Shown here: positions 1 through 64,000 of the stretch, in pieces
Numbering within the stretch: position 1 is the first letter of the stretch
Layout: each line of letters starts with the position of its first letter
From: Asterias rubens
Lineage: Eukaryota
Assembly (NCBI RefSeq): GCF_902459465.1
Contig: NC_047076.1
Location: forward strand, 9,672,001 to 9,736,000
Length of the DNA stretch: 64,000 nucleotides
Direction: 5' to 3'
Made by a program: the position numbers and the translations under genes
The notes under the pieces: model-generated
What the model was told of the DNA's origin: nothing
What the model saw: the letters and a program-made list of their open reading frames with translations, nothing else
Databases searched by the model: none

Positions 1-461
1 ACCCAATTTTTATATACCGATTCCCTTAAACGCTGCCAATACGCCATTGTACGGTAGCAGTAAATTCTGTGGTCGTCCGGAACACGTCGGATATGTTTGA
101 CCTAGGTTCAAAGCAGGTTACCTATAGGTTAGAAATACTATTTTGAGTCGGCTAGACATTTTCTTGTCGTATGTCGACTTATGATGAACTTACAAGTAAC
201 GTTTGTCAACAATCGTATAACTTACCTACTACTATGCGGAACTTATGAGCCACACGCTGGTATACGTCGAGAATTTTTGTGCATGCACAAAATTTCTCAA
301 CGACCTCACCTTACTTCGACTTGAATCATTGTGTTTCAGCTTTCTGCGTGCTCTTAACTTAAAAAAAACTTACCCATAACTTATCAGCGTACGCCAGCGT
401 AATCGCAAATTTTTTCATACGACAGCATATGCTTTCCAAAACGTGAAGGTGTGACAGGGCT
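1..461. mobile_element. Right end of a non-autonomous DNA transposon (PIF/Harbinger-like terminus), cut by the window edge
   Basis: CpG-rich block ending gtgtgacagggct; family assignment by resemblance only. Confidence 0.4.
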
Positions 462-1000
462 GTGAGAAAGGGAGTGAATGATATGTATCTTGAAGCATAA
501 CTTCCAGAAGAAGGTTTCTTTTTCTGAATACCATAAACTACACTGTAAGAAACTGAAAGAAAGCTACACGGTCTCCAGCCCTTTTAAAAAAAGTGATTTT
601 TACATCTTGGTTCCACCTTGGTCAAGCGCAAGAGTGCAGAAGAAATTTAAGAAAATTTGGACAGGAAAGTAATGGCTAAATGTAATATTATTTATTTTAG
701 TCTAGTCAATTCTTTGTTCAACCCCAAAAATCATTATTTATTTTAAGGAAAAAAACTCAAATGTTCTCTAATAAATTAACAAAAGTTTGAGTTCAAAGGG
801 TGTTAAGACTGGGTTGCTCTAGAAATCAAACAAGTGGTTGCAGATTTTTTTACAGTGGATTTGTTGCACATGTGAAGGCTTTCAACCAAAGTGTAAAAAG
901 GAAGCATAATTTATGCATCAAAACTTTTGTTGCCATGGCATTGGTTAAATTAGCTCTTTTCACAGTCAACATTACCTAAAGTTGAGAGCTTCACTGTGTA

Positions 1001-1433
1001 AAGCATAGTTTTCCTACATACATCAGCTGCATATGGTAAATACACATCGTTAATCTTTCCAAGCATAGTTTTCCTACATACCTCACTTGCATATGGTAAA
1101 TACACATCGTTAATCTTTCCAAGCATAGGTTTCCTACATACCTCACTTGCATATGGTAAATACACATCGTTAATCTTTCCAAGCATAGTTTTCCTACATA
1201 CCTCACTTGCATATGGTAAATACACATCGTTAATCTTTCCAAGCATAGTTTGCCTACATACCTCACTTGCATATGGTAAATACACATCGTTAATCTTTCC
1301 AAGCATAGTTTGCCTACATACCTCACTTGCATATGGTAAATACACATCGTTAATCTTTCCAAGCATAGTTTTCCTACATACATGTACATGTACCTCAGCT
1401 GCATGTGGTAAATACACATCGTTAAATCTTTCC
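1001..1433. repeat. 60-bp minisatellite, ~7 units
   Basis: aagcatagttttcctacatacctcacttgcatatggtaaatacacatcgttaatctttcc recurs in register every 60 nt. Confidence 0.97.
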
Positions 1434-1833
1434 AAAAATGTTTTTTTTGTTTGTTTAAATAAAGTGTATATTTTTAATTTGATATTCATATATGAAAAAT
1501 AATGCTCTTTAATGACTTTTTACATTTTTAACAGTAAAGAAGATTGACAAAAAATCAGGACAAATTATAGTAAGGCATCTTACAGGTATAAAAACATAAC
1601 AATTGTATGAACATGCATGACAGTGTTGCCAGGAAAAAGCATTAAAAAACCATTATATAAAAAGTGTACATTTTAAATTTAGCAAGTTTTATATATGGAA
1701 AAACGATCTTTATTGACTTTTTACATGCTGAATAATAATGTTGATTGAAAAAAACAGAACATAATAGAACAAAGCAACTTAAAGTTGTACAAACATGCAT
1801 CACAAAGACAGTATTGCCAGAAAAGTATCATTA

Positions 1834-2551
1834 ATTAGGGAATAACAGTGCGAGTACCCGGTCATCACTGCGTGGTAATGACCGGGTTGGTGGCTGGCGC
1901 TGTTAACGGACCGAGCCGGAGGCGAGGTCCATTAACAGCGCCAGCCACCAACCAAGGTCATTACCACGCAGTGAAGACCGGGTACGAACACTGTTATTCC
2001 CATTAATAAATACCTTTTTTAGCGAAATAAACGGCTAAAATTGTCCAAATTTTGTGACTTTTCTCTCAGCGGTACTTCCAGACATGTCAGGGGCCATATT
2101 TGAGCTTTTGATGGTTCCCATCTCTTTCGTGCGTTTATAATCACATTACTGATCTTTGAGACCAGTGACTCTTTTCATTAATGATTTGTTCAGCACCTTC
2201 ACTGGGGTCAAAGGAGGCAAATGATTGGACGATAGCTGTTCCTTGTGCATTAAAACGCGCGCATGAACTCGGCGTTAGTTCATACACGCGCACATGTTAC
2301 ACGCGCGCACTCAAAATTGATACATTTTCAGCGCGCGTACGCGTAAGTGCGCGAAGTTGCAATGAAACTAACAGGGATATAAATAAGCGTGCGATACAGT
2401 GTAATGCGCAAGGTTTACACAATGTATGCTGATTTAGTGGCCACTTATTCGCTATTTTCCAAAGCGGTCTTTATACCACCGTTAACACTCCCACACTTGA
2501 CCGGGTTTTGACCAATCAGAGACTTGAAACCGTCCAAGGTATTTATTAATA
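1834..2551 (+). mobile_element. Hairpin element family A, copy 1
   Basis: Hairpin 1838-2001 (apex cgagccggaggcgagg); inverted repeats attaataaatacct (about 2002) and aggtatttattaat (2537); second copy at 62013-62602. Confidence 0.85.
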
Positions 2552-4120
2552 TAAACTAAAACAATTTGTTTACCCCAAATCTGCCTAAAGTGGTCAAAAC
2601 ACAATTGCATCGGGCTGTATAGTGATTTCAAAAGTTTGTTTTGTTTAACAAGTCCCTTCCACTCTCAAAGTACATGTATATACAAAAAATCATTTACCTG
2701 ATAATAGCTAATATTAAATGTATAATTTTTGGCCATTTGTTTCATTTTCCTCTGCAAAAGTGCTAACTTTCTGGCAACACTGTTTTCGCGCACTTGAAAC
2801 ACCAAACATGTTATTGCATTTTTATGTAGGTTGGTATCTTCCAACTTTAAAAGTGTCATTAAAAGTGGCATTAAAAGTGGCATTAAAAGTGCCACTTTTA
2901 GATTTATGAGCCACTTCAATACCCCAATTTTTCGCTATAAGAAAATATGACAAAAGCACCCCTATTTGAAATAACAGTTTTATCCAAAGTTTTCAATATG
3001 GTTGTGCAATATGTGTGCAAGACAAACCCCTACTTTTCCCTCTTTAGACGTACCAGTGCTTTCATGTTACCTATATTTCAATACTTCAATACTTAACTAC
3101 AGGTAAAAACAAGATATATTTTGTAGTAGAGAGGTTTCGCTAGTGTAGAGATACAATACAGGAGCTCATACACGTCCTAGAAAAACAGATACTGTTTTGC
3201 AGACTTTTAGTTGTATTTTTGTCCTAGATCAAAAACATTTCCCACGGAATTGCTTTCACTGGTATCGTGCTAGATATAGACAGATTTTTTAAAAGTTATT
3301 TGCACGCAAAACGATGAGAAAATGCACTGTTTTAAGCATGGGGGCTCTATCAGTTATGTTTGATATAAAAACACTCATGATGGATGCGAGTGCACTCAAG
3401 TTAAACATACATGTACCAATAGTTTGTGAAACAAAAATCCAACACGCAGTTGACGTGAACGGATACGGTTATCATATCCGTATGTGTATTTGTATCCACG
3501 CTTGCAAAAACTCTCTATTATATGTGCCCATACCTACTAGGAGTTTTGCCAAAATCCATTTTGTTTAAAGTCTGTCACCTTTTTAAAATTATCTTTGATT
3601 TTAACAGCGACCCAGTCCTGGAGTATTCTAATGTGTTCATAATGCACCGCTTTTGATGTAGTGACTACCAGTTGTTTTTGTTTCTTAAAACCTCATGTCT
3701 CTTACAGATGTATCCACCTTGTTTCAACAGTCATCTGATAAAAGTTTAAGTTTGGGGGTTGGGTTTCTGAAGTTTGCACTCACCTTTAGAGTTTTCTTGT
3801 AAAGTTTTGATTTACTAACATCTCTTTTGCACAGAAGAGATTTACGTTAGAAGGATATTTTAGCATCAAACTTTTAATTTCAAACCTTTCAATGCAATTT
3901 TACACATTGTGTGCACATATGACAAGAATTCTATATAAAAACATAATAAAAATTTCTCTTGCCATCGGAAATTGCAGGAATATCACATGGTACAAGACAT
4001 GGAACTGGGTAAACACAATAGGGTAATACATGTACATAATATGCAAATAACGTATTGGACTGTAACAGTTCTCCCTCCCTCCTTCAGTTACTTTATGTGA
4101 AAATTTGACAAAATAATACA

Positions 4121-4201
4121 CACATAATGAATGTTTATGAGTGCAATGGTGCGAATATGTTCATGAGTTGAAAGATGGAATGTTCTATTCAACGAGGCGG
4201 A
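4121..4201 (+). mobile_element. Family B fragment (first hairpin arm only)
   Basis: Nearly identical to 35681-35761. Confidence 0.85.
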
Positions 4202-4525
4202 CGAACCCCATCCACCAGTTTTCCGTAGAGTATCTGCTTGGGTAGTTGGGAGTCGTCCATACGTACGAGGTGTCCACTCCAACGTAGCTGTCTGGCAAGC
4301 AACATGGACTCGACACTGGCCATACCAGCCCTGTGAAGAACCTCGTTGTTAGTGATATGGTCAGACCACTTGATGTTCAGGATGGTACGAAGATGGCGGA
4401 GTTGAATTTGATTAAGTTTCCGGATATGTCTTTGGTATACTGTGTATGTTTCAGTTGAGTAGAGAAGAGATGATAGTACCACTGCCCTGTACACCATACA
4501 TTTAGTAGAGGTTTTGATGCGACGA
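4202..4525 (-). mobile_element. RTE-clade LINE, C-terminal fragment
   Basis: VYRAVVLSSLLYSTETYT...LRWSGHLVRMDDSQLPKQILYGKL (ORF 4189..4497). Confidence 0.9.
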
Positions 4526-4529
4526 GGTT

Positions 4530-4760
4530 TTGGAACTGCCCAAATGGTGTGACAAAGGCTCTTCTTGGTTTTGCGTCTTAACAGATAAGTATTTGGTAGT
4601 ATCCCTTTGTAAGGTCAAGAGTAGATACGATTTTCGACTGTCCAACTTTATTCATGATTTGGTCAAACTGAGGCATGGGTTACGCATCAAGCTTGAAAGT
4701 ATTCTAATCATAATTTTCAGAATCTGGACCATACATGTATTCAGTACCAACCTTCGGCAT
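4530..4760 (-). mobile_element. Ty3/Gypsy reverse transcriptase fragment
   Basis: Hand translation gives DA*PMPQFDQIMNKVGQSKIVSTLDLTKGYYQI...AFVTPFGQFQ. Confidence 0.8.
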
Positions 4761-5959
4761 GTTTCTGTTGCAGCGATCAGCAGTGAGTCAGTGCATTAAA
4801 TTTGAGAAATCGCCAACTCCTGAACTGAATAGGCCGTTGATTTAAATAAAATAGTTGATTATCTGCATCTCATATGTTAACTCATTTTGATCATCTTTTA
4901 TCTTACTTTTTATCATCACCCCTGTTCTGCTGAAAAGGGTTGTACATGTACATGTATACAAATTAATCAACAAGAAAATTTACAGTATTTTTCAGAAAAA
5001 TATCAGTTCAATTTAGCATTTACATGTAGGAAGTCAGCAGTGCAACTTATACAAACGTTATGTTGATAAGTGACACCGGGTATTTAACAACCTTTTATCT
5101 AATTTAAAAAACATGAACAGAATTTATTGTGCAGGAAATGGAATTTGTACTTTTTTGAAACGAAAAATCATTGGCCCTATTTTGGATTCACACCAGTGTA
5201 TACTCAATGGAGATCTAGCATCATCAACTCATGTTTAGATTTCTCTTCCGTAGTGCATGTAATACCCCTAGTTGATAATTCGCCCATCAATTCAGAGACA
5301 TTCATTCTGTGAAAAGTGGGCTCTGCCAAAGTGAATCTAATTGCTATGACTAAATTAACTTAATACGCCAGGCAATTGCCCATGAACCTCATTAAATATT
5401 GTCAGGAAGAACATCAATTTAAATCAAATTCAAAAATCAAATCCCCCACCAAAATTATTTACGTGTATGAAATACAAAATACAGCTTAGTCTGTAAATAA
5501 ACGCATTACAAACCACACAGAGCTCACCCATGGGGATACAGAGTACCAGACCAAACAATAATTATCATGAAAAAGTCTTACCCAATGTGTACGAAATCAC
5601 AAGTACATTAGGTTCAATATTGATCAATATGCATATAAATACTGATCAGATCGGTTGCAATGTGAGCTTATGACAATACCAAATAATTATAATAAATACC
5701 CATATCACCAACTAAAGTTCGGTCCAACTTGCTGTGCAAGTTCAATTCAGTTTCAGTCAAATTTATAGTTGGTTTGACAATCAAGTTAAAATCAAAGTTC
5801 GCATTGTTCTTTTTAGACTTTCAATTTCCAGAAATTGTGAAACTTTGCTTCGATATTCAAACTGTGGATACAAATACGCCCCCACCAGCCTACATAAATC
5901 AGAAAGGTGGAGGAGGGGGCCACGCCGCAGTAAAAATGTAAGACCAGTTATTCGCCGGA

Positions 5960-6590
5960 TGTCATGCAGGGAGGTCCAAGCAAGAGGGGAAATCATAGTT
6001 TGAGGGTGGCAACATGGACCATTGGCAGCATGTCGAGGAGGTCTGGGGAGGTGGTTGATGCGATTGTGAGGAGGAGAGTGGATATGTGTTGTGTACAGGA
6101 GTCAAGGTAGAAGGGGTAGTGCAAGGTGGCTTGATAGGAGGGATGAGCAGTACAAGTTCTTTTGGATGGGCACTGATGATGGGAGCGATGGACCCGGGAT
6201 GTTGCTGGTGGAACGGTGTGTTGACCAGGTGATGGCGGTTTGAGCGAACGTGAACAAATCCTTTGGTGAGGCTACTGGTCAGGGGGAGAGTGGTCAACGT
6301 TCTCAGCCTATTGCCAACATCCAGGTCGGAGGTCACAGGAAGAGAAGGATTCCTTCTGGAATCAGATGGTCAAGGTAGTCTCAAGGTTGCCACTGAGAGA
6401 GGCTGTGCAGATGGTAACCAGTTATGATGGCATGCCTGCATGGAGGCATAGGTTATGGTGATGTCGTGGGAGAGCGGATTCTCAAGGTGACACGTTGAGT
6501 AGTCAGGTGGCTTAGCGAAATTACCGTTGCACGGCGGACTTAAGCACCATTTTTGGCACAGGGCTTCCTAAGGGTCTCATAATTAATACT
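5960..6590 (-). mobile_element. Degenerate GC-rich retroelement remnant (possibly LINE endonuclease)
   Basis: GC-rich island with broken coding character; no decisive motif. Confidence 0.3.
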
Positions 6591-6629
6591 TACTTTTGTA
6601 AATCAGAAAATTTCAAAATGGCCGCCAAA

Positions 6630-6695
6630 TATAACAAGAACAAGAACAAGAACAAGAAAACAAGAAAACAAGAAAACAAGAAAACAAGAAAACAA
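6630..6695. repeat. (aacaag)n/(aaaacaag)n microsatellite
   Basis: Read directly. Confidence 0.9.
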
Positions 6696-6829
6696 GTTTG
6701 TAAAGCGTCAAATTACCAACTATGTAGTTGTAACAATGTTTTATTTTATTTATTTATTGTTTAATATTGGTTGCGCACATCATGTATACATGTATATATA
6801 TTCTTGACAAAGGTATCTTTCTCTGCCTG

Positions 6830-8050
6830 TATCCGAGCCACCAAGGTGCACAATTCAGCTCCCATTGATTCATCTACATGTACATGTATACACATGGGAC
6901 CTGAGAAATAATCCAAGGAGGATTGCCGATTCATCTGATGGGCTGATTTGAGAGGCTGACAATCTGTGGCTGGGAGATCTACTCTGTTGGGAGGCCCTGA
7001 TTATTCTGCTGGAAGTTCTCCAGGATATCTCTCACATTTTCGAGAAGGCATTCTTCTTGAAGTTGCTTCCATCACTAATAAAAACAACATGTTTTCTGTG
7101 AGTTCAAGCGCTCCACTTGAATCTTTCACACTCTTGTTCTTCTGCTCATGAGCTTGATCATAGGGATCACAGGGAATTTATTGTGAGTTTCGAAAGTTTG
7201 GAAAGGACCACGTGAATAACTTCTCAAACTTATCATTGATAAGGCAAGAAGTTCATCTCTGATGCAGACAGCAGGCATCCTCCGTGAGTAGTTTACATGG
7301 TTCAAGGCAAAGAACAGAAGTGTGAGTTCCTGCAAGACAATCAACATATAGAAAGAGGGGAGTATTCTCTTTGTGAGCCCCGATGAAGATGAGAATGAGG
7401 ACAGATGTATACTACTTGTTGGGGGGGGGGGTGAATGAATTATAGCAGGGTTACCAATTATGTTCATGAATAATAATAAAAAAAGACAAGGAACTGGTGA
7501 GAGTTGGTTCCTTATTATTCAGGGCACAATTGGGGAAAAGAACCATGACGGTAGGTTTTAGTGGGTAGGTAATACCACATTAACGATTCCACAACTACCT
7601 CTCGCAAATTCCCATCGAACTCTCCCTGAATACACTGAATATAATCTTGAAGATGCAATACAAAGACCTTATAAGCCCATTTCAAAGCATGACTCCCATA
7701 TTGCTTTTTACAATGTAGTTATTGCTTGAAATTACCGTTTTCACCAGTGATGTTCACGTTGGTAGCCGTAGCTGGTGTACATGGTGTAGGAGGGAAGTTC
7801 TGATGGCCAACACTACTCAATGTATTCTGTCTTCATTTTCACCCTTGCATTTCCAAAAGAAAGTATAGCCTCCTTACAGCTTGGGGGTTTAGCTTTCCTC
7901 TACAAGTCTTGTCTCACTAAGGGCAGCAATGTCGATGATGTAGCGCCCCAGCTATCTTTACACTAACGCTGTCTATCCATAAGTGTTTGGACATTACATG
8001 CTCCAAAATTCAGTTTTCTTTTACTTATCCGTTTGTTCTGTCCGCCATGT
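6830..8050 (-). mobile_element. RTE-clade LINE, 5' (endonuclease) fragment
   Basis: LNFGACNVQTLMD...SETRL start of an APE domain; KKNAFSKM further downstream. Confidence 0.75.
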
Positions 8051-10541
8051 GGGTAAACTGCCAGCCGGCCGTGTATGCTAAAAAGTGCAGATGGGACAAG
8101 CAATATTTGAGACACCTTTTATAGTCGCCTCCGTCATACAAGGGTGAGCAGTTCCGGTTCCGGTTGACCAGGAAGTAAAGGTCAAGACAGGGTCATGGTA
8201 ACCTTAACTCGCTTTTAAATGCCCAAGGAGTCTATAACTGAAAAAAAAAAAAAAAAAAAATGGAAACTGGTTGTGTAGTTCTTGAAATATGGTCCCACTT
8301 CCGGTTGACCTAGAAGTAAAGGCATGCAATTTTGCATATTATAGATTGAAATTGGCGTCTACAAACTGTGGTTAATAACCACTAATCGGTACCAAATTAG
8401 CCAGCTCTAAAATTTGATGCACCCATCAGTATATCAATCTTCAAAGTGCTGGAATAGAAATGAATTTTGTTGTTTTAAAGAAGGGTACAATTTGTTTTTA
8501 AATTATGGTTTTGTATTTAAACAGAGACTTTTATGACATATGCAAAAACAAAAACAGACTTGATTTTTGCCTTTTTGTTTGCGGGACATTTTAATGGTTA
8601 ACATTTTTTTTTTAAAATCATGTTAGCCATGAAATTGACATATTATCAATTAACAATTTTCCAAGTTCTGCTAATATTTCAGAATTAGTTGGAATAAAAC
8701 AGATCTTCACCTTCAGAGTTGAGCAAAATGCCCTGTATTGTATGTGTTCTATATTTCGAACACGCGGCTGGCTATTTCAGAAACGCGGCTGACTATTTCG
8801 GGCCCAATACTGTGCTAGCTTCCGTTCAGTTGTCAGTATTTGTCAGCAGACAGCATGGACTGCTCCCTCACCCCTAACGCCCATCTCATTGAACCTAAGA
8901 ACCATACTAAAGACCTTTCTTTTGTTGATAAACAAACCGCCTTGGTTGGCATGGTTGGCCGAATGTTAGTAAAAACACTAAATCATAAAAACAGATGTTT
9001 TAACAAAGTTCAACATTTTCTGCCAACTTTCAGTTAAATAAAATACCTCTCATAATTAATTGTTTTGTTTTAAACAAAATAAATTTTGGTTACATTGTTA
9101 CAAGAAATAGCTATCTTTTCTTGATTTTCTTGATTTGCTTTTCATAGTTTTCCATTCTGGGTTGGCAAAAACACGGGCTGTAGCGTTGCAAAAGAAAGGT
9201 ATATACCGCCCACAGTATGAATCTGGCCCGATCTAAAACATTATGGATATGGGAAGCAATACTAAATATCCCACAATTCCGTTTTTGCACATAAGAATGA
9301 ACATCGCACATGTATTGTAGGACGTCCTGTTTCCAAGGTGTCCCTAAAATTGTGGCAAATCTTTTACCTCTCAAGTGCGCGATGTAAACAGTCCCTAGTG
9401 AAAATGTTTGTGGTTTGACTTGCCAAGCCAAGAGTCACCTCTACCTTGACTTAGAAACACATAAGGCTGCACTGGTTAGTTGAACTTTGTAAAAGCAAAA
9501 AGTTTTGGTATTTAAGGCATTTCTTCAAGGTACAAAAATGTTGTGGCCATATAAAATAAAAATTGCCCACCGAGAAAGTTTCATCAAACACTTTTTCAAT
9601 TCACAATTCACTATGATCAAATAATGTGACTTAATATTCGGCTGAGCACTCAGAGGCTTAAAGAAGCCATGTGCCTTATATTTTCTAATATATTTTGAAT
9701 TTTTTAAAGACGTTTTATTGTACTCATTTTGTAATTGTACATGTCTTTCCTACTCCTGACGATAAGGGGGCAATTTGTGCCACAAGATTATTATGTGGTT
9801 GTGAATAGTAAGTAGTAAGGGACACAACTGGTTCACCAAACAAGTACAGCATGGTTCATACTTCCTGCGAATGCGAATCAAATTTTCAAGTCAAGGTGCT
9901 GTTTTCATAGCGAAAGTTTCGCAGGAGTTGAGCACAAGTCAACAGAAGCAAATTATTTGTTGCATTCGCATTCGCAGGAAGTATGAACCGAGCTGACGTA
10001 TTAATAAGGCAAAGTAAACCCAACGTATGTAGGGCCCAGTTTATGGTTTTACTTACAAATCCGCAACATTTTGTGCTGACGATCACCTTTCTCCGCTTAC
10101 TGTGCTAGCGATGAGGGTATGCACACGCTGCAGCAATAATCCCTTCTAAGCTGTAAAATTTTAACGTTAGGGCAATTCTCTGCTTCCGTAAGCGCCGATT
10201 CTTCCCTTATGGTATGCAGAGCCTTAGAATCACTTCGCTTATTCTGAATGCTTTTGCTGATTCGTAACCATTTCGCTTATTCGTTACAGTTTTGCTTATT
10301 TATATGGTACGTTACATTACATCATTCAATGTTTCACCACAAGACACATGAATGATAGGCCTACTACAATTTCAATTTTTTTAAATGTCCACGAATGAAT
10401 CAATTCGCGTACTCAGAATCACTTTGTTGATTTGGAATCTGTTTGCTTAATCTGAATTTCGCTTTAATATTCGTAACCATTATGCTTGTTGATAAAGATT
10501 TTGAAGTTTCTTAATAACACTGAACATCATGATTAACTACA

Positions 10542-10716
10542 GCGGGTCGATTTCACAAAGAGTTAGGACTCGTCTTATCTTGAGTTAGGACGAGTAACTC
10601 ATCCTAACTGAGGATTAATCTTAAGGTCTGCATGCTACAGTGCAGGGTTGGGACTCGTCCTACAGTATGCCCTAAGATTAGTCTTAAGTTAGGAAGAGTT
10701 TTGTGAAATCGACGGC
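10542..10716. mobile_element. Short MITE with gtcgatttcacaaa terminal inverted repeats
   Basis: gtcgatttcacaaa...tttgtgaaatcgac, with internal ttaggac/gtccta motifs. Confidence 0.75.
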
Positions 10717-11916
10717 AGGACACTTACATACATTGATAGTAGGCCTACCATTTCGATGGTCATTTATAAAAAGCTTCCAAATCTCAGGCAGGTGTATTCG
10801 TGATGCACTGTCCACTTTACTCGTACGAAATGATGCCTATAGATCAAAGCCAAAAAAATAAGTAAAGTTTTTATGTTCCACATAGGTTTGTCTTCAGTGA
10901 TAAGTTTTAGACAGAAAAGTCTGGCACTTTGTGGTGCTTCACAACACAAAGAGAAAAACTTCAAAAATAGCGCTACTCGCGAATTTTTTTTGTTACATAT
11001 TCGTACTACAATCGTTGAACCATGGAGGTATGGTAGAATGGTACATGTAGAACCATGTATAGAAACGCCTTGAGTAGAACGTACACCAAAGATCGTGCTG
11101 AGCAAGGACACAATCAGGATCGGTTATATTTTCAGGAAAGAAGCTTCTCATTATCCAAAAATTGAAAAAAAAAAAAAGAATACGTAGTAATGTTTGTTTT
11201 AATGTAGGTACATATTTCTTATTGTAAAAAAAAAGGTAAAATGTTTAACCCATTATATTGTTTTCGTTGAGATTCCCAAAGGATTCACACCTCGTTTCAC
11301 TAGCTTTGAAAGAAATACGGTAACCCGTGGTGCCAATTGGAACTAATAAATTTGGAATGATTTTATATATTATATAATAAATGTATACAATTAATGCAAA
11401 TAATTTCAAGATGGCGTGACATGAAGTTACTTCATTTTGCATAACTTCAATACCCAGAGAATCGACATATGAAGAAAATTTGAAAATTGGACGTTAATTT
11501 TGTGAGATATGGTGTTAACAAGATTGCCTAATTAAATATTCATTATTCATGCTAACTCAGCTAATTGATTAAGAAATTGAACAACACCAAGTGGAGTGAT
11601 TGAGTTACGTACTTAGCTTTGATTCAATATAGGTCTCAAGTCTGTCATATCTATTGTTTTTAAGATTAAGAAAAAGGAAAAAAAATCGTATGGCATTTAA
11701 AAAAAAAAAGTTCTTTAAAACTCAAAACTCAATGAATACAATAGCTGTTTTGACGGAAGTTCAGAAGCTAATAAAATCATTCCCCCAACCCCCAAGCAAA
11801 CACACCACCAACACAAACAACATGCAAACACCCAAACAAGCCAACACCTACAGAACACCAAATCATTAACACCACAGTTAACATGTAAGAACTCGCCAAC
11901 AAACACGCGAACGCCA

Positions 11917-14781
11917 CAACATATGTACCCCTACCACAACATATGTACCCCTACCGCAACAAACGTACCCCTACCTTAACAAACGCACCCCTACCACAAC
12001 AAACGTACCCCTACCACAACAAACACACCCCTACCACAACAAATGCACTCCTACCACAACAAACATACCCCTACCACAACAAATGCACTCCTACCACAAC
12101 AAACGCACCCCTACCACAACAAACGTACCCCTACCACAACAAACGTACCCCTACCACAACAAACGCACCCCTACCACAACAAATGCACCCCTACCACAAC
12201 AAACGTACCCCTACCACAACAAATGTACCCCTACCACAACAAATGCACCCCTACCACAACAAACGTACCCCTACCACAACAAATGTACCCCTACCACAAC
12301 AAACGCACCCCTACCACAACAAATGCACCCCTATCACAACAAACGTACCCCTACCACAACAAACGCACCCCTACCACAACAAACGAACCCCTACCACAAC
12401 AAACCCACCCCTACCACAACAAACGCGCCCTTACCACAACAAACGTACCCCTACCACAACAACTGTACCCCTACCAAAACAAACGTACCCCTACCACAAC
12501 AAACGCACCCCTACCACAACCAAGGTACCCCTACCACAACAAACGCACCCCTGCCACAACCAAGGTACCCCTACCACAACAAATGCACCCCTACCACAAC
12601 AAACGTACTACCCTACCACAACAAACGTACCCCTACCACAACAAACGTACCCCTACCACAACAAACGTACCCCTACCACAACAAACGTACCCCTACCACA
12701 ACAAACGCACCCCTACCACAACAAATGCACCCCTATCACAACAAACGTACCCCTACCACAACAAACGTACCCCTACCACAACAAACACACCCCTACCACA
12801 ACAAACATACCCCTACCACAACAAATGCACCCCTACCACAACAAACGCACCCCTACCACAATAAACGCACCCCTACCACAACAAACGTACCTCTACCACA
12901 ACAACACACCCCTACCACAACAAACGCACCCCTACCACAACAAACGCACCCCTACCACAACAAACATACCCCTACCACAACAAACGCACCCCTACCACAC
13001 AAACGCACCCCTACCACAACAAATGCACCCCTATCACAACAAACGCACCCCTACCACAACAAACGCACCCCTACCACAACAAACGAACCCCTACCACCAT
13101 AAACCCACCCCACCACAACAAACGTACCCTTACCACAACAAACCTACCCCTACCACAACAACTGTACCCCTACCAAAACAAACGTACCACTACCACAACA
13201 AACGCACCCCTACCACAACCAAGGTACCCCTACCACAACAAACGCACCCCTACCACAACCAAGGTACCCCTACCACAACAAACACATCCCTACCACAACA
13301 AAGGCTACCCTACCACAACAAACGTACCCCAACCACAACAAACGCACCCCTACCACAACAAACGCACCCCTACCACAACAAATGCACCCCTATCACAACA
13401 AACGTACCCCTACCACAACAAACGCACCCCTACCACAACAAACGAACCCCTTCCACAACAAACCCATCCCTACCACAACAAACGCACCCTTACCACAACA
13501 AACGTACCCCTACCACAACAACTGTACCCCTACCAAAACAAGCGTACCCCTTCCACAACAAACGCACCCCTACCACAACCAAGGTACCCCTACCACAACA
13601 AACGCACCCCTACCACAACCAAGGTACCCCTACCACAACAAACGCACCCCTACCACAACAAACGTACTACCCTACCACAACAAACGTACCCCTACCACAA
13701 CAAACGTACCCCTACCACAACAAACGCACCCCTACCACAACAAATGCACCATTATCACAACAAACGTACCCCTACCACAACAACAACCCCTACCACAACA
13801 CACGAAACCCTACCACAACAAACCCACCCCTACCACAACAAACGCACCCTTACCACAACAAACATACCCCTACCACAAAAACTGTACCCCTTCCGAAACA
13901 AACGTACCCCTACCACAACAAACGCACCCCTACCACAACCAAGGTACCCCTACCACAACAAACGCACCCCTACCACAACCAAGGTACCCCTACCACAACA
14001 AACGCATCCCTACCACAACAAAGGCTACCCTACCACAACAAACGTACCCCAACCACAACAAACGCACCCCTACCACAACAAACGCACCCCTACCACAACA
14101 AATGCACCCCTATCACAACAAACGTACCCCTACCACAACAAACGCACCCCTACCACAACAAACGAACCCCTACCACAACAAACCCATCCCTACCACAACA
14201 AACGCACCCTTACCACAACAAACGTACCCCTACCACAACAACTGTACCCCTACCAAAACAAACGTACCCCTTCCACAACAAACGCACCCCTACCACAACC
14301 AAGGTACCCCTACCACAACAAACGCACCCCTACCACAACCAAGGTACCCCTACCACAACAAACGCACCCCTACCACAACAAACGTACTACCCTACCACAA
14401 CAAACGTACCCCTACCACAACAAACGTACCCCTACCACAACAAACGCACCCCTACCACAACAAATGCACCATTATCACAACAAACGTACCCCTACCACAA
14501 CAACAACCCCTACCACAACACACGAAACCCTACCACAACAAACCCACCCCTACCACAACAAACGCACCCTTACCACTTCAAACATACCCCTACCACAACA
14601 ACTGTACCCCTTCCAAAACAAACGTACCCCTACCACAACAAACGCACCCCTACCACAACCAAGGTACCCCTACCACAACAAACGCACCCCTACCACAACA
14701 AACGTACTACCCTACCACAACAAACGTACCCCTACCACAACAAACGCACCCCTACCACAACAAACGCACCCCTACCACAAC
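11917..14781. repeat. 20-bp minisatellite (aaacgYacccctaccacaac), ~140 units, with higher-order periodicity
   Basis: Read directly; the + strand is almost G-free, so all three + frames stay open for long stretches. Confidence 0.98.
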
Positions 14782-15083
14782 ACGATATCATACATTCTTC
14801 ATTAATCTTTCAATTATAACAAATTGCAGACTTTAAAAAACGTTTGTATTCAAGCAATTACATTATAATGCATGTTTTGCACCAGTAAGTATCAATAATA
14901 ATTGAAAAAGAGTTGCAAAAGTTTAAACAACCAGTGATTGTCATGATTTGCAACTTACAAGAATACACACAACTTGACACATACTAAGTGGTAACAGTCT
15001 CAGATTAATTCAACAATTTAAACCCTCCTTCAATATTGATTTTAAAAAAAATTTACAAATTAATGTAACATTTTCTTTCACAG

Positions 15084-15184
15084 AAGCTGAAGAAATGACC
15101 TTTGTTCGATTCATGAAGAATCACAAATGTTATGAAATTATTCCCACTAGTGCCAAACTGGTGGTCTTTGATGTTCAACTTCGG
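15084..15184 (+). CDS. PRKAG: AMPK gamma exon A ([34 protein letters not shown])
   Basis: ttttctttcacag acceptor, GTGAGT donor, 101 bp, phase 1-0; in-frame ATG at 15095. Confidence 0.95.
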
Positions 15185-18100
15185 GTGAGTATTTAATTGT
15201 TTATGAATTGTTTTTTTTACTGTACATGTAAATAATTATGAAATGTATTGAAAAGAATATTACAGGCAAATTGACTACATGTATGCTGTAGTGAAAAAGT
15301 GCTACTGATCTAACGTAACAAAATGGATGTTTTCCTACACACACAATGTATAGGGTTATTTTCATCTCAAAAAAATCGATAATGAAATCTAGTTGTGTGT
15401 GTGTATAATGTGTGGATAACGTGTGCACATTGTACGTATGCGGTCTGTGTAGTAAAGGTCTGTGCAGTAAATAATGACGGCGTATTCGAATCTGCCAGCT
15501 AGTGTTGAATCAAAACGCCAGCGAGTACATTTTTCATCAAGAAACTAATGCTTGACACATTCTTTGCTGAGCAAGAATTTAGTGGGCACCAGTCACAACA
15601 ATTTAAACTTTATGATGTAAAAATTCGGCTGGTTACCTGTTTATGTAATACTTTTCTGTGCTTAGCAGGCGACATGATAGACGTGCTAACATGCTTTAAT
15701 TATGGCAGGGCCCAATTTCATAATGTTGTTAAACAGAAAAATATTGCTTAGCAAATGCCTATACTAAGCTTAGTAGGCAACCGGTTGCAAAAATACAATC
15801 TTTACGGAACTTTGGCTGATTACAAGTTTCTTTTAAGCCAGATTTGTCTGTGCATGCTTGGCGGTCAGTTTTTTTATACTTACAGGCCTGATAAGTTCAT
15901 TTCATAGCAGATTCAAGTTCAGCTTTATGAAAATCAGAATTTCGGACTTCCCCCCAGTTTTTCAGGAAGGGTTGTCCATTTTAACGCGGATTACACAACA
16001 AGCAAAACATAGACGTAAGCACCGTACACCGTAAGCGCAGTTTTTTGCCTACGGTAACAGAGACATGAAACTATGAAACTGGACCGGGTCATGTATCATC
16101 AGCATGCACTGTGTGTCGTTGCGTTTATTCATATTTCCCATGAATGGACAGAATACAGTGTACATTACACATCCAAAGTTGCTATAATTGTACAGCTGAT
16201 ACAATTAATATTAGGCTGTGCTTAAAAAAATAATAATAATAGAATGGTTTTATAGTGTCGGACCTTCCATAAAATATTATGTAATCCGACTGGAGACACG
16301 TGCATCGGTAATGGAAAGATCCTCGCGCTTCCTAGCAACAGTGTTGCTATGAAGCGTTGCCGCTAACATTGTGATAATGTGATGCCTGTGATTGTACCGC
16401 TAACATTGTGATAATGTGATGCCTGTGGTTGTACCGCTAACATTGTGATAATGCGATGCCTGTGGTTGTACCGCTAACATTGTGATAATGTGATGCCTGT
16501 GGTTGTATTACTACATTGTATTTGATCAACTATTCTAACTTGATTTTTTACAAGAATGGTGCAGACTTCAAAAAATGTGACGAAATTTGTTTCGTCTTAG
16601 CAGCTTTAAACTTAACTTTCTAACTGAAACAAAACTATAAAACTTATTTCAGTTTTTGAGAATTACCCCAAATTATCCATGCCTAAAAGTAAAAGCTGAC
16701 TTTGTGGTGTATTTTTTTGTTTGTTCCTCCGAGCTTTTGTATCCTTAACTAGGAGAATTGACAGCTTCACGTGATGTTTGTTTGGTCCGAGTTTCTGTGC
16801 TAAGCAAAGTCATGAGAAAAATTTGTATTCATTTGCCGCCAAACAGTGGATATTCCTCATGAAACTACATTGGTTGTGTATATAGTATATAGGCCTAATT
16901 GATAAACTAACCTTAAATGATACTCTATCTAAAGAATATTAACTTTATAAGTTAAAATATAGTCTCCAAGTAGGGCCAGTGAAAAATAGAAACAATAATT
17001 TACAGTCCACAAATAATAAGAAAAGTTGAGAGATAAATAGTCTGGACGTTTCGAACAACATAATAACCATTTTTCTTTTAAATGCTGCCTGAGATTATTG
17101 TTAATATTTGATAGGGCCTTAAAGGAAACCATTCTCGGTTATTTTGTCTGTTTTCCCAAAAATAAACCCCACAAGTATATTTTAACCTCTTAAAAATGTC
17201 CCCCGCCAATAAAAGTTCCCGCTAAATTTCCCTACCGTGATTGACACTTGTGATGTTAACCGCGTTCAAACGGGGGGGGGGGGGATACGATTACTCTGTG
17301 ATGCCGCTGTGGTTTGAAGTTTCTCTATTTTATAAGCCTTCACGTAAAACAGCAGATTCCTTCAAAATAAATACGTGATTGGTTGATTCTGTGGATCGGG
17401 GCTTCTGTCTTTTTGTGGAAATAATTGCTGCGACAAGGCCCATGGGCTTTGGAATATTCTTACGCCGCTTGGAGTATGGTGCCTATAAAGAAAACGTCCA
17501 TACCGCGGGAATCGTTGACTTTTTTATTTACGTTGCTAGAGGACGAATTTTAAAAAATGCAGGAGAAATGCGTGAATGCGTTGATTGCTAAATTATCTGC
17601 TTATTTAAACTATGTATTTTTCGGAATTAAAATTATTGACATGCTTTTTTATCGAGATGGTATTTATGGAGACTGTTTTAAAGCCATTATACACTTTCGG
17701 TAAACAGTATTGTCCAAGTCCCACACTTCGTGTATCACAACTTATATATAAAAAAACAAACCTGTGAAAATTTAGGCTCAATCGGTCATCGGAGTCGGGA
17801 GAAAAAAAACGGGAAAACCCACTCTTGTTTCGCCGTGTCATGACATGTGTTTAAAATAAATCCGTAGTTCTCGCTAACGAGAATTTATATTGTTTTACCG
17901 TTTTCTCAAAAAGTAAAGCATTTCATGGACTAATATTTCAAGACGAGCCGTTTCTCACAATGTTTTATACTACCAACCTCTCCCCATTACTTGTTACCAA
18001 GTAAGGTTTTATGCTAATAATTATTTTGAGTAATTACCAATAGTGTCCACTGCCTTTAAGAAGAGTTGAGAGATAAATCGTCTGGACGTTTCGAACAACA

Positions 18101-21100
18101 TAAAAACAACAGCAATTTTTCATTTAAATGCTTGCCTGATATTATTGTTAATATTTGATAGGGCCTTTAAGGAAACCATTCTCGGTTACCTTGTCTGTTT
18201 TCCCAAAAATAAACCCCACAAGTATATTTAAACCTCTTAAAAATGTCCCCGCCAATAAAAGTCCCCGATAAATTTCTCTACCGTGAATGACACTTGTGAT
18301 GTTAACCGCGTTCAAACGTGGGGGGGGGGGGGGGGACACGATTCCTCTGTGATGCCGCTGTGGTTTGGAGTTTCTTTATTTTATAAGCCTTCACATAAAA
18401 CAGCAGCTTCCTTCAATATAAATACGTGATTGGTTGATTCTGTGGATCGGGGCTTCTGTCTTTTTGTGGTTATATCGCTTGCGTGTGGAAATAATTGATG
18501 CGACAAGGCCCATGCTTTGGAATACGCCGCTCGGAGTATGGTGCCTAAATAAAGAACACGTCCACACCGCGGGAGTCGTTGACTGTTATTAATACCTTGC
18601 TAGAGAACTTTTTATGATTGAAAGTTCTGTTAAATTATCTGCTTTCTTAAACTATGTATTTTTTGGAATTAAATTATTGACATGCTTTGTTATTACTGTT
18701 TTAAGTAGTTTTAAGTAGTTTAAGTGTTTTGTTACTTTTACTATCTTTGACTTAGGACTGAAACAATTAAATGCGAACAATCACACATTTTTTTAATGTT
18801 TGGAAAATTACTTTTTGAGATAAAAATTAACTTGGGATGACGACTAGTTGAAAGTAGAGCGTCGTCTAATTGTATGACATCCTAAAAGAAGATAATTAAT
18901 CGTCACATATTCTTAAAAGCTGTTCTGTGCATGACATCTTGCTACTTCTGGACTATTTTTATTTCTATGCGGAGACAGTACAAATTAAATATGATTGGTA
19001 AAAACAGTGAACAAGAACATTATTTTCTCAAAATGCATTTTGGAACCTTTCGGATGGTTCAATCTTACATAAAATGTCGAGTAAATATTATTCCTAAAGG
19101 TGAATAATGTCCACGCCGTGAAGAAGTTTAAAACCGACTAGGAAAAAAAACAGTAAGGGCCTCTTTGTTAATAATACGTTGAGTATGACCGCTTGAGTTT
19201 GTATCACTGATTCATAAGTTTTCCACTTTCGTATAAGATACAGACCACAGTTATTTATGTTTTTGCGGGGGGGGGGGGGGGGGGGGTGCACCAGTTTAGA
19301 TCGGTGTACATGTATGTAGAACCCCAAAGTGTGAGCCAAGGGTACTTAGTTTGGCTGCAAACAGTTCGTATTGCCTACACAATTCTGGGGGGGGGGGGTG
19401 GTTAGTGACGGTGAGTAATAACAATCGCCCGCGCCTCGCTCTTCCATCTCATGTGGAATAATTAATTTAGCGCGTGGAATCCATTAATTTAGTGCGAATG
19501 CTTATCATTAAGATCAATTGGGAATTATCGCGTGGGGGGAATAAGGTTCTGTACTATTAATAAAAACAGATACATTACAACATTATCACTGGATCGTAGC
19601 CAAGTCCGACAATTCTCAAACCACAATGTTATGTCATGACCTTTTTTGACGCAATTAAACATTTACTGCTCCCGTAACTATGTGTTTTCTGTTGTTATTG
19701 CGTTCAACTCTACCGAAATTAATTAATTAATCGCTGTTCAGCAGAAACTGATGCTTATAATAATAATAATAAAAATAATAATCATCTCAGATCTTTCATA
19801 CCCAGTATTTTCCGTTTTAATAAGGAATTTGGTATTGTGTGGGTGAACTCCTCAACGCAGAGTCCATGCCAACTTTTATGGCTCTGCTTACCGCTGGCAA
19901 AACTTGCATCACCATTCTCCGCCTTTTGTACAAGCGCCCCATTTCTGTTAACTCTATCAGATTTCGGGAAAGGGTTGTCCACTTTTGGTCCTCGTTTTAT
20001 GTAGGCAAATAATGCCTAGTAAAAACGTGGAGAACGCAAGCACACAAGCATAACACCGTTGCTATAAACCTTAGAGCTATGCTAAAACCAGTCCGTGAAA
20101 ATACGCTATTATAGACGCTATAATAGGCGAAGCACCTCGTAAGCGCAGTTTTTGTTTTGCTTTAATAGCTTAAGGTAAGAAAACTGGGCCGGGTCATGTA
20201 ATATGTGTATCGTCCGTTGCGTTAATTACAAGTTGCGTTTATTTCAAGTCAAATTCCTGATTTAACCTCATTCATATTTCTCACGAACGGCACAGAATAC
20301 GTTACACATCCTTAGTTGCTTACATGTATACAGCTACATGTAATACAATAAATGTTAGGTTTTCTTTAGAAACTGTTGTCGATCGGACTTTTTATAACTT
20401 ATTAAAAAGTGCCTTTTAGGAAACTAATCTCTGTTCCTGGTCTGGTTTCCCAGAAGTAGATCCACATGTATATTTTTACCCCTTAAACATATCTCTGTCT
20501 ATTAATGTCCCCGATGCTAGATTTTCCTGAAGTGATTGACACTTTGAACCGCATTCAAAGTGGGGAGGGGGGGGGTAACGAGTTTCATCATCAAAGAAAC
20601 ACGATTCCTTTGTGATGCCGCTCTAGTTTGGAATAAAGACGTAGTTTGTTGATGCTGTTGATCGGACTTCTGTCATTTTGGGGCCAATACCGCTTTCTCT
20701 ATGAAATAATTGCCGCGGCAAGGTCAATAAGCTTTGGAAAGGTTCTAACGCCGCCTCCCTAAAACATTGGGTTTTTTCCTGAATTTAATTACTTTTCATA
20801 ATTTTTTTATTGACATTTGTTTAATGATTTTTTTTTTAACTTATGGTAACAAGAGTTATATTTAAATTCAAAGTTGAAAACCAACGGTTCTTTTCAGAAC
20901 CACCCCAAAACTCATTAGAGATAGTCATCACATGGTGTTACCGCAAACCTTTCTATATCGTTTTTCCACCATGTACAAGTTTCAAATCCTACTTAAATTC
21001 AAATTATTTTGATGTTAAATAAAAGTTTTGTATTGGTTCGACTACCTTGACTAGATTATATGAGTCCAATGTTATTAAACATGAATTTAATTTGAACAGC

Positions 21101-24100
21101 ATCTGGAAAATGACATTCTACTTCAAGGAGTTTATTATCCGACATAATTGATCTCATGATGTTGTCATCTTACGTATACGTTTTGCAGCATCAGAGCAAG
21201 AAGATAAAACGTATCAAGGAGGCGATATCCTTCTCTCAGGCTGTCGACTTTGTAATCATAAATTATTTCTGTAAGACGACATCCTACTTTTAAAGAACTA
21301 TGTTAAAGCAAGTTTATGTTTCCTTTTTATAGCACATAATTGAAAAAACTCGCAGGGCCAAACCCCCCACTATAAATTTATCCCGACCCAAAAAAATGCA
21401 CGCCCTTCAATAAGATGAGTGACAGCTCCACTGTCAACGGTTCCTTTGAGATGCCGCTGGTAAAACATTTAAGAAGCTTTGCTTAAAAAGTGTGGTCTTT
21501 TGGGGATCCGACTTTCCCATTGATGGGAATTTAATTCACTGGGGACAGTGGCAAAAGAGGACACCTACACTTCCTATGTGATGCCGCTAGCTTTTTATAC
21601 TTGTTTTTGAAACTAGCTCGTCCAGTAAAACCGGCTGTCTCCTTCCAAATAAAGACGTAGTCGTTGCCTATTGGGTTAGTTTTAGGCGGTAGGTTTATAC
21701 AAAAGTGACTGTATAGAACTTTCTTGCATTGGTTCATTTGGAATGGGCTGTCTATAAGCAACAATTCCTTTGTGATGCCGCTAGAGTTTCAAACTTCTTT
21801 TCAGTAAATAGTTCTTCAAATCAAACCGGCTTTTTCCTTCCAAATAAAGCTGTAATAGGCTGTAAACTGTGGTTGCTTTCAGCTGGGAACAACAATGAAT
21901 CACATCTCAAGCATTCACGCAACCATGCAAGGAGAATGGTCCAGCATTTTTCGCGTGGAGATTGTCGCGTGGAGATTGTCGCGAAAGAGTACCGCCTACG
22001 CGCGACTAATTGCCGACGGCTGTTTACGCATTTTGTTGTCTGGCGCGATAAAACCCACGCGTTAGGCGGCGCAACAGTCTGTCGCGCCAAGGCATTTCTA
22101 TCGCGCTAAATTTATCGCACGGCGTCTAGTTATTTTCAATCGGTACTGTACATGTACAATGTATAGTGGATTTGAATTTATGATCTCTGGATTAATCTGC
22201 CGGCACTCTACAAACTGGCCATCTACATTGTAGCCCTTACATTGGTGGTTGGGGATGCCAATCTTGGCATAGACCGTTATGAATGTCCCGTTATAAATGT
22301 CAGCAACATTCCAATAGTTTTATACATGGATAGATTATTTAATATTCTTCCTGGAAATGTTACAAGCGAGACAGGATCGTACCTAGTCAAGTTAGGATAC
22401 AGTGATTTCCATCGGTTTTCCAAAACCCATGTTACGAAAAATCAACCATTAAACAGGATGGTTTTCCTGCACGGTGATTGGCTTACGATGACATCATACA
22501 TTGATGTGGCAGCTTGCTGTTTTTCGCGGGTATGGTGCCCCGACCACCAGGCCAGCGTTAGTCAAAAACAAAAGAGCCAGTCTATTATAAGCTGACCCTC
22601 CATTCAGCTACCATACCCGCAAAAAACAGCAAGCTGCCACATCAATGTATGATGTCATCGTCAGCCAATCACCGTGCAGGAAAACCATCCTGTTTAATGG
22701 TTGATTTTTTCGTAACGTGGGTTTTGGACTACTGGTGGAAATCGCTGAGGTCATGCACGAAAAAGGATGAATAATCTGCAGATAAAAGAAAAAGAGATTT
22801 GGTGACCTGCAGGTAGACTGTTGCATAATTTGTCAGCAAATAATTTTCTCTCAAACACTGAACAAACTAGCAGGATGGGTTGTTTTGATGAGTTTCATTG
22901 CAGTTTTTCGAAACCTTCCTATTGGTCTTGTCTGCCTCAGCCTGATTTGTTAAGTGTCAAGTCACGCAAGAAAAAAGGCAAGTCTACTTCACTCTACTTA
23001 CCGGTAGAGTCGAAATGCTAATTTGCATATTCCCTATGCCCCCATGCAGGCAATATTGCTACCATTCAGGTACATGTAGCTCCAGTTGCATCTTTTTCCA
23101 ATCTTGAGTTGAATCACATTGAGTCCTAGTGCGGAGTCGTTGTCAGTTGAGTCATGGTGCTCCAAGACTGAGTCCACACAAAAGTGGGCTGGAGATCAGT
23201 CTCAGGTCTGAGACCAGTCCTGGAGCACTTTGGTATATCCTATGGTCTTACAGAAAAACAAGTCCACTTTTGCAAATCCCTATGTCATATTTTATCTGCA
23301 GGTCAAGAAAGCTTTCTTTGCATTAGTGTACAACGGAGTAAGAGCTGCTCCTCTTTGGGATAGTGAAAAACAGGATTTTGTGGGTAAGTTAAACTTAAAT
23401 GTACAAAGGAAAGATAAAAATAACATGTATAAATAGACCGGATACCCAAATAAGAGCTATTTTAATCAAGTTGGTAGGTTACTCGGACAATATTTAAAAA
23501 GGTAGCGGGTAATTAAGTCCATCATCAGCAATTTTGTTGTTGCTTGTTACCTGTTTATATAAACTACTGTGTCTTCTTTATGGAAGCTTTTAAAACAATA
23601 TCAGTGCTTTATCAGCCCTATTATAATCACCCACCAGGCGGGCATTGTTGGGTGTCTGTCACACATGACTAGTCATGCTCCACACTCCCCTACTGCCCAA
23701 CATCCCTCAATCCTCGACCATGGTGGGTAGCCAGAGAGGCAAACCCCAGACAGCTACATGTAGCTGGCTCTGGTGTCTGTCCATTTAGCCTTTAGCCATC
23801 TATGGTGCTTGATACCAAGGTACATGTTGCTGCACAGACACTGACCCATGTCTCTGTGAAATGTTCTCGCTCTGATACACTAAGTTGCCGGGGGCATATC
23901 AACCTTCCCTATAGGGTACTCCAAAGTGGAGGATGAAGAAGTTGCTCAGCAGATGCAACAACTTTCCATTTTGTTGCAACTACCGTCTACTACTGACGAA
24001 CCACCACAGTCTGGATCAAAAGTTGTTCAAGCAGAATGACATGTATGTTTCAAGGTTTATCCAAATGATTTTGTTCTTACATGTAGTACGCAATTTTTTT

Positions 24101-27100
24101 CAAGAAACACATTTCTTTTGTATTTAAACAGTTTCTTGAATTACCCCCCCCCCCCCTCCCCCTCAATAGTGACATTATGGAAGAAAGAAACTAACTTGTC
24201 ATGTAATATTATAGAGATTGTGCATTAACTGGTACTTTTAATCAACAGGTATGCTGACAATAACTGACTTCATCTGCATCCTTCAAAATTACTACAAGTC
24301 ACCACTGGTAGGAAAATGCATGTTGTTAATTGGATGAAAAAAATTTGTTTTATAAGAACCAATGTTACATGTACTACAAATAATTGGTATATTTTGAAGA
24401 AACCTTTTAATCATTAGTTACGACACTACGACTCTATATCCATTAATAGAAAAAGAGAGGGGAAAGGGATTGAGGGAAGGATCCAGAAAGCAGCAGGAAA
24501 AATGTAGCCAATCAAAGTTTCTATTTCAGAAACAATTGGTGGCTATGAACCAATAGGAGTAAAGTGGTGCGGACAAAGGATGTTTAGTATGAAAGGATGG
24601 ATTACTGGACTATAAAAGTGGTAAATGCATTGTTCGATAACAATGCAGTGAAACATGAAAGGGTAGGATTAGAGAGCAAGTTGCATCATGATGCAACTAA
24701 CAATGGTCAATTAATAAAGAACAGCAAGATCAGCGGATGGATATCAGTTGGATGATATTAAACAAAGGTGTGAGGGACCTGTGGAAAAAAAGGTTACTAC
24801 TTGAGATAGTTATAGTAACAAATTTATAAAAAACAATTAAAAAATGATTATTTATACTTTATTTGTAGAATATATACACGCATCGAATCATATGGAACAA
24901 AACATGCACGGTGAATAGAACAACAAATGCATGGTGGATGAGTAACGTAGCATGCAATAGTACTTGAAACTGGAAAGTTATTAATATAAGTCGTTGGGTC
25001 TGCATTTTCAAAAGCCTACGAGAAGAGGAATTACAAGTGCTCATATTAGACATTCTAAATTGTCTATTGACTCCAAGGACAGCAGAGACTGTGACCAGAT
25101 TTCTTTTGCCCTTTGGAATGCCCACTCCATACGAAATAAGACGACAATGTGTTCTTCATATATTCTTGAGAATTCAGTCGACTTGATGATAATTACTTCA
25201 CAACTTCACATTTCACCTTTCATCCAAGCTTATCCAATATGCTGATGACATTTTTCTATTCAGAAATGTCTGCTCTGCTGACCCTGACACTGTATTGCAG
25301 AGGGACTTGGACTTTGTATCTAACTGGGCCGACCAAAATTCCCTTCACCTTAAATCCAACTAAGTGCAGAGCAATTCGTTTTACTTGGAAACGATGTCTC
25401 AAGCCTGCCTACCAACACTCCAGAACTTTGTTAGAGTGTGTGGACTCTATCAAACTGCTTGGATGCAATTTTCAGAGCAACCTGTCCTGGGATCGGCAAG
25501 TTGAAGAAACTGTCATTAGATGTAGTCGAATGATTGGCCTAATTCGTCTCGAAACTAGTGACTGCTCGCGAGATGTAGCGCTGTACATGTATTTATAAAC
25601 TTTGGTAGTCCCACTACTGGATTACTGCTCCCCGGCCTGGTGGGTGTACCTCACCAAGCATGTCAATGAGATTTTAATACAAAGGTACCTGGAGCAACCC
25701 TATGAAGATCACCTTCAATCACTTGGACAAATGTACATGTATTTGGACAACAGGAGACAATACACAGCCCTAACATGTATTTTATGTCAAATTTACTTGA
25801 TTATTTTCATGTTAATTGTCATCACTTAGATTCACTTACATTCCACCATGTCCATCCTAGGGTCAATGCATTCAAATTTTGTGGACTTGATTTCGTAAAA
25901 TATTTTCAGAGCTTGATCGTGATCTGCGTAACTGTCTTGTCACTGAGCCTTTTAGTGTTTTCAAATGTAATTTACGTGACCATTTTAGTTCTTAGGGTAA
26001 ATCTGTTATTGCCAATCTTCCACAGCTGCTAAATAGTGGGTTTTTTTGTTCTCATAATGTCGCTCTATTTTTACATTCGTCCCATATTTGTTGTATCTAC
26101 TTTGCTTGGTTTGTTTCTATGGGTGATATTTTGTAATATCTACGAGTGTTCAGTTTTGGTCTTATGTCATTATCTTGCCAGAATGTGTGGGCCAGCTCGG
26201 TGTTTCATGATTTTAATTAATGTAGTGTTTTGTACTTTTATAGGTTATTATCTATATATTTTAAGTTCATGCTTTTATTTTCTGTATTTTTATTAACATG
26301 TATGTTTTTTGTTGGATGGGTCTGGGAGGGCAAGTCGCTTTGATGACAGTTTTATATCTTTAAACTAAAAAATAAATAAAAATAACCGAAACTTGGCTCT
26401 CCCAACATGACGAGGTTGTAATCGGTGAAGTTACCCCGCCTGGTTACAAATTCTTGAGCCTTCCACGCAGTATGAGTTCCTTTGGTGGTGGCTTGGGAGT
26501 TATATTCAAGGAAGAACTTGGTCTGCGATCCTACACTACTGGATACAATTTACAAACATTCGAGCATGCATTCTTCACAGCGCGTGCAAAAGTGTGTACT
26601 ACTTTGCAATCTACAGACCACCACCCTCACCAAGAAATGGCTTTACACCTGCAGAATTTCTCTCGGAGTTTGACTCATTTGTGAACTCTTTGAACAGTAA
26701 GTTAATCATAGCAGGGGATTATAATCTGCATGTGGATGACAGTTCACGTTTTCTGAGTGCTAGTTTGACCCAGCATGTCATTGGCCCAGCCCATGATCTT
26801 GGACATACCTTTGACCTTGTAATACACATGTATCTAGGGAAAGTGATCATCTTATTACTGACTGCCACATAGGTTCACTGCTGTCTGACGATTTTGTTGT
26901 AAGCTGCACAGCTCAAAGCCAAAGCCACAACCTGTGAAAACAAAAGTTACCACACGCAAGCTATTAAATTGAGTTGACTGTGAATCCTTCAAATGTGATT
27001 TGCTGCAACAGTACGTTTTCATTCCCGCAGCTTTTCAAATATGAAAATTCCATCAGAGAAACTCTTGATTGTCTTGCTCCTTTTAAGACATCTGTACACT

Positions 27101-30100
27101 CTGATAGACCTCGCCAACCATGGTACAACAATGAAAACGAAACTGGACGAAACTGGAGGAAATCAAGACTTCAGGTTCATTGGCAGCTCTATGTGGATCA
27201 GCGCAAACGTGTAAATGACATGATTGACCAGGCCATACAAGATCACTACAGGAAAGAGCTTGAGGGGGCTGACACCAAGACAGTCTTCAAGAGGGTAAAT
27301 ACTCTTTTGAAAAAACCAGTCAAGACTTTACCTGCCTATGATTCTGCAACGAATGGTGCTTAGCAACGAATTTGCTACATTCTTTGCTGGTAAAGTTGCC
27401 AAAATTATTATGGCATTGAAACAGAGCTGGCTAATTCTCATCGCTCCCTGAACCACAACAACCACGAACTCATGAACTTATCTGCACAATGTCCGAGTTT
27501 GATCATGTTACCGCAGTAGACATTCAGAAGTACATCATGAATACTCCAGCAAAATCATGTCTGCTGGATCAAATACCTACAATGGTTCATCGAGCAGAAT
27601 GTACGTATGTTCATTCCCGTCATAACTCAGATTGCTAACTGCTCTCTCAACTCCGGCACCTTCCCAGACTGATGAAGCACGCCATCATCACTCCTGTCAT
27701 CAAGAAACAATCTCTTGATCCAAATGAGCTAAAGTACTATCAACCAGTGTCCACCGTTGACCACCGCATCATGTTAAACAGGCTCGCGGACGAGATGGGA
27801 TTGGAGAGTAATGTGCTCAAATGGATTGGGTCATACCTTTCTGGAAGAACAACCAGTGTATGTATTGACGGCTCCTTGTCTCAACATCTTGATTTGGAAT
27901 ATGGCATACCACAGGGATCGATAGTTGGCCCCCAATAGTTCAACATCTACATGTACACCACTCCTTTTGGCAACATCCTGCGTAAGCACATTTGTCTGGA
28001 TTTGCCTGAGCACCTAACAGCGGCCACTCAAATCAGCTCTGTATTTGTTTGCTAATTTCTTAGTACATGTATATTGCTCATTTTGTGTTCCTATTCTTAT
28101 ACAACTGGATTTGTTACTACACCTGGAATCTTCAGGACTTTTTCTGTGTATCCTGGAGTCATCTGAATTGTGAAAACAGTGAGTCTACGTCACTCTACTT
28201 ACCTGTAGAGCAAATTACTACAATTGCATATTCCCTATACACCGCTAGGTAACACTAAGACTTTTTTACAACAAGTGCAACAGCGCCCTCCATCGCCCAG
28301 TGCACACTGCGCGAACGCCATGCGCAATCTGCGGACGGAGGGGGTCCCCCCTCCGCGTGTCTCAGTGCGCCATTCCCCATCCAGCCCCAGCGAATCTCCC
28401 TCGGTGGCCGTGGTGGGGGACGGGGTTGAGTTTGACGACCATAACCCGGCCGCTCATGCCATCAGGCTGGGCGCGCTGGCGGTTGGTCGGCAGATTGCTC
28501 ATGCCGAGCCGGCGAACTGGGGTTCCCCCGGTATCCCGCACTCGGTGGGTCCGTCCTCATCCTTGGGTTTTACCCCTTGTTCTGGGATCCCCGTGACACA
28601 ACCCGTGTCCGAAGGGACATCTGAGGTTACCCCAGCCCTCTCTTCCGTCGAGGGAAAAAGGCCAAAAAGGGGAATAGGTCACGGCGCTCTTCGAGCTCCA
28701 GTGATTCCTCCCGGGAATCCCGCAGGGGCAAACAACACCGCGGTGACTCGCTTTCACGGGCCGACTTCATGGAGGCCTTTCAAGCGCTGACCGCCACCCT
28801 GGCGGGCAGGTTGGAGCAGGGCCATGGCCCAGTGGCTCCGCCCGTTTTGTCGGCCCTTCATGGCGTGTCAGCCCGGCCGGGTTTTCCGGCCCGGGTCGAC
28901 GCACCGGTCCCGTTCGACCACCAGTGGGTGGCCTCGGGTAGCGGTATCCCTCATACCGTGAGCAGGGCCCCGGCGTCTCCGCTGTGCCACCGCTCGGTAC
29001 CGGTGCCGACGCAGACTCGTGTCCCAGCGGTATCCCTGGCCCCTGTGGGGCCACCTGTGACCACCAGGACTGTAACATCCCTGTCGGGGATCAGTTTGCA
29101 CCTGGCGTCAGAATTTTCTGATTCGGGTTCATCTATGGGCCATGATAAGAGTACTGGGCACTCGCCCGGGACGAGTCGCCCCCCTGCCGACCGGGGGGCT
29201 ACTTCCTCCAAACGTCCCTTCGCCGATAAGGCCCGTGGGAAATTGGAGGAAGTGGCTAAGAAGTTGAACTCAGCCTCCCGTTTTGGGATGTGGTCCACTT
29301 CTTTCTTGTTACTCCTTTCCGAGTATTTGGCCTTGGGCGCTGATGGCGACTCGGCGGTTCCCGCCGATCTCGTGGTCGCTGCCCTGCACTGCCTTGATGG
29401 CTTGAGGACCATCCTGGTCTTGACGCCTTGCCGCTCACAGGTCCCGATCTTTTTGCCGACCGGTGGGTCCTCGAGACACTCGAGTATGGCTACGCGCTCG
29501 AGTTCACGAGGACCCCCCCCCCCCGTCGGACATGATAATTCGGCCCACTCCGATTCCGTCCGACATGGGGAAGTGGTTGGCTCTCGAGGGGGAGGTTTCC
29601 TCCCTCCTCCAGAAACGAGCAATTTACGCCGCTCCCATGCAAGGGGCGCGGACGGGTTTCATGTCCACCTTCTGAGGTGGGCGAGTGGCGCCCCATCTTA
29701 AACCTGAAACCCCTCAACAGATTCATACGTCCGCAGTGCTTCCGTATGGAGACGCTGCGGACCATTCTCGAATCTATCGTCACACCCGCCTGGGGGGCGA
29801 GCTTGGACCTGAGGGACGCGTACCACCACGTGCCCATCAGGCCCAAGGATCGCAAATTCCTACGCTTTATGTACAACAGCGTCATGTACAAGTTTGCGAC
29901 CCTGCCCTTCGGGCTGTCCTTTTCGCCCCGAGTGTTCACCCGGGTAGTGAAGACAATCGGGGCTGCTCTACGGAGGCTCTGGGTCATGATATTCATGTTA
30001 CTCATTCACATCCCGGGGGAAGAGAATGTGACAGCCGATGCCCTCTCCAGGGGCTGGATTGCCCCGACAGAGTGGTCCTTGCTCCCTCAGGTGGCACAGA

Positions 30101-33100
30101 CCCTCTTCCGGCTGATCGATCGGCCCCAAATAGACTTGTTTGCCTCACGGGCAAACAATCAGCTGTCAACGTATTGCTCAAGGGTTCCAGACCCCAACGC
30201 ATGGCAGATCGACACCCTGTCGATTCCGTGGGAGGGCCTCCTGGCTTACGCCTTTCCGCCATTCTCGCTCATCCCCCGGGTGTTGACCAAGATAGAGACC
30301 GCCCACTGCCGGGTGCTCCTCATAGCCCCGTTCTGGCCGCGTCAGCCGTGGTTCCCTCGACTCGTGAGTCTCCTGGTCCACCGCCCGGTGGTCCTGCCTC
30401 AACGTCCGGATCTACTTTATCAACCCAGTTCCGGGATGATTCATCCGGCCCCGAGGGAACTCCACCTGACGTGCTGGGTGTTATCACCCAGTCGCTCCGC
30501 ACAGCAGGCCTTTCACGCTGGGCTGCAGAGCTTGCCGCCCAGTCGAGGCGTGCCTCCACTCGTAAGATCTACGATTGCCGACTACGCCATTTCTTTTAAT
30601 GGTGTAGACGGCGATCTATACGTCCCCCCAGTGCTTCTCTGAAGGACATAGGGGATTTTCTTCTTAACCTTTACGAGAGTGGGCTAGCGACCGCCACGGT
30701 TAAAAATTACCGGTCGGCCATTGCAGCCATTCATGAGGGCTTTCCTGATGGCTCCTCGATTTCTACCAATCGAGCGATCTGTCAGCTGGCAAGGGGCATG
30801 TTTGTATTCCAGCCTGCGGTACGCAAACTTGTCCCATCTTGGGACCTCCAGAGTGTTCTATCCACTCTAGCAGGTCCCCCATTCGAACCCCTCAGCAACG
30901 CTCCTTTGCTGCAGTTGTCAATAAAGGTTTCCTTTCTGCTGGCGGCTGCTACGTCACGCAGACGTAGCGAGCTCCACACCCTGACATTGGCACCGGGTCA
31001 CATTCGTTGGGAACCCGGTGGTATCCGGCTGGTTCCTTCCGCAGGTTTTATTACAAAGAATCAGTCTGATTCTTTTCAGCCTCCGGACATTTTCGTTCCG
31101 GACTTAAAATCCTTCTCTGCGGTCGCGGCTGACAGGCTTTTGTGCCCTGTCCGGGCGCTTAAATGGTACATAAGCCGCACCAAGCCTATCCGCTCTGGCC
31201 ATCACCAACTATTCTTGGCCTCGACAACCCCTCATCAACCGGTAACGCGGTGTACTATAGCTCGCTGGATTGTTACCGCCATCCGCTCCGTTCCGGGCGG
31301 GTGGCCGGCAGCCGAGGGCAATATTCACGCCCACAACGTACGCGGGGTGTCGTCCTCTTGGGCATTTTTTAAAGGTATACCAATAGAGGATATAACCAAG
31401 GCAGCCTGTTGGAAGAGTGCTACAACCTTCTCACAGTGCTACCTGAAGGACGTACTCCAGACTGATGGCCAGGCAGGCCGTGCAGTGTTGCAGTCGGCCT
31501 CCCGTGGGTCATCCTCCCGCTAGTCCTCTTCGCATCAAGTCTTCACCCTCGGTGAGTTCTTGTCTGTATGCCATATATTTGTGCCACTGTTTAACATTGA
31601 TAATGTTTTTTCCTTGTCCTATTGGGACGACACCCCCGGGTCGTGTGCGGACAATGTGGCCCCCATATTTTGTGTTTCTGATTTCTTGCAACAGCTGGTG
31701 CCTACTTCCGGTCGCGCCTCGTTGCCATGACGCCATAATAATTGTATAAAGATGTGCAATAGTCCTGCGTATACCCACCGCCTTCCAAAACGGTGCTAGT
31801 CTATGCAATTGTAGTAATTTGCTCTACAGGTAAGTAGAGTGACGTAGACTCCCCCCCCCCCCCCCACAGTAGTGTGGGTAGGGTCTACGAACGAATACTT
31901 ACCTGTAGAGCATCCCTCCCGCCTGCCCCACTATACTTGGTTCTTGTATACTTGTACGTATGAGTTTCCGAGAAAGAGGGCGATTGCGCATGGCGTTCGC
32001 GCCGGTGTGCACTGGGCGATGGAGGGCGCTGTTGCACTTGTTGTAAAAAAGTCTTAGTGTTACCTAGTGGCGCATAGGGAATATGCAATTGTAGTAATTT
32101 GCTCTACAGGTAAGTATTCGTTCGTAGACCCTACCCACACTACTGTGGGGGGGGGGGATTTTGTGTTGGAATTTTTGTTGAAAATTCTGGTGTATAAAAA
32201 GCTATCTCACTCTTTGGTTGCTGCCTGTGCAGTCATCCAACTAGTCCATGGACATTGTTCGTTCATCTGGGGACAATGGAGGTACAATGTAAGTATCCTT
32301 TTGATTCTCTCCCTGCTTGCTAGACCATTGTACTGTACTGACTCATCTGTGGTCAGCTTTGTTCCATCAGCATCAATTGTGCTTGGTGCTTCCATTCTAC
32401 CAAAGACACAGTTAGGTCTTATCCAGCACAGTTAGGTCTCATCACGACTGCTTGGATTCCTATGTCAGCCAATATGAGAGTACTTTCTGTGACATCTTGG
32501 ATAATTTTGCGCCTTGGAAAACAAGATCAGTCAAGGTCTGAACTGAAGTCTCCTGGGTTAATGATGACATTCGTACAGCAAGAAAGATCTGTTGTCAACT
32601 GGAGCGGAAATGGCGGAAAAATGGCAAACTGGAAATACAACGACAAGAATTTCGCAGCCAATGTAAAGTAGTCAGAAATTTTATCAACCAGGCAAAGATC
32701 GCCCATTATTCATCTCAAGTACAAGAATCCTCAGGAGATCAAAAGAAGCTCTTCAAGATAATAGGTAAGTTGTTGCTCAAACCCAAAACCCCTGTCCTTT
32801 CATCCACTAACAATGAACAGGACTTGGCAAATGAATTCCAGAAGTTCTTTGTCACCAAGATGTCAGACATCCGCTCATCATTTTCATCAGTCCCTTACAA
32901 CGTGCCGCAGACATTGCCACAACTTCAACCAGAGTGTAGACTATCCACTTGAGCCTGCCACTTGCTGAGATTCAAAAGGTTATTATGAAATCTCCTTCAA
33001 AATCCTGCGAGCTGGATCCAGTGTCAACATCAATGATGAAGCAAAACATTGATATATTTGTACCCTGCATCACTAATCTTGTCAACGAATCACTCAATTC

Positions 33101-36100
33101 CGGTTGTTTCCCCAATAGCCTCAAAGTTTCCTACATCAGACCGATCATCAAAAAACCAAACCTGGACAAGGAGGTACAGTATTCAAAAACTATAGACCAG
33201 TTGCAAACTTAAATCATCTTGGAAAAGTCATTGAGTGGGTAGTTTCATCACGCACTTCTGATCACATTCATGCTTTCACCCTGTCCGACGTGTTCCAGTC
33301 AGCATACAAGCTTTTCCATGGGACAGAAGCTGCACTAGTCCGTGTGAGCAACGATATTCTTTCTGCAATGGACAAAAAAACCTAACAGCGCTAGTCCTGC
33401 TAGACTTGAGTGCTGCTTTTGACACTGTTGATCACATCATCCTTTTCTCTCGGCTCCTAGCATGGTGCAAATCGTATCTCTACAATAGAACTCGGCATGT
33501 ATGTATTGGCACCGTGGTAGCCGACCCTGTTGTTTTGAACTACTCTGTGCCACAGGGGTCCGTACTCGCCCAAAAGTGTCTGTGGTGCCCAAAAGCATGA
33601 CCACGCTACACCATATTTACAAGATCTTCACTGACTGCCGATTAGGGAGAGGATAGCCTTCAAGATCTTGGTTTATGCGTACAAATGCTTCAACAACACA
33701 GCACCTGGCTATTTATCCTCTTGCCTGTCTCTCCATCGGCCTGGCCGTCCAAGTCTACGATAAGCATCTGCCACTACTCGCCTCATGGAACCTAACTCGA
33801 TCAAACTTCTTAAGTCAGCTTCGTCGCACATTCTCTCATTTTGCTCCACACACCTGGAATGCACTCTCCACCTCAATCAGGAAATCTGACTCTCTTTGAA
33901 CATTTAAGAAGTGTATCAAACATTCTCTGTACCCTATCTATGCGCTGCCTTCTTGACGTAGTGGCGTTATACAAATGCCCGATATGTATGTATGTTATTT
34001 GCTATCACGTGAAGGACAATCCTCCAATCAAATGGCAAATGGCAATGGCAATGCTCTTCTCTACAGTCTTCCTAACAACCAGATTTCCCGTCTTCAACGC
34101 CTCCAAAATACTGCTGCCCCCATTGTGACACTGTCTAAGAAATCCTGTTCCATCACCCCCCATTCTGAAAGAACTACACTGGCTCCCTATCGCTCAAAGA
34201 ATCATCTTCAAGCTGATGCTTATTGTCCACAAAGCACTTAATGGCAAGGCTCCCCACTATATTTCTGAACTTCTTCAAGTTTACACTCCATCAAGAAATC
34301 TTCCATCAAGTTCCATGCTTCTTCTCATTGAACCCAAGTCTCGACACTCATGGGGATACAGGTCTTTTTCTTCAGCTGCGCCACGCATCTGGAACTCTCT
34401 ACCACTTAATCTTAGATCTTGTCTTTGTACCACAACATTCAAATCTCTTCTCAAAACTTATCTTATGTGACAGGTTTTCAAGGACTAATACTGTTGTGTC
34501 TGGTTTTCTTTGTTTTGTTTTGTTTTGTTTTGTTTTGTTTGTTGCTGGTGTTTAGGCGGGAGATCGTACATTCACTGTTACAGCAGCAAAAGAGTGGAAT
34601 GAACTTCCCTCCTATATTAAATCTGCTCCATCAGTGGATGTGTTTAAGAAGGTTCTCAAAACATACCTCTTTCCTAATTGATTTTCTATTGTTGTTTTGT
34701 TTGTATACTGTTTAATATACTGCTCTTTCTATTGTAAACGCTGTGATATGGTTTTACTATGAATAGCGTACCTAAATGCAACATAGTAGTAATATTAATA
34801 ATCATGCGTTAAAGTAGAGTTGACAATTTAACTCAATATGAGTCAAGTGCATAAAGAGCATCAAATATAATATATTATATAACACCCAAGCAGATCCTTG
34901 CCATTTGATTGGAGGATTGTCCGTCACGTGATAGCAAATAAAAGTACCATTGCACGCTGAGTCACTCGCCGTGCTTGTTCGTTCCATCCGAAAAGTACCA
35001 TTCGTGCCAGCGTGCAATGGTACTTTTCGGATGGAACGAAAAAGCTGAGTAAAAACATCACTGCGTGCGCGTGTCTTTGGTAACGCAGCAGGTGTTACTG
35101 CAAGAAGGCATAGTAAAATTACTAGCATTCGGCTTCTACAGTTGAAATTGTTTGTTTTGAAAGTTGTTTCTTTCAATCAAAATGACAAAGTTCTACTTGG
35201 ATGTTATATAAAACAAATAATGAATGTTTTTCATTCGTGCAATGGTGCGAATATGTTCATTCGTTGAAAGCTGGAATGTTCCATTCAACTCGGCTCCGCC
35301 TCGTTGAATAGAACATTCCAGCTTTCAACTCATGAACATATTCGCACCATTGCACTCATAAACATTCATTATGTGTATACTAATTGCCAGTCAATTGCAT
35401 AAAGAGCATCGAATATAATATACTAATGGCCAGTCAATTGCATAAAGAGCATCGAATATAATATACTAATGGCCAGTCAATTGCATAAAGAGCATTGAAT
35501 ATAATTTACTAATAGCCAGTCAATTGCATAAAGAGCATTGAATATAATTTACTAATAGCCAGTCAATTGCATAAAGAGCATGGAATATAATATACTAATG
35601 GCCAGTCATTTGCATAAAGAGCATCGAATATAATATACACTAATGGCCAGTCATTTGCATAAAGAGCATCAAATATTATACACATAATGAATGTTTATGA
35701 GTGCAATGGTGCGAATATGTTCATGAGTTGAAAGATGGAATGTTCTACTCAACGAGGCGGATTGAAAGATACAACTTTCAAAACAAACAAAGCGTAGGCC
35801 TACAATTTTTAATTGTAGAGGCCGAATGCTAGTAATTTTACTAATATGCCTTGCAGTAACACTGCTGCGTTACCAAAGACACGGGCACGCAGTGACGATT
35901 TTACTCAGCTTTTTCGTTCCATCCGAAAAGCACCATTGCACGCTGGCAGCGTGCAATGGTACTTTTCGGATGGAACGAAAAAGCACGGTGAGTGACTCAG
36001 CGTGTATTGGTACTTTTATTTGCTATCACGTGACGGACAATCCTCCAATCAAATGGCAAGGATCTGCTTGGGTGTTATATAAAATATACTAATGGCCAGT

Positions 36101-39100
36101 CAATTGCATAAAGAGCATCAAATATTATACACATAATGAATGTTTATGAGTGCAATGGTGCGAATATGTTCATGAGTTGAAAGATGGAATGTTATATTCA
36201 ACGAGGCGGAGCCGAGTTGAATGGAACATTCCAGCTTTCAACGAATGAACATATTCGCACCATTGCACGAATGAAAAACATTCATTATTTGTTTTATATA
36301 ACATCCAAGTAGAACTTTGTCATTTTGATTGAAAGAAACAACTTTCAAAACAAACAATTTCAACTGTAGAAGCCGAATGCTAGTAATTTTACTATGCCTT
36401 CTTGCAGTAACACCTGCTGCGTTACCAAAGACACGCGCACGCAGTGATGTTTTTACTCAGCTTTTTCGTTCCATCCGAAAAGTACCATTGCACGCTGGCA
36501 GCGTGCCAGCGTGCAATGGTACTTTTCGGATGGAACGAAAAAGCACGGCGAGTGACTCAGCGTGCAATGGTACTTTTATTTGCTATCACGTGACGGACAA
36601 TCCTCCAATCAAATGGCAAGGATCTGCTTGGGTGTTATATAAAATATACTAACGGCCAGTCATTTGAATAAAGAGCATCAAATATAATATATTATATAAC
36701 ACCCAAGCAGATCCTTGCCATTTGATTGGAGGATTGTCCGTCACGTGATAGCAAATAAAAGTACCATTGCACGCTGAGTCACTCACCGTGCTTTTTCGTT
36801 CCATCCCAAAAGTACCATTGCACGCTGGCACGCTGGCAGCATGCAATGGTACTTTTCGGATGGAACGAAAAAGCTGAGTAAAAACATCACTGCGTGCGCG
36901 TGTCTTTGGTAACGCAGCAGGTGTTACTGCAAGAAGGCATAGTAAAATTACTAGCATTCGGCTTCTACAGTTGAAATTGTTTGTTTTGAAAGTTGTATCA
37001 AAATGACAAAGTTCTACTTGGATGTTATATAAAACAAACAATGAATGTTTTTCATTCGTGCAATGGTGAGAATATGTTCATTCGTTGAAAGCTGGAATGT
37101 TCCATTCAACTCGGCTCCGCCTCGTTGAATAGAACATTCCATCTTTCAACTCATGAACATATTCGCACCATTGCACTCATAAACATTCATTATGTGTATA
37201 CTAATGGCCAGTCATTTGAATAAAGAGCATCAAATATAATATACTAATGGCCAGTCATTTGCATGATTTGTGAAGATTTTATGTACATGTGTGAAATTTT
37301 TTGATAAAGAGTGTTGACCTGTTCAAACTGGACGTTGCGGAGCTCTATTTAATATTTTGTTATGTTCATAAATATTTTGTTTTGTTGGACTGATTTTTAT
37401 CTGCTTTTCACAAACCTGAACATCTTGGGTTTTTAATCAAACAAAGCACTACATTTCTAGTCTCTTTGTATTTGTTCATAATTCATGCAGGTCAAAATGG
37501 ATGAGTTGGAAGAACATAAAATAGCAACCTGGAGAGGTATGTATGAAAAGTCTTTTCCAAAATTACATTCAGTTAATGATTGTGAACTGCTTTAAAGACA
37601 CTGGACACTATTGGTAATTGTCAAACACCTGTCATCTCACTTGGTGTATCTCAACATACTCATAAAATGACAAACCTGTGAAAATTTGAGCTCAATTGTT
37701 GGTCCTCGAAGTTGCAAGATAACTATGAAAGAAAAAACACCATTTTCACACAAAGTTGTGTGCTTTCATAAACTAAATGCTTGATTTCGAGACATCAAAA
37801 TATAATTCTGAGGTCTCGAAATCGAATTCATCAAAAATTACTTCCTTCTCAAAACTATGTCACTTCAGAGGGAGTCTTTTCTCACAATGTTTAATACTAT
37901 TAACCGCTCCCCATTACTCGTTAGCAAGTAAAGTTTTATGCTAACAATTATTTTTAGTAATTACCAATAGTTTCCACTGCCTTTCAGTTACTTATCACTA
38001 TGTAAATTATGAGGCAATATCAAAGCCATGCAAAAGAAATTCAAAATTGCAAATGTAAATGAACTTAGTTTACAGAACTATGATGCTGATATATATATGG
38101 GCTGATGTATGCACATTATCAATGGCTCAGACAATATCATTGTCCATGTACTTGTGGTATTTGGTAGACAACAAACAACATAGGCTATGGTCAGATACAA
38201 TACAAAAGTTAGGACCAAACTGGTTTAGGATATTAGCTTATACATGTTCATTGAGACATCGTACACAATGCCAACCAATGCTCACACACTGCTAGTCAAG
38301 CACAAATAAATCCTGACTTTTTCCTCAAATGTCATAATTTTTTTTTATAAAGATGTCTTTAGGAGAGTTCTATTTGAATAAGGACCAACCTCCCCAGAAG
38401 GGATGGCATGTTTGTTCCAAGTTAACGTACTTGTAGTGTAAACAAATAATGTTTTGGATACAGAACCAAAAACCTATTTAACTTATTTCAGCAGATCTTC
38501 TGGTCTGCTGGAAAATTAAGAGGTTTTAAAGCCCATCATTTTCCAAACTGAATAAGGGTGGACATTTATGTACATTTCGTCCCCTTTTGTTTGCAGTTGG
38601 TCAGCGTATTATTATGCCTGGGCTTTGTTTTTCCATCATGCACTTTGCATCTGACAGTGTTGCGCTTCATTTGACCCAGATAAAGAGAGTGGCTCCATGA
38701 ACTATGGTGTGGTTCTGCTGTGTCTACTTGCAGTAGTCTTGGTTTCATTTTGACAATGATATTGTCTATAACGAAAAACACATTTTGCTCAAAACATTTA
38801 TAAAACGATCTTGCTAAAAGGCACAGAGATTTTTTTTGTATTTCATGTGGCATGATAATGCAAAGGTATATTCAATGTATTAAAAACCTGATTCTGAACC
38901 ACAGAAAATAGAGTAGAGTTAGAGAAGTGAGATCCTGGTAAGATTGTAATTCTACTCAGTGACAGTCAGGCCATGAGATCTACATGGGTATGTGAGTAAA
39001 GATTCAAAAACATATATTGAGTCTCTTCTTGAGAATGAGATCTACATGGGTATGTGAGTAAAGATTCAAAAACATATATTGAGTCTCTTCTTGAGAATGA

Positions 39101-42100
39101 GATCTACATGGGTATGTGAGTAAAGATTCAAAAACATATATTGAGTCTCTTCTTGAGAATGAGATCTACATGTATGTGAGTAAAGATTCAAAAACATATA
39201 TTGAGTCTCTTCTTGAGAATGAGATCTACATGGGTATGTGAGTAAAGATTCAAAAACATATATTGAGTCTCTTCTTGAGAATGAGATCTACATGTATGTG
39301 AGTAAAGATTCAAAAACATATATTGAGTCTCTTCTTGAGAATGAGATTTAGAGTGATTTCACAGACATGTACATGTAATGATACTAAATAACAGAATTAA
39401 GCAAAGGATATATTCAATGGTGTTTTATTTACAGATGTCCTAAGTAAAAAAGCCAGACCTCTTGTGTGGATTGACCCAGACGCAAGGTAATGAAAGAAAT
39501 AATTATTCCTTTAATGGATTGTAAACGCTCATTCCTGCTTATTTCAAGTGTAGACTAATTTTTGAAGAAAAAAAATTAGTCTTGTTTGTAAATAAATTAA
39601 CACACAGCAGTCTTTGACTTAAGAGATGTTAAATTTGCATCGGGGATAAAGAATATTAATTATGGGTAAAAACCAAAATTCATAAATACCTCAGACAGTT
39701 TCGCTATTTCTATTGGTGGAAAGCGCGTCACACGGGTGTGTATAAACCCTTGTTTATGGCCAGTAAAAAGTGTTGAAACATGGGCGTGAAACGCGAGTTT
39801 GCAACTGTGCTTATAAGACAGTTTCTTCATTTTTATTGGGCGAGAGCAACCGCCGAGACAGTTGTGCCACATCATGCGATACGCGCGACGCGCACAGCAT
39901 TCCCTTATAAGGAGTTGTTTACCCGAGGGCCTTGACTGGGCCTTACCATTTCATAGCTGGAGGGGTGTTGTGTTGAAAGAAATCATTGAAAAATTATAGT
40001 TTTTGCATGAATTTGACTTTTTGACCATAAGTGTTGATGTTTTTTTGACCGAAAAGGTATTTATGAATGGGAATCAAAGTGTGTTGAATCGGTTTTCAAC
40101 TAGTGGTTTAAACCCGACGAGGCCTGGTTCTTGATAATTTACTCTGACTTTGTCTCGGTAAAATTATCAAGAACCAGGTCTCGTTGGGATTAAACCACTA
40201 GTTGAAAACCTCTTCACCACACATTGATTCCCTTATTAATGGTCTTTGACTTATCTAAACTCATATTGGTGATTGGTATACATACATAATATTTCTCCTT
40301 AAATTTAATGTTCTACTTGTATCTCTTTTAAATGTAGATTGTTTTGTAATAAAATCTCTTTGAAGATGAGTCAAAAAGCTTTTACTGTAGGTCATAGGCG
40401 ACGGTTCAGTGGTTAGGTCCTGTCAGTGCAATAATTGAGTTTGGAATGTGGTGATTTGTTGGTTGATGAATTATTCTGGATTGGAATTGAGGATCTGGCT
40501 ACCTTGAGCAGGGTCAAACTACCCAAACAACTTGAGAATATCTGGGTATGTTAAAGCTAGTAGTTACATTCACTGCTACATATCTTGGCTGCTACATGTA
40601 CATTGTAAATGTACATGTAAATACTCACTTTGGGGGTTTACTTGATAAAAAACCAGCTCAGCCAAAAATTACCTTACTTTCATACTAGTCATGGTCACAG
40701 TTAGTCAGCACAGACAGGACTCGATTTAGACACAAGCCCGACGTGCACTCACTATTTAAGAGTGCGGCGGGCTAGTCAAAGACTGGTTAGTCAGAAATTA
40801 GCAACTTTAATGCACTTGTTCACTGCTACACATTTGATGCAGTACCAACACATTTTTAACCCACGCATTGCTGCTACAAACTTGAACAAGCGGGAAAATG
40901 ATCGACCGTTGTGTGCATCGTACAGAGAACAATGCACATAGTTTGGAAAAAAATAGTGTGGCGAGAGAGATTTGTTAATAAATACTACATGTAGGTTGAA
41001 CTTTTGTATGAAATTAAACTGAAAGAAAGTTGATATTGCATACATGTACGTTGGCCACATGTCTTCAAATCCAATCCCTGGAAATTTGAGTTTTGTCTTT
41101 CCCTTCATCGCCTTCATATTTTTTGAATGGAACAATAAAGGGGAGAGCTTTTTTTAAACTGCATGTCACAGTTTCTACACGCCACTGCATGCCTAAAAGT
41201 TTGCAAAATAAAGTGTAAACAAATGTCTTCAGAAACTAATAGCTAGTTTTGTATCTGAAATTCCAAGTACTAAATGTCACTTTTTAAAGTGTAAAAACAT
41301 TGTCACTGACACCGAGCCTGCAGGATCAGCAGACGGGGGAAAATCGTCAGGTTCATGGCACTTTCATTACACTCTTTTACCCACTCAATTTACATTTTCC
41401 TTGCCTCCTTTTACTCTACTCTACAAAACAGCCTACATGTACTTCTGCTTTTTACAAACACACACATTGATTGTTCACTGATAAAGGTTTCAAAATTAAA
41501 CATGTTAAAGTCACCTGGAAATAGAATTTGTTTTTCAAACATAAGATTAACAATAAAACAATTTGTTTTAAGTATTTGTTTGTCACGATTAATATGTTTA
41601 AAAAAAGATAAAGTTGTTTTTGGGGGTTATACTCCACCTACCCCTTTTATGACGTCAATCAAGGCAGACTTTGCCTCGATCGAACATCCCCCCCCCCCCC
41701 CCCCCGCCCTTCGAATTTGCCTGCAATACATAGAGTAAACACATGTGCAAAGTACATGTAAGTAAAAGTTGTGAGTTTGTACGTTTTGAAAACAGTTTTT
41801 TTTTTTGCACTTTTCTGGCAATGCCAACCAGGTGTATTGCTGCTGGATGCAGCAAGACAAATGAAGATGGGGTCAGTTTGCATAGTCAGACTCACATGAG
41901 CAATAGTGGTCAGGTCCAAAACTTTTTCAGCGCTGTGCAGCGAACACTTGCAGCGAACAATCCTGAACACACCACACATTTGACATAAAGAGTTCTAAAA
42001 AGTTATTCTAAAAAGTTATTCTAAAAGTTATTCTAAAACACAACGCCATCCCAATAATTTGTCCAGCTAGTGGAAAATCGACGAAGGTACCTGAACGACG

Positions 42101-45100
42101 TGACAAACCTAGAGGAGCATAAAATTGCTAAACTTGAAAAAAATTGGGTAAGTTTAAACTTTGAGGGCATGATCTTTGCAAGTTTAAACTTTGAGGGCAT
42201 GTTCTTTGCGTGCGCCTAGCGTCATGATTTTTTTTTGGCATGCGATTCACCGTGCAGGGTAATCAAAGCTGAACAGGGATGAAAGGAAGACGATCATCTT
42301 AGTTTCCCGAGAAGGCGTCGGCTGAAGACAACCTCGAGCTCAACTGAAATTCTATAATGAGCTGACTAGCCCATAGTAAAGAAAAAAAATTAAAGCAAGT
42401 CCTAGCTGGCAGAATGTTTCGGCTTCTGGTAGTTTTCTTTGCCCTTATAGTAGTTGTGGAAGAAATCGGCATATTGACTTTGAAGAATATCCTAAATAAA
42501 ATACAGATGTAAAGTTTGATATTTTTGTCTAAGCTCATAGTGATTCAATTATTTAAATTCGCAGCAATTCAGAATGATAAGCAACTTCGTTTTGGTCTGT
42601 TCTTGTCAATAAATACATTAATTGCATCAGCAGCCAAGTTGAATGCTACAATTTTCGTCTCCAGTAGTATGTTGTGTCACCATACCCCAACACGTGGCAC
42701 CATTTTTTTCTTCTGTCTGTGATATGAGTAAGATTTAGCTGTCATAAGGAATATATCTGATGTTTGTTTTTGTTCAATTGTGAGAAAAAAACACGGCTAC
42801 ATTCTTTTCTCTGCAGACAGTCTGTATCAAATTTCAATGCTTAGATGATTTATCAGCGAAATTTTCAATAATAACTTTTTGCTATTAGCTGGCAGCGAAG
42901 TTACATAAAGCAGCAAAGTTAGCAACTCTTGTGAGCGAAGGATTTGATGTAGATCAGTTGTCTACATGTATATCTTCCATTATAAGACCTTGGATCCAAA
43001 TTGGGACCTGACGTACATTGTATAGAGTTTTTAAAGTTATGTTTTATAGTTAATGGCAATGCTATTTCTAATAATTGCAGAAAGTTGTTAAGGAACATGG
43101 AATATTTCCTGGAGAGTTTTGTTTGATTTTATGGTCCAGGTGTTTCTGTTAAAATGTGTGAAGGAAAACAACTGGATGCATAATTCTTAGGATAATGTTT
43201 TTTTTGTTTTTGTTTTTGCTAGTTTATTTGAAGCTGTAAGGATGTTAATTCAGTCAAAGATTCATCGATTACCCATTGTGGATCCAATAACTGGTAATGT
43301 TATCTACATTCTAACTCACAAGAGGATACTCAAGTTTCTTGGATTATTGGTAAGTCAGTCAGAGACTTTGTTAGTTTTTATGTTAAACAGCCAATAAAGG
43401 ATGATCTCAAATATATAGATATTACGTTTTTTTAACAGCTGCACTCCTTAGATACATAAAAAATATATTGAGTCTCTTACCTCATGTTAAAACATGGTTA
43501 AAATGGGTTTTTCTCCAGAACGCTCAGAGCCAAATATCTGAAAAACGTGGGGTCAAACAAACCCGCGCGACAAAGGAATCGTGACGTCAGTGGCGGCTAT
43601 TTGGTGTGGAAATGCCAAAGCTGGAGAACTGTGTTCAAAACCAATAGGGGAAATTCGTCACTGGCGTCCAGGGTCATTATAATAGATGAGCCGTTTTTGA
43701 CTCTCGGCTGAAAAAGCCGCGCGGCCGGGTGCATTTTTGACTCGAGATATTTATTACTAAATGCAATTTTTGAGAATAAAATTGTTATTAACCGGTATCT
43801 GCGAAGTCTATTTGGCCATAAAAAGGTAGTAGTTGACATATTGAGATCGTCCTTTATTGGCTCTTTAATGCTACATGTATATTGTATACAAAATAACATA
43901 TTGATGTTTGTATTGGGTAATGACTTCATCCACAGCAAAAGTAAAGTATTCGGTGCAAATAGCACCATATGTGTCAGTTTTTCCCGATACTATTTACAAC
44001 AAAAAGTTGTTCTGGTCATGCAGACGAAGTTCATATTGCCTAGCTGATGTTTTTTTCTGCTGCCACAGGTGGTATGTCAGCCTCTTGGCAGAAGAGACCG
44101 TTTTCCCGGTCTATCTTTGGGTCTGCTACCTGCAATGTGACTTTCTAAAAGAATTTTGGGGTATTGGCAGCTTCCCGTTCTGTTCACATGCCCAAAATAC
44201 TACAGTTTTGTTTTCCTAATTGTAGTTGGAAGATCTTTGAAGTAGTGAAGCAGTTCACGTACGCTTGTGTTGCGCAGCTTGTCCCTTCTGGTGACCTCCA
44301 TATATTTCTCAAGCAGGCCATCCTGAAAACCCTTAATCTCTCTTCACCTGCTTTCTTTAATGTCCATGTTTCGGTGCTGTAGGTGGCTATTGGTAGAACC
44401 AAGACTCTGTAAAGGTTAAGCTTGGTTGAATTCTTGATGTCTTTGGATGTCCAAATAGAGTTCAGCTTTTGCATGGCTCCCTGGCTAGTCCAACTCTACG
44501 CTTGATGTCATTTTCACTGTGGTGGGGATTTTTGAAATCACACCCTTATAAAAGTAGATGAAGTTTTTGATTGGTCCAGGGATTTACCATTTATCTGGAT
44601 GTTAAGCTGGATCTTAGTCCTTAAAAGGACTTGGACTACAGTTTTGCTCTCGTTTATTGTCAGACCAAACTTCTTGCTTAAGGTATCAGCCTCTGAAACT
44701 AGAAACCGGATGTCTTTATTTCTGCCAGGAGTACAGAATCGACTGCAAAACGAAGATTGTTGATGTAATGTCTTTGTACTTTCGCACCAATCTGCTCGTC
44801 TTGGATCACAAGTCCCACAGCCAGATCCAGGATGATGTGAAAGAGTTGGGGGGACAGTATACATCCCTGCCTACTCCTGTTGTGGTAGTGAACCATGAGT
44901 CGCGTTCCCCATTAACTCTTACAGCGCTTTGGGAAACACTATAGAGAGCTCTAAGGAGATCTACTGTTTTTGATGGGTAGCCAAGGTGTCACATGGCTTG
45001 CCAGAGACCCTACTGCCAGACCGTGTCTAAGGCCTTTTGGGTATATTGATGTAACAGCAGTATAGAGGTTTTCTTATCTCATTATACTTTTCTGCTAGCT

Positions 45101-48100
45101 GTCTTAAAGTGAAGAGTTGGTCGGTGGTGCTACGTCCTGGTCTGAAGCCTGCCTGTGATTCAGCTAGGATGTTTTCTGTTTGGGTCTGCATTCGTTTGTG
45201 TAATATGTTGCAGAAGATTTCCCTATTTCCCAGGCTGATTCCCCTATAGTTGGAGCAATCCAACTTTGTCCTTTGTTTTGTAGATGGGTACAATGATGGC
45301 TCTCCCCGAGTCCTGTGGATTTTCACCCATATCCCATATTTTGTTGCAGTTTGTGTACGATTTTAACGCCTATTTCTCATGTTGCTTTTAGCTCTTCGGC
45401 CGAGATGGCATCAAATCCTGGGGCTGCCTGTCAACTACAGGAACATTTAGAGCATAACCTGACATTGTCAGATATGGATGTCTGCCAGGGACCCTCCGCT
45501 GTGTGCGGAAAATTTGTGTGGCAGTAGCCATTATTTACTATGTGAGAGGAACTTGTGAATCTCTAGTTGGTTTCATGTTGTATCTACAATGTTTGATTCA
45601 GCCCATTAGTTTGCCTCTTTGTAAGGGGACCATGCGCCACACACAGCAGGGGTCCCCGACAGACAGCCATATCTGACTATGTTCTGAAATGCTCTGAACC
45701 GAAATGCTCTGTACTGTTGCTCTAGTGTCTAATGGCTTGGTGAACTTCATCCAACAGGATATTTGGTTTTTATCTACTTCTGGGATAGTTGGGATGGATT
45801 GAAGAATTGAGGTGTCTTCAGGGCTAGGTTTATTGAACAGATCCTCGAAACTCTCTTTCCATCTTTCCTTTACTTCGTTGTCCTCAGTGAGAACTTTTCC
45901 ATTTTGTTGTCTTTCAAGCTTGACATTCCAGTTGTGCGTTTCCCTGTGATTGTTTTGATAGTGGCGTATATTTGCTTTGTCTTCCTAGCTTCACGTGCAT
46001 CAGTACTTCTCTACACAGTTTTCACATAAATTGTCGTTGCACTCTTTTGTCTTGTGTTTTATTTCTCTATTTAGATAGTTGTATTTGGGTTTCAGAGAGG
46101 CATCTTCTACGCGTTGCAGTTTCAATATCCTTCTCTGTCTGCTTAGCTCAAGCACCTCGATAGGTGACATGCTTTCTCTTGTTGTATTTTTTCTTTCCAA
46201 TGATTTGATTTGAAGTTTCATTGATTGATTTTTTGGTATCATTCCAGAAGACATCAATTCCAACATCCGTATCTAGGATGTCTAGAAGGGGCTGGAATCT
46301 TCCTCCTGTTGTCATGCTGTATGCGCCGTAGCACCTTGTAAACCTTTATAAGGTGCTACAAACTGGGTCTCAGAATTCATCTGCAATAACCTATCTTTCT
46401 GAAAGTTTGCATATATTCAGCGCTTTGAGTACCTTGTTTGGTAGATACGTGCGCTACATAAGACTTTGATTATACCATTATTATTATTACTTTGTAATTG
46501 TCTTTTGTCTCGGTTGACTTGAGTTTTGACACTTCAAAACGTGGGCATTTATTTGCTTTTGGTTTAACCTTCATCTTCAGTTTTAGATCAGCAAGCACCA
46601 TCTGATGGTCTGATCCAACATCTGCACTGGGGTAGCTGCGTGAGTTGTAGATGCAGCTTTTCCATTTCTGCTGAATGAGTACATGGTCAATTTTGTTTCT
46701 TGTTGATCCATCTGGGGATTCCCAAGTCCACTCACGGCTAAATTTGGGTTGTTTGAACCTGGTTTTGGATATGCAGAGATTGTTGGAGGCGGACAAGTTT
46801 AGTAGTTTTTCGCCTCTTGTATTCCTCTCGCCACACCCGAACTTGCCTAAAATAAAAGCTCCCAATCACTGCCGACTTTTGCGTTGAAATCTCCGCATTA
46901 AAACTAAGCATACATTCATATGTTCAATCTTGTAAGCAAAGGGGTGAGGCAATAACTGATGGAAACATATGTGATTGCACATGAAATAATAAAGATTGAC
47001 ATCTTGAGAACACCCTGTGTCTAAGGTAAAGTTAACCTTTTATCGACTGTTCAGTTACTTTAAATCTGTAATCTCCTTTATTTTTAAGAAAAATGAGTTG
47101 AGTAGCCCAACCTTCTTGAAGAGGAGTCTGCAGGATCTTGGGATTGGTACCTATACCAATATTGCCACTGTGAGTGTTGTTCAATCAGCCTTTCACACCT
47201 GTAAATTCACTACCTGAACATATCTCATAGAGACAAAATTGTCTAGGGGCATATTGCATTTCACCATTCAAAAAGCCTTGTTGTTTAAACAGTATTTTTC
47301 ATCAAATAAACATTTTTGCATTTCCATATTGTTTCCTTATAAATATTTCTTGACATCATCTTGAATTAAATTGCTTAAATATGCAAACATTTGGATTGAT
47401 TCCTTGTACATTCTTCAACATTTGTTTTTTGAGTGTGCAGATTTGGTTATCAATGTGTAGAATAAACCCTGTTATCTTTTGTTTTGATTGACAGGCTAAA
47501 CGAGACACACCACTTATCAAGGCTCTTCAGATCTTTGTAGAGCGTAGAGTATCAGCCTTGCCTGTCATTGATGATAACAACAAAATCATTGACATATATG
47601 CCAAATTTGATGTGATCGTAAGTTTGAAATTACAAATTTGTATTATACTTGTCTATATTATGTTATCACTTATATACAATGTGCACCTCTTGATGCTTTT
47701 TTTACCAAAGTTTCCCCTTATTTATTTATTTATTTATTTATTTCCTTTATTTACCCAGGGTGAGCCAAATCAATAAAAAACTGTATTCCATTTGGGCCCT
47801 GCGAACAAACTAACATGTTAAAAGTAAACATAAAATCACATGATAAAATTACGATATAAAAATTACGTAAATATTTTAGAATGTTACGGAAAATTAAAAG
47901 CAATAATAAACAAAAAATAAGAGTAAAAAAATAATACTCTTTTTGATCATTGCGATCTATCAAGAAAATCACATGAATCTTGCTACAACATCAGCCATTG
48001 TTATCATATTCGTGCTATACAACTGCTATTGTTATCATATTCTTGCTATACAACTGCCATTGTTATCATATTCGTGCTATACAACTGCCATTGTTATCAT

Positions 48101-51100
48101 ATTCTTGCTATACAACTGCCATTGTTATCATATTCTTGCTATACAACTGCCATTGTTATCATATTCGTGCTATACAACTGCCATTGTTATCATATTCGTG
48201 CTATACAGCTGCCAACAACTGCCATTGTTATCATATTTTTGCTATACAACTGCCATTGTTATCATATTCTTGCTATACAGCTGCCATTGTTATCATATTC
48301 TTGCTATACAACTGCCATTGTTATCATATTCTTGCTACAACTTCAGCCGTTGTTATCATATTCTTGCTACAACTTCAGCCGTTGTTATCATATTTTTGCT
48401 ATACAACTGCCATTGTTATAATATTCTTGCTATACAGCTGCCATTGTTATCATAATCTTGCTTCAACTTCAGCCATTGTTATCATATTCTTGCTACAACT
48501 TCAGCCATTGTTATCATAATCTTGCTAAAACTTCAGCCATTGTTATCATAATCTTGCTACAACTTCAGCCATTGTTATCATATTCTTGCTATACAACTGC
48601 CATTGTTATCATGTTCTTGCTACAACTTCAACCATTGTTATCATATTCTTGCTATACAACTGCCATTGTTATCATGTTCTTGCTACAACTTCAGCCATTG
48701 TTATCATAATCTTGCTACAACATCAGCCATTGTTATCATAATCTTGACCCAATGAGAGAACAAAAAGAATTACCAGCTTAAATGCCAGTGTGGCAAGACC
48801 ACAACTCATTTTCCAGATCACTCATGACTGCCCTGACTTCAGAGCACTAAAGGGCGAGTAGGTCATCAGAGACCTTGATGAGGACACCATCAAGTGGCTT
48901 GAAGTTACTAAATTAACAATTTGACTTTATTCAATGTCTACCTTGGTCCATAGATCAAACGAAACAAGAAGTGTTCTAATATGGTTGTATCACTGTAATT
49001 CATCTTGAAAACTAAACTGGGATGACCTGATAATTTGCAACAACTTTTTGTATCATTTTCATTTTGTGTAAAATGCGTGAGTCTGGGAATTAGAAACAAA
49101 TGTTTAACTTTTTACAACCCTCCTTATGAAGTAATAAGAACGGTTTCAACAAGTACAATGTAGTGATGTATTATATTCATTCTTAAATTGTCATCATTAT
49201 ATTTTCATCAGTACCCATGTCGATATACAATAACATGATTGTTTCAATGTATTATATATATGTAGAATTTGGCTGCTGAGAAGACATACAACAATTTGGA
49301 TATTACCATCCAGCAAGCATTGCAGTTTAGACAAACCTACTTTGAAGGAGTCCATACATGTCAAGCCACTGAGAAATTAGAAACTATCATGGAGAAAATT
49401 ATCAGAGCAGAGGTAAATATCCTTTTATATTTATAGGAACATTTTTTCTTTAGAACCATTGCACTTGAAATAAATTTCTACGTCATTCAATTGTAGCATG
49501 CCCCTTGATCTTTAAATGGAAGAAGTTGGATTAACTTGCATTTCATTAACCTTTAGATTTCATGAAAATGCAACATTTCTGTGGAGTCGGCCATAATGCT
49601 ACTCTCACACTTGGGTGAATATTCTTGCGAATATGAATATTTGAAATTCGCGATGAATTCGCCCAAAAGCTGCGATTCGATAGTGAATATGTTCTCGGTC
49701 ATTCCTCAACATCTCCTTACTAATATCTTAAGCATGATACGCACGCTTTACCAACAGTACCAATGGCTTACCGATGCTTACGAAAATTGATGGCGAATTA
49801 CCGTCTTCACAACATTCGCTGAAATTTAGGAAGCGCTTCGTATTGCCCCTCTCACAGAGTAGCGAATGTTCTTGCGAAGATGAATGTTTAAACTTGGCGT
49901 TGAATTCGTCCAAAATGGCGGTCTCATCCCTCGATCGTCCTCGGTCGGCCCTCTTCTTTCCAATATCTAATGAACATATTAAGAATGCTTACCAACGCTT
50001 GCCAAAGCCTTTACGAACGTTGCCAACACCCAGCACGCTTTACCAATGTTAACAAGTCGACGGTGAATGACCGTCCTCACAACATTCGCTTAAATTTAGA
50101 AACCGGTTTCTAAATTGACCGATCTTTGTAAGGAGGTGGGGAATAATTTGTGGAGGTTCCGAATTTGTTGCCAACGCTTACGAAGACATGGCGAATGTTG
50201 CGAAGTTTGAGCGATTGTCAAATATTTCCTTTCGTTTGCATATTCGCTAGCATATTCGTCGTGTGACGAATAAAATGTGTTTTATTATTACTGTAGGTTT
50301 TAATGCCTGTTTTGGACAAGAAATTAAGGTCATATACAATCTGATGTATAAATTTTGATGAAATAATAAGCAATTATAAGCAGAGGTTTGAATTTTGAAA
50401 CACACGGTTTTAAATGGAAGTCAAGCCAATAATGATGTCACACTCATTTTGTATAGATTGTAAATATCCGAAGTGGGGTTCAGTAGTTTTGATTGTTTCA
50501 GTTATTTCATTTTGATTTTCATGTATTTCAATATCTGAAGACGCCATGATGACATAACTTAACAGTTTTCTCTCCAGTTGCCTGTCTAACTGTATATGAA
50601 GTTTCTTGTTTAAATGAGCTTGGAATGTGTGCCTTTTTTAGCGGATGATCGATTGGGAGACTAGCAGAAAAAGTATTCAAAAAAAAGAACGGGAAGAAAG
50701 AAAACAACAAGAGGTGTTCCCAGACTTATAATCTTTGACAGCACATGTAACATTTTAAATTGTGACCACTCTTTGACCTTAATTAAAGGAACAAGAAGCT
50801 CTTTAATTTGGAAAATCATATTTCCCGAACCATATGTCATGGTATNNNNNNNNNNNNNNNNNNNNNNNNNNNNNNNNNNNNNNNNNNNNNNNNNNNNNNN
50901 NNNNNNNNNNNNNNNNNNNNNNNNNNNNNNNNNNNNNNNNNNNNNNNNNNNNNNNNNNNNNNNNNNNNNNNNNNNNNNNNNNNNNNNNNNNNNNCGGAGA
51001 GTATATTTTACTTGAATGGTGGCAATGGTCATACTCACGTGTTCAATTAGTGAAATATTATTGGGTTATTTTTTGACAGTACAGAGATGCAACTTTTCCA

Positions 51101-54100
51101 ATTTAGATAGGAAAACCGACTTTTCTTATTTTTACTCCCAAAATCCAATTTTTCAGGTTTTGTTTTGTTCAAAATCTAAAATGTATAAATCGGATAAAAA
51201 ATGTCAGATCTTTCGCTATTTTAAATTCGAAAAACTCGGTAATCGCCGTTAAAACCATTGAGAAACTCCATGGTAACGTCAGCGATCGGGCGCGAATCAC
51301 ACCCGGTCTTACTAATTGCCGTCAACTCGCTTGTGTTAGTCAATCCGTCAACTCTCAACCACGCAGATATGGCAGGCATGGATAAGTTTTAGTCTTGACC
51401 CAAGACGGCACCGATCAATTTACACGTAGCACAGTACATAATACACCATGCAGTACTGATCATTGACGACTTAGGTCAAGACTATTCCAAATGCAGAAAA
51501 GCGCCCTCTGTTGTCGTGTTGTACAAAAGCCTGTGAAAATGCAAGATGGCGGCCGACTGCTCTGCTGAGAGATAATTTTTTTCACGAGAAAAAAACCTAA
51601 ATTTTTACACCAAAATGTTACCTAAAACTTATAAAACTTCTCCTCAAGCTAATACATTACAGTTCTACATGTACATGTATGCCTATTTTGTGGATTTTAA
51701 AAACAAATTGGAGGAGTTGACGGCGAGTTGATGGCACCAAGCAAGTTGACGAGTTAACGGTAAGGAAGTATTTAGGTAGGACCCTACCAGCCTACATAAT
51801 ATCTGTACATGTATTTCTACCTCCGCGCTATTTCCAAGTGTGCGTTGCTGACCGAACATTTTTATTGCAAAATAAGTTTTTTGTACAACCGATCTTCAAA
51901 TCATAAATCCATGAAAATGGCTGTTGACGAAAAAAGTGTTATTAAGGGCAGAAATTAGCGGGTAAGATCGTCCAATTTTGTTTGCATCAATGTTACAATT
52001 GGGCTAGTGAAACTTTTGTTGTGCGACCCAAAGTTTGTTTGACCCCCAAACTAGTAAAACATACATATTTCGTATGTTCACCTCCGGCGACCGCAACAAA
52101 TCAGTCCGGGTTTGTCCCTATTTCTGGCTGCGAGGTTGGGGTGGTTTACTGCGTTAAGTGTCCAAAACAGCACCACAAATTTTTTCAGGTTTCTTTTTTT
52201 CAACACCTGGTTGCATCTCTGGACAGTAGCAGCTTAGAAATCCTACTGATTAGGATGACACTATATGACCTCTACTTTTGGTCAAAACCAAAATTGGCTT
52301 GTAAATTAACAGCGATATACATGTAATGTACATGTACATATAGTCCGGCAAGGTTCTTGTTTAATAGGACCAATGGTGTCATAACATCTAAAAGCGTTCT
52401 GTAGCCATAAGATAAAAACAATTCAAAGTACGATTTTACCAGACTTACATGTAGGCAGTGAAGTTTATGATAAGCCTTTAAAATTTGGTGTACATTGACC
52501 TGTATACAGACAACATTGTGAAGTCATAGGTTGATGGGGCTATCAGGTGTCATGTGGTTTTGCTTTAAAGGTTTACTTTTGTATCTACCAAACCACAAGT
52601 TCAAATGATAAGAGATGTTAAAAGTTCAAATGAGTTTAATATTCCCAGGCGAGATGAATTTTGTGACTTCTGCATCTGTTCGGTACTGCACACAAACTCC
52701 ACTATCAGGATATCAATGGTACAGGCGCTTGGTGGCTAGTAGTGGATGTCAGAGAGATGGCTCTGTAGTTACCTGGTTCTGAACAATTACCTTTCTTTAA
52801 GATTGTCATGATTGGGGAGACGTTTGCTTTTAACCAGTCCTCGGGTAACTCTCCTGTATCTATGGACTTTTGAAAGATTTGCTGCAATTACGGTGGGATA
52901 CTTTCAGTGCATTCCTTCAGTACTGCTTTATGCGGCTTCAATTCTTTCAACAGTTTAAAAATTCCTTGACTTGTGAATGTTATAGGGGCCACGGATGGTG
53001 ATGCGGCACTACTATTCCTAGGTAAGTTGTGACAATCTTCATGGGTAAAGACCGACTGGAACTGGTTGTTCAGGCCATTTGCGTATTCAAGGGGAGACGC
53101 GGCTATTCTGCTTCGGGTGGCAACTGAGGCAACTCCCGTAGAGCTCTGTCTTAGGCTCTTTATACATGTAAATCTCCAGAATGGCTTGGTGTTTCATGTT
53201 GTCAAGCTCTCACCCACATTGCAGAGGTGATCACCACAGGCTTTGATGCGGCTCAACGCAAGGTTCAGGAGGATGTTCCTCTCAGAGTCCGAGTTTGTAT
53301 GCTTTGCTTTGTCATACACCTTTTTTTTATGTGTGCTACATGTAAGTTTCTTTTGGGTGCCTGTAAACCAAGGTAAATTGTTGCTTGGTGACGTAAGTTT
53401 TGTTGGCTCATGGCGGAATTAAGAGCTTCTTTAAATCCTTTCCACAGATCATTTACAGGTGAATTCTTAAGGGAGTCGGCAAACTGATTTAAAATTGTTA
53501 AATATGTGCCCGAAATTTCCCTTTTGAATTAAGTAGATTTTCCTATGTTGTTGTTATATTTTGCGAGAAGAATGTAAGAGTTCAGAAGAAACAATGTCGT
53601 GGTCTGAGATACTAGTGAATATGTTAATGTTGTGTACTAGTAGCGGCACGTTTGTGAAGACTAAGTCCAGAATGCTGTCGTTCCGTGTAGAACTTGACAC
53701 AATTTGATGAAGATTGTAGTCCTGAGCAATGGTGATCATCTGTTTTCTAGCTGCTGGGTATCTCCCCCCTCGTCTAAAACAATTCTTTGACCATTCAATG
53801 AGCGGTCAAATAATTGTTTTACATCAACAGATCATAACATGTTCGTCACAGCAGCTGAGCTGTTCTTTAATACATTAGTGAACATTTCGTGAACTTTTAT
53901 GAACTTCATCTAAACTTTTTTGCAGTTGTTGAACTTTAAATGAAAAATCATAACTGCAGATCAACAGGTTCTTGAACTTTGATGAACAGTCATGGTTTAC
54001 AATGACCGTGGACGCCACAGGTTCATGAACACCTTTTTTTAAATGAAGAACAGTGATGAACATTCATGAACTTCATGACCTCATTACATATTCATAATGT

Positions 54101-57100
54101 AAACAAAATAGAAATTACATTGAACTAATTTCAAGGTTTTTAAGTACAAAAATGGGTAATTCGCATGATTGCCAAAACTTGGTTTAAATTTGATGGGCAA
54201 AAAAAATAAGGTTTTAAAGATACTGGACACTATTCATCATCATTCTCTGTGGTCCATCAAGGGGGACCTAGAGCCGACCAGACCGAACGATTTGTTGCTG
54301 ACTGCCAAATTTATAGCGCCGATCCTTTTTTTAAAACGTGGAATTCCGCGGAATTGCATGCCTGGGTCCACTTCTAGCTGGTGCAACCAGGTGTTGTGTG
54401 GTCACGCTCTTGGCTCTTCCAGGCTGGGCCAGGACAGTCCCCCTCGAGCACCGACGCTCAGCGTCAGGGCAGCATGTGCTGGAGTGTCTTCTGGAAGCCA
54501 CTGGGAGTGGCGTAGCCGTGAGATGGTCACTCAAATGTCCTCGAGACCGATGGTTTCTAAGATTGACTAGTTGGAGATGAAGTCTGACCAACGGATGCCG
54601 AGTATCAGATATTGGCATCTGGTATTAAATGCTTGAAGCCTACGTCCATCTTCTACCAATAGTGTCCAGGTTTCTGACCCGTAAAGTAGGATGGGAAAAA
54701 TGCATGTTGTGTTCACACCCTCAACTTAGATTTGAGGTTGAGGCGCTTGTGTTCCGCCACACACGATCTAATAGGCCAAAGGTTCTAGAGGCGAGACCTA
54801 GTCGTTGATAGATAATGGGAGAAGGGTGACCTTCAGAACAAATGTCGTAGTCGAGGTATCTGGACTTTTCTGTGGTTTCGACGGGCTGGCCCTCAACAGA
54901 CGCTGGGGCAGAAGGTGGTCCGAGGCTGGTGCAGTTCTAGATCTTGGTTTTAGCCCAAGATGTATGTAGACCCATTGTCCCAGCTTCTTCCTTGAACTTC
55001 TGGAGCGTGGTAGACCACTATGGGCTCTCTTACGAACAGGACAGCATCGTCAGCGTAGGATAGGTCGGTAAAGGACGTTTCTACAGCCAATATCATACCT
55101 GCCAACATTGGTATCCCAGAAATAGGGGCAAATCTGGACTGATTTCTTTTTGTCGCCGGAGGTGAACATTGGAAACTGTATACTTTGTTATTTTGGGGGT
55201 CAAACTTTGGGTCACCTGCAATATCTTGTTTACTAACCCACTAGTAACACTAATGCAAACTTAATAAAAAAAATTCTTCTTCTTTTTTTGGATGATCTTA
55301 CCCTCTTACTTCTACCCTTGATAATACTTTTTTTTCGTCAACAGCCATTTTGCATCATGGCTTCGTAATTTAAGGATCGGTTATGATAAAAACTTCTTTT
55401 GCAAAATAGTGTTCGTTTTGATCAGTCAGCAACGCACATAGGGAAATAGGGTCCAATTTTCTACCATCAACTCGCTGCCGTCAACTCCTCCAAAAAAAGT
55501 TTAAAATCCACAAAAGATGCATAAAACTATAAAGTATTAGCCAATTAGAAAGTTTTAAGTTCCATTTCAGTTTTAAAAATTGAGTTTGTTTCTCATGAAA
55601 AGATCATCTATAAGCTACGAGGCCGTCGGCCGCCATCTTGCATTGTGAGAGGGCTTGCATGACATCGACAACAAAGGGCGCTTTCCTGCATTTGGATTAG
55701 TCTTGGCTCAAGGCGTCAATGATCAGCACTGCATGTGAGGTATCTACTTCACTTTATAGTATTTGAAAGCTGACGCGTAGTCCAAGACTAGTCCATCTGT
55801 ATAGTGGTTGAGTTGAAGGCGAGTTGACAGCAAAAGGGAGTAGACAGTGAGTTTGCAGCAAATAGCAGAACCAGTGCATGCGTTAATATATTCGCGGGCG
55901 ATCCCAGCCACATTAAATATAGCGCAAATCAAAACTTGTCAAACCATTTATGAATTTTAAAACATTCGTAATGCCGAGATCAGTCTGACAGTGGTTTAGG
56001 ACCCAGTCAATGGCACAGCAAAATAGGGCTAGGGCCAGGATGCAGCCTTGGTGAACACCAAAGGTACGATGGAGGTGCTGCCATTATGTAAGTCCTAGCT
56101 GAATCAGGTGAAGAAGAAACGGTGGAACTCCGGTTGCTTTCAGGGCTTTCCATAGGGCTTCCCGATCTACAGAGTCAAAAGCTGCCTAATGTCGACATAA
56201 GCAACATGGAGAGGTCTTTCCGACTCGCTGTGCAGTTCTGACAGGAGTCGAAGAGTGAGCACTGCATCCATTGTTGAATGGCCCCTTGTGAAACCAGACT
56301 GCTGGGGTCGACGGTGACGGGTGAGTAGAGGTTCTATGCGAGTCAGGAGTACATGACAGAAAGCCTTTCCAGTGACTGAAAGTAGAGTTATAGGCCTGTT
56401 GCTGCTGTATTGGTTTTTCTGACACCCGTCCTGAGGACCATATTTGAGGAAGAGTTCGTGAAGGGCTTTGCTTATCAGGGTCTCGGCACACTTGAGCAGT
56501 TCGGGAAGAATTCCATCAGGTCCTACAGCACGTCTGTTTTAAAAGTCACCTGGAAGTGGTATTTTGTCAAAATAAAGCTTTTGTCCCTAAAATATGTGTT
56601 TTGATGAGTGGAATATGAATAAACAATTAACTAAGGTTTAAAAAAATTAGTTTTCATGTTATTTACAAATTTGAAAATAAGCCCGACTCATGAGACGCTG
56701 TTCTTGACCTCAATCGAGGCGTGATGAATTGCATGCAGTGCCAACACAAGTGTAGTGACGCTTGGCACAAGCTAAAAACATGCACTCAAAGTTGAAACAA
56801 TACCTGATTAGGCAAATGCTCCTTTAGGTTTGTTACGTCTTTCAGGTACCTTTTTCGACTTCCCCACTAGCTGGAAAAATTGTTGGGATGGCGTTATGTT
56901 TTAGAAAAGAACTTTTCTCTTCATGTCAAAATGTGTATTCCAGATTCTCGAAGCACGACGGCTGGAAGTGTTTGCTGCACAGCGCTGGAAAAGACGTCGG
57001 ACCGGACCACTTTGCAAACTGACCTCATGTTTAGATGTTTTGCTGCATCCAGCAGCAATACACCTGGTCGACATTGCCGGAAAAATGCAAGAAGAAACCT

Positions 57101-59644
57101 TTTTCGAATTGTACAAACTCACGACTAGGACTTAGATGTACTTGCTTGTACGTGTGTTCGATGTTTGATCGAGGCAAAGTCTGCCTCGATTGACAGCACA
57201 AAAGGGGTAGGCGGAGTCACAACTTTATTTATTTTTTAAAACATAAAAATTGTTAAAAACAATTACTCAACAAAATATTTTATTGTTCAGAAACATATAC
57301 TCTAATGTTTGAAAAAAAAAAAATCTATTTCCAGGTGACTGAAGCGGTAGATTATTTCTTTGCAGCCCTTTTTCGGCAGTGTCTGCAAGTTTTCCATAGG
57401 TCCTGCTTTGCCTAGGCATTAAAAATGCCTGTCAATGTACATGCTTCATTTGTGTCCCCTCACAGTTGCGCTTGCTGGCGCTTCTCGTCAAGAAATCCAG
57501 TGTGCCACTGGTTAGCCACGGATGCCTCTGGTACCTGAGGACGCCTATCGTTTCTGAAGCGGCGGACAGAATCACTGAGTGTACATGTATGGTGGGCCAA
57601 GAGGACTCCAGATCTTCTTCGAGGGCACTGAGGGCTTTAGACTTGTTGCTGACAGCGATATTGTAATTAGTGGCGATGTTTGGGCTTACTTTGAGGGATC
57701 TCACCTCAAGATGCTTAGTTGTTGGTTTTGGAGGTTTAAGGTAGGGCTGGAGTTTGACTGTGCCAACAACTAGTCGATGGTCCGTTATTGCTGGGGCCTC
57801 TGCACCCCTGAAGACACGATAGGTGCAGAAGATCGAGCAGTCCCTAGTCAACATATGGTCCAACTCCTTCCTGGTGTGGCCATCATTGGATAAAACCAAG
57901 ACATTCGGTGAATTTCTTTTCGTCTATAAAAGAAGGAGCCAACACTATTGGTAATTGTCAAAGACCAGTCTTCTCACTTGGTGTATCTTTACATATGCAT
58001 AAAAGTAACAAACCTGTGAAAATTTGAACTCAATTGGTCGTCGGAGTTGTGAGATAACAATGAAAGAAAAAACACCCTTGTCACACGAAATTGTGTGCTT
58101 TCAGATGAGACCTCAAAATCTAATTCTGAGGTCTCAAAATCAAATTCGTGGAAAATTATTTCTTTCTTGAAAACTCGTTTCTCACGTTTTAAACAATCAA
58201 CAGCTCCCCATTACTCGTTACTAAAGAAGGTTTTATGCTAATAATTATTTTGAGTAATTACCAATAGTGTCCACTGCCTTTATTTGTCCTTTATCATTTA
58301 ACTGTTAGAAGTAAAATTAAAAAACAAATTAAAAATTGATCCTTGCCGCCTATACCAAATTATGCCAGTCAATATGCGTTTTATAACGTGGCATGTATTC
58401 TAGCTGGAATGTGTCACATCTAAACTTTTAGGTCCTGTAACAGTAACATCACCAGATTTGACATGAGGTCAACTATATATATGAAAATCATTTGTGAAAA
58501 TTTGATGTTATTATAAAATATTTGAAAAGCTTTATTTAAATGGGGTGGTTTTATTTTGTTGCAGGTTCATCGCCTTGTAGTTGTTGATAGCGAGAATCAC
58601 GTTGTTGGAGTTGTATCTTTGTCTGATCTGCTAACTTTCCTTGTGCTTAGACCAGCAGGTAAGTTGCATTGGGTTTATTGAAAGAAAGAAAATCCTCAAG
58701 GATAGAAGGATATCTAAATGGCAAGAAGGGTCATTGTATCATGCTTAAAATGCCTTGGTGGAAACGGACACATTGCCTTGGTCATGTTGGTCATTGTATC
58801 ATGCTTAAAATGCCTTGGTCAAAACGGACACGTTGCCTTGGTCATGTTGGTCATTGTATCATGCTTAAAATGCCTTGGTCGAAACGGACACATTGCCTTG
58901 GTCATGTTGGTCCATGAAAAGCATTTGAAACCAATTGTTATGAAATTGATATGGTTAATAAGATGTTTTAGAAGTAGAATATAATGTTCCCCACAAATGT
59001 CTGCGAACTAACACTGTCGGCCATTTTATTGAGTCAAAAACCATAAATTAGCTCCACAAAAGTAGCGTGCCGTGACATTGTTTGCCCAAACAAGGGAAGA
59101 TCATGTCACAGCAGACAAGGTCTGTGTCTTAAAGTCCTCCACATTGTGTAGAAGTTTTTGTTTTGTTTTTTTCAGTTCTGGGTGGATGAGTTTCTGTGGC
59201 TATTTTGTGTTTATTGTGAAAAAAATTCACATACACTGTACACAGCAAGGATCCATTTTGTCTGTGCATTGTTACAGAGTGTAATCACTCGGTGAAATCG
59301 GGCTTTCCCTTTTTTGTGCCTTGTGAAATGAAACATTAGATTTCACCTCCTGATTAAATTCTGTGAAAAATGTGCTTATATTGTATCCAATATTTTTATA
59401 ATTATATGGATATTTCATAAGAACCTTCTGAAAGCCTGCACAGTTGTGCATTAAAAGTTAAGATGGCAACCACCTATTCTACAGTTTTGCTGCCGACACT
59501 TAAATAAAGTACATATCTTGACTCAAATATCTTGACTGAAAATTTTTTAGTTTATCATTTTTAAAATACACATTGCATAACCATTTCGTTACAGGAGTTA
59601 CAAGTCGAAAATCCAGCATTAATTCACCAGACAGTGAGAAGTAA
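15084..59644 (+). CDS. PRKAG: 5'-AMP-activated protein kinase gamma subunit (4 CBS motifs); 11 coding exons joined, 5' end possibly incomplete
   Basis: Hand-spliced exons 15084-15184, 23302-23383, 24249-24307, 37491-37536, 39435-39486, 43223-43349, 47089-47169, 47495-47617, 49266-49412, 58565-58658, 59595-59644 give 962 nt in one open frame, all introns GT-AG. The translation has AMPK-gamma motifs [98 protein letters not shown] and VSLSDLL. Confidence 0.97.
16361..16507. repeat. 37-bp tandem repeat, 4 units
   Basis: cgctaacattgtgataatgtgatgcctgtgRttgtac at 16361, 16398, 16435 and 16472. Confidence 0.95.
17031..18688 (+). repeat. Diverged ~620-bp direct repeat pair (17031-17648 and 18061-18688)
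   Basis: Collinear match from agttgagagataaat to aattattgacatgcttt. Confidence 0.85.
17682..18055. mobile_element. Kolobok-like MITE with TTAA target duplication
   Basis: TTAA at 17678-81 and 18056-59; ends tagtgtccactgcct; related to 37596-37982 and 57941-58279. Confidence 0.7.
22401..22746. repeat. Foldback element: ~135-bp inverted arms around a ~70-bp spacer
   Basis: 22401-22538 is the reverse complement of 22610-22746; the same peptide appears in ORFs 22242(+) and 22608(-). Confidence 0.9.
22981..23040 (+). mobile_element. Diverged remnant of a DIRS left terminus
   Basis: agtctacttcactctacttaccggtagag...ttgcatattccctat aligns with 28182-28238. Confidence 0.7.
23302..23383 (+). CDS. 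PRKAG: AMPK gamma exon B ([28 protein letters not shown])
   Basis: tctgcag acceptor, GTAAGT donor, 82 bp; also visible in ORF 23230..23436. Confidence 0.97.
24249..24307 (+). CDS. PRKAG: AMPK gamma exon C ([20 protein letters not shown])
   Basis: caacag acceptor, GTAGGA donor, 59 bp. Confidence 0.95.
24990..28010 (+). mobile_element. Degenerate L2-clade LINE (endonuclease to RT), interrupted by a nested insert
   Basis: [12 protein letters not shown]...DLMIIT, resuming ETWL at about 26385; [40 protein letters not shown] and [11 protein letters not shown]. Confidence 0.85.
25200..26380 (+). mobile_element. 5'-truncated CR1-like LINE with A-rich tail nested in the L2 copy
   Basis: YADDIFLF...[25 protein letters not shown], ending in aaaaataaataaaaataa. 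Confidence 0.7.
28320..29460 (+). pseudogene. DIRS gag-like ORF region (Pro/Ser-rich, probably partly deleted)
   Basis: ORFs 28224..28790 and 28769..29701 lie between the left ITR and the RT. Assigned by position only; boundaries approximate. Confidence 0.55.
29463..30642 (+). pseudogene. DIRS RT (frameshifted, YxDD core and most of RNase H deleted) fused in frame to a Dam-like N6-adenine methyltransferase domain
   Basis: [36 protein letters not shown] and [13 protein letters not shown] are RT motifs. IFM joins directly to [18 protein letters not shown] (end of RNase H). Then DLFAS...YAFPPF...[12 protein letters not shown] gives the methyltransferase motifs. Confidence 0.9.
30500..31523 (+). 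pseudogene. DIRS tyrosine recombinase with one premature stop (TAA 30597-30599)
   Basis: [18 protein letters not shown]...YRSAIAAIH...SRRRSELH...TKNQ...LCPVRAL...AHNVR...ACW...CYLKD contains the R-K-HxxR-W-Y catalytic set. Confidence 0.92.
31802..31912 (+). repeat. DIRS internal complementary region (ICR)
   Basis: 31802-31851 is the reverse complement of the left terminus (28181-28230); 31852-31912 is the reverse complement of the right terminus (32100-32157). Confidence 0.95.
32420..33960 (+). mobile_element. Degenerate L2-clade LINE
   Basis: [41 protein letters not shown] and SVPQGSVL, then the 3' region. Confidence 0.88.
34040..34790 (+). mobile_element. Two further L2 3'-end fragments
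   Basis: [12 protein letters not shown]...[26 protein letters not shown], and a second [17 protein letters not shown] tail after a (ttttg)n tract. Confidence 0.8.
34875..35379 (-). mobile_element. Hairpin element family B, copy 1 (non-autonomous, Crypton-like by inference)
   Basis: 505 bp; ~75-bp-arm hairpin with GAGGCGGAGCCGA apex, 13-bp inverted repeats (ttatataacaYcc) flanking the body; near-identical to copies 2-4. Confidence 0.85.
35380..35676. repeat. 43-bp minisatellite (tactaatggccagtcaattgcataaagagcatcgaatataata), ~7 units; further units at about 34840-34874, 36083-36125, 36643-36691 and 37201-37264
   Basis: Period 43 read directly (aaagagcatc at 35401 and 35444). Confidence 0.95.
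35677..36082 (+). mobile_element. Hairpin element family B, copy 2 (second hairpin arm deleted)
   Basis: Same termini as copy 3; deletion starts after aacgaggcgga (35761). Confidence 0.85.
36126..36642 (+). mobile_element. Hairpin element family B, copy 3
   Basis: 517 bp, full hairpin 36126-36290. Confidence 0.85.
36692..37200 (-). mobile_element. Hairpin element family B, copy 4
   Basis: 509 bp, inverted relative to copy 3. Confidence 0.85.
37491..37536 (+). CDS. PRKAG: AMPK gamma exon D ([15 protein letters not shown])
   Basis: atgcag acceptor, GTATGT donor, 46 bp. Confidence 0.95.
37596..37982. mobile_element. Kolobok-like MITE
   Basis: ttaa+agacactggacactattggtaatt ... ttaccaatagtttccactgcct imperfect TIRs. 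Confidence 0.75.
38973..39347. repeat. 62/60-bp minisatellite, 6 units
   Basis: gagatctacat(gg)gtatgtgagtaaagattcaaaaacatatattgagtctcttcttgagaat repeated. Confidence 0.97.
39435..39486 (+). CDS. PRKAG: AMPK gamma exon E ([18 protein letters not shown])
   Basis: tttacag acceptor, GTAATG donor, 52 bp; phases fit both neighbouring exons. Confidence 0.92.
39678..40235. mobile_element. Hairpin element family C
   Basis: ttcataaatacct (39679) and aggtatttatgaa (40055) inverted repeats, then hairpin gggaatc...gattccc 40069-40232. Confidence 0.75.
41509..42400 (+). mobile_element. THAP-remnant DNA transposon derivative (Kolobok-like); right boundary approximate
   Basis: ttaa+agtcacctggaa terminus; [18 protein letters not shown] at 41821 and ALCSEH in another frame; related to 56544-57340. 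Confidence 0.7.
43223..43349 (+). CDS. PRKAG: AMPK gamma exon F ([42 protein letters not shown])
   Basis: T-rich tract plus ctag acceptor, GTAAGT donor, 127 bp. Confidence 0.96.
43387..43864. mobile_element. TTAA-flanked MITE (Kolobok-like), 37 bp downstream of exon F
   Basis: TIRs acagccaataaaggatgatctcaaatat and atattgagatcgtcctttattggctct; TTAA at 43383-86 and 43865-68. Confidence 0.8.
44060..46870 (-). mobile_element. Degenerate RTE-clade LINE (endonuclease-RT-C-terminus)
   Basis: [18 protein letters not shown]...[42 protein letters not shown] and [20 protein letters not shown]. Confidence 0.92.
47089..47169 (+). CDS. PRKAG: AMPK gamma exon G ([27 protein letters not shown])
   Basis: tttttaag acceptor, GTGAGT donor, 81 bp; inside ORF 47017..47217. 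Confidence 0.93.
47495..47617 (+). CDS. PRKAG: AMPK gamma exon H ([41 protein letters not shown])
   Basis: gacag acceptor, GTAAGT donor, 123 bp. Confidence 0.96.
47976..48746. repeat. 31/32-bp minisatellite, ~24 units
   Basis: tattcttgctatacaactgccattgttatca and the variant ...gctacaacttcagccattgttatca. Confidence 0.97.
49266..49412 (+). CDS. PRKAG: AMPK gamma exon I ([49 protein letters not shown])
   Basis: tgtag acceptor, GTAAAT donor, 147 bp. Confidence 0.96.
49598..50266. mobile_element. Non-autonomous DNA element with tcacac/gtgtga ends and repeated gaatattc motifs
   Basis: CpG-rich block with imperfect inverted ends and an internal duplication (49742-49830 vs 50030-50105). Confidence 0.55.
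50846..50994. other. Assembly gap (149 N)
   Basis: Run of N. Confidence 1.
51250..52100 (+). mobile_element. Unclassified interspersed repeat, copy 1 (gagttgac motifs)
   Basis: Diverged reverse-complement match to 55160-55950 (for example caagatggcggccgac vs gtcggccgccatcttg). Confidence 0.7.
52690..53775 (-). mobile_element. CR1-like LINE fragment (endonuclease end to RT start)
   Basis: [57 protein letters not shown]. Confidence 0.85.
55160..55950 (-). mobile_element. Unclassified interspersed repeat, copy 2, nested in an RTE
   Basis: Lies between collinear RTE fragments. Confidence 0.7.
56544..57340 (-). mobile_element. THAP-remnant DNA transposon derivative (Kolobok-like)
   Basis: TIRs agtcacctggaa and ttccaggtgact; [13 protein letters not shown] from 57074 and PALCSKHF in another frame. 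Confidence 0.75.
57941..58279. mobile_element. Kolobok-like MITE (same family as 37596-37982)
   Basis: acactattggtaattgtca ... ccaatagtgtccactgcct. Confidence 0.75.
58565..58658 (+). CDS. PRKAG: AMPK gamma exon J ([31 protein letters not shown])
   Basis: ttgcag acceptor, GTAAGT donor, 94 bp. Confidence 0.96.
58730..58912. repeat. 60-bp tandem repeat, 3 units
   Basis: gtcattgtatcatgcttaaaatgccttggtNNaaacggacacRttgccttggtcatgttg. Confidence 0.95.
59595..59644 (+). CDS. PRKAG: AMPK gamma terminal coding exon ([16 protein letters not shown])
   Basis: ttacag acceptor, phase-1 compatible, TAA at 59642-59644, followed by AT-rich sequence with AATAAA signals. Confidence 0.8.
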
Positions 59645-59820
59645 ACTGGAGCAAGTATGATGCCAAGCCACATGTTGAATCCAAGAGATAACTTGCACCT
59701 TGATGTACAACCATTTAATGGTAATTGGTGTATGTAATTTGAATATGAAGTGGAAGCTACTTGTAAAATAGTGTCAGCCTTAAGTAGATGTAGATTGATG
59801 ATCCATGTATTCTATAGATT

Positions 59821-60079
59821 AATAAAGGTACTTATAATCTAGAAATGCTGTGGTTGTAATTATAGGTCTGCTCTCCCTTATAGACAAAATAATAAATCAG
59901 CTACATGTCACACATTTTATTGATGTTAAAGGTACAATCCAGAATTGGTAAGAAGAAAAAAACCCATCTAAGATCACAGGTTTACATACAGCTTACATGG
60001 TCTAATGATGATGATAGTAGAAACCATCCCTTGAAATATTTCTGTCTGAAATTTGATGTTTAGATGAGAAATAAATAAA
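59821..60079 (+). terminator. Candidate polyadenylation signals of the AMPK gamma transcript
   Basis: AATAAA at 59821, 59891 and 60070/60074, downstream of the stop codon. Confidence 0.5.
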
Positions 60080-60206
60080 CAAATTTCCAGTTTGCAGTTT
60101 ATCGCTCAGTGAGCGTTTCATTAAATTTCTTTTTAAATCAATTTCATGCAAAATGTGTTATTGGTTTTTTCACTATTTTCTTTTAACAGTAATAATATTA
60201 AGAGAC

Positions 60207-60728
60207 ATTCATAAATACCTCAGACAGTTTCGCTATTCCTATGGATGGAGAGCGCTTCACGTGGGGGTGTTTAAACGGTTGATAGTGACCAGCTGGAGCA
60301 CTGTTTATAACCGGTTGTTTTCGGATACTACGTGCTAGTCTCGGTGCGAGACGGATCTTGTTACGGGCGATGCGGGCGCTGTTGGTAAGTTGGCCGTGCT
60401 GTGTGTGAAAAGAAAACTAGAACGTCTTGCACGAAGACTATACGCATACGAACGGATCCTGAAACTGTCCTCTCAGTCATAACAATGCAACATACGGACG
60501 TAGCCTACAGAGCTCAAGCACGTCAGAAACGAATAAGTTTGAAAGAGTTTCTTACTTTTTTACGCCTTTTAACCAAAAAGGCATTTATGAATGGGAATAA
60601 CAGAGTATTGACTTGTCTAAAACGGCCGTTTAATGCCCTGCAGGGTCGTTGCCATGCGAATTATACGGCAACGACCCTTCCGGTTCTAAACGGCTGTTTA
60701 AGAACTCGTCGCTACCCTTTTATTCCCT
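60207..60728. mobile_element. Hairpin element family D (shares ~30 terminal bp with family C)
   Basis: attcataaatacctcagacagtttcgctatt start, aggcatttatgaat at 60579, imperfect hairpin gggaataa...ttattccc 60593-60727. Confidence 0.75.
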
Positions 60729-60749
60729 TGTTTATATAGCGCTCTTACA

Positions 60750-61800
60750 CAAGGTACCACAGCGCTTTACAAGAAACTATACAATAAGCAAATAAATAAT
60801 GGCACTGATAATGGGAAAACAGTCAAAGCAATCAATCATTGAACAAGTTATGTGACCCCTGCGGAATGGATTTGATGAAGGAGACGGTTCCAAAGGCGCA
60901 GAGCATGTGCGTATAAAGCATGATCCCCAGCAGCGGATTGCACCTTTGGAACTGCCAAGAGTGTACTGTCTGAACCAGAGCGACGGCCGGTCTTCCAGGT
61001 TGGTGAATCTTGATGAGACTGGTGAGATATGTAGGAGAGGTATGGTGAAGACATTTGTATACAATGGTGAGAATCTTGAAAACAATACGCTGATGGACTG
61101 GGAGCCATCGAAGTGGTGTGACGTGGTCGTATTTACGACACTTTTTATCAGTTTTGCAGCCCGGTTTTGGACGCCCTGAAGGCCTTTGGTATCGGATGAT
61201 GAGATCCCATGTAGCAATGAGTTAAAAAAGTTGAGTCTTGATGTGACAACTGCCCGAACTGCCCTTTTCGCATGTTGAGTTGTCGGCAAATGGCCTTATG
61301 CGTCCTATATTGCGAGCGACAAAGAGAAGACACGTGATGGTTCATCTTCAGAGCAGAGTCAAACTCCACCCCAAAGTTCCAAACAGTAGTGGAAGGTGCA
61401 ATGATCTCGTTGTTGATCCGAAGTGAAATATTTGCGAGGGGAAATAGCGACAACCATGAACTGAGTTTTGCTGCAGTTAAGTTTCAGCATGTTGTGAGCC
61501 ATCCACGTCCGTAATGCTCTCTGACAATGACGATAGACCAGCTTTGATGGAATTATGACTCCTGGGATCGACTGCAATGAATAGTTGCACATCGTCCGCA
61601 TAGGAATGGTATTGCACGTCCTCATGCTGCTTGATGATGATGGCGGTTGGACTGGTGTACATGGTGAACGGTTGTGGGCCAATAACAGAGCCTTGTGGGG
61701 ATGCCAAAGTCAAGAGATTTTGGTTCTTTTGACCCGGATGGCAGATCGATCTCAAACTTTTGCAGATTTGTCAGATGGATTATGTAAAGTTCTTACACTG
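60750..61800 (-). mobile_element. L2-clade LINE, RT to 3' end
   Basis: PQGSVIGPQPFTMY...YHSYADDVQLF, WMAHNMLKLNCSKT and VTSRLNFFNSLLHGI. Confidence 0.9.
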
Positions 61801-62012
61801 CAAGCAACTGTTTTGTTAGCAAAAAGCAATTTTGTAATGTTCCTTTTTGTGAATTTCTGGCTTATTGTTTGAATTGTTAATGTACAACTCGTAATGCAAT
61901 ATGATTATACCAACTGAATAATTATGCTCTTCCGTATGTATGTTGTACAAATGTCCATGCTTCCTGTGTATAATTACAACAAAGTTAGGTTTCAGAGTGA
62001 AATTTGAAACAC

Positions 62013-62602
62013 TATTAATAAATACCTTGGACGGTTTCAAGTCTCTGATTGGTCAAAACCCGGTCACGTGTGAGAGTGTTATTGATGTTATAAAGACCAA
62101 CTTTGGAAAATAGCGAATAAGTGGCCACTAAATCAGCATACATTGTGTAACCTTGCGAGTTGCACTGTATCGCACGCTTATTTATATCCCTGTATGTTTC
62201 ATTGCAACTTCGCGCACGTACGCGCGCTGAAAATGTATCAATTTTGAGTGCGCGCGTATAAACTGACGCTCATGCGCGCGTTTTAATGCACAAGGAACAG
62301 CTATCGTCCAATCATTTGCCTCCTTTGACCCCAGTGAAGGCGCTGAACAGATCATTATTCACAAGAGTCACTGGTCTCAAAGATCAGTAATGTGATTAAC
62401 GCACGAAAGAGATGGGAACCATCAAAAGCTCAAATATGGCCCCTGAACAGGTCTGGAAGTACCGCCGAGAGAAAAGTCACAAATTGGACAATTTTAGCCG
62501 TTTAATTCGCTAAAAAAGGTATTTATTAATGGGAATAACAGTGTTCATACCCGGTCATTACCATGCAGTGAAGACCGGGTACTCGCACCGTTATTCCCTA
62601 AT
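62013..62602 (-). mobile_element. Hairpin element family A, copy 2 (hairpin centre deleted)
   Basis: Reverse-complement match to 1834-2551 along its length. Confidence 0.85.
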
Positions 62603-62649
62603 GTAGCAACTTAAATAAACTAGTGCTCTTAGGCATTCATGGCTGTGTG

Positions 62650-62940
62650 TAGCATTTAGTACGTTAATCTGGAGGTCGTTGGTTCAAATCCCACTCTAGT
62701 CAATTCTTTGTTCAACCCCAAAAATTTGGCGTCTTATTAGATTAAGCAGATTCTATGTTTGAGGTTTTATTATTGTACAAATAAGTCGATTCTGTTTAGC
62801 TTTTAGTACGTTAATCTGGAGGTCGTTGGTTCGAATCCCACTCTAATCAATTCTTTGTTGAACCCCAAAAACTTTGTGTCTTATTAGATCAAGCAGATTC
62901 TATGTAAGAGGTTGTATTATTGTACAAATTAGTCGATTCT
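62650..62940 (+). mobile_element. Two tandem 147-bp units containing a tRNA-derived SINE fragment
   Basis: B-box-like ggttc(a/g)aatccc in both units; the tail ctagtcaattctttgttcaaccccaaaa also occurs at about 703-730. Confidence 0.6.
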
Positions 62941-64000
62941 AAAGCGGTCAATTTGCCTAGTGCATCACTAACATTACACTCTCTTATCTACAAGTATGTC
63001 ATAATTTTGCTATTTTCCATGAGATTATCAGCGATAACTAGTGTGGAAATCTAGTGTAAAGTTAAAAGGACTGCACAGACCCAACTAATGTAAACATCAT
63101 GTGTAGCCTGCCAGTTGACTACAATTTGTAGAAGACCTTTTTTCTGTCAGGATTTTGAGTGAACCCGTGTTGGAAAATTCATGAAGAATAGAGCTGACTG
63201 CTGGGATTCACAACAAATCCCCTTTTTATAGTTTTGTTTTATGAAGGGTTTGTAACACTTGATCAGCCCATTGCTTTGATAAGCAATGGTAAATTTATGA
63301 CTGGATATGCAAAGCTGATTGGGTTGCACATTAGCAACAACTTGACATAACCAACCCATGGTGCTTGGTAAGGGCCCCTTAATGTAATTTTTGCTCTAAT
63401 TCCTAATCTTTGGCTTGAAGGAAGGGGGCTAATATAAGTTATCACACAAGCGCGTGTTGAATATTGAAAAATATAGAGCTCCTGCATCCAATATCCAATG
63501 AGGCTGAAGGTAGAGTCAGAAATGGGGCGCAGACATGCTATATTTTTCCGTATTCCACGAGCGCACGAGTTGTAATGAATTTATCTTCCAGTGTCACATG
63601 CAACGCGCAACGGTTAAAAATTCAGAACGTTATTTCGTGACGAAGCTGATTTTTTTTGTAATTTGCTTATTTGTATCTTGTATCTTTTTGTCTCATTGTT
63701 TATTTTATTGTTCTCTTTATGCGCTTAGAGGCTTTTTGCATTAGGCGCTTTACAAATGTCTTATTATTATTATTATTATTTTAATTAAAGAGGACGTATG
63801 GCTTTATGACAAAAATGTGAATACTACAATGTAGCTCCTGTACTAGCACATAAGTTGTCCTTTGTAAGAGGTGTTGTATGTATTTTACATCATTATTTAC
63901 ATCTTGTGGTTTTTCTTAATTGAAATAGTTGTTCCTTTTGCATTGTTACCCTTCCTTAAGTTTATGTCTGCACCCGATAACTTTGCTTTAGCCTTGATGG

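What the first reader, a model, noticed from the sequence alone, without database searches (positions are those of the whole stretch)
1834..62602. Four element families share one architecture: long terminal hairpin, short inverted repeat, body, inverted repeat
Seen: family A (1834-2551, 62013-62602; IR attaataaatacct), family B (34.9-37.2 kb; IR ttatataacaYcc), family C (39678-40235) and family D (60207-60728; both IR ttcataaatRcct) each have a 65-80-bp-arm palindrome at one end. Directly after it comes a 13-14 bp repeat that recurs inverted at the far terminus. A, C and D hairpins all start with gggaat, and A and B have similar GC-rich apices (cgagccggaggcgagg and cgaggcggagccgag). The bodies are unrelated. 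Inference: this is a conserved cis-architecture for one mobilisation mechanism, most plausibly non-autonomous Crypton-type elements. The family label is not verified.
Basis: partly seen in the sequence, partly recalled or inferred. Interest (0 to 1): 0.7.

Follow-up and report, generated by a model that had tools for sequence, protein, structure and literature searches.

The report
Hairpin-ended Helentron-type non-coding transposons
The four repeat families are real and share one end design, but it is the known design of rolling-circle (Helentron/Helitron2-type) jumping elements, not of Cryptons; here the end hairpin is unusually long, and the coding partner element was not found.

Summary
Families A, B, C and D each have a 13-14-nt inverted repeat (IR) at the 5' tip, a non-coding body, and the same repeat inverted. 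A 135-165-nt hairpin follows (68 nt in copy A2) and then a 2-8-nt tail.

All four are abundant in this 418-Mb genome, with 683 to 4,139 first-look candidates each. Hairpin and body form one unit: 39 of 39 other scored C copies are full length, and 82% of 1,423 exact 3' repeats run straight into GGGAAT.

The bodies are not wholly unrelated. The first ~57 nt align without gaps in all four (IR, 20 nt, ATTGG, 10 nt, GTCACGTG).

This layout (short terminal repeats plus a stem-loop after the right repeat) is the published hallmark of Helitron-like group 2 (HLE2: Helentron/Helitron2). Their non-coding derivatives are called HINEs, or DINE-1 in Drosophila.

Two family A copies and the B copies have filled and empty sites that show exact insertion with no target duplication. 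The genome encodes Helentrons (Rep, DUF6570, PIF1 helicase, endonuclease, OTU).

The Crypton label is not supported. No coding partner with these ends was found near 11 Rep loci.

The very long hairpin, the shared 5' module and the shared A/B apex motif are mildly new. This scan has already noted the same element type elsewhere in this genome.

The parts
1836..2550 (-). Family A copy 1, complete: 5' IR 2537-2550 (ATTAATAAATACCT), 3' IR 2002-2015, 164-nt hairpin 1838-2001, tail TA 1836-1837
   Evidence: ends fixed by empty sites of sister copies
62014..62600 (+). Family A copy 2: 5' IR 62014-62027, 3' IR 62517-62530, hairpin 62531-62598 reduced to 68 nt by a deletion between CCCGGTC repeats, tail TA 62599-62600
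34875..35379 (+). Family B copy 1: 5' IR 34875-34887, 3' IR 35199-35211, hairpin 35213-35376, tail ATA
35674..36082 (-). Family B copy 2, internally deleted: 5' IR 36070-36082 and body joined directly to the right hairpin arm (35674-35761); breakpoint at the hairpin apex
36126..36642 (-). Family B copy 3: 5' IR 36630-36642, 3' IR 36294-36306, hairpin 36129-36292, tail ATA
36692..37200 (+). Family B copy 4: 5' IR 36692-36704, 3' IR 37020-37032, hairpin 37034-37197, tail ATA
39678..40240 (+). Family C: 5' IR 39678-39691 (ATTCATAAATACCT), 3' IR 40055-40068, 164-nt hairpin 40069-40232, AT-rich tail; 3' edge uncertain by about 3 nt
60207..60729 (+). Family D: 5' IR 60207-60220, 3' IR 60579-60592 (one mismatch), 135-nt degraded hairpin 60593-60727, tail TT
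4113..4201 (-). Solo right arm of a family B hairpin, running from the apex to the 3' end (98% to B4)
33995..34038 (-). Short fragment of a family B 5' region carrying the ATTGG...TCACGTG module

Best explanation
A, B, C and D are non-coding members of one lineage of Helitron-like group 2 (HLE2) rolling-circle transposons, of the kind called HINE or DINE-1 in other animals.

Shown here:
- Each element is 5' IR, a conserved ~57-nt leader, a family-specific body, 3' IR, a long hairpin and a short tail.
- It moves as one unit.
- It inserts exactly, without target duplication, into AT-rich sites.
- It can sit head to tail.
- The genome encodes Helentron Rep-helicase-endonuclease proteins.

Inferred mechanism:
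- A Helentron Rep/helicase supplied in trans nicks at the 5' tip.
- It unwinds the strand and stops at the 3' IR plus hairpin.
- The ends are then joined into a circle.
- In that joint the two IRs lengthen the hairpin stem by 14 bp. The joint therefore lies inside a near-perfect palindrome of about 190 nt, which would be the enzyme's substrate.
- The circle then integrates at a new site.

The coding partner of these four families was not identified.
For: Architecture:
- It matches the published HLE2 definition: a 12-16-nt IR at both ends and a stem-loop after the right repeat (PMC11417382; also PMC4067079, PMC7492417, PMC5148889). Shown.

One unit:
- 39 of 39 other scored C copies span the whole element.
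- Copies of all four families end sharply at the same bases.
- In each of four runs, 26 to 135 contigs diverge exactly before 60206/60207.
- Of 1,423 exact 3' IR contexts, 1,165 run into GGGAAT.

No target duplication:
- Family A copies in L004 and L006 interrupt a MITE whose 8 or more uninterrupted copies read ...CTCAA^AATAATTATT^AGCAT.... The flanks rejoin exactly.
- The B copies rejoin a 43-nt minisatellite exactly, in both orientations.

Other support:
- A head-to-tail joint ...ATTCCC-TA-ATTAAT... is present in L005.
- Host enzymes: 13 Helitron_like_N loci; ORFs with DUF6570 (the HLE2 marker), Rep, PIF1, Exo_endo_phos and OTU.
- One resident Helentron family shows the same layout with a short hairpin: 5' TTATCTCTGCC plus an internal repeat plus (TTC)n; 3' GGGCAGAGATA plus a 7-bp stem.
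- Shared leader: IR, 20 nt, ATTGG, 10 nt, GTCACGTG in all four families. It occurs 1,214 times in the genome against 1 for the control.
Against: No Rep-coding element carrying these IRs, this leader or a long hairpin was found within 10 kb either side of 11 of the 13 Rep loci.

The two clean empty sites are T^A and A^A, with a 1-nt ambiguity, not the T^T usually reported for Helentrons. Published HLE2 sites do vary, for example TNAT^A (PMC5148889).

The hairpins are about ten times longer than those described for HINEs.

The circle-joint model was not tested.
Confidence: 0.84

Rival explanations
1. Non-autonomous Cryptons, the first reader's label: elements moved by a tyrosine recombinase through recombination at short identical sequences.
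For: Insertion leaves no target duplication. That alone would not exclude a recombinase.
Against: As I recall the literature (not re-read here), Cryptons lack terminal inverted repeats and end hairpins. These elements have both, in the exact arrangement defined for HLE2 (PMC11417382). Head-to-tail joints and resident Helentron genes fit rolling-circle elements. I did not search the genome for a Crypton recombinase.
Confidence: 0.02
2. Composite: an ordinary cut-and-paste MITE (the IR-body-IR part) next to which a separate palindromic MITE (the hairpin) inserted.
For: The hairpin on its own looks like a foldback MITE. One unrelated palindromic element did insert into an A hairpin in L003, with a 2-nt duplication.
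Against: The IR-to-hairpin junction is identical to the base in 1,573 copies. 82% of exact 3' IRs are followed by GGGAAT, about what mutation alone allows. Each family has its own hairpin sequence. There is no target duplication around either the IR-bounded part or the hairpin. Copies align end to end.
Confidence: 0.03
3. A hairpin-ended element class of its own, moved by an enzyme other than the Helentron Rep/helicase. Its resemblance to HLE2 ends would be convergent.
For: No coding partner was found. The hairpin length, the conserved apex and the CCAAT/CACGTG-like leader are not described for HINEs. Empty sites are not T^T.
Against: Every structural element present is the HLE2 one and in the HLE2 order. 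HLE2 proteins are encoded in the same genome. Absence of a partner rests on about 211 kb sampled around 11 loci.
Confidence: 0.1

Closest known systems
HINE / DINE-1 (Helentron-associated interspersed elements; Thomas et al. 2014, PMC4067079; Cg_HINE of the Pacific oyster, PMC7492417)
   Same: Non-coding and very abundant. A 5' inverted repeat of 11-15 nt has its partner near the 3' end, followed by a palindrome. No target duplication, AT/T-rich targets, tandem copies, association with satellite-like repeats, and many families that share ends but have unrelated insides.
   Different: Published 3' palindromes are short (5-10 bp stems in the mite; 'short palindromic sequence' in the oyster). Here the arms are 60-80 nt and abut the repeat directly. 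The 5' repeat is exactly terminal rather than 2-4 nt inside. These four have no microsatellite or internal repeat beside the 5' repeat. The two clean empty sites are T^A and A^A, not TT. The partner is not identified.
Helitron2 / HLE2 in general (HELIANO survey, PMC11417382; Fusarium FoHeli, PMC5148889)
   Same: Asymmetric terminal inverted repeats of 12-16 nt with the stem-loop after the right repeat. Evidence for end-joined (circular or tandem) forms. Target sites that vary between lineages, including TNAT^A.
   Different: Those descriptions rest on coding elements, whereas only non-coding elements were seen here. Hairpin length and the conserved 5' leader are not described there.
The resident Helentron family of this genome (C2/C6/C11 copies, over 18 kb, 99% alike)
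   Same: Same order of parts: a 5' repeat at the tip, then a 3' repeat followed by a hairpin and a tail. Head-to-tail joints occur.
   Different: Unrelated end sequences (TTATCTCTGCC...), a 7-bp hairpin stem, an internal repeat and a (TTC)n microsatellite at the 5' end. No sequence similarity to A-D.
Crypton (tyrosine-recombinase transposons)
   Same: No fixed-length target duplication.
   Different: As I recall the literature (not re-read here), Cryptons have no terminal inverted repeats and no end hairpin. Nothing here points to a recombinase.

Membership tests
HLE2 non-autonomous element (HINE / Helitron2-N) | Short (about 11-18 nt) inverted repeats, one at the 5' tip and one near the 3' end (asymmetric) | tested here: met
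   14/14 nt in A and C, 13/14 in D, 12/13 in B.
HLE2 non-autonomous element (HINE / Helitron2-N) | [quoted passage not shown] | tested here: met
   Hairpins of 135-165 nt (68 nt in the deleted A2) start 0-1 nt after the 3' repeat, z = -5.5 to -22. They are far longer than published ones.
HLE2 non-autonomous element (HINE / Helitron2-N) | Insertion without target-site duplication | tested here: met
   Two family A insertions were compared with 8 or more uninterrupted copies of the host MITE. B insertions were compared with uninterrupted minisatellite monomers (the B 3' edge is uncertain by about 3 nt).
HLE2 non-autonomous element (HINE / Helitron2-N) | Target usually between T and T (a tendency in the literature, with published exceptions) | tested here: inconclusive
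   The 5' flank base is T in 10 of 13 A copies. The two empty sites read T^A and A^A with a 1-nt ambiguity. B reads A^C and T^A. All sites are AT-rich.
HLE2 non-autonomous element (HINE / Helitron2-N) | Shares its ends with a Rep-helicase (with or without endonuclease) coding element | tested here: inconclusive
   None was found within 10 kb either side of 11 of the 13 Rep loci.
HLE2 non-autonomous element (HINE / Helitron2-N) | Host genome encodes HLE2 transposases (Rep, DUF6570 marker, PIF1 helicase, endonuclease in Helentrons) | tested here: met
   13 PF14214 loci. ORFs carry DUF6570, Helitron_like_N, PIF1, Exo_endo_phos, OTU and Herpes_teg_N.
Crypton | No terminal inverted repeats or end hairpins; mobilised by a tyrosine recombinase encoded between the same ends | tested here: not met
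   Inverted repeats and hairpins are present in all four families. Whether the genome holds a recombinase gene was not tested.
Cut-and-paste MITE (DDE transposase) | Inverted repeats at both extreme tips, flanked by a fixed-length target duplication | tested here: not met
   The 3' repeat is 137-170 nt from the tip, behind the hairpin. No duplication flanks the element.

The most novel reading that the evidence does not exclude
These families define a distinct echinoderm branch of Helitron-like group 2 in which the end signal has grown into a long hairpin. The hairpin has a conserved tip: a 3-bp stem with a TCC loop, between TC/TC mismatches, kept in A and B through a compensatory stem swap. 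A fixed 5' leader (ATTGG, 10 nt, GTCACGTG) is also conserved. On this reading, when the ends are joined the two repeats extend the hairpin into a palindrome of about 190 nt with the joint inside the stem. That origin-like structure, not the short repeats alone, is what the Rep protein recognises. It would give a defined DNA substrate for working out how group 2 Helitron-like elements start and stop, which is not known.
Probability: 0.25. Interest if true: 0.5.

Novelty: new member of a known kind. Interest (0 to 1): 0.3.

Why it matters
It corrects the family label from Crypton to Helentron/Helitron2 type.

It shows that these families together account for thousands of copies in this genome. 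The first-look candidates sum to about 10,000 and are rough figures, not copy counts.

For specialists, three details may be useful for testing what a group 2 Rep/helicase recognises. These are the roughly tenfold longer 3' hairpin, the apex motif shared by two otherwise unrelated hairpins, and the fixed 5' leader shared by at least a dozen spacer variants. The mechanism of this group has not been worked out biochemically.

If transcribed, thousands of 160-nt perfect hairpins would also be a likely source of double-stranded RNA. I did not test this.

Tried and rejected
- I looked for the coding partner. I fetched 10 kb either side of 11 of the 13 Rep loci and searched for the IRs, the junction motif, the 5' leader, long hairpins and any similarity to A-D. 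Nothing was found.
- Copy-to-copy alignment did not give clean ends for the C15, C24 and C92 Helentron families.
- A structure-based scan (hairpin plus adjacent repeat) over all held DNA found only known copies, plus artefacts inside the B cluster.
- Rfam found nothing inside the elements.
- Sequencing runs were available only as short contigs broken at repeats. They confirmed edges but gave no clean empty allele. One X1 contig joins 60208 to 60733 with an extra G, and I could not resolve it.
- A literature search for Helentrons in sea stars found nothing specific.
- I rejected the idea that the minisatellite is part of family B. Most of the 40 scored B copies elsewhere stop at the element's edges.
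- I considered that breakpoints at the hairpin tip mark a Rep nick site. Cleavage of hairpin tips by host nucleases explains them equally well, so I make no claim.
Full report
**What is there**

The window is part of contig C16 of a 417.6-Mb assembly. Earlier notes of this scan call the genome a sea star; I did not test that.

Reading the stated places and mapping motifs gives the same plan for every family. The parts, in order, are:
- a 13-14-nt inverted repeat (IR) exactly at the 5' tip;
- a non-coding body;
- the IR inverted;
- a long hairpin starting 0-1 nt later;
- a 2-8-nt AT-rich tail.

Coordinates:
- A1: 1836-2550 on the minus strand.
- A2: 62014-62600.
- B: four copies between 34875 and 37200, one of them internally deleted.
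- C: 39678 to about 40240.
- D: 60207-60729.

As single-stranded DNA the hairpins fold at -33 to -89 kcal/mol, z = -7.5 to -22 against shuffles. The deleted A2 hairpin gives -17 kcal/mol, z = -5.5.

The assembly gap at 50846-50994 (149 N) lies in none of the elements and more than 9 kb from the nearest. No claim depends on it.

**More than chance, and abundant**

The 20-nt junction of 3' IR and hairpin start occurs 4 times in the window against 0.03 expected. In the genome it occurs 1,573 times against 0 for the reversed control.

First-look candidates in the genome:

| Family | Candidates | Identity of scored copies to the window copy |
|---|---|---|
| A | 683 | 84-93% |
| B | 1,404 | 95-98% |
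| C | 2,829-3,815 | 89-94% |
| D | 4,139 | 78-87% |

B is the youngest family.

**Hairpin and body are one element**

- With 100-nt flanks added, 28 of 39 C copies begin at exactly the same base (39678), and most of the rest within 3 nt. All end within a few bases of 40237-40241 and span body and hairpin.
- D, A and B behave the same way.
- In each of four sequencing runs, 26 to 135 contigs diverge exactly before 60206/60207, the 5' tip of D.
- The 3' IR in its context, AAAGGTATTTATGAAT, occurs 1,423 times. In 1,165 of these (82%) it is followed by GGGAAT, about what 6-10% divergence allows. There is no population of bodies without hairpins.

**The families are homologous at their ends**
- A, C and D share about 25-86 nt at the 5' end and 31-45 nt around the 3' IR and hairpin start.
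- The first ~57 nt of all four, B included, align without a gap: IR, 20 nt, ATTGG (ATGGA in D), 10 nt, GTCACGTG.
- GATTGG-N10-GTCACGTG occurs 1,214 times in the genome against 1 for the control. The first 100 hits alone show about a dozen different spacer sequences, so more families exist.
- The tips of the A and B hairpins read TC-GCC-TCC-GGC-TC and TC-GGC-TCC-GCC-TC. That is 13 of 15 identical, and the two differences swap the 3-bp stem.

**What kind of element**

[quoted passage not shown] Insertion leaves no target duplication and is usually between T and T (PMC11417382).

The non-coding forms (HINE, DINE-1, Cg_HINE) show a 5' repeat, then a 3' repeat followed by a palindrome. They favour T-rich targets, make no duplication, and are often associated with tandem repeats (PMC4067079, PMC7492417). 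The term 'asymmetric terminal inverted repeats' and variable target sites, including TNAT^A, come from PMC5148889. The four families fit this plan part for part.

**Insertion chemistry**

Two family A copies (L004, L006) lie inside a MITE that also occurs at about 17.9, 37.6 and 57.9 kb of the window. Eight or more uninterrupted copies of that MITE read ...CTCAA^AATAATTATT^AGCAT....

The two A insertions sit at the two carets. The flanks rejoin exactly if the element is ATTAAT...ATTCCCTA, with a 1-nt ambiguity because of an A. So there is no target duplication.

The sites are A^A and T^A. Across 13 A copies the 5' flank base is T in 10.

The B copies sit in a 43-nt minisatellite. With the element taken as TTATATAAC...GTGTATA, both orientations rejoin the uninterrupted monomer exactly, at sites 6 nt apart. 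Copies elsewhere suggest the B tail may be 1-3 nt longer, so that edge is less certain.

L005 holds a head-to-tail pair with the joint ...ATTCCC-TA-ATTAAT.... Such joints are expected for rolling-circle elements.

**Enzymes in the genome**

Pfam Helitron_like_N has 13 matches at 12 loci, several inside open frames of 1,300-1,900 codons.

Pieces of two of them carry DUF6570 (given in PMC11417382 as the marker of group 2), Rep, PIF1 helicase and an Exo_endo_phos endonuclease. An upstream ORF has OTU and Herpes_teg_N protease domains. These are Helentrons.

One family (copies on C2, C6 and C11; over 18 kb; 99% alike) shows its ends:
- 5' TTATCTCTGCC with an internal repeat and a (TTC)n microsatellite;
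- 3' GGGCAGAGATA followed by a 7-bp-stem hairpin and a tail;
- in places the 3' end is joined directly to the next 5' end.

So the same order of parts is present in a coding element of this genome, with a short hairpin.

**What is missing**

None of the 11 Rep loci I fetched carries the IRs, the leader, a long hairpin or any similarity to A-D within 10 kb either side. The partner of A-D is therefore unknown, and mobilisation by a Helentron protein is inferred, not shown.

**Mechanism**

Shown:
- the layout;
- movement as one unit;
- exact insertion without duplication;
- head-to-tail joints;
- resident Helentron genes.

Inferred from what is established for Helitrons (a circular intermediate and a 3' hairpin as stop signal, as summarised in PMC5148889):
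- Rep nicks at the 5' tip.
- The helicase unwinds toward the 3' end.
- The IR plus hairpin ends the reaction.
- The ends are joined.

In the joint, as seen in L005, the 5' IR follows the hairpin after 2 nt and is complementary to the 3' IR before it. The stem therefore grows by 14 bp and the joint lies within a palindrome of about 190 nt. I propose this as the recognised structure; it is untested.

**Verdict**

This is a new member, or a set of members, of a known kind. The unusual details are the hairpin length, the shared tip, the shared leader, and sites that are not strictly T^T.

The scan has already met this element type elsewhere in this genome. Follow-up notes s1-150429 and s1-150658 also call it Helentron-type with an unusually long end hairpin. 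I reached the same reading before seeing them and tested it independently here.

Noticed in passing
L012 (family A copy); genome-wide count: The asymmetric tip of the family A hairpin occurs in both orientations relative to the arms. 7 of 38 exact matches and about 4 of 46 one-mismatch matches carry the flipped tip. This could be one flipped subfamily or repeated flipping between the inverted arms.
   Followed up: partly
window 35674-36082 and 4113-4201; L005 and L007: Four damaged copies (two of B, two of A) have a breakpoint at or within 1-2 nt of the hairpin's tip loop. Examples are a body joined to the right arm only, a solo right arm, and a deletion starting at the loop. Cutting of hairpin tips by host nucleases, or a step of transposition, could both explain this.
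   Followed up: partly
window 37591-37984, 57942-58282, 17945-18059; L002, L003, L004, L006, L010: A ~390-nt MITE with 17-nt terminal inverted repeats (GGACACTATTGGTAATT) lies within 400 nt of 5 of 11 family A copies. It was hit twice independently by A, 10 nt apart, which suggests a shared AT-rich target preference.
   Followed up: partly
window 62600/62601: In three runs (X1, X2, X3) contigs carry 13 extra letters (ATTACAACACCTC) exactly at the 3' tip of copy A2, between ...ATTCCCTA and the flank. This is a polymorphic indel at the element/flank junction.
   Followed up: no
window 60208-60733: One contig of run X1 joins 60208 to 60733 with one extra G, so it lacks almost exactly the D element. 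The same run also holds the filled form. It may be a deletion allele or a paralogue.
   Followed up: no
window 35377-35680 and flanks of all B copies: A 43-nt minisatellite (ACTAATGGCCAGTCAATTGCATAAAGAGCATCGAATATAATAT) hosts all four B copies, in both orientations, at two sites 6 nt apart. This is the subject of another note of this scan, s1-150173.
   Followed up: partly
L003, inside the family A hairpin: An unrelated palindromic element of about 160 nt is inserted into the A hairpin, with a 2-nt AT duplication.
   Followed up: no
window 20881-20926: A histone 3' UTR stem-loop (Rfam RF00032, 34.3 bits) suggests a replication-dependent histone gene nearby.
   Followed up: no
window 22437-22709 and 31855-32157: Two other large inverted repeats (100-nt arms at 98%; 58-nt arms at 100%) do not belong to families A-D.
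   Followed up: no
L013/L024, L014/L025, L022/L033, L023/L034 (contigs C2, C6, C11): Four copies of a Helentron over 18 kb long are 99% alike. They have duplicated 5' ends in tandem and a 45-nt internal tandem repeat inside the long ORF region. The high identity suggests recent activity.
   Followed up: partly

Follow-up and report, generated by a model that had tools for sequence, protein, structure and literature searches.

A 43-bp intronic minisatellite of the sea star Asterias rubens as a tandem array of target sites for an abundant non-autonomous element that inserts without target-site duplication

Cryptons, which are present in sea urchin and other deuterostomes (PMC3212892; 10.1101/2022.05.23.493040), have in animals no terminal inverted repeats (TIRs) and no other terminal repeats and come with abundant non-autonomous derivatives (PMC3212892); both their insertion and their clean excision have been observed directly (10.1101/2022.05.23.493040). 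The sites on which tyrosine recombinases (YRs) act consist of inverted arms flanking a spacer of 6–8 bp (PMC3212892). In DIRS-1, the internal complementary region (ICR) is complementary to both extremities, with the two complements placed adjacently; it is essential for retrotransposition and is thought to join the ends of the single-stranded cDNA into a circle junction (PMC7192593). The starfish element analysed here resembles Cryptons in having no target-site duplication (TSD), no terminal inverted or direct repeats and constant ends, in that non-autonomous derivatives far outnumber any autonomous copy, and in a proposed integration via a joined-end circle into a short, similar target. It differs in that no YR-encoding partner was identified; moreover, published Cryptons are described with a 4–6-bp motif common to one terminus and the target (e.g. 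CACCG/CAYCG), and their descriptions contain neither a 16-bp palindromic target used mirror-wise at a 6-bp offset nor a dumbbell fold with an internal complement of both ends. With DIRS1-like elements it shares an internal segment that complements first the 5′ and then, adjacently, the 3′ extremity, the lack of a TSD and a short (~3-nt) similarity between junction and target (PMC7192593). Unlike them, it is only 517 bp long and has no long inverted terminal repeats and no gag, RT or YR genes, and its ICR-like segment follows directly after the 5′ arm, making the 5′ part a simple hairpin. Nothing tested on the starfish element gave a sign of an RNA intermediate.

Bacterial systems show further likenesses. 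The targets of Tn916 are AT-rich and two-fold symmetric about a 6-bp spacer; its staggered cuts lie 6 bp apart, no TSD is made, and one side of the insert is left with a hexamer that lacks homology, all of which resembles the starfish element. In integron attC sites and CTX phage, the recombination sites form by single-strand folding and one strand pair is exchanged, so that resolution by replication gives a product of fixed polarity; folded single strand and fixed polarity are again points of likeness. These systems differ in being bacterial and in having the recombinase gene on or beside the element, and integron cassettes bear genes and stand in one orientation at attI, whereas the starfish element occurs in an animal genome, in thousands of copies and in both orientations. 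The description of the locus as an integron-like cassette array in the original prediction is not supported: there is no integrase gene, attI or gene cassette, and the orientation is mixed.

The locus lies in NC_047076.1 of the Asterias rubens assembly GCF_902459465.1, within a 64-kb stretch (positions 9,672,001–9,736,000, forward strand), here called the window, to which all coordinates refer. Sequence, termini searches and repeat finders agree that an array of 43-bp units spans 34840–37264 and that four copies of the element, A to D, are placed inside it as predicted, at the same site of the unit and in both orientations:

34840–34874, plus strand: U0, degenerate first unit and left border of the array (gagtcaagtgcataaagagcatcaaatataatata), with the catcAaatat variant
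34875–35379, minus strand: copy A, 505 bp, young subfamily, at aatataatata^ctaat
35380–35676, plus strand: units U1–U7, of which U1–U6 are empty and U7 is the left flank of copy B
35677–36082, plus strand: copy B, 406 bp, older subfamily, at aatat^aatata
36083–36125, plus strand: aatata plus ctaatggccagtcaattgcataaagagcatcaaatat, together one array unit that copies B and C divide
36126–36642, plus strand: copy C, 517 bp, full-length reference, at aatat^aatata
36643–36691, plus strand: aatata plus unit U9, between the 3′ ends of C (plus) and D (minus)
36692–37200, minus strand: copy D, 509 bp, young subfamily, with a private 8-bp deletion, at aatataatata^ctaat
37201–37264, plus strand: right array border, consisting of the empty A-variant unit U10 and an incomplete final unit

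The orientation of the array units is identical throughout. U1–U6 are G-type variants, in which catcG, cattG or catgG precedes aatat, and U6 has an additional CA (aatataatataCActaat); the four filled units are without exception of the catcAaatat variant, and units of the catcGaatat type are empty in six of six cases (Fisher p = 0.015, hand-counted). The left side of U0, whose target site is filled by copy A, resembles unique sequence. The array is a slippage-type minisatellite within an intron, in which the target is present by chance. The 43-bp repeat is specific to this one locus, with a word depth of 60–270 like that of unique sequence. It probably originated by slippage between agtcaagtgcat and agtcatttgcat, since in the inferred ancestor agtcaagtgcat and the array's last agtcatttgcat make up a direct repeat of 12 bp at a distance of 43 bp. 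Nothing indicates a function of the array for the neighbouring exon.

Excising any of the four copies in silico leaves an exact, normal 43-bp unit. The plus copies sit at catcaaatat^aatatactaat, where the boundary cannot be shifted. The minus copies, judged alone, do show the 4-bp TATA boundary ambiguity that had been pointed out; the 11 dispersed copies described below all end TATACA(C/A)ATAATG...GGGTGTTATATAA, which removes this ambiguity and sets the offset between the orientations at 6 bp. In both orientations the hexamer aatata adjoins the 3′ end of the element. The arrangement described in the original prediction, with plus copies at the first and minus copies at the second of two points 6 bp apart and exact empty units upon removal, is thus seen in full.

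Element words have a depth of ~1e5, against 60–270 for unique sequence and the minisatellite, which reveals that the 517-bp unit, a non-autonomous mobile element of sea stars, belongs to a dispersed family of very high abundance. Copy C is nearest to the subfamily consensus, whereas copy B is ~5% diverged, has a 16-bp insertion and is missing positions 86–201, so that none of hairpin 1's right arm and little of the internal complementary segment is left. For comparison, 11 full-length dispersed copies with differing flanks were taken from public metagenome contigs of probably asteroid origin; three of them are >99% identical to C. These copies and those in the window share the ends TATACA...TTATATAA, which are constant, 5′-TATACA(C/A)ATAATGAATG ... 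GCTTGGGTGTTATATAA-3′; neither end is an inverted repeat of the other. No target duplication was found in the 11 dispersed copies, and no TSD model that uses their variable flank bases works; together with the paralogous empty units of the array, this bears out the claim that insertion leaves no TSD.

What kind of site does the element use? The flanks of the dispersed copies give a palindromic 16-bp target, AWTAK-N6-MTAWT. In the logo from 14 left and 16 right flanks, on the left, −5 is A in 12/14, −4 is W in 14/14, −3 is T in 12/14, −2 is A in 12/14 and −1 is G, T or A; on the right, +2 is A in 12/16, +8 is T in 14/16, +9 is A in 14/16 and +11 is T in 11/16 (single-position P = 1e-5 to 4e-3 versus local background). 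Additional readings from C-terminal ORFs match T8/A9 in 2–3 of 4 cases. The 5′ end of the element is joined directly after K and the target's own N6 adjoins its 3′ end; the joining point coincides with the 5′ edge of N6 and misses the dyad axis by 3 bp. A copy in the opposite orientation must consequently land at the mirror-image point 6 bp away, and the plus and minus sites of the window indeed share one TA...TA pair, used mirror-wise, 6 bp apart. The offset between orientations hence follows from the target geometry of the whole family.

The element inserts without TSD into a short, AT-rich palindromic site whose half-sites are only 4–5 bp long. Each array unit holds one perfect target, AATAT^AATATA^CTAAT, so that the minisatellite is, as had been proposed, a tandem array of preferred target sites, and a roughly thousand-fold concentrated patch of them. 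Since the unit is an exact landing site and no target is duplicated, at least three and probably four separate copies have settled in it, in both directions. The strict target is found empty at seven sites in the 64 kb, where ~2 are expected by chance, and six of the seven are array units:

35412–35427: strict empty target, U1–U7 stretch
35455–35470: strict empty target, U1–U7 stretch
35498–35513: strict empty target, U1–U7 stretch
35541–35556: strict empty target, U1–U7 stretch
35584–35599: strict empty target, U1–U7 stretch
37233–37248: strict empty target, right array border
49416–49431, plus strand: the only strict-consensus target outside the array within the window, empty (AATATCCTTTTATATT)

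In the dispersed copy L055, it is the 5′ arm of the element itself (ATAATGAATGTTT) that follows a 6-nt spacer and provides the right half-site.

The original prediction called the repeated unit one hairpin element. That it is one shared element holds, but it is not one hairpin: two adjoining stem structures are accompanied by an inner 41+41-nt palindrome, placed in copy C as follows:

36129–36291, plus strand: hairpin 1 (positions 4–166 of the element), from self-complementarity, the single-stranded DNA fold and the consensus fold of 11 copies
36275–36331, plus strand: internal complementary segment (positions ~150–206)
36460–36544, plus strand: inner perfect palindrome with 41-nt arms and a 3-nt loop
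36606–36642, plus strand: 3′-terminal arm (positions 481–517), pairing with positions 168–206

As single-stranded DNA, the element is predicted to fold into a nicked dumbbell with abutting ends (−159 kcal/mol, z = −21.7), in which the 5′ arm pairs with its own complement in hairpin 1. The internal segment is complementary to both ends of the element, the complement of the 5′ end (cattcattatttgt) being followed directly by that of the 3′ end (ttatataacatccaag...). The inner palindrome is missing from the dispersed copies L057 and L059 and therefore seems dispensable; the ends and the internal complementary segment are kept even in copies whose interior is replaced or deleted. Compensatory changes backing selection on the fold were absent from the 11-copy consensus, whose sequences are too similar for this test. 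The dumbbell, with its internal segment paired to both ends, could serve to keep these ends in contact, or could itself make up the site of recombination.

The joined end that had been predicted, gtgttatataa^tatacacat, is present in public data: the ORF P0010 equals the in-silico junction of 3′ and 5′ end over 27 identical residues, an exact read-through from one end into the other. The source of this head-to-tail junction is a protein translation instead of DNA, and its context is chromosomal, not a free circle. In the joined-end sequence, the right arm ATAAT is one base farther from the junction than in the targets (spacer of 7 versus 6), which counts against the recombinase reading given next.

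As the most likely agent of insertion we envisage a dimeric site-specific recombinase that would cut two strands 6 bp apart and use the joined-end form of the element as its substrate. The polarity of the insertion product is always identical, and the element hexamer (TAT...) and the target N6 (WAT...) are homologous in their first bases only; together these features fit a single strand exchange resolved by replication. Such an enzyme would be a tyrosine recombinase, which a Crypton- or DIRS-like element would provide in trans. Mobilisation by a YR of the Crypton kind, as put forward in the original prediction, agrees with the geometry and the lack of a TSD, and we lean towards it as plausible. 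It is nonetheless unproven, as no autonomous partner was found: searches gave no autonomous element or YR gene with matching ends, and the long ORFs of the window contain only an RT fragment and no YR domain. The sites, too, are unusual for such an enzyme. Classical YR arms measure 11–13 bp, compared with the 4–5-bp half-sites here, and YR reactions usually require identical overlaps, compared with an average of ~3 of 6 bases in common between target N6 and element hexamer.

The same target array and independent insertions could also be served by a HUH/Rep-type nuclease, either of the Helitron/Helentron rolling-circle type or IS200/IS605-like. The element would then travel as single-stranded DNA and be ligated into a one-strand nick, with the hairpins as recognition structures. 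This would fit the missing TSD, the constant, asymmetric ends, the very strong single-strand structure and a product that always resembles one-strand insertion at one nick, and the head-to-tail junction suits copying off a circular template. Helentron-derived HINE/DINE-1 elements are likewise abundant, non-autonomous, TSD-less, palindrome-containing and frequently associated with tandem repeats, and HINE-like elements are reported in molluscs and, among echinoderms, in sea urchin (PMC4067079). However, HINEs have a TT target, T-runs at the borders, 12–15-bp subterminal inverted repeats and a short 3′ stem-loop, whereas the starfish element has none of these, nor a 5′-TC, a CTRR-3′ or an A^T target; the tandem repeats of HINEs are internal, whereas the starfish minisatellite is low-depth host sequence, and no terminal feature matches. 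A two-fold symmetric target whose mirror-image joining points are separated by 6 bp is not what a monomeric nick would lead one to expect, and the left-flank tetranucleotide is not strict, unlike in IS608-type targets. We therefore consider such a nuclease unlikely.

DDE transposases typically show palindromic target logos centred on the staggered cut, the usual footprint of a symmetric transpososome, and a cut-and-paste enzyme of this class could account for the logo if it made no TSD, as Spy of the PIF/Harbinger-ISL2EU-Spy group, or if the TSD were hidden in the constant TATA. TSD-less DDE elements are known in invertebrates, where Spy (PHIS superfamily) inserts precisely into a palindromic AT-rich target (PMC4122938), and in the starfish element TATA occurs at either end as well as at the internal border, so that the dispersed copies alone would allow a TATA TSD (11–12 of 13 copies). 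Yet a TA or TATA duplication is excluded by the paralogous empty units, as pre-insertion units would need to exceed every observed unit by 3–5 bp, and a 6-bp stagger should give a 6-bp TSD, of which there is none even in the dispersed copies L049, L050 and L051, ~99% identical to C. Spy targets the middle of AAA^TTT and bears GGANNNNG TIRs, whereas the starfish element is joined 3 bp away from the centre of AWTAK-N6-MTAWT and its two ends do not form inverted repeats. A DDE transposase thus appears decidedly improbable.

It is very improbable, too, that unequal crossing-over, tandem or inverted duplication or gene conversion multiplied one or two original insertions, the position within the unit being inherited. 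Minisatellites do expand through unequal exchange, the A variant is found in all filled units, and A and D have the same orientation, the same site and ~25 bp of flank in common. But a clade of the four copies is rejected (AU p = 1.1e-7), as is a sisterhood of B and C (AU p = 5.6e-8), which speaks for the separate insertions of the original prediction and against local duplication; a clade of A and D is weakly rejected (AU p = 0.04). A, C and D join the dispersed copies L049–L052 in a star, are as close or closer to dispersed copies from other loci than to one another and share no private variants: A is 99.0% identical to L049 and L051 and 99.8% to L052, C 99.6–99.8% to L049, L051 and L052, while D matches L049 at 98.6% and L052 at 99.1%, but A at just 98.0%. 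B comes from a different subfamily; its 16-bp insertion is common to L054–L057, and its nearest copies are L054 (97.8%) and L055 (97.3%), compared with 95.1% to C. All units having one orientation, no inversion moved a copy, and flipping the element together with aatata would yield tatatt instead of aatata; the left flank of A is the degenerate border unit, unlike that of D. Between B and C, and between plus and minus copies, spread by duplication can already be largely dismissed, whereas A and D could be one insertion duplicated at once. The trees and flanks point to at least three, probably four, independent insertions, in which B, from the older subfamily, would have arrived first and D, A and C afterwards from the young one. 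An assembly artefact, in which all or part of the array arose from wrong joins between minisatellite units and an abundant repeat, is scarcely credible: although the element exists in thousands of near-identical copies and the contigs at hand cover the outer borders only, error-free short contigs of the likely source sample cross both of these (34751–34878, reaching the first bases of copy A, and 37235–37615), each of the four copies has private differences with distinct unit variants in between, and the same insertion geometry recurs at 11 unrelated loci.

The window also contains two partial copies:

4117–4201, plus strand: truncated dispersed copy, 5′ arm only (positions 1–85)
33995–34038, plus strand: 44-bp fragment of the 3′ region of the element (positions 451–494), embedded among other repeats

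The truncated copy breaks off at the tip of hairpin 1 and has the left flank caaaataa^ and the hexamer variant TACACA.

The four copies of the element, located by reading the sequence of 34500-37700 and by searching with both termini, lie in the 43-bp minisatellite at the positions and in the orientations of the original prediction:

34875-35379, minus strand, copy A
35677-36082, plus strand, copy B
36126-36642, plus strand, copy C
36692-37200, minus strand, copy D

Tandem Repeats Finder detects the 43-bp array, and a probe made from an array unit finds ten units, all on the plus strand. The plus copies are inserted at catcaaatat^aatatactaat, where neither border can slide (zero slide on both sides), which makes them simple insertions without duplication. 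The minus copies are inserted at aatataatata^ctaat, which does leave the anticipated 4-bp TATA ambiguity if they are read alone. Taking out any copy restores a normal array unit, again as predicted. Copy B lacks element positions 86-201 (numbered on the 517-bp copy C) and is diverged by ~5%. In public contigs under four organism labels, word depth is 1e5 to 5e5 for the element, ~60-100 for the unique flanks and 160-270 for the minisatellite; the element is consequently a very abundant dispersed family and the 43-bp repeat a locus-specific host sequence rather than element cargo. The minisatellite as an internal part of a Helentron/HINE-like element is ruled out by its low-copy word depth against ~1e5 for the element, and by its absence from dispersed copies. 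Misassembly of the array is unlikely in view of the error-free contigs at its borders and the differences specific to each copy.

Each of the four filled units has catcAaatat, and the six units with catcG, cattG or catgG are all empty (Fisher p = 0.015). This A/G polymorphism falls at target position -6/+12, where the target logo described below is weak (A in 8/14), so that the empty G-block may be just a recent expansion of one empty unit. The left border of the array is agtcaagtgcat and the right one agtcatttgcat; given these borders, slippage could have built it up from one ancestral unit whose 12-bp direct repeats are spaced 43 bp apart. One unit (U6, 35595-35639) contains two extra bases (aatataatataCActaat) that disrupt the 6-bp spacer of the target. 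With this additional AC the similarity to the 5' end of the element extends further (tatacAC), which could represent slippage or the scar of an imprecise excision.

What, then, is the mobile unit? Dispersed copies were collected by two routes: a 3'-end 17-mer searched in metagenome contigs (L021, L025, L040), and a spurious 107-codon ORF crossing the 3' end searched in a protein collection, after which the contigs encoding its look-alikes were fetched (L049-L059). Together they supplied 11 full-length and 3 partial copies from unrelated loci, with 78-99.8% identity to copy C. All have identical termini, TATACA(C/A)ATAATGAATG...GCTTGGGTGTTATATAA, and both structural halves joined alike, indicating that the 517-bp unit is the mobile unit and settling the TATA ambiguity of the minus copies as a 6-bp offset. 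The comparison of flanks proposed in the original prediction reveals no regular TA or TATA target-site duplication (TSD): not one dispersed copy has a TSD, including those on L049, L050 and L051 that are ~99% identical to copy C. When boundary shifts were scanned against TSD lengths, the sole 'duplications' lay wholly within constant TATA motifs, and these are also excluded by the empty units of the window. The two element ends, TATACAC... and ...TTATATAA, have only TATA in common. An origin from two independent MITEs, a foldback and a TIR element with shared TATA duplications, was rejected since all dispersed copies, at 78-99% identity, keep the halves joined with the same outer ends; the empty units are likewise incompatible with a TATA TSD. 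Searches of the viral contig collection with three patterns, including the circle junction, and of the genome contig collection returned no element matches. Loose-end tables from contigs aligned to the region carried no information on the element's borders, being dominated by a neighbouring SINE-like repeat at 37592-37800, whose word depth of 1e6 to 1e7 in all four runs is far above that of the element and whose border is marked by sharp loose ends at 37588-37592.

The possibility that the array was filled by local duplication instead of separate insertions was addressed by pairwise identities and a maximum-likelihood tree of the window copies with the dispersed copies. A clade of all four window copies, which would have reduced them to one duplicated insertion, is rejected (AU p = 1.1e-7), as is a sister relationship of B and C (p = 5.6e-8), which are both on the plus strand, at the same site and in adjacent units. 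Copy B clusters with the copies on L054 and L055 in an older subfamily with a common 16-bp insertion, while A, C and D form an unresolved star with those on L049-L052, to which they are 98.6-99.8% identical; among themselves they are 98.0-99.0% identical, so that each resembles the dispersed copies at least as much as the other two, and they have no private changes in common. Local duplication is thereby rejected as a general explanation, although the evidence is weaker against A and D having been duplicated early from one insertion (p = 0.04). With both clades rejected and B belonging to another subfamily, the sequences require at least three insertion events (B, C and at least one minus copy), four being the simplest reading. 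Inversion of a minus copy into a plus copy was also discarded: once flipped together with its hexamer, the element would adjoin tatatt, not aatata, a flip between TATA repeats misplaces two A's, and all array units keep one orientation.

The flanks of separate insertions define the target. Aligned, they give a strongly two-fold symmetric pattern that falls to background level further out.

Target logo from 14 left and 16 right flanks (position, base, sites)
-5, A, 12/14
-4, W, 14/14
-3, T, 12/14
-2, A, 12/14
-1, G > A, T, with G in 7/14
+2, A, 12/16
+3, T, 10/16
+8, T, 14/16
+9, A, 14/16
+10, W, 13/16
+11, T, 11/16

The target thus reads AWTAK-N6-MTAWT, N6 being a 6-bp spacer, and the element is attached at the K/N6 boundary, 3 bp left of the dyad axis. 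With a symmetric site and an off-centre joint, an element in the opposite orientation must land 6 bp to the right, and the window displays exactly this offset on one TA...TA pair, aaTAt^aatata^cTAat. N6 invariably adjoins the element's 3' end, which generalizes the earlier observation of aatata beside ttatataa. Each unit of the minisatellite matches the target perfectly in both senses; the 64-kb window holds seven empty strict targets, of which six are array units, with ~2 expected by chance. Landing sites are locally concentrated a thousand-fold in the array. The predicted array of att-like targets, with a 6-bp offset reflecting strand-exchange geometry, finds good support in these data. Since the ORF used for retrieval extends into the right flank, we checked for bias: T8/A9 is read as Tyr as well as stop codons, and is also present in 4/5 sites recovered without the ORF route. 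Target positions +1 to +3 are xAT in 10/16 sites, and the element starts with TAT; over the whole hexamer TATACA, N6 matches at four or more of the six positions in 10/16 sites and at one or none in 5. On L055, the element's own 5' arm, ATAATGAATGTTT, stands in the place of the right half-site, beyond a 6-nt spacer; the right flank there (2011-2040) consists of AGCTTC and then ATAATGAATGTTTTAT, which nearly copies 16 nt of the 5' arm, and the rest of the element does not follow. The joined ends (atataatatac) and an array unit are identical over 11 bp; that this stretch is a long core for recombination was considered and set aside, since no copy is flanked by the 11-bp direct repeats that it predicts.

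The 5' hexamer is the most variable portion of the otherwise constant ends, as expected if it is an overlap or coupling sequence. On L050 (242-247), where the copy has 98.8% identity to C, it reads TAATCA; in a truncated copy, at 4117-4122, it reads TACACA.

BLAST of copy C against the window and folding reveal that positions 4-166 are self-complementary (~88-166 to 4-83) and that 168-206 are complementary to 481-517; the element also contains an inner perfect palindrome of 41+41 nt, and its two terminal regions are not inverted repeats of each other. Positions ~150-206 thus comprise the complement of the 5' end followed directly by that of the 3' end. As single-stranded DNA, copy C is predicted to fold (-159 kcal/mol, z = -21.7) into a nicked dumbbell, with two adjoining stems at whose base the 5' and 3' ends meet. 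Among the dispersed copies, the terminal sequences and the internal complementary segment are conserved and the interior is variable; double changes affect just 2/174 fold pairs, leaving a covariation test uninformative. Hairpin 1 is broken at its tip (element position ~85) in three independent cases, namely in the truncated copy 4117-4201, at copy B's deletion of 86-201 (35677-35761) and in the unit downstream of a head-to-tail junction in the public ORF P0010, so the palindrome centre looks like a break or deletion hotspot.

How does this compare with known systems? The absence of a TSD, and of inverted or long direct repeats at the termini, is shared with Cryptons; in animals these are devoid of terminal repeats and occur with abundant non-autonomous derivatives (PMC3212892), and Crypton insertions and clean excisions have been observed directly in Chlamydomonas (10.1101/2022.05.23.493040). 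As in DIRS1-like elements, adjacent complements of both extremities make up an internal complementary region (ICR), in the same order as in DIRS-1. In DIRS, the ICR is a hallmark that works on single-stranded cDNA and is essential for retrotransposition (PMC7192593). However, the inverted terminal repeats and gag/RT/RNase H/YR genes of that group are lacking, the element's ORFs all being spurious. A TA- or TATA-duplicating MITE (Tc1/mariner-like or other DDE) would show the duplication at filled and a single copy at empty sites, but the empty units equal the filled ones minus the element exactly, and such models demand units 3-5 bp longer than any seen. An integron, as in the predicted 'integron-like cassette array', would combine an integrase gene and attI with attC-ended gene cassettes in one orientation; here, the inserts are non-coding repeats in both orientations inside an intron, and the window's long ORFs include no integrase. 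That wording is not supported, nor is a link with the adjacent exon.

Insertion is sequence-directed and TSD-less, with a constant off-centre joint in a palindromic site, and the element ends are constant but not inverted repeats. A tyrosine recombinase (YR) is the best available, if unproven, reading of these features, which would make this a putative non-autonomous YR-type element; YRs use inverted arms separated by a 6-8-bp spacer and leave no TSD (PMC3212892). A dimeric recombinase would cut two strands 6 bp apart, with the element in a joined-end or folded form as its substrate. P0010 crosses the exact 3'-end|5'-end junction, with 27 residues identical to the in-silico junction at the protein level; the junction was not found among the fetched dispersed-copy loci. 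Because product polarity is constant (element TATACA on the 5' side, target N6 on the 3' side) and element/target homology is confined to the first bases (TAT vs WAT, 10/16), a single strand exchange followed by resolution through replication would fit the observed products. Integron attC recombination and CTX-phage integration proceed in this way. Against a YR speak the short target half-sites, the poor overlap identity and a one-base discrepancy in spacer length (7 in the joined ends, 6 in targets). The long ORFs of the window contain no YR Pfam domain, only an RT fragment, and the 64-kb window contains no longer autonomous copy, the termini recurring elsewhere only in the truncated copy at 4117.

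Rolling-circle insertion by an HUH enzyme would equally account for the absent TSD, the hairpins and the head-to-tail junction, but it does not predict a symmetric target, and the element departs from Helitrons and Helentrons in every terminal and target feature. Helitrons run from 5'-TC to CTRR-3' with a hairpin ~11 bp from the 3' end and insert between A and T; the element reads TATACA...TTATATAA, with flanking pairs G^A, T^C, A^T, T^A, G^T and others. It likewise lacks the TT target, border T-runs, 12-15-bp subterminal inverted repeats and 3' stem-loop of Helentrons/HINEs (PMC4067079). A TSD-less DDE enzyme also fits poorly: Spy inserts at the centre of a palindrome, AAA|TTT, and has TIRs with GGANNNNG (PMC4122938), neither of which applies to the element, and a DDE enzyme with a 6-bp stagger should yield a 6-bp TSD.

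To our knowledge, the insertion chemistry of eukaryotic YR elements (Crypton, DIRS, Ngaro) is known almost solely from models. The family described here offers an unusually clean natural read-out of it, combining thousands of young copies, a 16-bp palindromic target, a joint fixed 3 bp off the dyad with mirror-image use in two orientations, ten paralogous sites at one locus (four filled, six empty) and a fold juxtaposing the ends. If the partner is a YR, an animal element of this kind would for the first time have its target and overlap geometry described in detail, and the family would be a tractable substrate to test one versus two strand exchanges in DIRS/Crypton-type integration. A further-reaching scenario, to which we give little credence, is that the element represents a putative undescribed class of animal mobile DNA: a small 'dumbbell' element with an internal segment paired to both of its ends, whose folded single strand is itself the recombination site, and which a trans-acting YR would insert by one strand exchange at the 6-bp spacer edge of a palindromic target, resolved by replication. 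If true, it would be a eukaryotic counterpart of integron attC and CTX-phage integration, and any tandem repeat with the 16-bp site would become a natural target array. An ordinary minisatellite can turn into an insertion hotspot just by multiplying a short target, which bears on the interpretation of clustered transposon copies in introns.

Elsewhere in the window, 11943-14819 (plus strand) holds a 958-codon ORF with no Pfam match, overlapped by several long ORFs in other frames of the same strand. Degraded retrotransposon remains occupy 28200-31500 (RVT_1 match at 29677-30639) and 33300-34500, the latter embedding a 44-bp element fragment at 33995-34038; a (TTTGT)6 microsatellite lies at 34509-34540. 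Finally, the array's right border and flank (37195-37612) are covered by a 429-nt contig under a second organism label (run X3), with 20 differences (~95% identity), so this end of the array may be common to a related species or a divergent haplotype.
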